Positions 1-32,000 are shown, counted from the stretch's first letter. The stretch is 32,000 nucleotides of DNA from Flavobacteriaceae bacterium (GCA_965224465.1 OZ245049.1:1530001-1562000); one strand, 5' to 3'. Numbers and translations are program-made. Notes: generated from the sequence alone by a model not told the origin.

Positions 1-25
1 GTAAAAACAAACAAAAAACACGAAG

Positions 26-62
26 ACCGTTTAAAACACTTACCCGTAGTGTTTTAAACGGT
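26..62. terminator. Perfect 15-bp-stem hairpin, probably the terminator of a gene upstream of the window
   Basis: ACCGTTTAAAACACT (26-40) and AGTGTTTTAAACGGT (48-62) are exact reverse complements with a 7-nt loop. There is an A-rich run on the left and a T-rich tail on the right. Confidence 0.45.
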
Positions 63-130
63 TCATTCTTTACGAAAACCTTATAGTTAAAAAAAGACAC
101 TAAATATTTTAATAGGTAGCCGTAAATCAG

Positions 131-138
131 TAATTTTG
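131..138 (+). promoter_or_regulatory. Candidate Bacteroidota -7 box (TAatTTTG) upstream of pdhA
   Basis: TAATTTTG matches the TAnnTTTG consensus about 88 nt upstream of the ATG at 226. No clean -33 TTG is found at 19-nt spacing. Confidence 0.3.
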
Positions 139-225
139 CGGTTCGATGAATTTTATATTTAGCCGTAGAGTCTAACAAAACAAATTCCCCTTGTGGGGTG
201 TAAATAAACTTGAACAACAAAGTAG

Positions 226-1218
226 ATGAAAAAAATAACAAAAGCGACGTATTTAAAATGGTATAAAGACATGCTATTTTGGAGAAAATTTGAAGACAAA
301 TTAGCAGCCTTATACATCCAACAAAAAATACGTGGATTTTTACACCTTTACAATGGACAGGAAGCGGTATTAGCAGGAGCTTTACACGTAATGGAGAAAG
401 ATGACAAAATGATTACTGCTTACAGAAACCACGTACAACCAATTGGCTTAGGTGTGGATCCGAAAAGAATCATGGCAGAACTTTTAGGAAAAGCAACAGG
501 AACGTCTCAAGGTTTAGGTGGATCTATGCATATTTTCTCTCCGGAACACAACTTCTATGGAGGACATGGAATTGTTGGAGGTCAAATTCCTTTAGGTGCT
601 GGACTCGCTTTTGCTGATAAATATTTTGACAGAGAAGGAGTTACTTTGACTTATTTTGGTGATGGTGCTGCACGTCAAGGTTCTTTACACGAAACCTTTA
701 ACATGGCAATGAACTGGAAACTACCTGTCGTATTTATTTGTGAGAACAATGGATACGCAATGGGAACTTCTGTTTCTAGAACTGCAAATCATGAAGATAT
801 TTGGAAATTAGGATTGGGATACGAAATGCCTTGTGGAGAAGTAGACGGAATGGATCCTGTAGCTGTTGCAAAAGCAATGGACGAAGCAATTAAAAGAGCT
901 AGAAACGGAGACGGACCAACGCTATTAGATATAAAAACATACCGTTATAGAGGACACTCTATGAGTGATGCACAATTATACAGAACAAAAAAAGAGGTTG
1001 AAGAATACAAGAAAATTGACCCAATCAACCAAGTTTTGGAAGTAATTAGAGAAAAAAAATACGCTACGGAAGACGAAATCAAAGGGTTTATCGAAGATGT
1101 TAAAATTAAGGTTGCCGAATGTCAAGAATTTGCTGAAAATTCTCCATTCCCAGAAATCAGCGTAATGTATGATGCCGTTTATGAACAAGAAGATTATCCT
1201 TTTTTACCTCATAGATAA
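226..1218 (+). CDS. pdhA: Pyruvate dehydrogenase (acetyl-transferring) E1 component, alpha subunit
   Basis: 330-aa ORF with the thiamine-diphosphate motif GDGAARQG...ENNGYAMGT and the phospho-loop-like YRYRGHSMSD. It is followed by the E2 gene. Confidence 0.9.
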   Translation: MKKITKATYLKWYKDMLFWRKFEDKLAALYIQQKIRGFLHLYNGQEAVLAGALHVMEKDDKMITAYRNHVQPIGLGVDPKRIMAELLGKATGTSQGLGGSMHIFSPEHNFYGGHGIVGGQIPLGAGLAFADKYFDREGVTLTYFGDGAARQGSLHETFNMAMNWKLPVVFICENNGYAMGTSVSRTANHEDIWKLGLGYEMPCGEVDGMDPVAVAKAMDEAIKRARNGDGPTLLDIKTYRYRGHSMSDAQLYRTKKEVEEYKKIDPINQVLEVIREKKYATEDEIKGFIEDVKIKVAECQEFAENSPFPEISVMYDAVYEQEDYPFLPHR

Positions 1219-1280
1219 ATCTAATAAAACAACTAAAATCGAGACATCGCTTTTCGCGTATCTCATAAAAATATAAGTAT

Positions 1281-2543
1281 ATGGCAGAAATTATTACAAT
1301 GCCGCGTTTGAGCGACACAATGACAGAAGGGGTTGTTGCACAATGGTTAAAAAATGTAGGCGACGCTATTGAAGAAGGTGATATTTTAGCTGAAATCGAA
1401 ACTGATAAAGCTACAATGGAGTTCGAATCGTTTAACGAAGGGACTTTACTATATATCGGATTAAAAGAAGGAGTAAGTGCTCCCGTAGATTCTTTACTTG
1501 CCATTATTGGTGAAAAAGGAGAAAATATTGACGATTTAGTGGCTAATTTTGATAAGTCAACCGCTCCTGAATCTAGCGATGCTAAAGAAGAAACTCCTGT
1601 AGTTGAAGAAAAAGCCGCTCCAGTAGCTGCTGCCACTTCTACTCCTGCTGCTACAACTGCAATTGCTGCACAAGTAGTAAATACGGGTCGTATTTCAGCT
1701 TCTCCTTTGGCTAAAAAAATTGCTTCTGATAAAGGAATCAATTTAGCTACAGTAACTGGAACAGGAGAAAATGGTCGTGTGGTAAAACGCGATGTTGAAT
1801 TTTTTGTACCTATTACGGCTACTACAGCTCCTGCAGCTACAAACACGGTATCATTGGAAGATGAAAGCTTCGAAGAAATTAACAATTCTCAAATGAGAAA
1901 AGTAATTGCACGTCGTTTGACTGAATCTAAATTCTCTGCTCCTCATTATTACTTAATGTTGGACATTAATATGGACAATGCTATTGCTGCTCGTAAAGAA
2001 ATCAATGCATTGCCAGACACCAAAGTATCATTTAATGATATGGTTGTAAAAGCATGTGCAATGGCTTTGAAAAAACATCCTCAGGTAAACTCTCAATGGT
2101 TCGAAGATAAAATGAGAATCAATCACCATGTAAATATTGGAGTTGCTGTAGCCGTTGAAGACGGTTTAGTAGTACCTGTAATTATTGGAACTAACCACAA
2201 GAGCATGACTCAAATTGGTAGCGAAGTAAGAGACATGGCAGGAAGAGCAAAAGTTAAAAAATTAACACCAGCAGAAATGGATGGTAGTACTTTTACGGTT
2301 TCTAACTTAGGAATGTTCGGAATTACCGAATTTACTTCTATCATTAACCAACCTAACTCTGCAATCTTATCTGTAGGTGCAATTGTTCAAAAACCTGTTG
2401 TTAAAAACGGTGAAATTGTTGTTGGAAATGAAATGAAAATCACGCTTGCTTGTGACCACCGTACAGTAGATGGTGCAACAGCTGCTGCATTTTTACAAAC
2501 ACTAAAACAATTTATAGAGAACCCTGTAACTATGCTTGCATAA
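1281..2543 (+). CDS. pdhC: Dihydrolipoamide acetyltransferase (E2) of the pyruvate dehydrogenase complex
   Basis: N-terminal lipoyl domain (EIETDKATMEFE), Ala/Pro-rich linkers, E3-binding segment (SPLAKKIASDKGINL) and catalytic CDHRTVDGA motif. Confidence 0.9.
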   Translation: MAEIITMPRLSDTMTEGVVAQWLKNVGDAIEEGDILAEIETDKATMEFESFNEGTLLYIGLKEGVSAPVDSLLAIIGEKGENIDDLVANFDKSTAPESSDAKEETPVVEEKAAPVAAATSTPAATTAIAAQVVNTGRISASPLAKKIASDKGINLATVTGTGENGRVVKRDVEFFVPITATTAPAATNTVSLEDESFEEINNSQMRKVIARRLTESKFSAPHYYLMLDINMDNAIAARKEINALPDTKVSFNDMVVKACAMALKKHPQVNSQWFEDKMRINHHVNIGVAVAVEDGLVVPVIIGTNHKSMTQIGSEVRDMAGRAKVKKLTPAEMDGSTFTVSNLGMFGITEFTSIINQPNSAILSVGAIVQKPVVKNGEIVVGNEMKITLACDHRTVDGATAAAFLQTLKQFIENPVTMLA

Positions 2544-2568
2544 GGACAGTTTCTTTTTAAACATATTT

Positions 2569-2610
2569 AAAACACCTAAATTGCACTGTGCTTTTTAGGT
2601 GTTTTTTGTT
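2569..2610 (+). terminator. Rho-independent terminator after the E2 gene
   Basis: 12-bp stem (AAAACACCTAAA / TTTAGGTGTTTT) with a 13-nt loop, followed by a T-run, 26 nt after the stop codon. Confidence 0.7.
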
Positions 2611-2614
2611 ACTT

Positions 2615-2662
2615 ATACCAATTACATTTCAAAATAACGTCACTTGGAAATGTATTTGGCAT
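2615..2662 (+). repeat. Collapsed 48-bp copy of the ~160-bp repeat family (R160), with only the two termini joined into a hairpin
   Basis: ATACCAATTACATTTCAAAATAAC joined to GTCACTTGGAAATGTATTTGGCAT. These match the 5' and 3' ends of the full copies, and the arms are inverted repeats of each other. Confidence 0.7.
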
Positions 2663-2985
2663 TATAAATAGAGGTTCGTAATTTTAACAGGGTTCTAGAT
2701 AAAAGACATAAATAAGGACAAATGGACTTAGGACTTTTAGATTCGTAGGTACATAGACTCAAAATAAGGAGGCTTTACGCAGCGGGTGTTGTCTTTTAAA
2801 GTGGCACTGCTTGACCATAATCAGTGGCGTAGACCAACCATAAGAGCCAAAGAAAAATCATCGAAACATTGTACCGAGATTACATTCGTTACAATCAAAA
2901 TCAGCATAAACAAATAAAAACCAACCCCACTTCATTATTTCCTTTTGGGAAACCCGTAGACTGAGGAGGGTTAGCAACTAAAAAC

Positions 2986-3552
2986 ATGAACCACAAGCAC
3001 TTTAAACTATTCAAACCCTACGGGTATATTAGCCAGTTTAAATACGATCTCAAACGTAAAAAAAAGCTCTTAGGCGAACTCTTTGATTTCCCCGAAGGAA
3101 CAATGGCTATTGGACGGTTAGACGAAGACTCCGAAGGCTTATTATTATTGACTACTGACGGCAAAGTAAGTCAGCAAATACGCAGCAGAAAGGTAGAAAA
3201 AGAATATTACGCACAAGTTGATGGATTGATTACAGAAACCGCATTAAATCTACTAAAAAACGGGGTAGAAATAGGTGTAGAAGGTGTAAAATACATGACA
3301 AAACCTTGTAAATCTTTTCAATTAACAGAAACTCCAGAATTACCAAAACGTGCAAAAAAAATACGGGACGAACGCCACGGTCCAACTTCCTGGGTATCTA
3401 TTACTGTTACTGAAGGGAAATTTAGACAAGTTCGTAAAATGACAGCTGCCGTTGGTTTCCCAACCTTACGCCTGGTACGCGTACGCATCCATGATATAAC
3501 TATTAGTGGCATGAATGCAGGGGACGTATCCCCTATTGATTACAATTTATAG
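2986..3552 (+). CDS. Pseudouridine synthase, RsuA/RluE family (no S4 domain)
   Basis: Catalytic-Asp motif GRLDEDSEGLLLLTTDG and downstream KEY...V and GKFRQVRKM motifs typical of the RsuA/RluB/E/F family. 188 aa. Confidence 0.8.
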   Translation: MNHKHFKLFKPYGYISQFKYDLKRKKKLLGELFDFPEGTMAIGRLDEDSEGLLLLTTDGKVSQQIRSRKVEKEYYAQVDGLITETALNLLKNGVEIGVEGVKYMTKPCKSFQLTETPELPKRAKKIRDERHGPTSWVSITVTEGKFRQVRKMTAAVGFPTLRLVRVRIHDITISGMNAGDVSPIDYNL

Positions 3553-3629
3553 AGTTGCAATGTAGTATGGCATTACCAACCGACAGTATAAGAATAAAAG
3601 CAGCTGTAAAAGTTCTTATTTTCAGCTCT

Positions 3630-4283
3630 CTAATCTTTCAATTCTGTCTTAAATAATTTATCCCAAAAAAACGTGTAAAACCCAAAATTCTTATTTTTAA
3701 GCCTGTGATGCGCTTTATGAAATGTATTTGTAGTAAAAACAAACAAAAAGGGTTTATAGAGGTTGCCATTTAAATGTGTGATTACACCATACAGCCAATT
3801 GAAAATTAAAAACAAAATAAAACCGTAAAGATTAAACTGAAACAATACGGTTACCAGAGTTAACAACAGCCCAAAAAACACAGACTCCAAAGGTGACATA
3901 TAGTATAAACTGACACTGTTAAATCTATCCGAATGCTCGTGATGCTTTGAATGAATTTTGTTTAAGACACCAATACTATGAGATAAATAATGTAAAACAT
4001 ACATCAAGAAATCCATCAACAAGAATACACTAACAAACGAAATCCAAACACTTGATTTAGAAAATATTATCAGCCCTTCAGCCCATAACAGGTATCCAGG
4101 TATGGCTATAATAATATTAATACATAAAATAAGAATTGAATCTACTACTTCCTTTTTCAATAGGGTTTCTTGATAATTAAATATCTTATTCCATAACTTA
4201 CTGATCGCAATAGTTAAGCAATATGCAATAACATTTGCTACTATTAGTACTGGGAAAAAAGTAAAAGGATCTTTTAAGTCCAT
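3630..4283 (-). CDS. Fatty acid hydroxylase / sterol desaturase superfamily membrane protein
   Basis: Multi-TM 217-aa ORF with histidine boxes HYLSH, HSKHHEH and HKAHH. Confidence 0.7.
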   Translation of the reverse strand: MDLKDPFTFFPVLIVANVIAYCLTIAISKLWNKIFNYQETLLKKEVVDSILILCINIIIAIPGYLLWAEGLIIFSKSSVWISFVSVFLLMDFLMYVLHYLSHSIGVLNKIHSKHHEHSDRFNSVSLYYMSPLESVFFGLLLTLVTVLFQFNLYGFILFLIFNWLYGVITHLNGNLYKPFLFVFTTNTFHKAHHRLKNKNFGFYTFFWDKLFKTELKD

Positions 4284-4309
4284 ATTATATTCACTGTTTT
4301 AAGACATGA

Positions 4310-5434
4310 GCTGAATTCAAGTCACAAACGCAACTTTTAGTTAAATAATAATTGTTCCATTACAAATATAGGGTTTTGATATTTATGTCTCTTCCTAGGT
4401 CTGTTATTTAATTTTGTTTCTACCTCTTTGATTCTTTGATCTGTTAGGTTTGTAAAGTCACTTCCTTTGGCAAAATATTGTCTAATCAAACCATTTAAAT
4501 TTTCGTTAGATCCTCTTTCCCAAGAGTGATATGGATGCGCAAAAAAGTAATCAATACATAAATTTTCTGCAACCTGCTCATGGCCTGCAAATTCTTTTCC
4601 ATTATCAGCTGTTATAGTATGTAGATAAGGCTTCCAGTCTTCTAATATTTCATTGATAGCTTTAGTGACAACAACTGCTTCTTTAGAGCTTACTTTTTTC
4701 ATTTTAAGCATTCCAGAAGCTCTATCGTTTACGGTAAGTATGGCTTGATTATGGTTTTTACCTATGATTAAATCGACCTCTAAATCTCCAAATCGATTTC
4801 TTTGTTCAACAACTTCAGGGCGTTGTTCTATACTAATACGATTCTTTATAACCCCTCTAGAATCCTTTGATGAGCCACGTTTTCTATATCTCCTTCCCTG
4901 TCTGCGAAGGTGTGTATGTAAATCACCATCATTCCTCTTGTCTTCCCTAATATGCTGATATATACGCTCAATAGACACCGTTTCTTTACCTTGTTTTTTT
5001 AGGACACCAACTACTTGCTCAGGACTATAATCGTCTCGCAATAACAACTCTATTGCTTGTTGAATATCTTCTGTAAAGCGTTTTCTTTTAGGCTTTTCTT
5101 TATGACGTTTAGCATACTTTTTTTGGGCTAATTCATGCTTGTAAACTCCATTTCTTTTGTCTGAATTACGCTTAATCTCTTTGCTAATAACAGACTTGTC
5201 TTTTCCTATAGCAGCTGCTATCTCAACCTGTTTATAACCTTGTTTTAACATGCAACAAATTGTGTATCTTTGCGCTTGGGTGATGTGTTTCATACAACTT
5301 CTTTTTTCGAGATTTGAGACCGTAAGATACATATCCATCAAGACAAGAAAGGTAGGTTTTCCTACTTTTCTGTTTTGAAAATATAACCATCATAGAATCA
5401 AATCGAAAAGTTGCGTTTATTAGTTGAATTTAAG
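4310..5434 (-). mobile_element. IS30-family insertion sequence, copy 1 (1125 bp)
   Basis: Boundaries were set by comparing the three copies. Imperfect terminal inverted repeats CTTAAATTCAACTAATAAACGCAACTTTT and GCTGAATTCAAGTCACAAACGCAACTTTT match at 22 of 29 positions. Flanked by a GA dinucleotide on both sides. Confidence 0.85.
4337..5341 (-). CDS. IS30-family transposase
   Basis: 334 aa with an N-terminal HTH and a DDE core containing the IS30-typical segment RNRFGDLEVDLIIGKNHNQAILTVNDRASG. Identical or 1 aa different from the other two copies. Confidence 0.9.
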   Translation of the reverse strand: MMDMYLTVSNLEKRSCMKHITQAQRYTICCMLKQGYKQVEIAAAIGKDKSVISKEIKRNSDKRNGVYKHELAQKKYAKRHKEKPKRKRFTEDIQQAIELLLRDDYSPEQVVGVLKKQGKETVSIERIYQHIREDKRNDGDLHTHLRRQGRRYRKRGSSKDSRGVIKNRISIEQRPEVVEQRNRFGDLEVDLIIGKNHNQAILTVNDRASGMLKMKKVSSKEAVVVTKAINEILEDWKPYLHTITADNGKEFAGHEQVAENLCIDYFFAHPYHSWERGSNENLNGLIRQYFAKGSDFTNLTDQRIKEVETKLNNRPRKRHKYQNPIFVMEQLLFN

Positions 5435-5462
5435 GAACTATTTATCGAACTTGTATAAATAG

Positions 5463-6730
5463 GGTTCTACCACGAATGTTGTGGAATTAGTATCTTTACC
5501 TCAAAAAGATGTTTTCAACAAAACTGTTTGAGTTACTATTAAATTTAGGAACAGATTGGAAGGTTTGTGATGTAAAAGTTAATTATCTAGATTCAGAAAT
5601 AGACATATTTATAGACTATCTACCAACAAGAGCATCTTGTCCAGACACAGAAGAGTTGTGTAGTATTTATGATCATAGAAGTACTCGTAGATGGCGTCAT
5701 TTAGACACCTTACAATTCAAAACCTACATTAATTGTAAAGTCCCAAGAGTTAAGTCAACTAAAGGCGTTAAAACGATAACGGTACCATGGGCTAGTAATT
5801 TTTATCGTCATACTTACCTATTTGAAAGGCTAACTATAGACTTATTGAAAGCAACAAGAAATCAAACTCAAACGGCTAAACTATTACGTTGTGGCTTTAA
5901 TATTGTAAACCGAATCATACATACTTCTGTAAAAAGAGGGCTTTCTAATAGGTCAGAAAACCAAAGATTTTCTCATCTAAGTATAGATGAAAAAGCTTTC
6001 AAAAAGGGGCATAACTATGTGACTGTAGTTAGTGATCCGAGTACAGGAATTGTAATTGATGTTGCAGAAGGTAGGACTAAAAAAGAGACTAAAATTTTAC
6101 TTGAAAAGATTGTAAATGAGATAAATAGAGATGAAGTAGAGACTGTCTCTATTGACATGTGGAAGGCCTATTTATCGTCAGTAAAAGAAGTTTTTCCAAA
6201 AGCGAAAGTTGTCCATGATCGATTTCACTTAGTAAAGTACTTAAATGATGCTATAGATAAAGTTCGCAGACGTGAAGTGAAAAAAGAAGAAGGTCTTAAA
6301 AATAGTAGATTTGTATTGCTTAAAAATAAAGAAAACTTAACGGATAAACAAAGAGTATTATTTGACAAAATACAAGAAGCAAATTATCAAGCAAGCAAAG
6401 CATGGTTAGCTAAAGAAAATTTTAAAAATATATTTAGAAGTCCATCCTTGAAAGTTGCTTTAAGTCTTTTTATCAAATGGGGAGCAAGTGTTTTGGAAAC
6501 AAAAATTAAAGAAATTATAAAGGTTGCTAGGATGTTTAATAACCATATAGAAGGGGTGTGTAATGCAATGGTTGAGACTGCTTCTAATGCAATGGCAGAA
6601 AGACTAAATGGTAAAATACAAGAAATAAAATCTATTGGTAAAGGCTACAGGACTTTCGTGAATTTTAGAAGTGCAATACTGTTTTTTAATGGAGGTTTAG
6701 ATTTATACCCACACAAATCGTGGTAGAACC
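5463..6730 (+). mobile_element. ISL3-family insertion sequence, copy 1 (1268 bp) with 8-bp target duplication ATAAATAG
   Basis: Inverted ends GGTTCTACCACGAATGTTGTGG and CCACACAAATCGTGGTAGAACC. ATAAATAG occurs at 5455-5462 and 6731-6738. Confidence 0.9.
5509..6726 (+). CDS. ISL3-family transposase
   Basis: 405-aa ORF filling the element, with an N-terminal zinc-finger-like region and a DDE domain. About 97% identical to the 14321-15538 copy. Confidence 0.85.
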   Translation: MFSTKLFELLLNLGTDWKVCDVKVNYLDSEIDIFIDYLPTRASCPDTEELCSIYDHRSTRRWRHLDTLQFKTYINCKVPRVKSTKGVKTITVPWASNFYRHTYLFERLTIDLLKATRNQTQTAKLLRCGFNIVNRIIHTSVKRGLSNRSENQRFSHLSIDEKAFKKGHNYVTVVSDPSTGIVIDVAEGRTKKETKILLEKIVNEINRDEVETVSIDMWKAYLSSVKEVFPKAKVVHDRFHLVKYLNDAIDKVRRREVKKEEGLKNSRFVLLKNKENLTDKQRVLFDKIQEANYQASKAWLAKENFKNIFRSPSLKVALSLFIKWGASVLETKIKEIIKVARMFNNHIEGVCNAMVETASNAMAERLNGKIQEIKSIGKGYRTFVNFRSAILFFNGGLDLYPHKSW

Positions 6731-6973
6731 ATAAATAGTATGATTTATCAAAGCGGTTATTCCTAAATGATTCCCAAAAAGGTCAATAACTCTAGTTACT
6801 TTAAGACTATTAGGTTCAAGTATTTCTTCCCGAATAGCTATGTAAGTGATGATTTTATTTTTTTTTAAAAAACCATACACCTTGTAACTAATAAAAGGAT
6901 TGTTAAACAATCTCCAATTCAAAAAATCTGCACTTCTATTTGTTGTAATTATTGAGTTAACATTTAAATCAAA
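6731..6973 (-). pseudogene. Middle fragment of an IS-disrupted GNAT-like gene
   Basis: Reading frame FDLNVNSIITTNRSADFLNWRLF...LINHTIY continues the 8099-8710 fragment in frame once IS30 copy 2 and one AAA duplication are removed. The ORF-track entry 6686-6997 is a chimera with IS ends. Confidence 0.75.
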
Positions 6974-8098
6974 CTTAAATTCAACTAATAAACGCAACTT
7001 TTCGATTTGATTCTATGATGGTTATATTTTCAAAACAGAAAAGTAGGAAAACCTACCTTTCTTGTCTTGATGGATATGTATCTTACGGTCTCAAATCTCG
7101 AAAAAAGAAGTTGTATGAAACACATCACCCAAGCGCAAAGATACACAATTTGTTGCATGTTAAAACAAGGTTATAAACAGGTTGAGATAGCAGCTGCTAT
7201 AGGAAAAGACAAGTCTGTTATTAGCAAAGAGATTAAGCGTAATTCAGACAAAAGAAATGGAGTTTACAAGCATGAATTAGCCCAAAAAAAGTATGCTAAA
7301 CGTCATAAAGAAAAGCCTAAAAGAAAACGCTTTACAGAAGATATTCAACAAGCAATAGAGTTGTTATTGCGAGACGATTATAGTCCTGAGCAAGTAGTTG
7401 GTGTCCTAAAAAAACAAGGTAAAGAAACGGTGTCTATTGAGCGTATATATCAGCATATTAGGGAAGACAAGAGGAATGATGGTGATTTACATACACACCT
7501 TCGCAGACAGGGAAGGAGATATAGAAAACGTGGCTCATCAAAGGATTCTAGAGGGGTTATAAAGAATCGTATTAGTATAGAACAACGCCCTGAAGTTGTT
7601 GAACAAAGAAATCGATTTGGAGATTTAGAGGTCGATTTAATCATAGGTAAAAACCATAATCAAGCCATACTTACCGTAAATGATAGAGCTTCTGGAATGC
7701 TTAAAATGAAAAAAGTAAGCTCTAAAGAAGCAGTTGTTGTCACTAAAGCTATCAATGAAATATTAGAAGACTGGAAGCCTTATCTACATACTATAACAGC
7801 TGATAATGGAAAAGAATTTGCAGGCCATGAGCAGGTTGCAGAAAATATATGTATTGATTACTTTTTTGCGCATCCATATCACTCTTGGGAAAGAGGATCT
7901 AACGAAAATTTAAATGGTTTGATTAGACAATATTTTGCCAAAGGAAGTGACTTTACAAACCTAACAGATCAAAGAATCAAAGAGGTAGAAACAAAATTAA
8001 ATAACAGACCTAGGAAGAGACATAAATATCAAAACCCTATATTTGTAATGGAACAATTATTATTTAACTAAAAGTTGCGTTTGTGACTTGAATTCAGC
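6974..8098 (+). mobile_element. IS30-family insertion sequence, copy 2 (1125 bp), flanked by AAA/AAA
   Basis: Same ends as copies 1 and 3. AAA occurs at 6971-6973 and 8099-8101, consistent with the 2-3 bp duplications of IS30 elements. Confidence 0.85.
7067..8071 (+). CDS. IS30-family transposase
   Basis: 334 aa, differing from copies 1 and 3 by one residue (AENICIDY versus AENLCIDY). Confidence 0.9.
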   Translation: MMDMYLTVSNLEKRSCMKHITQAQRYTICCMLKQGYKQVEIAAAIGKDKSVISKEIKRNSDKRNGVYKHELAQKKYAKRHKEKPKRKRFTEDIQQAIELLLRDDYSPEQVVGVLKKQGKETVSIERIYQHIREDKRNDGDLHTHLRRQGRRYRKRGSSKDSRGVIKNRISIEQRPEVVEQRNRFGDLEVDLIIGKNHNQAILTVNDRASGMLKMKKVSSKEAVVVTKAINEILEDWKPYLHTITADNGKEFAGHEQVAENICIDYFFAHPYHSWERGSNENLNGLIRQYFAKGSDFTNLTDQRIKEVETKLNNRPRKRHKYQNPIFVMEQLLFN

Positions 8099-8710
8099 AA
8101 AATAAAAATCCTTGAAATTTCCCTTAGTTAACTCAACAATGTCTTCATTATTAGAAATCTCACTTTGCAAATCATGAATCTTAAGAAGTTTTTTGGCTTC
8201 TTCTATATCGTAATCTAGTTGAACAGAAATATCAAAAGCTCTTGAATCAAAAGCATAAATAAATCTATTTAATGTTTTTTTAAAAAAAATATTATACCCT
8301 AATTTTTCATAAAAGGATGGTGCATCAAAAGGCATGCCTATCACTGCGTTTACCTTATTATTATTATTATTATGAATAAAATTTACTATCTTACTATTGA
8401 TTTGTTTACCTCTCCATTCTGGAAGCGTATAAGCATTAACTCCCCAAATTAGAGGTATGATTTTCTGATTTAGTTTTAGCTCATAAAAAAGACCTCCATA
8501 ATGTGATACAATTTCTCCTTCAGGACTAATTGCAATTAAAGAATGACTAAAAGGGTCGGTTTTTCTGTTAAATGAATCAAAATAATATCGTAAGAAACTT
8601 TTATCTTGAAAAACAGTTTGATTACCATATGCTTTAATGAAAAACTTCGTTAAATTTTCAATATCAGCAACCTGAGCTTTTCTAATTAAAACCCCTTCAT
8701 TTTCTTTCAT
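8099..8710 (-). pseudogene. N-terminal 204 codons of an IS-disrupted GNAT-family acetyltransferase-like gene
   Basis: The GNAT-like N-terminus MKENEGVLIRKAQVADIENL... runs through WRGKQINSKIV. The last 12 codons of ORF 8060-8710 (AEFKSQTQLLVK) are encoded by the IS30 end. Confidence 0.8.
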
Positions 8711-8765
8711 GAAATTTATCTTTTAATTTGCATTTCAACACCTTGCCCATAACACCTCTATATCC

Positions 8766-8822
8766 ACAATAACAAACCAAAACTTGACGTTATTTCCGTA
8801 ATAACTACAATAGCGTTGTGCA
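8766..8822 (+). repeat. Possible degenerate 5' portion of an R160 copy
   Basis: ACAATAACAAACCAAAAC...TAGCGTTGTG resembles the copy at 24152 (ACAATTACAAACCAAAATG...TAGCGTTGTT) with similar spacing. It is weakly conserved. Confidence 0.3.
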
Positions 8823-9132
8823 TATTTTTATTTTAAAATCCGCAATATACGGTATACAGCGTTCTTCAAATATACAAAAGACATCCTTTCCCTACACTAA
8901 TCTTTTAATTATTTTCAGTAAAGCCCCCTCGCATTAACCGCTGTTTTTCAGCACCTCAACAAGAGCACTCGTTCTTATCCTAAACGTAGTTTTTTTATAT
9001 TAGATAGAATCGCTGTTTTACGGGGAACATATAGGCGTATTAGTAGTTTTTAGGTGTTTACTAGCTTGTTTAGATTATTTTTTTTGCGTTTTTGGAGGTG
9101 TACAGAGAAGGAATTGGGGTTTTATTGCGGCA

Positions 9133-9270
9133 ACAAATTACAACCCAAAATAACCGATGTAAATAGTTTATCATACGACCTAGGATAGCAAGGCTATCCA
9201 TCCATTCTTCGCCTAGCTATAACAAAAAATAATTCCATTTCTAAACTGGCACTTGAAAATGCATTTGAAT
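9133..9270 (+). repeat. R160 repeat, copy A (internal ~19-nt deletion)
   Basis: ACAAATTACAACCCAAAATAACCGATGTAAATAGTTT...GGCTATCCATCCATTCTTCGCCTAGCTATAACAAAAAATAATTCCATTTCTAAACTGGCACTTGAAAATGCATTTGAAT. Confidence 0.8.
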
Positions 9271-9278
9271 TAGTTGCC

Positions 9279-9452
9279 TTATTTTTTGCCCTTAAATATT
9301 TTAGAAAGGAGTATTATATTGATAAGTAAGGCAGATAAAATAAAAACATCGATGATAGTTTGGGTTCCAAAAATATTATATTGGAGGGTAATGATTGCTA
9401 AAAGCAAAAAAACTATAGAAAATATTAACCCCGTTTTCAGCGTGAAATTCAT
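9279..9452 (-). CDS. Possible small (57-aa) two-helix membrane protein
   Basis: Hand translation of the minus strand gives MNFTLKTGLIFSIVFLLLAIITLQYNIFGTQTIIDVFILSALLINIILLSKIFKGKK. This is below the 60-aa cutoff of the track. The plus-strand ORF 9274-9468 looks like its shadow. Confidence 0.3.
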   Translation of the reverse strand: MNFTLKTGLIFSIVFLLLAIITLQYNIFGTQTIIDVFILSALLINIILLSKIFKGKK

Positions 9453-9587
9453 GTTTTATTTATTTTAAATCAAAATATTTGCCTTCGATGAGACTTCATA
9501 CTGAAGGTTCTTGCTAAAGATATGAATTTTTGATGAAGCAACAAATACGCATTACGTTTAGCTTGTTGCATTTAGTTCTAATTTACC

Positions 9588-9749
9588 ACCACTTACAATT
9601 CAAAATAACCGGTATAAACAGTTAATTATACGTTCTAGCGTTGTTAAAAAACAGAACAATAGCTAACGGTTATCCATCCATTTTTAGCCTAGCATAAACA
9701 AAAGATAATTCCAATTCTAAACTGGCACTTGAAAATGCATTTGGTATAA
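9588..9749 (+). repeat. R160 repeat, copy B (full length)
   Basis: ACCACTTACAATTCAAAATAACCGGTATAAACAG...CTAGCGTTGTTAAAAAACAGAAC...CCATTTTTAGCCTAGCATAAAC...TTCTAAACTGGCACTTGAAAATGCATTTGGTATAA. It ends about 20 nt from the stop of the minus-strand gene at 9768. Confidence 0.85.
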
Positions 9750-9767
9750 GAGATTAGTTGCACTACG

Positions 9768-11135
9768 TTATTCTTTGTTGAATATAAATTCTGCACCACC
9801 TTGTTTTAATGTAAAAGTTTTTAATTCCGGTAAAAACTCAAATTCAGCACCCACTTGTTCAAAAGAAAATTTGTTATTTCCTTTATAGACAAGAGCTACT
9901 TTTGGCTGCCCTTCCCCTTGAGCGAATAGTATATCATTTTCTTGTGTAATTGTAAATTTAATAGGCGCTTTCTTAGATGAATAGACGCCAATATACTTCT
10001 CTAAGTCTGCTTTAGATATTGAAATTTTCTCAAATGTTGGAATCGTAAAAACTTTATCAAAATAACAACTTAATGCTCCAATTATAATATTGTTGTTATT
10101 ATAGTTTGTCCCGTTTGAACATAGAGAGATACTTAAATCATCTTCCGGAAAATAAAACAGAACAGAACTAAACGCATCAATTCCTCCAGTATGACCATAA
10201 CATTTTTTATCATAAAAAGGATATTGAAAAACTCCCATACCATAACCATCCGTAATTGTTGTCATTTTCCCAAGGCTTTGTTTTGAGATTATCTTTCCAG
10301 AAAAAAGAGCTTCTATAAATATTGTCAAATCCGTAGGAGTTGAAATAATTGCACCTGCTCCTAAGGGAATAGACAAATCAGTCTCTGTTTCTTTTACCCA
10401 GTTAGTTGTGTAATTATAAGAGTAACATTCGCTGTTATTTATGTTTATTGTACTACCTAGATACGTGTTTTTTAGATTAAGAGATTCGCTGATTTTTTCT
10501 CTAATTAAATCTTTAAAATTAGAATTGTATATTTTCTGTAATATAATTGATAATAAAACGTAGTTGGAATTGCTATACTCGCTTTTCGTATTAGGTTCAA
10601 AATCACTTTTGAAACCAGAAATAATTGCAAGCATTTCTTTTTCTGTTTTGAATTCGGTGTTATATGTTAGATATTTTTTATCGTTTGTGAAATTATGAAT
10701 TCCGCTTCTGTGATTTAGTAAATTAGCAATAGTAATTTTATTTGCATTTACTAATAAAGAAAAATAACTTTCAATAGTAGTGGTTAAACTAATTTTGTTT
10801 TCCTCAATTGCTTTAAAAACTAATGAAGCTGTAAACATTTTAGAAATTGATCCTATTCTATATTTAGTATTAACTGTCGATTTTTTAACCGTCTTAATAT
10901 CATCAAACCCAACTGATTTAGTATATATGATTTTTCCGTTTTGAGATAGAGAAATACTACCCATAAACTTATTATTCTTTTCCAATACGTTAAGTAAACT
11001 ATCTAATTTAAGTACATTTAAAACATGTATTTGTCTAGCATTTATTGTGTTTTTAGTTTGAGACAATGTCTTTTGTGCGATACACGATTGCAAGCACAAT
11101 ATGAACGTGAATATTAGTGATAATAGATATTTCAT
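9768..11135 (-). CDS. Serine hydrolase, beta-lactamase (class C / PBP4-like) family, secreted
   Basis: Signal peptide, S-x-x-K motif (GSISKMF), Y-x-N motif (YSNSNY), plus a C-terminal extra domain. 455 aa. Confidence 0.8.
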   Translation of the reverse strand: MKYLLSLIFTFILCLQSCIAQKTLSQTKNTINARQIHVLNVLKLDSLLNVLEKNNKFMGSISLSQNGKIIYTKSVGFDDIKTVKKSTVNTKYRIGSISKMFTASLVFKAIEENKISLTTTIESYFSLLVNANKITIANLLNHRSGIHNFTNDKKYLTYNTEFKTEKEMLAIISGFKSDFEPNTKSEYSNSNYVLLSIILQKIYNSNFKDLIREKISESLNLKNTYLGSTININNSECYSYNYTTNWVKETETDLSIPLGAGAIISTPTDLTIFIEALFSGKIISKQSLGKMTTITDGYGMGVFQYPFYDKKCYGHTGGIDAFSSVLFYFPEDDLSISLCSNGTNYNNNNIIIGALSCYFDKVFTIPTFEKISISKADLEKYIGVYSSKKAPIKFTITQENDILFAQGEGQPKVALVYKGNNKFSFEQVGAEFEFLPELKTFTLKQGGAEFIFNKE

Positions 11136-11140
11136 TTGTG

Positions 11141-11731
11141 TTATTTTTTATTATTTAAGATTCTTTTAGCTTTTAACATTAATGTAATAAAAACATATAA
11201 TATAATTGTGAAAATTATCATCACAGGGATAAACCAATACCCTAAAACTTCTTGATAATCAGAATTCCCTTTAACCAATCCTAGCGCTATAAATTTACCA
11301 TCTTTGAAATACATCCCTACATTGCTATTAAATAATTTAGCAAAAATAAAAAAGACAAAAGAGCCTAAGGATAAGTAAAGCAGAAAGAAAATGATATAAC
11401 TCACACCGTTTGTGATATTTAGCAAGAGTGCTTTTAAAATCTGAAATGGATTGAAAGATTTTGTAGCTTTTTCCAGCAACTTATCCGCTATCAATGGCTT
11501 TAGGACTTCTTCAGGTGACCCTAATTTATCTATAGCGTTTAAAAGAACATCTATTTCTTTTTTAAATTTATTGTTCTGTAAATGTTCATATATATGGCTA
11601 TTAAATTCCATTAACACCTCTTGTCTGTCTGAATCAAGAATAGGTTTTAATACATTTCTTAAGCTATTAAAGTAGTTATCATAGACACGTTGGGCATTTT
11701 TATCTTCAAATTCTATTTTTTTAAATTTCAT
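11141..11731 (-). CDS. PadR-associated membrane protein (DUF1700/HAAS-like)
   Basis: The soluble N-terminal domain resembles DUF1700 and is followed by TM helices. It overlaps the upstream PadR gene by 11 nt. Confidence 0.55.
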   Translation of the reverse strand: MKFKKIEFEDKNAQRVYDNYFNSLRNVLKPILDSDRQEVLMEFNSHIYEHLQNNKFKKEIDVLLNAIDKLGSPEEVLKPLIADKLLEKATKSFNPFQILKALLLNITNGVSYIIFFLLYLSLGSFVFFIFAKLFNSNVGMYFKDGKFIALGLVKGNSDYQEVLGYWFIPVMIIFTIILYVFITLMLKAKRILNNKK

Positions 11732-12065
11732 CGTTAGTTATTTTAGTTATTGACTCTTGTAATTCATTCCAATAGTTACGCATTTGCTTTAAAGTGACTT
11801 CACCTTCCTTTGTAAGTGTATAATACTTTCTTGGAATGCCAGATTCTTGTTCAACCCACTTTGAGTTGGTTAGCCCTTCTTTTTTTAATCGATTCATTAA
11901 AGGATATAGCGTGCCTTCTGCTATTTCAATAGCAGTTGATTTCTTTATAATTTCGATTAATTCGTAACCATATAACTCTTTTTTACTGATAGCATTTAAG
12001 ACAAGAAATGAAAGAGTCCCTTTCTTTACTTGTGATTTCCATTTATTTAAAAATTCGTTTTTCAA
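11721..12065 (-). CDS. PadR-family transcriptional regulator
   Basis: 114 aa with a winged-HTH core LSFLVLNAISKKELYGYELIEIIK...GTLYPLMNRLKKEGL...RKYYTLT, typical of PadR. Confidence 0.85.
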   Translation of the reverse strand: MKNEFLNKWKSQVKKGTLSFLVLNAISKKELYGYELIEIIKKSTAIEIAEGTLYPLMNRLKKEGLTNSKWVEQESGIPRKYYTLTKEGEVTLKQMRNYWNELQESITKITNDEI

Positions 12066-12101
12066 AATACATTGTTTTAATTAATACATAGTATAGCAAT
12101 G

Positions 12102-12146
12102 CAAACATACAACAATACATTGTTAAACAATGTATTGTTGTATGTT
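12102..12146 (-). promoter_or_regulatory. PadR promoter (-7 TAtgTTTG, -33 TTG at 18-nt spacing) embedded in a 43-bp perfect palindrome (putative PadR operator)
   Basis: Positions 12104-12146 pair perfectly around position 12125, giving 21-bp arms (AACATACAACAATACATTGTT / AACAATGTATTGTTGTATGTT). The minus-strand boxes lie at 12102-12109 and 12128-12130. An extra half-site ATACATTGTT sits at 12068-12077. Confidence 0.6.
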
Positions 12147-12298
12147 AATTTCAATAATCATTAAGTAACCTACTGTAAATTATAGCTTTACGTAATAAAT
12201 AAGATATTAAAATAGAAGTCGAGAAGTGTTTTTTAACGGGGTATAACGTCTCGAATAGGATAAATACGAGAATAAAAAGGAATTAGTTTTCTTTATTA

Positions 12299-13423
12299 CT
12301 TAAATTCAACTAATAAACGCAACTTTTCGATTTGATTCTATGATGGTTATATTTTCAAAACAGAAAAGTAGGAAAACCTACCTTTCTTGTCTTGATGGAT
12401 ATGTATCTTACGGTCTCAAATCTCGAAAAAAGAAGTTGTATGAAACACATCACCCAAGCGCAAAGATACACAATTTGTTGCATGTTAAAACAAGGTTATA
12501 AACAGGTTGAGATAGCAGCTGCTATAGGAAAAGACAAGTCTGTTATTAGCAAAGAGATTAAGCGTAATTCAGACAAAAGAAATGGAGTTTACAAGCATGA
12601 ATTAGCCCAAAAAAAGTATGCTAAACGTCATAAAGAAAAGCCTAAAAGAAAACGCTTTACAGAAGATATTCAACAAGCAATAGAGTTGTTATTGCGAGAC
12701 GATTATAGTCCTGAGCAAGTAGTTGGTGTCCTAAAAAAACAAGGTAAAGAAACGGTGTCTATTGAGCGTATATATCAGCATATTAGGGAAGACAAGAGGA
12801 ATGATGGTGATTTACATACACACCTTCGCAGACAGGGAAGGAGATATAGAAAACGTGGCTCATCAAAGGATTCTAGAGGGGTTATAAAGAATCGTATTAG
12901 TATAGAACAACGCCCTGAAGTTGTTGAACAAAGAAATCGATTTGGAGATTTAGAGGTCGATTTAATCATAGGTAAAAACCATAATCAAGCCATACTTACC
13001 GTAAATGATAGAGCTTCTGGAATGCTTAAAATGAAAAAAGTAAGCTCTAAAGAAGCAGTTGTTGTCACTAAAGCTATCAATGAAATATTAGAAGACTGGA
13101 AGCCTTATCTACATACTATAACAGCTGATAATGGAAAAGAATTTGCAGGCCATGAGCAGGTTGCAGAAAATTTATGTATTGATTACTTTTTTGCGCATCC
13201 ATATCACTCTTGGGAAAGAGGATCTAACGAAAATTTAAATGGTTTGATTAGACAATATTTTGCCAAAGGAAGTGACTTTACAAACCTAACAGATCAAAGA
13301 ATCAAAGAGGTAGAAACAAAATTAAATAACAGACCTAGGAAGAGACATAAATATCAAAATCCTATATTTGTAATGGAACAATTATTATTTAACTAAAAGT
13401 TGCGTTTGTGACTTGAATTCAGC
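12299..13423 (+). mobile_element. IS30-family insertion sequence, copy 3 (1125 bp), flanked by TTA/TTA
   Basis: Same ends as copies 1 and 2. TTA occurs at 12296-12298 and 13424-13426. Confidence 0.85.
12392..13396 (+). CDS. IS30-family transposase
   Basis: 334 aa, with a protein sequence identical to copy 1. Confidence 0.9.
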   Translation: MMDMYLTVSNLEKRSCMKHITQAQRYTICCMLKQGYKQVEIAAAIGKDKSVISKEIKRNSDKRNGVYKHELAQKKYAKRHKEKPKRKRFTEDIQQAIELLLRDDYSPEQVVGVLKKQGKETVSIERIYQHIREDKRNDGDLHTHLRRQGRRYRKRGSSKDSRGVIKNRISIEQRPEVVEQRNRFGDLEVDLIIGKNHNQAILTVNDRASGMLKMKKVSSKEAVVVTKAINEILEDWKPYLHTITADNGKEFAGHEQVAENLCIDYFFAHPYHSWERGSNENLNGLIRQYFAKGSDFTNLTDQRIKEVETKLNNRPRKRHKYQNPIFVMEQLLFN

Positions 13424-13433
13424 TTATTTGATA

Positions 13434-13500
13434 ATTCAGACACAACTATTTAACAAGCGCCTTTCAAATATACATATAATAGATATAGGGAGCATCTTTT
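13434..13500. repeat. Second repeat family (R70), copy 1, immediately right of IS30 copy 3
   Basis: ATTCAGACACAACTATTTAACAAGCGCCTTTCAAATATACATATAATAGATATAGGGAGCATCTTTT is about 85% identical to 15552-15620. It contains CAAATATA, which reads as a minus-strand TAtaTTTG box. Confidence 0.6.
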
Positions 13501-13819
13501 TAAAATAGATACTACGAGCAGCCAATTAAACTTTCAGGACACCATCTCACAATAAGGAGTCATTTTTAAACAAAAAAGAGTCCTTAAATAAAACTGAATT
13601 CCACCTCTTAAACCTCTCGCTATAAAGTTTTATGAATTTCTATTAAAAGAGCATTAAAATAAGCAAACAATAAAGCCAGTCCTATTGTATTAATTACATT
13701 TAAGAATCCTACAGGAATACCATATATAACGCATCTTTATTGATTAAATTGATAGAATAAATAACTGATAGAAACATAAATAGTAAAAGACCAACTTTAG
13801 TAAGCATGGTGCATGTTTT

Positions 13820-14179
13820 CTACTTATTTAAATCTTCAGAAATCAAAGGTTTTGCATCGGAATATGGTCTTAACCAAATAGCAAAATTTATAACTATTAA
13901 TTGACTTAAGCCAAAGGCAAAACCTAAAAACACCCATAAGGTTTGATTTAACCTATACTTTTCAGTTAATGATACTGTCCACATTCCAATTATTATTCTA
14001 AGAGTTACAGAGATCATTAATAGTAGTACCCAATCATCAGAAAAACTATTTTTAGCTATAAAAGGAAGAAACCAAAAATATTCAATTATATAAAGTGTCA
14101 CAGCAACAAGTAACGGGGTAAAAGTTATAGGACTACTTTGTTTTGAAGTCAATTTTTTATTTTCGTTTTTTTCTCTCAA
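13820..14179 (-). CDS. Hypothetical small integral membrane protein
   Basis: 119-aa ORF with three to four hydrophobic helices. No recognisable family motif. Confidence 0.5.
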   Translation of the reverse strand: MREKNENKKLTSKQSSPITFTPLLVAVTLYIIEYFWFLPFIAKNSFSDDWVLLLMISVTLRIIIGMWTVSLTEKYRLNQTLWVFLGFAFGLSQLIVINFAIWLRPYSDAKPLISEDLNK

Positions 14180-14274
14180 TTTCTTGTTTTTTTAATAAAA
14201 CACCACAAACATCTATGATACCATACATGGCGGCACACCTATATTGTCTACAATGCAGCTTGATTAATTTTAAT

Positions 14275-15542
14275 GGTTCTACCACGAATGTTGTGGAATT
14301 AGTATCTTTACCTCAAAAAGATGTTTTCAACAAAACTGTTTGAGTTACTATTAAATTTAGGAACAGATTGGAAGGTTTGTGATGTAAAAGTTAATTATCT
14401 AGATTCAGAAATAGACATATTTATCGACTATATACCAACTAAAGCATCTTGTCCAGACACAGAAGAGTTGTGTAGTATTTATGATCATAGAAGCACTCGT
14501 AGATGGCGTCATTTAGACACCTTACAATTCAAAACCTACATTAATTGCAAAGTCCCAAGAGTTAAGTCAACTAAAGGCGTTAAAACGATAACGGTACCAT
14601 GGGCTAGTAATTTTTATCGTCATACTTATCTATTTGAAAGGCTAACTATAGACTTATTGAAAGCAACAAAAAATCAAAGTCAAACGGCTAAACTATTACG
14701 TTGTGGCTTTAATATTGTAAACCGAATCATACATACTTCTGTAAAAAGAGGGCTTTCTAAGAGGTCAGAAAACCAAAGATTTTCTCATCTAAGTATAGAT
14801 GAAAAATCTTTCAAAAAGGGGCATAACTATGTGACTGTAGTTAGTGATCCGAGTACAGGAATTGTAATTGATGTTGCAGAAGGCAGGACTAAAAAAGAGA
14901 CTAAAATTTTACTTAAAAAGATTGTAAATGAGATAAATAGAGATGAAGTAGAGACCGTTTCTATTGACATGTGGAAAGCCTATTTATCATCAGTAAAAGA
15001 AGTTTTTCCAAATGCGAAAGTTGTCCATGATCGATTTCACTTAGTAAAGTACTTAAATGATGCTATAGATAAAGTTCGCAGACGTGAAGTGAAAAAAGAA
15101 GAAGGTCTTAAAAATAGTAGATTTGTATTGCTTAAAAATAAAGAAAACTTAACGGATAAACAAAGAGTATTATTTGACAAAATACAAGAAGCAAATTATC
15201 AAGCAAGTAAAGCATGGTTAGCTAAAGAAAATTTTAAAAATATATTTAGAAGCCCATCTTTGAAAGTTGCTTTAGGTCTTTTTATCAAATGGGGAGCAAG
15301 TGTTTTGGAAACAAAAATTAAAGAAATTATAAAGGTTGCTAAGATGTTTAATAACCATATAGAAGGGGTGTGTAATGCAATGATTGAGACTGCTTCTAAT
15401 GCAATGGCAGAAAGACTAAATGGTAAAATACAAGAAATAAAATCTATCGGTAAAGGTTACAGAACTTTCGCTAATTTTAGAAGTGCAATACTATTTTTTA
15501 ATGGAGGTTTAGATTTGTACCCACACAAATCGTGGTAGAACC
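14275..15542 (+). mobile_element. ISL3-family insertion sequence, copy 2 (1268 bp) with 8-bp target duplication ATTTTAAT
   Basis: Same inverted ends as copy 1. ATTTTAAT occurs at 14267-14274 and 15543-15550. Confidence 0.9.
14321..15538 (+). CDS. ISL3-family transposase
   Basis: 405 aa, with about 11 substitutions relative to the copy at 5509-6726. Confidence 0.85.
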   Translation: MFSTKLFELLLNLGTDWKVCDVKVNYLDSEIDIFIDYIPTKASCPDTEELCSIYDHRSTRRWRHLDTLQFKTYINCKVPRVKSTKGVKTITVPWASNFYRHTYLFERLTIDLLKATKNQSQTAKLLRCGFNIVNRIIHTSVKRGLSKRSENQRFSHLSIDEKSFKKGHNYVTVVSDPSTGIVIDVAEGRTKKETKILLKKIVNEINRDEVETVSIDMWKAYLSSVKEVFPNAKVVHDRFHLVKYLNDAIDKVRRREVKKEEGLKNSRFVLLKNKENLTDKQRVLFDKIQEANYQASKAWLAKENFKNIFRSPSLKVALGLFIKWGASVLETKIKEIIKVAKMFNNHIEGVCNAMIETASNAMAERLNGKIQEIKSIGKGYRTFANFRSAILFFNGGLDLYPHKSW

Positions 15543-15551
15543 ATTTTAATT

Positions 15552-15620
15552 ATTCAGACACAACTATATTACAAGTGTCTTTCAAATATACATAGAATAA
15601 ATAATAGGGAGCAGTCTTTT
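15552..15620. repeat. Second repeat family (R70), copy 2, immediately right of ISL3 copy 2
   Basis: ATTCAGACACAACTATATTACAAGTGTCTTTCAAATATACATAGAATAAATAATAGGGAGCAGTCTTTT. Homologous to 13434-13500. Confidence 0.6.
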
Positions 15621-15681
15621 TTAACTGGTTTAATCAATACTTGTTTAATACATCACGGATAATGCATCGCACAAAGCCAAC

Positions 15682-15727
15682 ACCAACTACATTTCCAAGT
15701 GAAGGTTTAGAAATGGGATTATTTTTT
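15682..15727 (-). repeat. R160 repeat, partial copy J (3' module only, inverted)
   Basis: ACCAACTACATTTCCAAGTGAAGGTTTAGAAATGGGATTATTTTTT is the reverse complement of the consensus 3' module AAAAAATAATCCYATTTCTAAACCGTCACTTGGAAATGTATTTGGT. Confidence 0.7.
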
Positions 15728-15756
15728 AAAGACGAGGGATTGCAACTAAACAACAA

Positions 15757-15784
15757 AAAGCCTTAACAAACATGTTAAGGCTTT
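15757..15784 (-). terminator. Rho-independent terminator of rpmE
   Basis: 12-bp stem AAAGCCTTAACA / TGTTAAGGCTTT with a 4-nt loop. A T-run follows on the minus strand (TTTTGTTGTTT). Confidence 0.75.
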
Positions 15785-15807
15785 CAATTATATGATAAGC
15801 TAATTTC

Positions 15808-16059
15808 TTATTTCTTGAATTTAGCGTATTTGTTCTTAAATTTATCAATACGACCTGCCGTATCAATTAATTTAGTTTTTCCTGTATAGAATGGGTGAGA
15901 AGTTCTTGAGATCTCTAATTTAACTAAAGGGTATTCATTACCATCAACATCAATAGTTTCTTTAGTATTAGCGGAAGAACGAGTTAAAAAAACATCGCCG
16001 TTAGACATGTCTTTAAATGCAATCATTCTATAGTTTTCTGGATGTATACCTTTTTTCAT
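15808..16059 (-). CDS. rpmE: 50S ribosomal protein L31, type B (no CxxC zinc motif)
   Basis: 83 aa, [10 protein letters not shown]...SHPFYTGK...DTAGRIDKF, with the classic L31 motifs. Confidence 0.9.
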
Positions 16060-16096
16060 CGTTAACTCGTTTTATTATGTTTTATTTTTCAGATTG

Positions 16097-16125
16097 CAAA
16101 TTTAACCATATTTTTGGAACTTCAA
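16097..16125 (-). promoter_or_regulatory. rpmE promoter (-7 TAaaTTTG, -33 TTG, 18-nt spacer)
   Basis: Plus-strand CAAATTTA at 16097-16104 and CAA at 16123-16125, with a 37-nt leader to the ATG at 16059. A divergent plus-strand TAatTTTG at 16130-16137 may serve the 16176 gene. Confidence 0.5.
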
Positions 16126-16175
16126 ACAATAATTTTGTTTTTCTTTACCAATAATATTAAAATAACATCTAAAAA

Positions 16176-17219
16176 ATGAAATCGATTAAAATATTAATTC
16201 AAATTCTCGTTTTAATTCCATTATTCACGGCTTGTAAATCCGAGTATAGCTTTAATTTAAACAGTCCTGCAAAGTTACAAATAAATCAAAAACTAACAGT
16301 CACAGTTATTGAAAAAAATAATCAACCAATAACAGCTGTTCAATTTTCTATTGACGGAAAAAAATTACCGAAATCTGACACCCAAAGTTTACATCTTTCT
16401 ATCACAGATTACACACTCGGAAAACACACAATTAGTGCCTTAGTATTTTATACTGACAAGACAAAGAAGGTAGACAAAACTGTTTATTTTTTAGCTGACA
16501 AATCACCAGACATATACACCTACAAAATCGTCAACACTTACCCTCACGACCCTAAAGCTTACACTCAAGGACTAGAGTACCACAACGGATACCTCTACGA
16601 AAGCACAGGTCGCAATGGAGATTCTTCTATTCGGAAAGTAGCATTAGAAACAGGAAAAGTACTAAAGCAAGTAGATATAGACGAAAAGTATTTCGCAGAA
16701 GGCTTGACTATTTTTAATAACAAAATATACCAACTCACATGGAAAAAAGGAATTGGATTTATCTACAACTTAGAAACTTTTGAAAAAGAAGGAACCTTTA
16801 AGTACACCAAAAGCATTGAAGGTTGGGGATTGACAAATAACGGAAAAAAGCTTATTAAAACAGATGGATCGGAACGCATTTGGTTTTTAAACGAAACAAC
16901 TCAATTAGAAGAAAATTACATAGAGGCCTACACCAACAAACGCAAAGCCCAACGTTTAAACGAACTTGAATACATCAATGGTTTTATTTATGCTAATGTG
17001 TGGCAAGAAAACACCATTATAATGATCAACCCACTTTCTGGGCGTATCGTAGGAGCCGCTAATTTAAAAGGACTTAAGACTATTGTTGCAAGAACTCAAA
17101 AACTAGACCCTAATGATGATGTTTTAAACGGAATTGCATACGATAAGAAAAACAACCGCCTCTTTGTAACAGGGAAACACTGGAGCAAATTATTTGAAAT
17201 AGAATTGATTAAAAAATAA
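16176..17219 (+). CDS. Glutaminyl-peptide cyclotransferase (beta-propeller, plant/bacterial type) with lipoprotein signal and N-terminal Ig-like domain
   Basis: Lipobox-like LFTAC, then YPHDPKAYTQGLEY...GLYESTG...AEGLT...EGWGLT...LNELEY...NGIAYD propeller repeats typical of glutamine cyclotransferases. Confidence 0.75.
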   Translation: MKSIKILIQILVLIPLFTACKSEYSFNLNSPAKLQINQKLTVTVIEKNNQPITAVQFSIDGKKLPKSDTQSLHLSITDYTLGKHTISALVFYTDKTKKVDKTVYFLADKSPDIYTYKIVNTYPHDPKAYTQGLEYHNGYLYESTGRNGDSSIRKVALETGKVLKQVDIDEKYFAEGLTIFNNKIYQLTWKKGIGFIYNLETFEKEGTFKYTKSIEGWGLTNNGKKLIKTDGSERIWFLNETTQLEENYIEAYTNKRKAQRLNELEYINGFIYANVWQENTIIMINPLSGRIVGAANLKGLKTIVARTQKLDPNDDVLNGIAYDKKNNRLFVTGKHWSKLFEIELIKK

Positions 17220-17241
17220 GCAACATTATAAACGCATCATT

Positions 17242-17922
17242 TTGAAAAACATTATTATTACAGGAACTAGCCGAGGCATTGGTTTTGAATTGGCGCAACT
17301 ATTCGCCAAAAAAGGACATCAAGTCCTTGCTATTTCAAGAAACAGTAAGCCCATAACAGATTTAAATATCAAAAACATCCATGCACTATCTGTTGATTTA
17401 TTAAAAGAAAACGATCTCGAAAAAATTTCGACATTTATTTCTAAAAACTGGAAACACGTAGATGTATTGATACACAATGCTGGAAAGCTAATCAATAAAC
17501 CCTTTGAAAAGATCACTTCAGAAGAATTCCTTAGCGTTTATCAAGTAAACGTATTGGCAGTGGCTGAATTGACAAAAAAAATGATTCCATTTTTAAAAGA
17601 AAACAGTCATGTAGTCACCATCAGTAGTATGGGAGGCATCCAAGGAAGTATGAAATTCCCAGGACTGGCGGCATACAGCTCGTCAAAAGGAGCCGTAATT
17701 ACATTGAGCGAATTACTAGCAGAAGAATATAAAGAACAAAAAATAGCCTTTAATGTGCTTGCCCTAGGAGCGGTACAAACCGAGATGCTAGAAGAAGCAT
17801 TCCCTGGCTACCAAGCTCCAGTAACGCCCGTAGAAATGGCTTCATATATTTACAATTTTGCACTTACAGGCACTACTTTTCACAACGGAAAAGTAATAGA
17901 AGTATCTGCAACAACACCTTAA
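17242..17922 (+). CDS. Short-chain dehydrogenase/reductase (SDR), TTG start
   Basis: The Rossmann motif TGTSRGIG begins at residue 7. NAG and the catalytic S...YSSSK are present. There is no in-frame ATG upstream after the preceding stop. Confidence 0.85.
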   Translation: MKNIIITGTSRGIGFELAQLFAKKGHQVLAISRNSKPITDLNIKNIHALSVDLLKENDLEKISTFISKNWKHVDVLIHNAGKLINKPFEKITSEEFLSVYQVNVLAVAELTKKMIPFLKENSHVVTISSMGGIQGSMKFPGLAAYSSSKGAVITLSELLAEEYKEQKIAFNVLALGAVQTEMLEEAFPGYQAPVTPVEMASYIYNFALTGTTFHNGKVIEVSATTP

Positions 17923-17925
17923 CAA

Positions 17926-18519
17926 TTGAAAACAACACTCGCAAAATACATTCCAGAACACGCTTTAGACAAAGTGATTGCCCTAACAAAACTACACCCC
18001 ACTTATTTAAAAATAGTAGGAGAAAGAAAAACGAAATACGGGGATTTCAGAGTACTTCCTAATAAAAGCACCCAAATTACAATCAATCACAACCTAAATC
18101 AATATCAATTTTTATTCACTTTGATTCATGAGTTTGCACATTTAATTACCTATAAAAAATATGGACACGTACAACCGCATGGCGAGGAATGGAAACATTC
18201 CTTTCAACATTTAATGCTCCCTTTTTTAAATCTAGATGTATTTCCAGAAAAACTACTCCCCTATCTCGCACATCATTTAAAAAACCCAAAAGCAAGTACA
18301 GGGGCAGACGTCTATTTAACCTACGCCTTAAAGCAATACGACAAAGAAACTCCGTTAACTCAAGTATTTAAAATTCCAGAAAACAGTCATTTTATATTCA
18401 ATAAAGTAGTGTATTTACGAGGCAGAAAAAGAAGAACCCGCATAGAATGTATCAACCTACAAAACGAAGAAACGTATTTATTTAATTTAAATGCAGAGGT
18501 GTTTCCGATAAACCGATAG
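17926..18519 (+). CDS. SprT-like zinc metallopeptidase-domain protein, TTG start
   Basis: HEFAHL motif followed by HGEEW. 197 aa, starting 3 nt after the SDR stop. Confidence 0.55.
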   Translation: MKTTLAKYIPEHALDKVIALTKLHPTYLKIVGERKTKYGDFRVLPNKSTQITINHNLNQYQFLFTLIHEFAHLITYKKYGHVQPHGEEWKHSFQHLMLPFLNLDVFPEKLLPYLAHHLKNPKASTGADVYLTYALKQYDKETPLTQVFKIPENSHFIFNKVVYLRGRKRRTRIECINLQNEETYLFNLNAEVFPINR

Positions 18520-18602
18520 TTATAAGTATAAAATTAAGACTATTTTCAATTTTACAAAATGATTAGTATATTGTGATCAAATAGATCACAAAACAAGACT
18601 AC

Positions 18603-20009
18603 ATGACTGCAGAAACAAATCAAAAACCGTCCCCTCCAACTCAAAAAGAAGAATTAAAAGGAGCTTGGGATACCTTTAAGAAATTTGCCCGTGGTCTACT
18701 AGACATTCGTGAAGGAACAGACAAAAATGGCACTATCGAAGATATAAAAGGCAATATTTCTATCAAAGGACATACTGCTTGGGTACTTGTATTCTCTATC
18801 TTAATCGCCTCAATTGGGCTAAACGCTAATTCTACCGCAGTAGTTATCGGCGCCATGCTTATTTCTCCATTAATGGGACCTATTTTAGGTGTAGGACTAT
18901 CCATTGCCATTAACGATATAGATACACTTAGACGCTCTTTACAGAATTTAGGAGTTATGATAGGCCTGAGTCTACTCACCTCGTTCTTGTTCTTTCTAAT
19001 CCCCATTTTCAGAGATGAAACTTCCGAATTACTCGCAAGAACGTATCCCGATGTACGAGATGTTTTTATTGCCATTAGTGGTGGATTAGCACTCATTATT
19101 GCATTGAGCAGACGCCAACAGCAAACCAACACCATTGCCGGTGTAGCAATTGCTACCGCCTTAATGCCTCCTTTATGCACGGCAGGGTACGGGCTCGCTA
19201 CTTGGAATTTAGCCTATTTTGGAGGCGCCATGTTTTTATTCACCATCAATACAATATTTATTGCCTTAGCCACTTTTGCTATCACCAAATTTTTAGGGTT
19301 CCCAATGGTCAAGTATATCAATTCTTCCAAGAGAAGACGCATTGCTCAAACCGCTTCTTTTGTGGCTACAGTAATATTTGCAGGAAGCATTTGGATGTTC
19401 TATAATCTTTGGGGAGAAAACAGATTCAATCAAAATGCGCATCATTTAATTACAGAAATTAAAAATAGTGGCGTAAGTATCATTGACGAACAAGAAAAGC
19501 ACATTAATTACGAAGAGAAATCTATCAAACTGATTGTTTTTGGTGATAAATTAAAACAACAACAAATTAACACGTGGAATGAAAGGCTCGACGAATTTGG
19601 TTTGTCTGGAACACGCTTAAATTTCCATCAAGGCCGCGATGATTCTGACATTAGAAGTGACGTCCAAAACCTACGTGACCTCTATACCCAAAACCAAAAA
19701 ATAATCTCTAGCAGGGACGAATCTATCAAGCAGAAAGAAGAAAAAATACAACTTCTAGAAACAGAATTATCTAAACACTACGCAAAAGAAATTCCGTTTA
19801 TACAACTGAGTAAAGAAGCTCGAATAAACTATGAAGCCTTAGCTGGTTTAAGCTATGCTAACAGAATTAGTAACAACTTTAAAAAGATAGACACCATTAA
19901 AGTATTCAAAGCAATCTGGTACGACTCCATCCCTCATAAAAACCAACAATTAAAATTAAAAAAATGGTTGAAACAACGGTTAAAATTGGATAGCCTAATT
20001 GTAGAATAA
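18603..20009 (+). CDS. DUF389-family hydrophobic membrane protein with C-terminal soluble coiled-coil extension
   Basis: The TM-rich core with ISPLMGPILG and MPPLCTAGYGLA motifs is characteristic of DUF389/TIGR00341-type proteins. 468 aa. Confidence 0.6.
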   Translation: MTAETNQKPSPPTQKEELKGAWDTFKKFARGLLDIREGTDKNGTIEDIKGNISIKGHTAWVLVFSILIASIGLNANSTAVVIGAMLISPLMGPILGVGLSIAINDIDTLRRSLQNLGVMIGLSLLTSFLFFLIPIFRDETSELLARTYPDVRDVFIAISGGLALIIALSRRQQQTNTIAGVAIATALMPPLCTAGYGLATWNLAYFGGAMFLFTINTIFIALATFAITKFLGFPMVKYINSSKRRRIAQTASFVATVIFAGSIWMFYNLWGENRFNQNAHHLITEIKNSGVSIIDEQEKHINYEEKSIKLIVFGDKLKQQQINTWNERLDEFGLSGTRLNFHQGRDDSDIRSDVQNLRDLYTQNQKIISSRDESIKQKEEKIQLLETELSKHYAKEIPFIQLSKEARINYEALAGLSYANRISNNFKKIDTIKVFKAIWYDSIPHKNQQLKLKKWLKQRLKLDSLIVE

Positions 20010-20050
20010 CACCGCAAAGAGAGACAAACTAAAGAGATAAACTAGGACTA

Positions 20051-20210
20051 CTTATAATTACAATCCAAAATGACCGATATAAATAGTTTGTTCTATGCTC
20101 TATCGTTGTTAAAAAATAGAACGATAGCGAAGGCTATCCTTAGAATTTCCGCCTAGCTAGAACAAAAAATAATCCTATTTCTAAACCGTCACTTGGAAAC
20201 CCATTTCATA
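20051..20210 (+). repeat. R160 repeat, copy C (full length)
   Basis: TTATAATTACAATCCAAAATGACCGATATAAATAGTTTG...CGTTGTTAAAAAATAGAACGATAGCGAAGGCTATCCTTAGAATTTCCGCCTAGCTAGAACAAAAAATAATCCTATTTCTAAACCGTCACTTGGAAAC. Confidence 0.85.
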
Positions 20211-20226
20211 TTACTAGATATAAAAC

Positions 20227-20261
20227 AAAAAAAAAGCAACTCAAAAGAGTTGCTTTTTTTT
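20227..20261 (-). terminator. Terminator of tRNA-Lys copy 1 (bidirectional in form)
   Basis: GCAACTC / GAGTTGC stem with an AAAA loop, flanked by an A-run and a T-run. Confidence 0.7.
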
Positions 20262-20262
20262 G

Positions 20263-20335
20263 TGACCTGGCTGGGGCTCGAACCCAGGACCACCTCCTTA
20301 AAAGGGAGGTGCTCTACCAACTGAGCTACCAGGTC
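20263..20335 (-). tRNA. tRNA-Lys (anticodon UUU), copy 1
   Basis: The minus strand reads GACCTGG TA GCTC AGTTGGTA GAGC A CCTCC CTTTTAA GGAGG TGGTC CTGGG TTCGAGC CCCAG CCAGGTC A. This is a 73-nt cloverleaf with no encoded CCA. Confidence 0.9.
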
Positions 20336-20352
20336 TAATGCCTTAGCGGGTG

Positions 20353-20382
20353 CAAATATAAAGACTTATTTCGATTTCACAA
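20353..20382 (-). promoter_or_regulatory. tRNA-Lys copy 1 promoter (TTG-N19-TAtaTTTG)
   Basis: Plus-strand CAAATATA at 20353-20360 and CAA at 20380-20382. The -7 box lies 17 nt upstream of the mature 5' end. Confidence 0.65.
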
Positions 20383-20592
20383 GAAAAACATAGTAAGAAA
20401 TTTTACGATTTTTTAGGAGCAGAAACTTATAAAACATCACAGACTTATTTTCAGTCTCTTAGACCCAAAAACAAATCTATAACCGACGTAAAATAATCGG
20501 TTAAAAAAAAAGAGAACCCCATAAAACTACACCTCATGGACAAAACATATTAAGGAATATTGTGTTTTTTATTCTTCTCGAATTTAGGTAGC

Positions 20593-20754
20593 ATTCAATT
20601 ACAATCCAAAACAACAGCTATAAATAGTTTATTATAGGTCCTAGCGTTGTTGAAAAATGGAAGAATAACTAAAGCTATCCTTCCATTTTTTGCTTCGCTA
20701 AAACAAAAAAAATAATTACATTTCTAAACAGTCACTTGAAAAATGTACTTGGTA
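20593..20754 (+). repeat. R160 repeat, copy D (full length, diverged)
   Basis: ATTCAATTACAATCCAAAACAACAGCTATAAATAGTTT...CTAGCGTTGTTGAAAAATGG...GCTATCCTTCCATTTTTTGCTTCGCTAAAAC...TTTCTAAACAGTCACTTGAAAAATGTACTTGGTA. Confidence 0.8.
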
Positions 20755-20775
20755 AAAACAGTGGTTTTTTTACAT

Positions 20776-20807
20776 AAAAAAAACAACTCATATTGAGTTG
20801 CTTTTTT
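20776..20807 (-). terminator. Terminator of tRNA-Lys copy 2
   Basis: CAACTCA / TGAGTTG stem with a TAT loop, flanked by A- and T-runs. Confidence 0.65.
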
Positions 20808-20808
20808 G

Positions 20809-20881
20809 TGACCTGGCTGGGGCTCGAACCCAGGACCACCTCCTTAAAAGGGAGGTGCTCTACCAACTGAGCTACCAGGTC
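20809..20881 (-). tRNA. tRNA-Lys (anticodon UUU), copy 2
   Basis: Sequence identical to copy 1. Confidence 0.9.
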
Positions 20882-20898
20882 TAGTGCCTTAGCGGGTG

Positions 20899-20928
20899 CA
20901 AATATAAAGACTTTTTTGATTCTCACAA
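20899..20928 (-). promoter_or_regulatory. tRNA-Lys copy 2 promoter (TTG-N19-TAtaTTTG)
   Basis: CAAATATA at 20899-20906 and CAA at 20926-20928. Same architecture as copy 1. Confidence 0.65.
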
Positions 20929-21115
20929 GGAAAATACAACTGAAAATTCAACTTTTTTTAACCCTTAAAAAACCAATATATATGGCACGCTTACTGTCAG
21001 CATATTGCGCAACTAAGCCCTTCAAAATAACAGCAAGTATATTTAAACTATTTACACTCTTAACAACGCCCATATCCCCTTCGCTACTTTTTATTAATAG
21101 CTCATAAAACTTAGT

Positions 21116-21232
21116 ACACCAATTACAATCCAAAATAACCGATATAAATAGTTTGTTTTACCTTCTAGCATTGTTTAAAAACAGAACGATAGCCTAGCCA
21201 TCCTTCCATTTTCCACCTAGTTAGAACAAAAC
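21116..21232 (+). repeat. R160 repeat, copy E (3' module missing)
   Basis: ACACCAATTACAATCCAAAATAACCGATATAAATAGTTTG...CTAGCATTGTTTAAAAACAGAACGATAGCCTAGCCATCCTTCCATTTTCCACCTAGTTAGAAC. Confidence 0.8.
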
Positions 21233-21274
21233 ACCTTTAACGTTTCTACCTTTATGGACTCCTTATACCTATGC

Positions 21275-21799
21275 TTATTTTTTAAAAATAACTGGATGGT
21301 AATTTTCAATAAAGTGAGAAACCACTTTTGAACTCACAAAATCTGGGTATGACATAAGTAGTAATTGCAACGGAGAAGCATCTTTGATAACTGGAGGTAT
21401 TTCATAATAATGCTGATTTAACTTAAAACCAATTCTCTCATAAAACTGTATCCTTCTTTTGTTCATACTAGAAACAGGAAGCTCCACCTCCAATAGAATA
21501 TCTGTATCATTCCCAGCTATAAACTTAGTAAGAATTAACTTCCCTAAACCTCGATTTCTATACTCAATTGACGTAGCAAAATGTTCGATATACTTACAGG
21601 TATCAAAATCCCACCATAAAATAAACCCTATAAATTGATTTTTATCAATTAAAACATCAAAATGATAATTGTCTTTTTTAAAAATACATTCTTGATCATC
21701 CAACAACCTTCGTTCCTCAATAGGAAAAGCATCCTCATAAAGCCGCCAAGCATTATAAAAATAAGTATCTGAAATATGTTTAAGTCTTATTTGTCTCAT
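21275..21799 (-). CDS. GNAT-family N-acetyltransferase
   Basis: 174 aa with the acetyl-CoA motif YRNRGLGKLIL and a conserved AFPIEERR N-terminal segment. Confidence 0.8.
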   Translation of the reverse strand: MRQIRLKHISDTYFYNAWRLYEDAFPIEERRLLDDQECIFKKDNYHFDVLIDKNQFIGFILWWDFDTCKYIEHFATSIEYRNRGLGKLILTKFIAGNDTDILLEVELPVSSMNKRRIQFYERIGFKLNQHYYEIPPVIKDASPLQLLLMSYPDFVSSKVVSHFIENYHPVIFKK

Positions 21800-21821
21800 T
21801 TATTTATTGCTTGACATATTA

Positions 21822-22147
21822 ATACCAATTACATCCCCAAATAACCGATATAAATAGTTTATTTTACGTTCTAGCGTTGTTAAAAAATAGAATGATAGCT
21901 ATGGCTATCCTTAGATTTTCCGCCTAGCTATAACACCAATTAAAATCCAAAATGACCTATATAAATAGTTTATTTTACGTTTTAGCGTTGTTAAAAAATA
22001 GAACGATAGCTATGGCTATCCTTAGATTTTCCGCCTAGCTATAACAAAAAATAATCCTATTTCTAAACCGTCACTTGGAAATTTAATTGGTATAACAAAA
22101 AATAATTCCATTTCTAAACCATCACTTGGAAATGTATTTGGTATAAC
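21822..22147 (+). repeat. Compound R160 locus: host copy F (21822-21934 plus 22097-22147) interrupted by complete copy G (21935-22096)
   Basis: F reads normally up to GCCTAGCTATAAC. A full element then follows (ACCAATTAAAATCCAAAATGACC...GGAAATTTAATTGGTATAAC), and F resumes with AAAAAATAATTCCATTTCTAAACCATCACTTGGAAATGTATTTGGTATAAC. Confidence 0.8.
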
Positions 22148-22346
22148 ACGATTAACGAAATATTAAATCAACAGCCTCGCCTCAAAGGAACAGGTATACT
22201 TCCGAAAGGATGTTTTTATTCCGAAACTGATTCCAAGAGAATAAAACCCTAAAAAAAGGATAAAATCACTGTCTTAGCACAACTAAAGTAAAGGTACTAA
22301 ATAAAAACAGTTTGTAAAACTATAAACCAATACGCCTTCTCAAAAC

Positions 22347-22382
22347 AAAAAAAAAGCAACTCTAAATGAGTTGCTTTTTTTT
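22347..22382 (-). terminator. Terminator of tRNA-Lys copy 3
   Basis: GCAACTC / GAGTTGC stem with a TAAAT loop, flanked by A- and T-runs. Confidence 0.7.
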
Positions 22383-22383
22383 G

Positions 22384-22456
22384 TGACCTGGCTGGGGCTC
22401 GAACCCAGGACCACCTCCTTAAAAGGGAGGTGCTCTACCAACTGAGCTACCAGGTC
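22384..22456 (-). tRNA. tRNA-Lys (anticodon UUU), copy 3
   Basis: Sequence identical to copies 1 and 2. Confidence 0.9.
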
Positions 22457-22473
22457 TAATGCCTTAGCGGGTG

Positions 22474-22503
22474 CAAATATAAGGACTTATTTCGATTACA
22501 CAA
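22474..22503 (-). promoter_or_regulatory. tRNA-Lys copy 3 promoter (TTG-N19-TAtaTTTG)
   Basis: CAAATATA at 22474-22481 and CAA at 22501-22503. It starts 12 nt after the stop of the ABC ATPase gene. Confidence 0.65.
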
Positions 22504-22514
22504 GGCTTTTAAAA

Positions 22515-23279
22515 TTAATTTTCATTTAAATATGCCTCTCTTACTTTCTTGAATAAATTGGACGAATACACAAAATCCACAATCGCTTCATTCTCAGTTT
22601 TAAACATCTCTTTATTGGTTCCTTCCCATGCCAAGATACCATTTTTTAGAAAAATTATCTTTTCGCCAATTTCCATTACAGAATTCATATCATGAGAATT
22701 TATGACGGTAATAATTTCGTATTCCTTAGTAATTTCCTGAATCAAATTATCAATAACAATGGCTGTCTGAGGATCCAATCCTGAATTAGGTTCATCACAA
22801 AATAAATATTTAGGATTCATTACAATTGCCCTTGCAATAGCCACACGTTTTTGCATCCCTCCAGAGAGTTCTGTAGGATATTTAGTACTGGCATTCGGTA
22901 AGTTTACACGCTCTAGGACTTCATTTACGCGGTATAACATTTCTTTAGGACTATCATTGGTAAACATTTTTAGAGGAAACATCACATTTTCTTCCACCGT
23001 CAAAGAGTCGTACAAAGCACTTCCTTGAAAAACCATACCTATCTCTTTTCTGAGCTGCCTACGTGATTTTATGGTCATATCTGTATGTTTACGACCATCA
23101 AAAGAAATCACCCCACCTTCAGGGACATGTAAACCAACAAGGCACTTTAAAAACACCGTTTTTCCAGAACCAGACTGACCAATAATCATATTGGTTTTTC
23201 CTTTTTCAAAAATGGTAGAAATACCTTTCAGTACCTCCGTATCATTAAACTTTTTAATTAAATTCGAAACTTCTATCAT
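22515..23279 (-). CDS. ABC transporter ATP-binding protein, MlaF-like
   Basis: Walker A GQSGSGKT, signature LSGGMQKR and Walker B LFCDEP. Adjacent to an MlaE-type permease. Confidence 0.85.
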   Translation of the reverse strand: MIEVSNLIKKFNDTEVLKGISTIFEKGKTNMIIGQSGSGKTVFLKCLVGLHVPEGGVISFDGRKHTDMTIKSRRQLRKEIGMVFQGSALYDSLTVEENVMFPLKMFTNDSPKEMLYRVNEVLERVNLPNASTKYPTELSGGMQKRVAIARAIVMNPKYLFCDEPNSGLDPQTAIVIDNLIQEITKEYEIITVINSHDMNSVMEIGEKIIFLKNGILAWEGTNKEMFKTENEAIVDFVYSSNLFKKVREAYLNEN

Positions 23280-23282
23280 AGT

Positions 23283-24023
23283 CTATCCTAAAAGCATTTG
23301 TGTTAAAAAATAATTCAGCATTACAATAATAACACTGGTCCAAACCACCGCTTGTGTACTTGCACGTCCAACCTCTAAAGAACCTCCTTTTACATAATAA
23401 CCATGGTAAGCAGGTACCGTAGCAATAACAAAAGCAAATACTAAAATTTTAATAATAGCATAAAACACAAAAAACGGATTAAAATCCAATTGAATTCCAT
23501 AAATATAATCTTCAGAAAAGAACAATCCTGTAAGTACTCCTGCGCAATATCCTCCAATAATACCTAAAAACATGGCAATTACAACCAATAAGGGGTAAAA
23601 AAACAAGACAGCTATAATTTTAGGTAACACTAAGTAATTTAAAGAATTAATCCCCATTACTTCCAAAGCATCAATCTGTTCGGTCACCCGCATTGTCCCC
23701 ATACTCGAAGTAATATACGATCCCACTTTACCTGCTAAAATAATAGCCATAAATGTAGGGGCAAACTCAAGAATAACAGAACGCTTAGTCGCAAAACCAA
23801 TCAAGTATTTTGGTATAAAAGGACTGTCTACATTCAATGCCGTTTGAATGGCTACAACACCACCTATAAAAAAAGAGATAAACACAACGATTCCCATAGA
23901 TTTTAATCCTAGATCTTCAATCTCTCTAAATAACATCTCGTTAAAGATTTTCCATTTTTGAGGTTTTTTAAATACTTGTTTCAGCATTAAGAAATACTTC
24001 CCAATGGATTCGAGGTAGTTCAT
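23283..24023 (-). CDS. ABC transporter permease, MlaE family
   Basis: 246-aa polytopic protein with an MlaE-like conserved core (TEQIDALEVMGINS). Confidence 0.8.
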   Translation of the reverse strand: MNYLESIGKYFLMLKQVFKKPQKWKIFNEMLFREIEDLGLKSMGIVVFISFFIGGVVAIQTALNVDSPFIPKYLIGFATKRSVILEFAPTFMAIILAGKVGSYITSSMGTMRVTEQIDALEVMGINSLNYLVLPKIIAVLFFYPLLVVIAMFLGIIGGYCAGVLTGLFFSEDYIYGIQLDFNPFFVFYAIIKILVFAFVIATVPAYHGYYVKGGSLEVGRASTQAVVWTSVIIVMLNYFLTQMLLG

Positions 24024-24151
24024 ATAATTGTTTTTTTGGCTAAAGTATTAAATTAAACGCTTGTTTTAAAGAAAACATATTTAATAAGTATCAAAAACTA
24101 ATTTCAAAATCCGTAATCAACACTTTTTTTCACTATTAAAAGAATACAATA

Positions 24152-24277
24152 ATAACAATTACAAACCAAAATGATCGATATAAATAGTGTGTTTTACGTT
24201 CTAGCGTTGTTAAAAAAGAAAAAGACAGCAAAGGCTATCCTTCCATTTTCTGCCTAGCTATAACAAAAAATAACTCC
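24152..24277 (+). repeat. R160 repeat, copy H (3' module missing)
   Basis: ATAACAATTACAAACCAAAATGATCGATATAAATAGTG...CTAGCGTTGTTAAAAAAG...GGCTATCCTTCCATTTTCTGCCTAGCTATAACAAAAAATAACTCC. Confidence 0.8.
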
Positions 24278-24442
24278 TCTGGTTGAATACACAACAAGAA
24301 ATAATTACCAACTACAAAGCTAAAATGCAATACTAATACTGTTAAAATAATGCCTTTTACTTTTTATTTTTGAATAAACTACTTACTTTTGCACCGTACA
24401 ATAATTGTTTTAACTGATCTAAATCAATTCATTACAAAACCT

Positions 24443-24976
24443 ATGAAAGAGCGACTACTTATTATTTCCGATTTATGGGGCTTTAAAAACACTCCTTGGC
24501 TACAGGAATACATCCGCTTATTATCTCCAAACTTTGAGCTCACTTTTTTTGACTCCAATAAAAACGCCCAAATCCCAAGCACCTTGACAAGCCAACTAGA
24601 TATTCATCAATACTTTACACAAAAAAAAGGATTGGAACATTCCGTTGTTCAATTACAAAAACAAGGCAACCAAAAAACAAGTATTCTTGCATTTAGCATT
24701 GGAGGCACCATTGCTTGGAAGGCCATACAAAAAGGATTCAAATTCAACACTTTTATTGCGGTATCTTCTACACGATTGCGACTCGAAAAAAAGAGACCCA
24801 GTGGTAACATAAAATTGTTTTTTGGAACTGAAGACAAATACGCCCCTACGAATGCTTGGTTTACAAAAAATAATATATCTTACACGCTTATTAAAGACAA
24901 AAAACATAATTTATACACCATACAGGACAGCATTCAAACGATCTGTTCATCTCTTATAAACGAAACAAATTATTAA
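24443..24976 (+). CDS. Alpha/beta-hydrolase-like protein (start moved to the ATG at 24443)
   Basis: G-x-S-x-G-like AFSIGG. A TActTTTG -7 box at 24384-24391 overlaps the TTG start proposed by the track at 24389, so the first ATG (MKERLLIISDLWG) is the likelier start. Confidence 0.5.
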   Translation: MKERLLIISDLWGFKNTPWLQEYIRLLSPNFELTFFDSNKNAQIPSTLTSQLDIHQYFTQKKGLEHSVVQLQKQGNQKTSILAFSIGGTIAWKAIQKGFKFNTFIAVSSTRLRLEKKRPSGNIKLFFGTEDKYAPTNAWFTKNNISYTLIKDKKHNLYTIQDSIQTICSSLINETNY

Positions 24977-24981
24977 CAATT

Positions 24982-26802
24982 ATGATCAAAAAACATTCAT
25001 TTCACATTCCAGTAATGGGAATTGGATTTACCATTGATACTCCATTAAAGGTGGCTCATTTAGGTATTGACTCGGTAATCTCCTTAGTCGATGATATCCT
25101 ACTTGAAAAACTCAGAAAGGTGTACTCTGATAAATTTGAAGTTCCATACACTGAAATTAGTGATAAGATCGAAGATTTTAGAGCGAAGCGCATTACTTCT
25201 TATCTAAATCTCATCAATGAATTGGTTGAAAATAAATTTGAGATTCTCAAAGCCAGTACATTGCAAAAAGGTCATGAGTTTAAAGAATATTTAAACTTAC
25301 TACCTGATACTTCTAAACTAAAAGAAGACTTAACTGTTTCTACAGAAAAATACTTAACCGACGCCAGTAATTGGTTAAAAAACAATTTATCTTTAGGTAG
25401 TATTGATGTCAACATCATGACTAAAATTGACAAGGATAACTTTAAAAATGGTGAACAATTACCTATAGAATTTAACGATGCACATGCAGCTCTTAGAGGC
25501 TTTGCAAACAGTGATTTATCAAGCTCGTTAATCCTATCTGCGGGAATGAACCCTCGTTTATATGGCTATATGGAGAATTTTAAAGATTTCTTCCCTGACG
25601 AAAACGGGGCGATCAAAAAGAAAATTGTACTGAAGGTAAGTGATTACAGATCTGCATTGATTCAAGGAAAATTTTTAGCCAAAAAAGGACTTTGGGTCTC
25701 TGAATTCAGAATAGAATCTGGATTAAACTGTGGAGGACATGCTTTTGCAACTGACGGTTTTTTAATGGGACCTATTCTTGCTGAATTTAAAGAAAACAGA
25801 GAAACACTTATTCAATCTGTTCATGAAATTTTAGTTTCGGCTTTAGAAAGCAAAGGAAAAACAGTACCTAAAACTCCAATTGCACTTAAAATTACAGCAC
25901 AAGGAGGCGTTGGTACTTCAGAAGAACATGAGTTTTTACTAGGGCATTACCAGCTAAACTCTATAGGATGGGGATCTCCTTTTTTATTAGTCCCAGAAGC
26001 AACGGTTGTGGATCCTATATCAATGGACAAATTAAAAACAGCCAAAGAAAAAGACTTGTATTTAAGTGATATTTCTCCACTTGGCGTCCCTTTTAATAGT
26101 CTGGAAGGAAACACAAAGGACATCGAAAAATTGGCAAAAGCAGCAAAAGGAAGACCCGGAAGCTCCTGTCCAAAAAAATATTTAGCCTTAGCAAAAGATG
26201 CTGACGGAAAAAATATATGTACTGCATCTCGTAAATTTCAACATTTGAAATTAAAAGCATTGGATGCCGAAATAATATCGGAAGAAGATCGATTAAAAAA
26301 ATACGAAGACATTATTGTAAAATCGTGTATTTGTGTTGGACTCGGAACTTCTGCGATGCTAGCAAACGAATTGGACACCAAAAGAGAAGGAGAAGGTGTT
26401 TCCATATGCCCAGGACCAAACATGGCTTATTTTTCAAAAACATTGAGTTTAAAAGAAATGATAGGACATATTTACGGAAAACAAAATGTAATAGAACGCA
26501 CTGACAGACCAAATATGTTTATCAAAGAGTTGGATTTGTACCTTGATTATTTAAAAAATAGAATTGCTGAAACCAATGCTTCTATGAATAAAAAACAAGA
26601 AAAGTACTTGACTAATTTTTCTAAAAATCTATTCGCAGGTATCCATTATTATGACCAGATGTTTAAATCGCTTAAAACACAATTTAAAGATTCTAAATTA
26701 CTTATATTACACCAATTAGAGCTAAGTAAACAAACACTAGAAGTATTAGAACTAAAAATTGACAAATTAAAAATGCAAGCCATTTCGGTAAAAGCATCTT
26801 AA
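24982..26802 (+). CDS. Uncharacterised 606-aa protein (family not recognised)
   Basis: Long uninterrupted ORF starting 5 nt after the hydrolase stop. Motifs GLNCGGHAF and AQGGVGTSEE loosely recall FMN TIM-barrel (nitronate monooxygenase/FabK-like) signatures. The C-terminal half is Cys-rich. Confidence 0.6.
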   Translation: MIKKHSFHIPVMGIGFTIDTPLKVAHLGIDSVISLVDDILLEKLRKVYSDKFEVPYTEISDKIEDFRAKRITSYLNLINELVENKFEILKASTLQKGHEFKEYLNLLPDTSKLKEDLTVSTEKYLTDASNWLKNNLSLGSIDVNIMTKIDKDNFKNGEQLPIEFNDAHAALRGFANSDLSSSLILSAGMNPRLYGYMENFKDFFPDENGAIKKKIVLKVSDYRSALIQGKFLAKKGLWVSEFRIESGLNCGGHAFATDGFLMGPILAEFKENRETLIQSVHEILVSALESKGKTVPKTPIALKITAQGGVGTSEEHEFLLGHYQLNSIGWGSPFLLVPEATVVDPISMDKLKTAKEKDLYLSDISPLGVPFNSLEGNTKDIEKLAKAAKGRPGSSCPKKYLALAKDADGKNICTASRKFQHLKLKALDAEIISEEDRLKKYEDIIVKSCICVGLGTSAMLANELDTKREGEGVSICPGPNMAYFSKTLSLKEMIGHIYGKQNVIERTDRPNMFIKELDLYLDYLKNRIAETNASMNKKQEKYLTNFSKNLFAGIHYYDQMFKSLKTQFKDSKLLILHQLELSKQTLEVLELKIDKLKMQAISVKAS

Positions 26803-26823
26803 AATTATACACCCTAATGATTG

Positions 26824-26865
26824 AAGCCAATATAAAAATAATACAATTTTTATATTGGCTTTTTT
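26824..26865 (+). terminator. Rho-independent terminator of the 606-aa gene
   Basis: 16-bp perfect stem AAGCCAATATAAAAAT / ATTTTTATATTGGCTT with a 6-nt loop, followed by TTTT. Confidence 0.75.
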
Positions 26866-26947
26866 ATACGTAAAAATAAGAGCATCAACCTCGCCACAAA
26901 AACACGAAGTATACTTCGATAGAATATATTAAATGAGGGTAATTCGC

Positions 26948-26975
26948 AGAGAGAGAGAGAGAGAGAGAGAGAGAG
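26948..26975. repeat. (AG)14 dinucleotide microsatellite
   Basis: Counted directly: 14 uninterrupted AG units, abutting the end of R160 copy I. Confidence 0.95.
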
Positions 26976-27136
26976 TTATACCAAATACATTTCCTACTCA
27001 CATTTTAGAAATGGAATTATTTTTAATTTTAGCTAGGCGGAAAACCTAAGAATAACCTTAGCTACTGTTCTGTTTTTCAAGAACAATAGAACGTAAAATA
27101 AACTATTAATATCGGTCATTTGGGATTGTAATAAGT
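26976..27136 (-). repeat. R160 repeat, copy I (full length, inverted)
   Basis: TTATACCAAATACATTTCC...TTTTAGAAATGGAATTATTTTTAATTTTAGCTAGGCGGAAAACCTAAG...GAACGTAAAATAAACTATTAATATCGGTCATTTGGGATTGTAATAAG is the reverse complement of the consensus. Confidence 0.85.
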
Positions 27137-27224
27137 GTTAGCCCCTGAATGAGGGATTAAACCCGGTTTTTTAAATTTCAAAAATCCATCCATTCTCAAA
27201 ATTAAAAATTCAACTATTTATATT

Positions 27225-27791
27225 ATGAGTTTATTACTTCACATAAAAAACATGGTTTGTCCAAGGTGCATTAGCGCTGTTTCGGAATTACTAAACAAAC
27301 TCAATATAAAAACTACAGATATTCAACTCGGTGAAATCACACTGGCTACACGCATCAATTCGTTACAAAAAGAAGCCTTTACAAAACAGCTATTAGCTAT
27401 AGGTTTTGAATTAATATTGGATAAAAACAGCACCTATATCACCCAGATAAAAACGCTTATAATTGATAGTATTCGCAATAATAACGAAGTAATTCGTTAC
27501 AATTATTCGGATCTAATTGCAGAAAAGCTAGGACAAGAATATACATTTTTAAGTAAATTATTTTCATCCATTGAAGGGATTACCATAGAAAAATACAGTG
27601 TAAAACAAAAAATAGAATACGTAAAAGAACTCTTATTCTATAAAGAATTCACCTTGTCTGAAATTGCTTTTAAATTAAACTACAGCAGTGTAGCCCATTT
27701 ATCCAATCAGTTTAAGCAACAAACAGGAATCACTCCAAGTGCTTTTAAAAAATTAAAAAAACCATCCCATACCGCTATTGATACACTTTAA
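27225..27791 (+). CDS. AraC-family transcriptional regulator with N-terminal HMA-like (MxCxxC) metal-binding domain
   Basis: The N-terminus HIKNMVCPRCISAV... resembles a heavy-metal-associated fold. The C-terminus has an AraC HTH (TLSEIAFKLNYSSVAHLSNQFKQQTGITPSAFKK). It lies directly upstream of copA. Confidence 0.75.
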   Translation: MSLLLHIKNMVCPRCISAVSELLNKLNIKTTDIQLGEITLATRINSLQKEAFTKQLLAIGFELILDKNSTYITQIKTLIIDSIRNNNEVIRYNYSDLIAEKLGQEYTFLSKLFSSIEGITIEKYSVKQKIEYVKELLFYKEFTLSEIAFKLNYSSVAHLSNQFKQQTGITPSAFKKLKKPSHTAIDTL

Positions 27792-27881
27792 AATTACTGC
27801 TATCATAATTATATAAATTTTTCTCCTAATTATGTAATTAAATTTTTAAATTGGTGAGTTATCTTTGTAAAAAAACTAATT

Positions 27882-30116
27882 ATGGTAACACCCAGTCCAA
27901 CACACATAAAATCCAGTTATAAAGTTGCAGGTATGACCTGTGCCGCTTGTGCCATAAGTTTAGAATCCTATTTAGGATTTGTAGATGGAATCCAAAAAGT
28001 ACTGGTCAACTACCCCAACCAATCTGTCTATTTGGAATACGACACGGAGCAGGTAACTTTTGAAACCATCAAAAGAAAAGCCAAAGAAATTAGTTATATA
28101 TTAATTTCCGACCAAGACACAGCAGCAGGAGAAAGTTTTGAGGAATTAGAAAAAAAAAGACAAAAGACTTTACTTCAAAAATTAATAGTAGCAGCTAGCT
28201 TATCATTCCCTGTTTTTATAATTTCTATGTTTTTTAAGGGAACAATTCCCTACGAGAACTGGGTTCTAATGACTTTATCTATTCCCGTATTATTTTGGTG
28301 TGGAAGTGAATTCTATAAGATTACTTACACAAAACTCAAGCATAGAACAACCAATATGGATACTTTGGTCGCACTGAGTACGGGAGTTGCTTTTGCATTT
28401 AGTTTGTTTAACACCATCTATCCACAGTATTTTTTAGAAAAAGGAGTAACACCACATGTGTACTACGAATCTGCTGTCATCATCATCACCCTTATTTTAT
28501 TAGGTCGGTATTTAGAAGACCAAGCCAAAAGCAGTACGTCTTCCGCCATTAAAAAACTGGCAGGATTGCAACCAAAAGAAGTTACTGTCATCCGAAATGG
28601 TGAGGAAAAAACAATAGTTTTAGACGATATTTTACTGGGAGAAATGATTATTTTAAAACCAGGAGACAAAGTACCTGTGGATGGTAAAGTAAAAAAAGGG
28701 CATTCTTATATTGATGAAAGTATGATTTCTGGAGAACCAATCCCCGTTTCCAAAACAAAAGGAGATGCTGTTTTTTCTGGAACTATAAATCAAAAAGGAT
28801 CTTTGCGAATTATAGCAAAAAAAATAGGAAAAGAAACCGTTTTAGCACAAATTATTCAATTGGTAGAGCAAGCACAGGCCAGCAAACCTAATATTCAGAA
28901 ATTAGCGGATAAAATTGCCAGTATATTTGTCCCTATAGTTATTGGATTGGCTACAGTTACCTTTAGTATTTGGATGTTCTTTGGTCCAGAACCCACCTTT
29001 ACTTTTGCTGTTTTAGCTTTAATTACAGTGCTTATTATAGCCTGCCCTTGTGCTCTTGGATTGGCGACTCCCACGGCATTGATGGTAGGAATTGGAAAAG
29101 GAGCCTCTCAAGGAATCCTTATTAAAGATGCACAAACACTAGAGACTGCATATAAAACCGATGTATTAATTTTAGACAAAACAGGGACTATTACAGAAGG
29201 TCGCCCAACAATTACGGATAGTGTATGGTTCGACAATACGAACAAGCCCCTGCTTTTATCGGTACTATTAGGCTTAGAAAACAAATCTGAACACCCACTT
29301 GCTACTGCCTTGGTCAATCATTTACAAACACAAAAAATAAGCCCTGTACAAAACGACAATTTCGAAAGTGTTACTGGAATGGGGGCTAAAGCAATCTTTA
29401 ACAATACGGCGTATTTTATAGGAAATGAAAAACTGATGAATCTTCAAGAAACTGAAATACCAAAAGAGATCTCTATACAGGCAAATCAATTAAAAGAAGA
29501 AGGAAAAACAGTCATTTATTACGGGGAATCTACATCTATTGTAGCCATTTTTGCCATAACCGATTCCATTAAAAAGAATGCTAAACAAGCCATCTCTGAC
29601 ATTAAAGACTTAGGAATTGAGGTTTATATGCTTACTGGAGACAATAAACAAACAGCTCAAATAATAGCCCAACAAGTGGGGATTAAAAACATTAAAGCTA
29701 ATTTAATGCCTTCTGACAAAGGGCATTTTATAAAAGAGTTACAAGAAAAAGGGCATATCGTAACCATGGTAGGAGATGGAATTAACGATTCACACGCCTT
29801 GGCACAAGCAAATGTAGGAATCGCTATGGGAAGTGGTACAGACATTGCTATGGAAAGTGCAGGGATAACACTGATGAATTCGGATATTGGTCAATTATCT
29901 AAAGCCTTGAAACTATCCAAAGAAACCATGAAAACAATTCGTCAAAACCTATTTTGGGCATTTATTTACAACAGCATAGCCATCCCAATTGCTGCCGGAA
30001 TCCTCTACCCTTTCAACGGTTTTTTATTAAATCCTATGATTGCAGGAGCAGCGATGTCCATGAGTTCAATTTCCGTACTTTTGAACAGCCTTAGATTAAA
30101 AAACAAACAACTATAA
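27882..30116 (+). CDS. copA: Copper-translocating P1B-type ATPase
   Basis: N-terminal HMA GMTCAACA, TM CPC motif (IACPCALGLATP), DKTGT phosphorylation site and hinge GDGINDS. Confidence 0.9.
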   Translation: MVTPSPTHIKSSYKVAGMTCAACAISLESYLGFVDGIQKVLVNYPNQSVYLEYDTEQVTFETIKRKAKEISYILISDQDTAAGESFEELEKKRQKTLLQKLIVAASLSFPVFIISMFFKGTIPYENWVLMTLSIPVLFWCGSEFYKITYTKLKHRTTNMDTLVALSTGVAFAFSLFNTIYPQYFLEKGVTPHVYYESAVIIITLILLGRYLEDQAKSSTSSAIKKLAGLQPKEVTVIRNGEEKTIVLDDILLGEMIILKPGDKVPVDGKVKKGHSYIDESMISGEPIPVSKTKGDAVFSGTINQKGSLRIIAKKIGKETVLAQIIQLVEQAQASKPNIQKLADKIASIFVPIVIGLATVTFSIWMFFGPEPTFTFAVLALITVLIIACPCALGLATPTALMVGIGKGASQGILIKDAQTLETAYKTDVLILDKTGTITEGRPTITDSVWFDNTNKPLLLSVLLGLENKSEHPLATALVNHLQTQKISPVQNDNFESVTGMGAKAIFNNTAYFIGNEKLMNLQETEIPKEISIQANQLKEEGKTVIYYGESTSIVAIFAITDSIKKNAKQAISDIKDLGIEVYMLTGDNKQTAQIIAQQVGIKNIKANLMPSDKGHFIKELQEKGHIVTMVGDGINDSHALAQANVGIAMGSGTDIAMESAGITLMNSDIGQLSKALKLSKETMKTIRQNLFWAFIYNSIAIPIAAGILYPFNGFLLNPMIAGAAMSMSSISVLLNSLRLKNKQL

Positions 30117-30144
30117 ATAATTATAACAACTAAAATAAAATAGT

Positions 30145-30354
30145 ATGAATACCTATAAATTCAAGACCAATATCAACTGTGGAAGCTGCATTAAATCCAT
30201 AACTCCATTTTTAAATGATGTAGACAATATAGACCACTGGAAAGTAAATACTGATATTCCAGACAAAGTTTTAGAGGTACTACTTGACGACACAAATAGC
30301 GAGACGGTAATTGCAGCTGTAACAAAAGCAGGATTCGAAATTACAGCATTGTAA
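30145..30354 (+). CDS. Small HMA-domain protein (CopZ-like metallochaperone candidate)
   Basis: 69 aa with NCGSC in the position of the MxCxxC loop and a ferredoxin-like fold pattern. Adjacent to copA. Confidence 0.6.
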   Translation: MNTYKFKTNINCGSCIKSITPFLNDVDNIDHWKVNTDIPDKVLEVLLDDTNSETVIAAVTKAGFEITAL

Positions 30355-30360
30355 AACAAA

Positions 30361-30924
30361 ATGGCAGTAGATCAAGAATATTCAAATATGGATTTCACTA
30401 GTTTGAAATCTATGGGAAAAGAATTTGACAATTGCACATTTAGTAATTGTGATTTTTCAGGCGCACATCTCTCTAATTTTCAATTTTCTGAATGTGGGTT
30501 TAATCAATGTAATCTAAGTATGTCGTTGACATCAAATACATCATTTCAAGAATGCACATTTGACCGGTGCAAATTAATTGGAATTGCATGGGAATCCTGT
30601 AATTCATTTTTATTATCATTCGAATTTAATTATTGTCAGCTCAATTTAGGATCTTTCTACCAATTAAATCTTAAAACCAGTCGATTCTTAGAATGCGAGT
30701 TACATGAAGTAGATTTTTCTGAATCAAATTTGGAAGGAATACAATTGGAAAATTGCGATTTAAAAGGCGCCATTTTTAACGAGAGTAATTTGCGAAAAAC
30801 AAATTTTGAAACGGCCTCAAATTACAGCATCAATTTAGAAGCAAATAAAGTGAAAGGTGCTAAATTTTCTTCTGACGGCTTAGCAGGACTTTTGGAACAG
30901 TATCAATTGGACATTTCGGAATGA
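30361..30924 (+). CDS. Pentapeptide-repeat protein
   Basis: Tandem A(D/N)LxX-type pentapeptides (CDFSGAHLSNFQFSECGFNQCNLS..., SNLEGIQLENCDLKGAIFNESNLRKTNF). Confidence 0.8.
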   Translation: MAVDQEYSNMDFTSLKSMGKEFDNCTFSNCDFSGAHLSNFQFSECGFNQCNLSMSLTSNTSFQECTFDRCKLIGIAWESCNSFLLSFEFNYCQLNLGSFYQLNLKTSRFLECELHEVDFSESNLEGIQLENCDLKGAIFNESNLRKTNFETASNYSINLEANKVKGAKFSSDGLAGLLEQYQLDISE

Positions 30925-30937
30925 TGATTTGTTCTAT

Positions 30938-30978
30938 AAAAAAAATGCCTATCGAACCAAATCGATAGGCATTTTTTA
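30938..30978. terminator. Bidirectional rho-independent terminator between convergent genes
   Basis: 11-bp GC-containing stem ATGCCTATCGA / TCGATAGGCAT with a 6-nt loop, an A-run on the left and a T-run on the right. Confidence 0.75.
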
Positions 30979-31091
30979 ATCCCACAAGTGGGTTTAATTC
31001 CCCGATGCTTGCATCGAAATAATTAAGGTTTTTTATTTTTCATGCCTCGTGGGCTTGCCCCAAGGTTATTGACTTATTTATTTTATATGTA

Positions 31092-32000
31092 CTATAAACT
31101 AGGCACTTGTACCATTTCGTTGGAATCTTCTTCATAATTTACACCTGCAACTTTAAATCCAAAGAGGTTAAAGAAATCTAGGCTATACCCTTCAATATCA
31201 CTAATATCTGGTAAGGTTTCTGTAGAAACAATTTCCCACAACTCCGCAACTTCTTTTTGAATGTCTGGTCTTAATTCCAGTTCATCCACACGAATACGGC
31301 CTTTTTCGTCTGTTTCGATCGGTTTATTGGTATATACTTTATCTTGAAACAAACGTTGAATTTGCTCAATACACCCTTCGTGTACATCATACTTTTTCAT
31401 CACTCTATACAAAAGTGAAATATACAAAGGAATTACAGGAATCGCAGAACTAGCCTGTGTAACCAATGCTTTATTAACAGACACAAAAGCTGTTCCACTT
31501 ATCTCTTTTAACAAGTCTGTAATCTCAAAAGCGGTTGCTTCTAAATGATCTTTTGCACGTCCAATGGTTCCATCTCTATAAACGGCTTGCGTTACTTTTG
31601 GTCCAATATAAGAATATGCAATTGTTTTAGCGTTTGGCGCCAATAAATCAGCATCTTTTAGAGCCGTCATCCATAATTTCCAATCTTCACCCCCCATTAC
31701 GGCAACCGTATTTTCAATATCGCCCTCTTCACAAGGATTGATAGAAATATCTGTTACTTTTCCAGTATGGAAATCAACCGTTTTATTGGTATAGACCCCT
31801 TTAATAGGTTTTAATACGGACTTGTGACGCACGCCCGTTTCTGGATGCATTCTAACAGGAGAAGCCAAACTGTAGATAACTAGATCCACTTGACCTAAAT
31901 CCGCTTTTAACAATGCCAAGGTCTGCTCTTTAATCTCGTTTGAGAAAGCATCTCCATTGACACTTTTCGCATACAATCCTGCATTGGTAGCAGCTACTTC
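31092..32000 (-). CDS. fabV: Enoyl-ACP reductase FabV (trans-2-enoyl-CoA reductase family), N-terminus beyond the window
   Basis: LYAKSVNGDAFSNE..., VYSLASPVR, SYIGP, ALVTQASSAIPVIPLY and HEGCIEQ match FabV hallmarks. The frame stays open to position 32000, so the M at 31976 in the track is an internal TTG Leu. Confidence 0.85.
   Translation of the reverse strand, partial: EVAATNAGLYAKSVNGDAFSNEIKEQTLALLKADLGQVDLVIYSLASPVRMHPETGVRHKSVLKPIKGVYTNKTVDFHTGKVTDISINPCEEGDIENTVAVMGGEDWKLWMTALKDADLLAPNAKTIAYSYIGPKVTQAVYRDGTIGRAKDHLEATAFEITDLLKEISGTAFVSVNKALVTQASSAIPVIPLYISLLYRVMKKYDVHEGCIEQIQRLFQDKVYTNKPIETDEKGRIRVDELELRPDIQKEVAELWEIVSTETLPDISDIEGYSLDFFNLFGFKVAGVNYEEDSNEMVQVPSL

What the first reader, a model, noticed from the sequence alone, without database searches (positions are those of the whole stretch)
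2615..27136. Dense family of ~160-bp intergenic repeats with terminal inverted repeats (R160): MITE/Correia-like element or structured RNA
Eleven recognisable copies, plus one or two degenerate ones, occur in 32 kb and total about 1.4 kb. They lie at 2615-2662 (collapsed), 9133-9270, 9588-9749, 15682-15727 (partial, inverted), 20051-20210, 20593-20754, 21116-21232, 21822-22147 (two nested copies), 24152-24277 and 26976-27136 (inverted). The approximate consensus is ATACCAATTACAATCCAAAATRACCGATATAAATAGTTT..ACGTTCTAGCGTTGTTAAAAAATAGAACGATAGC-loop-GGCTATCCTTMSATTTTCCGCCTAGCTATAACAAAAAATAATYCYATTTCTAAACCGTCACTTGGAAATGTATTTGGTATAAC. The termini are inverted repeats (ATACCAATTACATYYCC versus the reverse complement of GGAAATGTATTTGGTAT). 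Two internal hairpins recur: CGTTCTA...TAGAACG and GATAGC-loop-GCTATC. In the second, the loop varies between copies (TATG, GAAG, AAG) while the stem is mostly kept. Every copy is intergenic. None resembles the IS30 or ISL3 ends in this window, so any autonomous partner lies elsewhere. In all six cases where a copy sits just 3' of a gene or tRNA (copies A to E and I), the element is antisense to that gene as I oriented it. This hints at strand-specific selection, such as a 3'-UTR or terminator role. The sample is small and most local genes are on the minus strand, so the bias is only suggestive.
Basis: seen in the sequence. Interest (0 to 1): 0.75.

Follow-up and report, generated by a model that had tools for sequence, protein, structure and literature searches.

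The report
159-bp MITE family in a flavobacterium
The ~160-bp repeats are real. They are decayed copies of a small non-coding "hitch-hiker" transposon (a MITE) that inserts at TAA/TTA and duplicates those three bases, which makes it a new family of a well-known kind of element rather than a new kind of RNA or system.

Summary
Eleven recognisable copies or fragments lie within a few bases of the stated coordinates (nhmmer E 1e-52 to 2e-4), all intergenic, with no Rfam match.

The element is a MITE. Its canonical length is exactly 159 bp in 7 copies. The terminal inverted repeats are YACCAATTAMA...TKTAATTGGTA. The whole element is an imperfect palindrome that folds into one long hairpin.

- **Target-site duplication:** eight copies are flanked by identical 3-bp direct repeats, TAA/TAA six times and TTA/TTA twice.
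- **Nested insertion:** the nested pair measures 321 bp = 2x159+3, which fixes the duplication at 3 bp.
- **Distribution:** full copies occur at non-orthologous sites in three Flavobacteriaceae MAGs (NORP129/150/167). Syntenic loci of five relatives lack them.
- **Age:** copies are 74-94% identical, truncated, deleted or locally duplicated, so the family is old.

No autonomous partner was found in the DNA I could read. The local IS30 and ISL3 ends do not match. The TWA duplication points to an IS5/PIF-Harbinger-type transposase, but that is inference only.

Evidence for RNA-level selection is weak: modest compensatory changes and a G·U over A·C excess of 17:7.

Verdict: new member of a known kind, of modest interest.

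The parts
2613..2664 (+). Copy A: 46-bp internally deleted mini-copy (2616-2661, both termini only) flanked by TTA (2613-2615) and TTA (2662-2664)
9131..9267 (+). Copy B: lacks about 20 nt of the left arm and has a degenerate 3' end. It shares 9 nt of 3' flank (ATTAGTTGC) with C, so it is probably a local duplicate of C
9587..9746 (+). Copy C: full length (160 bp), old, with a decayed left end and TSD. It ends about 20 bp downstream of the stop of the minus-strand beta-lactamase-family gene
15682..15727 (-). Copy D: 46-bp 3'-terminal fragment, 81 bp downstream of rpmE (L31). It sits at the right edge of an IS-rich island that relatives lack
20052..20210 (+). Copy E: full length (159 bp) with degenerate termini, between the DUF389 gene stop and the terminator of tRNA-Lys 20262-20335
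20593..20754 (+). Copy F: full length (162 bp), diverged, downstream of the terminator of tRNA-Lys 20808-20881
21117..21231 (+). Copy G: 5' three-quarters only, 42 bp downstream of the stop of the GNAT gene 21275-21799(-)
21823..22143 (+). Copy H1 (outer): 21823-21933 + 22096-22143 = 159 bp, flanked by TAA 21820-21822 and TAA 22144-22146, and interrupted by H2
   Evidence: Total 321 bp = 2x159+3
21934..22092 (+). Copy H2 (inner): intact 159-bp copy inserted at the TAA inside H1. That TAA is duplicated (21931-21933 and 22093-22095)
24153..24274 (+). Copy I: 5' three-quarters only, preceded by TAA, in the divergent region between mlaE and the 195-aa ORF
26979..27137 (-). Copy J: full length (159 bp), inverted, flanked by TTA 26976-26978 and TTA 27138-27140 on the + strand (TAA/TAA in element orientation). 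It abuts a (GA)13 run at 26949-26974

Best explanation
R160 is a family of non-autonomous DNA transposons (MITEs).

**Anatomy.** A full copy is 159 bp and has no coding capacity. It begins YACCAATTAMA and ends TKTAATTGGTA (11-bp terminal inverted repeats, imperfectly extended to about 25 bp). Overall it is an imperfect palindrome whose two halves pair into one long hairpin, with GATAGC-loop-GCTATC at the tip.

**Insertion.** It inserts at the trinucleotide TAA or TTA and duplicates it, giving a 3-bp TWA target-site duplication.

**Mobilisation (inferred, not shown).** A DDE transposase encoded elsewhere binds the two identical ends and moves the element in trans. The TWA duplication is the signature of the IS5/PIF-Harbinger superfamily, so a small IS5-type IS is the most likely driver.

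**History.** The copies in this window are old. They have diverged, lost ends, suffered internal deletions, nested into each other and been copied by local duplication. They survive only between genes.

**Effects on neighbours.** Several copies sit 0-45 bp after a stop codon. In two MAG copies the duplicated TAA is itself the stop codon. These copies are therefore probably transcribed into 3' UTRs as a long hairpin. Any effect on termination or mRNA stability would be a by-product and is untested.
For: **The family is real**
- nhmmer E-values run from 1e-52 to 2e-4 for 11 window copies.
- The test pattern matches 7 times against 0 in shuffles.

**Uniform length and matching flanks**
- Seven copies are exactly 159 bp.
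- Identical 3-bp flanks occur in 8 copies: TAA/TAA in H1, H2, J, L1, L3 and L4, and TTA/TTA in A and L6.
- The chance of equal flanking triplets is 0.023 per copy.
- The two flanks change together, so they are a duplication and not part of the element.

**Nested insertion**
- H spans 321 bp = 159+3+159.
- Removing H2 plus one TAA restores a gap-free 159-bp H1.

**TSDs decay with age**
- TSDs are intact in the copies closest to the consensus (87-94% pairwise identity), and also in the older J and the mini-copy A.
- They are lost in the older copies C, E and F and the variants L2 and L5.

**Distribution**
- Full-length copies lie at six unrelated sites in three MAGs.
- Syntenic loci of relatives (L007/L008, L009, L010, L014, L015) carry none.
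- For example, the spacer from the DUF389 stop to the tRNA terminator is about 26-30 bp in L007 and L014 and 217 bp in the window, which holds copy E.

**Other support**
- Deletion derivatives A, B, D, G and I are typical of transposon decay.
- Intact copies fold into one hairpin on both strands (z -2.1 to -8.1).
- The 3-bp TAA/TTA duplication with an IS5-like transposase is documented for PIF/Harbinger and Tourist elements (PMC2213677).
Against: - No autonomous element with these ends was found in the window, in 15 loci (~180 kb) or in the plasmid and phage collections, so the transposase assignment is inference only.
- The termini do not start with the GG/GA typical of many IS5-family ends (own knowledge). 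They also lack the plant PIF G(N)5GTT motif (PMC2213677).
- No exact empty site could be aligned, because the nearest relatives are only 75-88% identical in DNA and their intergenic regions are unalignable.
- At site A the relative L015 has a weakly similar 41-nt segment before the same TTATAAATA flank, so that site is ambiguous.
- No two copies are more than 94% identical, so there is no sign of current activity.
- Compensatory changes exceed shuffles, and G·U exceeds A·C 17:7. This hints at some constraint on the hairpin beyond plain selfish spread.
Confidence: 0.85

Rival explanations
1. R160 is primarily a selected structured RNA or cis-regulatory module, such as a 3'-UTR stabiliser, terminator, RNase III target or small RNA gene. 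On this view its spread and conservation reflect function rather than transposition.
For: - Intact copies fold into a ~160-nt hairpin with z -2.1 to -8.1.
- 92.8% of cells are paired, and 6 pairs show double changes against 2.5 in shuffles (7/500).
- Derived G·U exceeds A·C in 17 versus 7 columns, favouring the reverse-complement strand (p=0.06).
- The apical hairpin plus T-run is flagged as terminator-like in 5 copies on the minus strand and 2 on the plus strand.
- Many copies lie 0-45 bp after stop codons.
- H2 (window) and L1 (NORP129) are 94% identical although the genomes are only 75-88% identical in coding DNA.
Against: - Orientation relative to the nearest upstream gene is 6 sense to 6 antisense.
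- There is no Rfam hit, even at E<=10.
- The RNAalifold covariation term is about 0.
- Half of the double changes come from one divergent copy (J) or one subfamily change in the terminal repeat. A transposase that reads both ends would explain that equally well.
- The strand difference in folding energy largely vanishes in z-scores.
- Many copies are truncated or collapsed, and relatives do without them at the same loci.
- The TSDs and the nested insertion need transposition in any case.
Confidence: 0.1
2. The repeats are products of local segmental or tandem duplication (for example of the tRNA-Lys module) and are not mobile.
For: - B and C share 9 nt of flank beyond the element.
- E and F lie at the same spacing (541-546 bp) as two tRNA-Lys units.
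Against: - Copies occur at unrelated loci on both strands and in other genomes.
- The boundaries are sharp and flanked by TWA duplications.
- There is a nested insertion.
- The relatives L007 and L014 have the tRNA-Lys repeats without any R160.
Confidence: 0.03
3. The repeats are attC-like recombination sites of an integron-type cassette array (VCR-like), or REPIN/PATE hairpins mobilised by a Y1 (RAYT/IS200) transposase.
For: - They are imperfect palindromes in a dense local cluster.
- Small GNAT and beta-lactamase-family genes lie between copies.
- Hairpin stability differs between the strands.
Against: - Neither class makes target-site duplications, yet 8 copies have TWA duplications.
- Copies sit among syntenic housekeeping genes (tRNA-Lys, mlaEF, rpmE, PDH) and occur singly after ligA, a peroxiredoxin gene and others in the MAGs.
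- J is inverted.
- No integrase or Y1 transposase domain appears in any of the 26 window ORFs scanned.
- At 159 bp the element exceeds the usual attC size range (own knowledge).
Confidence: 0.02

Closest known systems
Tourist-type MITEs of the PIF/Harbinger superfamily (transposase related to bacterial IS5)
   Same: A small non-coding element with short terminal inverted repeats, a foldback shape, and a 3-bp TAA/TTA target-site duplication (PMC2213677). It prefers gene-proximal, AT-rich sites.
   Different: Those elements are eukaryotic. R160 is in a Lutibacter-like flavobacterium. Its ends (YACCAATTAMA) lack the plant G(N)5GTT motif, and no PIF/IS5-type transposase partner was found.
Bacterial IS5-family ISs with short duplications (IS1031, ISL2 and IS427 groups) and their MITEs, e.g. 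Porphyromonas gingivalis BrickBuilt/MITEPgRS
   Same: These give 2-4-bp duplications, often at TNA/TA-containing targets (own knowledge of ISfinder groups). IS5-type MITEs are documented in the phylum Bacteroidota (PMC4596501).
   Different: The P. gingivalis MITEs have GAGACC... ends and internal tandem repeats. R160 has unrelated ends and is a simple palindrome. A match of the R160 ends to any catalogued IS could not be tested because ISfinder was not available.
Correia elements (CREE/NEMIS) of Neisseria
   Same: About 100-155 bp, with terminal inverted repeats and a whole-element hairpin. They are abundant between genes and often co-transcribed with neighbours.
   Different: Correia elements duplicate TA, have 26-bp repeats of unrelated sequence, and are restricted to Neisseria (own knowledge). 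R160 duplicates TWA and is not related in sequence.

Membership tests
MITE (non-autonomous DNA transposon) | Small size, no coding capacity | tested here: met
   The canonical length is 159 bp in 7 copies. No ORF of 80 aa or more overlaps any copy.
MITE (non-autonomous DNA transposon) | Terminal inverted repeats | tested here: met
   YACCAATTAMA / TKTAATTGGTA, perfect over 11 bp in H2, L6 and L3.
MITE (non-autonomous DNA transposon) | Target-site duplication of fixed length | tested here: met
   Eight copies have identical 3-bp flanks, TAA six times and TTA twice. The nested pair is 321 bp = 2x159+3.
MITE (non-autonomous DNA transposon) | Multiple dispersed copies, with insertion polymorphism between genomes | tested here: met
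   There are 11 copies in the window and 6 at unrelated sites in 3 MAGs. Syntenic loci of relatives have none. Base-exact empty sites could not be aligned.
MITE (non-autonomous DNA transposon) | An autonomous element with the same ends | tested here: inconclusive
   None was found in the window or in ~180 kb of loci. IS30 and ISL3 ends differ. The source genome could not be fetched.
IS5 / PIF-Harbinger-derived MITE | 3-bp TWA (TAA/TTA) target-site duplication | tested here: met
   The criterion comes from PMC2213677.
IS5 / PIF-Harbinger-derived MITE | Ends matching an IS5-family IS, or a DDE IS5-type transposase partner | not testable with these tools
   No ISfinder and no access to the rest of the source genome. 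The plant G(N)5GTT end motif is absent.
Correia element | TA duplication and the 26-bp Correia terminal repeat | tested here: not met
   The flanks are TAA/TTA triplets. A TA model fails for the TTA-flanked copies and for the five copies that start CACC.
Any Rfam family (including Flavo-1 and Bacteroidota sRNAs) | Covariance-model match at or near the gathering score | tested here: not met
   At gathering threshold only three tRNA genes are hit. At E<=10 over 19900-22600, only weak chance-level matches (16-22 bits, far below the gathering scores) to unrelated miRNA, snoRNA and Plasmodium RNA families fall within copies, and there is no Flavo-1 match.
Integron attC array | No TSD, a uniformly oriented array of cassettes, and an integrase or CALIN context | tested here: not met
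   TSDs are present. J is inverted. Copies lie among syntenic housekeeping genes and singly in MAGs. No integrase domain was found.
REPIN / IS200-IS605 PATE | No terminal inverted repeats or TSD, and an associated Y1 transposase (RAYT/TnpA) | tested here: not met
   Terminal repeats and TSDs are present. No Y1_Tnp domain was found in the window ORFs.

The most novel reading that the evidence does not exclude
The 159-nt hairpin is under strand-specific structural selection and has been co-opted. It could act as an RNA-level module (a 3'-UTR stabiliser, terminator or RNase III substrate, or its own transcript). Alternatively, the element may need a single-strand hairpin of one particular strand to transpose. 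Either would explain three observations: compensatory changes above shuffles, the 17:7 excess of G·U over A·C, and 94% identity between copies in genomes whose coding DNA is only ~75-88% identical.
Probability: 0.12. Interest if true: 0.55.

Novelty: new member of a known kind. Interest (0 to 1): 0.3.

Why it matters
**What it adds.** I found no Flavobacteriaceae MITE in the searchable papers. This is a documented family in a Lutibacter-like lineage that was otherwise seen only in three Flavobacteriaceae MAGs named NORP. From my own knowledge, the NORP names are those of North Pond subseafloor-aquifer MAGs.

**The TWA signature.** The strict TWA duplication links the family to the IS5/PIF-Harbinger insertion chemistry best known from plant Tourist elements. 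It also shows how a TAA-targeting element can land exactly on stop codons without damaging genes, as after ligA in one MAG.

**Practical value.**
- Annotators should mask these elements so they are not called as sRNAs or terminators.
- The copies mark variable intergenic sites and an IS-rich island.
- The family gives a ready handle (its ends plus TWA) for finding the still-unknown transposase.

It does not open a new class of system.

Tried and rejected
**Database and collection searches**
- Rfam at gathering threshold and at E<=10 found nothing beyond tRNAs and chance-level sub-threshold matches.
- Two metagenome scans (3' and 5' patterns) and one viral scan gave 0 hits.
- blastn against plasmids and phages gave only chance 26-37-nt matches.
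The family is therefore rare or restricted, and the window's own genome is not in that collection.

**Attempts to reach the source genome**
- Four look-ups failed: the 606-aa protein, the ABC ATPase, the E2 protein (100% match on a 5.24-Mb contig) and the IS30 transposase are not on record.

**Search for an autonomous partner**
- Pairing terminal-repeat matches in all held DNA found none.

**Exact empty sites**
- These failed for sites E, I, J and A because the relatives' intergenic DNA is too diverged.

**Models considered and rejected**
- TA (IS630/Correia-type) duplication and 5-7-bp duplication models were rejected against the flanks.
- No exact match to the Bacteroidota promoter motif TAnnTTTG was seen when I read the consensus on both strands by eye.
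- The apparent strand asymmetry in folding energy is largely base composition, because the z-scores are similar.
- The literature searches found no described Lutibacter or Flavobacteriaceae MITE.


Full report

Yes. The repeat finder recovers the family as several overlapping direct and inverted families. E-values run from 1e-52 to 2e-4, and nothing else appears in the window even with filters off and E<=10. A 31-nt degenerate pattern from the 3' part matches 7 times against 0 in 100 dinucleotide shuffles. All copies lie between ORFs or tRNA genes. The summed length is about 1.46 kb.

Rfam gives only the three tRNA-Lys genes at gathering threshold. At E<=10 over 19900-22600, only weak matches far below the gathering scores, to unrelated miRNA, snoRNA and Plasmodium RNA families, fall within copies.

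**2. Where does the window come from?**

GC content is 33%. MlaE and the PDH E2 protein find their best relatives in 'MAG: Flavobacteriaceae bacterium' records and, at about 87% and 73%, in Lutibacter species. An E2 protein 100% identical to the window's exists on a 5.24-Mb contig, but that genome could not be fetched or named.

**3. Anatomy**

After aligning window and MAG copies and locating the termini, seven copies are exactly 159 bp: E, H2, J, L1, L3, L4 and L6. The ends are YACCAATTAMA and TKTAATTGGTA.

nhmmer also hits each intact copy on the opposite strand over its full length. Folding shows why. Intact copies (H2, L1, L3, L4, L6) form a single hairpin of about 160 nt on either strand, with z -2.1 to -8.1.

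In the consensus structure those bases pair with the other arm.

**4. Target-site duplication, the decisive result**

| Flanking triplets | Copies |
|---|---|
| TAA / TAA | H1, H2, J, L1, L3, L4 |
| TTA / TTA | A, L6 |
| Decayed | C, E, F, L2, L5 |

- The chance that two flanking triplets agree is 0.023 per copy at this composition.
- The two sides change together (TAA with TAA, TTA with TTA) and form a direct repeat, not an inverted one. They are therefore a duplication of the target and not part of the element.
- The nested pair proves the length. H spans 321 bp = 159+3+159. H2 sits at the TAA inside H1, and removing H2 plus one TAA restores a gap-free 159-bp H1.
- Intact duplications are found in the copies closest to the consensus, and also in the older J and the mini-copy A. 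They are lost in the old copies C, E and F and in the variant copies L2 and L5.
- A TA model fails for the TTA-flanked copies and for the five copies that begin CACC.

**5. Distribution**

There are six loci, each with a full copy at a site unrelated to the window:
- directly after ligA;
- directly after a GATase-domain gene;
- a few bases after an aminotransferase fusion gene;
- 144 bp after a peroxiredoxin gene;
- two other intergenic sites, L002 and L005.

In L003 and L001 the left TAA of the duplication is the stop codon of the upstream gene.

Syntenic loci carry no R160. These come from two NORP129 contigs (L007/L008 and L014), a JGI contig (L009), MAG JAESRX01 (L015) and Lutibacter maritimus (L010). 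For instance, the spacer between the DUF389 stop and the tRNA-Lys terminator is about 26-30 bp in L007 and L014, but 217 bp in the window, where it holds copy E.

Exact empty sites could not be aligned, because these relatives are only 75-88% identical and their intergenic DNA has diverged. Site A is ambiguous in L015.

**6. Age and history**

- Pairwise identity is 74-94%, so there is no sign of recent activity. The three IS30 copies in the window, by contrast, are 99-100% identical.
- B and C share 9 nt of flank, so they are a local duplicate pair.
- A keeps only the two ends. B has an internal deletion. D, G and I are truncated.
- H2 (window) and L1 (NORP129) are 94% identical, more than the coding DNA of the two genomes. 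This points to a conserved source copy, horizontal spread or constraint.

**7. Partner transposase**

IS30 and ISL3 ends in the window are unrelated. No pair of R160-type ends encloses a larger element in any held DNA. Plasmid and phage collections give nothing.

A 3-bp TAA/TTA duplication is the hallmark of PIF/Harbinger-Tourist elements, whose transposase is IS5-like (PMC2213677). IS5-type MITEs are known in Bacteroidota (PMC4596501). From my own knowledge of ISfinder groups, the IS1031, ISL2 and IS427 groups of IS5 make 2-4-bp duplications. The IS5-type driver is therefore an inference, not a result.

**8. Is it an RNA?**

*Evidence for some constraint*
- 92.8% of cells pair, and 6 of 50 pairs have double changes against 2.5 in shuffles (7/500).
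- Derived G·U exceeds A·C in 17 versus 7 columns (p=0.06). Symmetric mismatch positions add one consensus U·G and one C·A.
- The apical hairpin plus T-run scores as a weak terminator-like site in 5 copies on the minus strand and 2 on the plus strand.

*Evidence against*
- The RNAalifold covariation term is about 0.
- The clearest double change lies in the terminal repeat of one subfamily. A transposase reading both ends would explain that equally well.
- Folding z-scores are similar on both strands.
- Orientation relative to the nearest upstream gene is 6 sense (D, E, L1, L3, L4, L6) to 6 antisense (C, F, G, J, L2, L5).

**9. Other readings rejected**

Integron attC arrays, REPINs and IS200/IS605 PATEs make no target duplications and need an integrase or a Y1 transposase. 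None is present. The copies also sit among syntenic housekeeping genes and occur singly in the MAGs. Pure segmental duplication explains B/C only.

**10. Verdict**

R160 is a real, previously undescribed MITE family: 159 bp, 11-bp terminal repeats, a full-length foldback and a TWA duplication. It occurs in a Lutibacter-like flavobacterium and related uncultured genomes. It is a new member of a known kind and of modest interest. The partner transposase and any RNA-level side effects are still open.

Noticed in passing
window 3563-15748: A ~12-kb island lies between the pseudouridine synthase gene and rpmE. Those two genes are adjacent in the relatives L014 and L015. The island holds three IS30 and two ISL3 copies, a fatty-acid hydroxylase, a GNAT, a beta-lactamase-family gene, a HAAS/PadR pair, and R160 copies B, C and D. 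The truncated copy D sits about 20 bp from the right boundary.
   Followed up: partly
window 4294-5437, 6974-8098, 12296-13439; 5463-6740, 14275-15556: Three IS30-family copies are 99-100% identical and two ISL3-family copies are 98-100% identical. They look recently active, in contrast with the old R160 copies.
   Followed up: partly
window 13427-13485 and 15545-15603: A 59-bp repeat (86% identical...ATTCAGACACAACTAT...) lies immediately outside the right end of an IS30 copy and of an ISL3 copy. It may be a shared target or another small repeat family.
   Followed up: no
window 21117-22146: The GNAT acetyltransferase gene 21275-21799(-) is bracketed by R160 copies G and H in the same orientation. 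It is absent from the same tRNA-Lys spacer in L007 and L014. It may be MITE-associated gene gain, but the outer flanks (GTA versus TAA) do not form a duplication.
   Followed up: partly
window 20262-20335, 20808-20881, 22383-22456: Three identical tRNA-Lys(UUU) genes each have their own A-tract/T-tract terminator hairpin and a conserved upstream region. L007 has three such units and L014 has two.
   Followed up: partly
window 26949-26974: A (GA)13 microsatellite directly abuts the TSD of copy J.
   Followed up: no
L014 about 16743-16768 and 17278-17305: In the relative, a different ~27-nt hairpin repeat (GTAAAGACGYAATRCATTGCGTCT) precedes each tRNA-Lys terminator. This is where the window carries R160 copies.
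   Followed up: no
L002 4790-4958 and L005 4827-5022: These two MAG copies share a ~23-nt insertion (CCAAATCAGGTTGAGCACAATTT) at the same position. L005 has a further ~12-nt insertion. They form a longer subfamily of 176-193 bp.
   Followed up: no
L008 (NVSY01000030) and L014 (NVSY01000032): The MAG GCA_002401385.1 (NORP129) contains two different contigs with the same mlaEF/DUF389 synteny at different sequence identity to the window. The bin seems to mix two related populations.
   Followed up: no
window 24303-24313: Just 3' of the truncated copy I there is a further end-like motif (TACCAACTACA, the same variant as in copy D). It may be the remnant of another copy.
   Followed up: no
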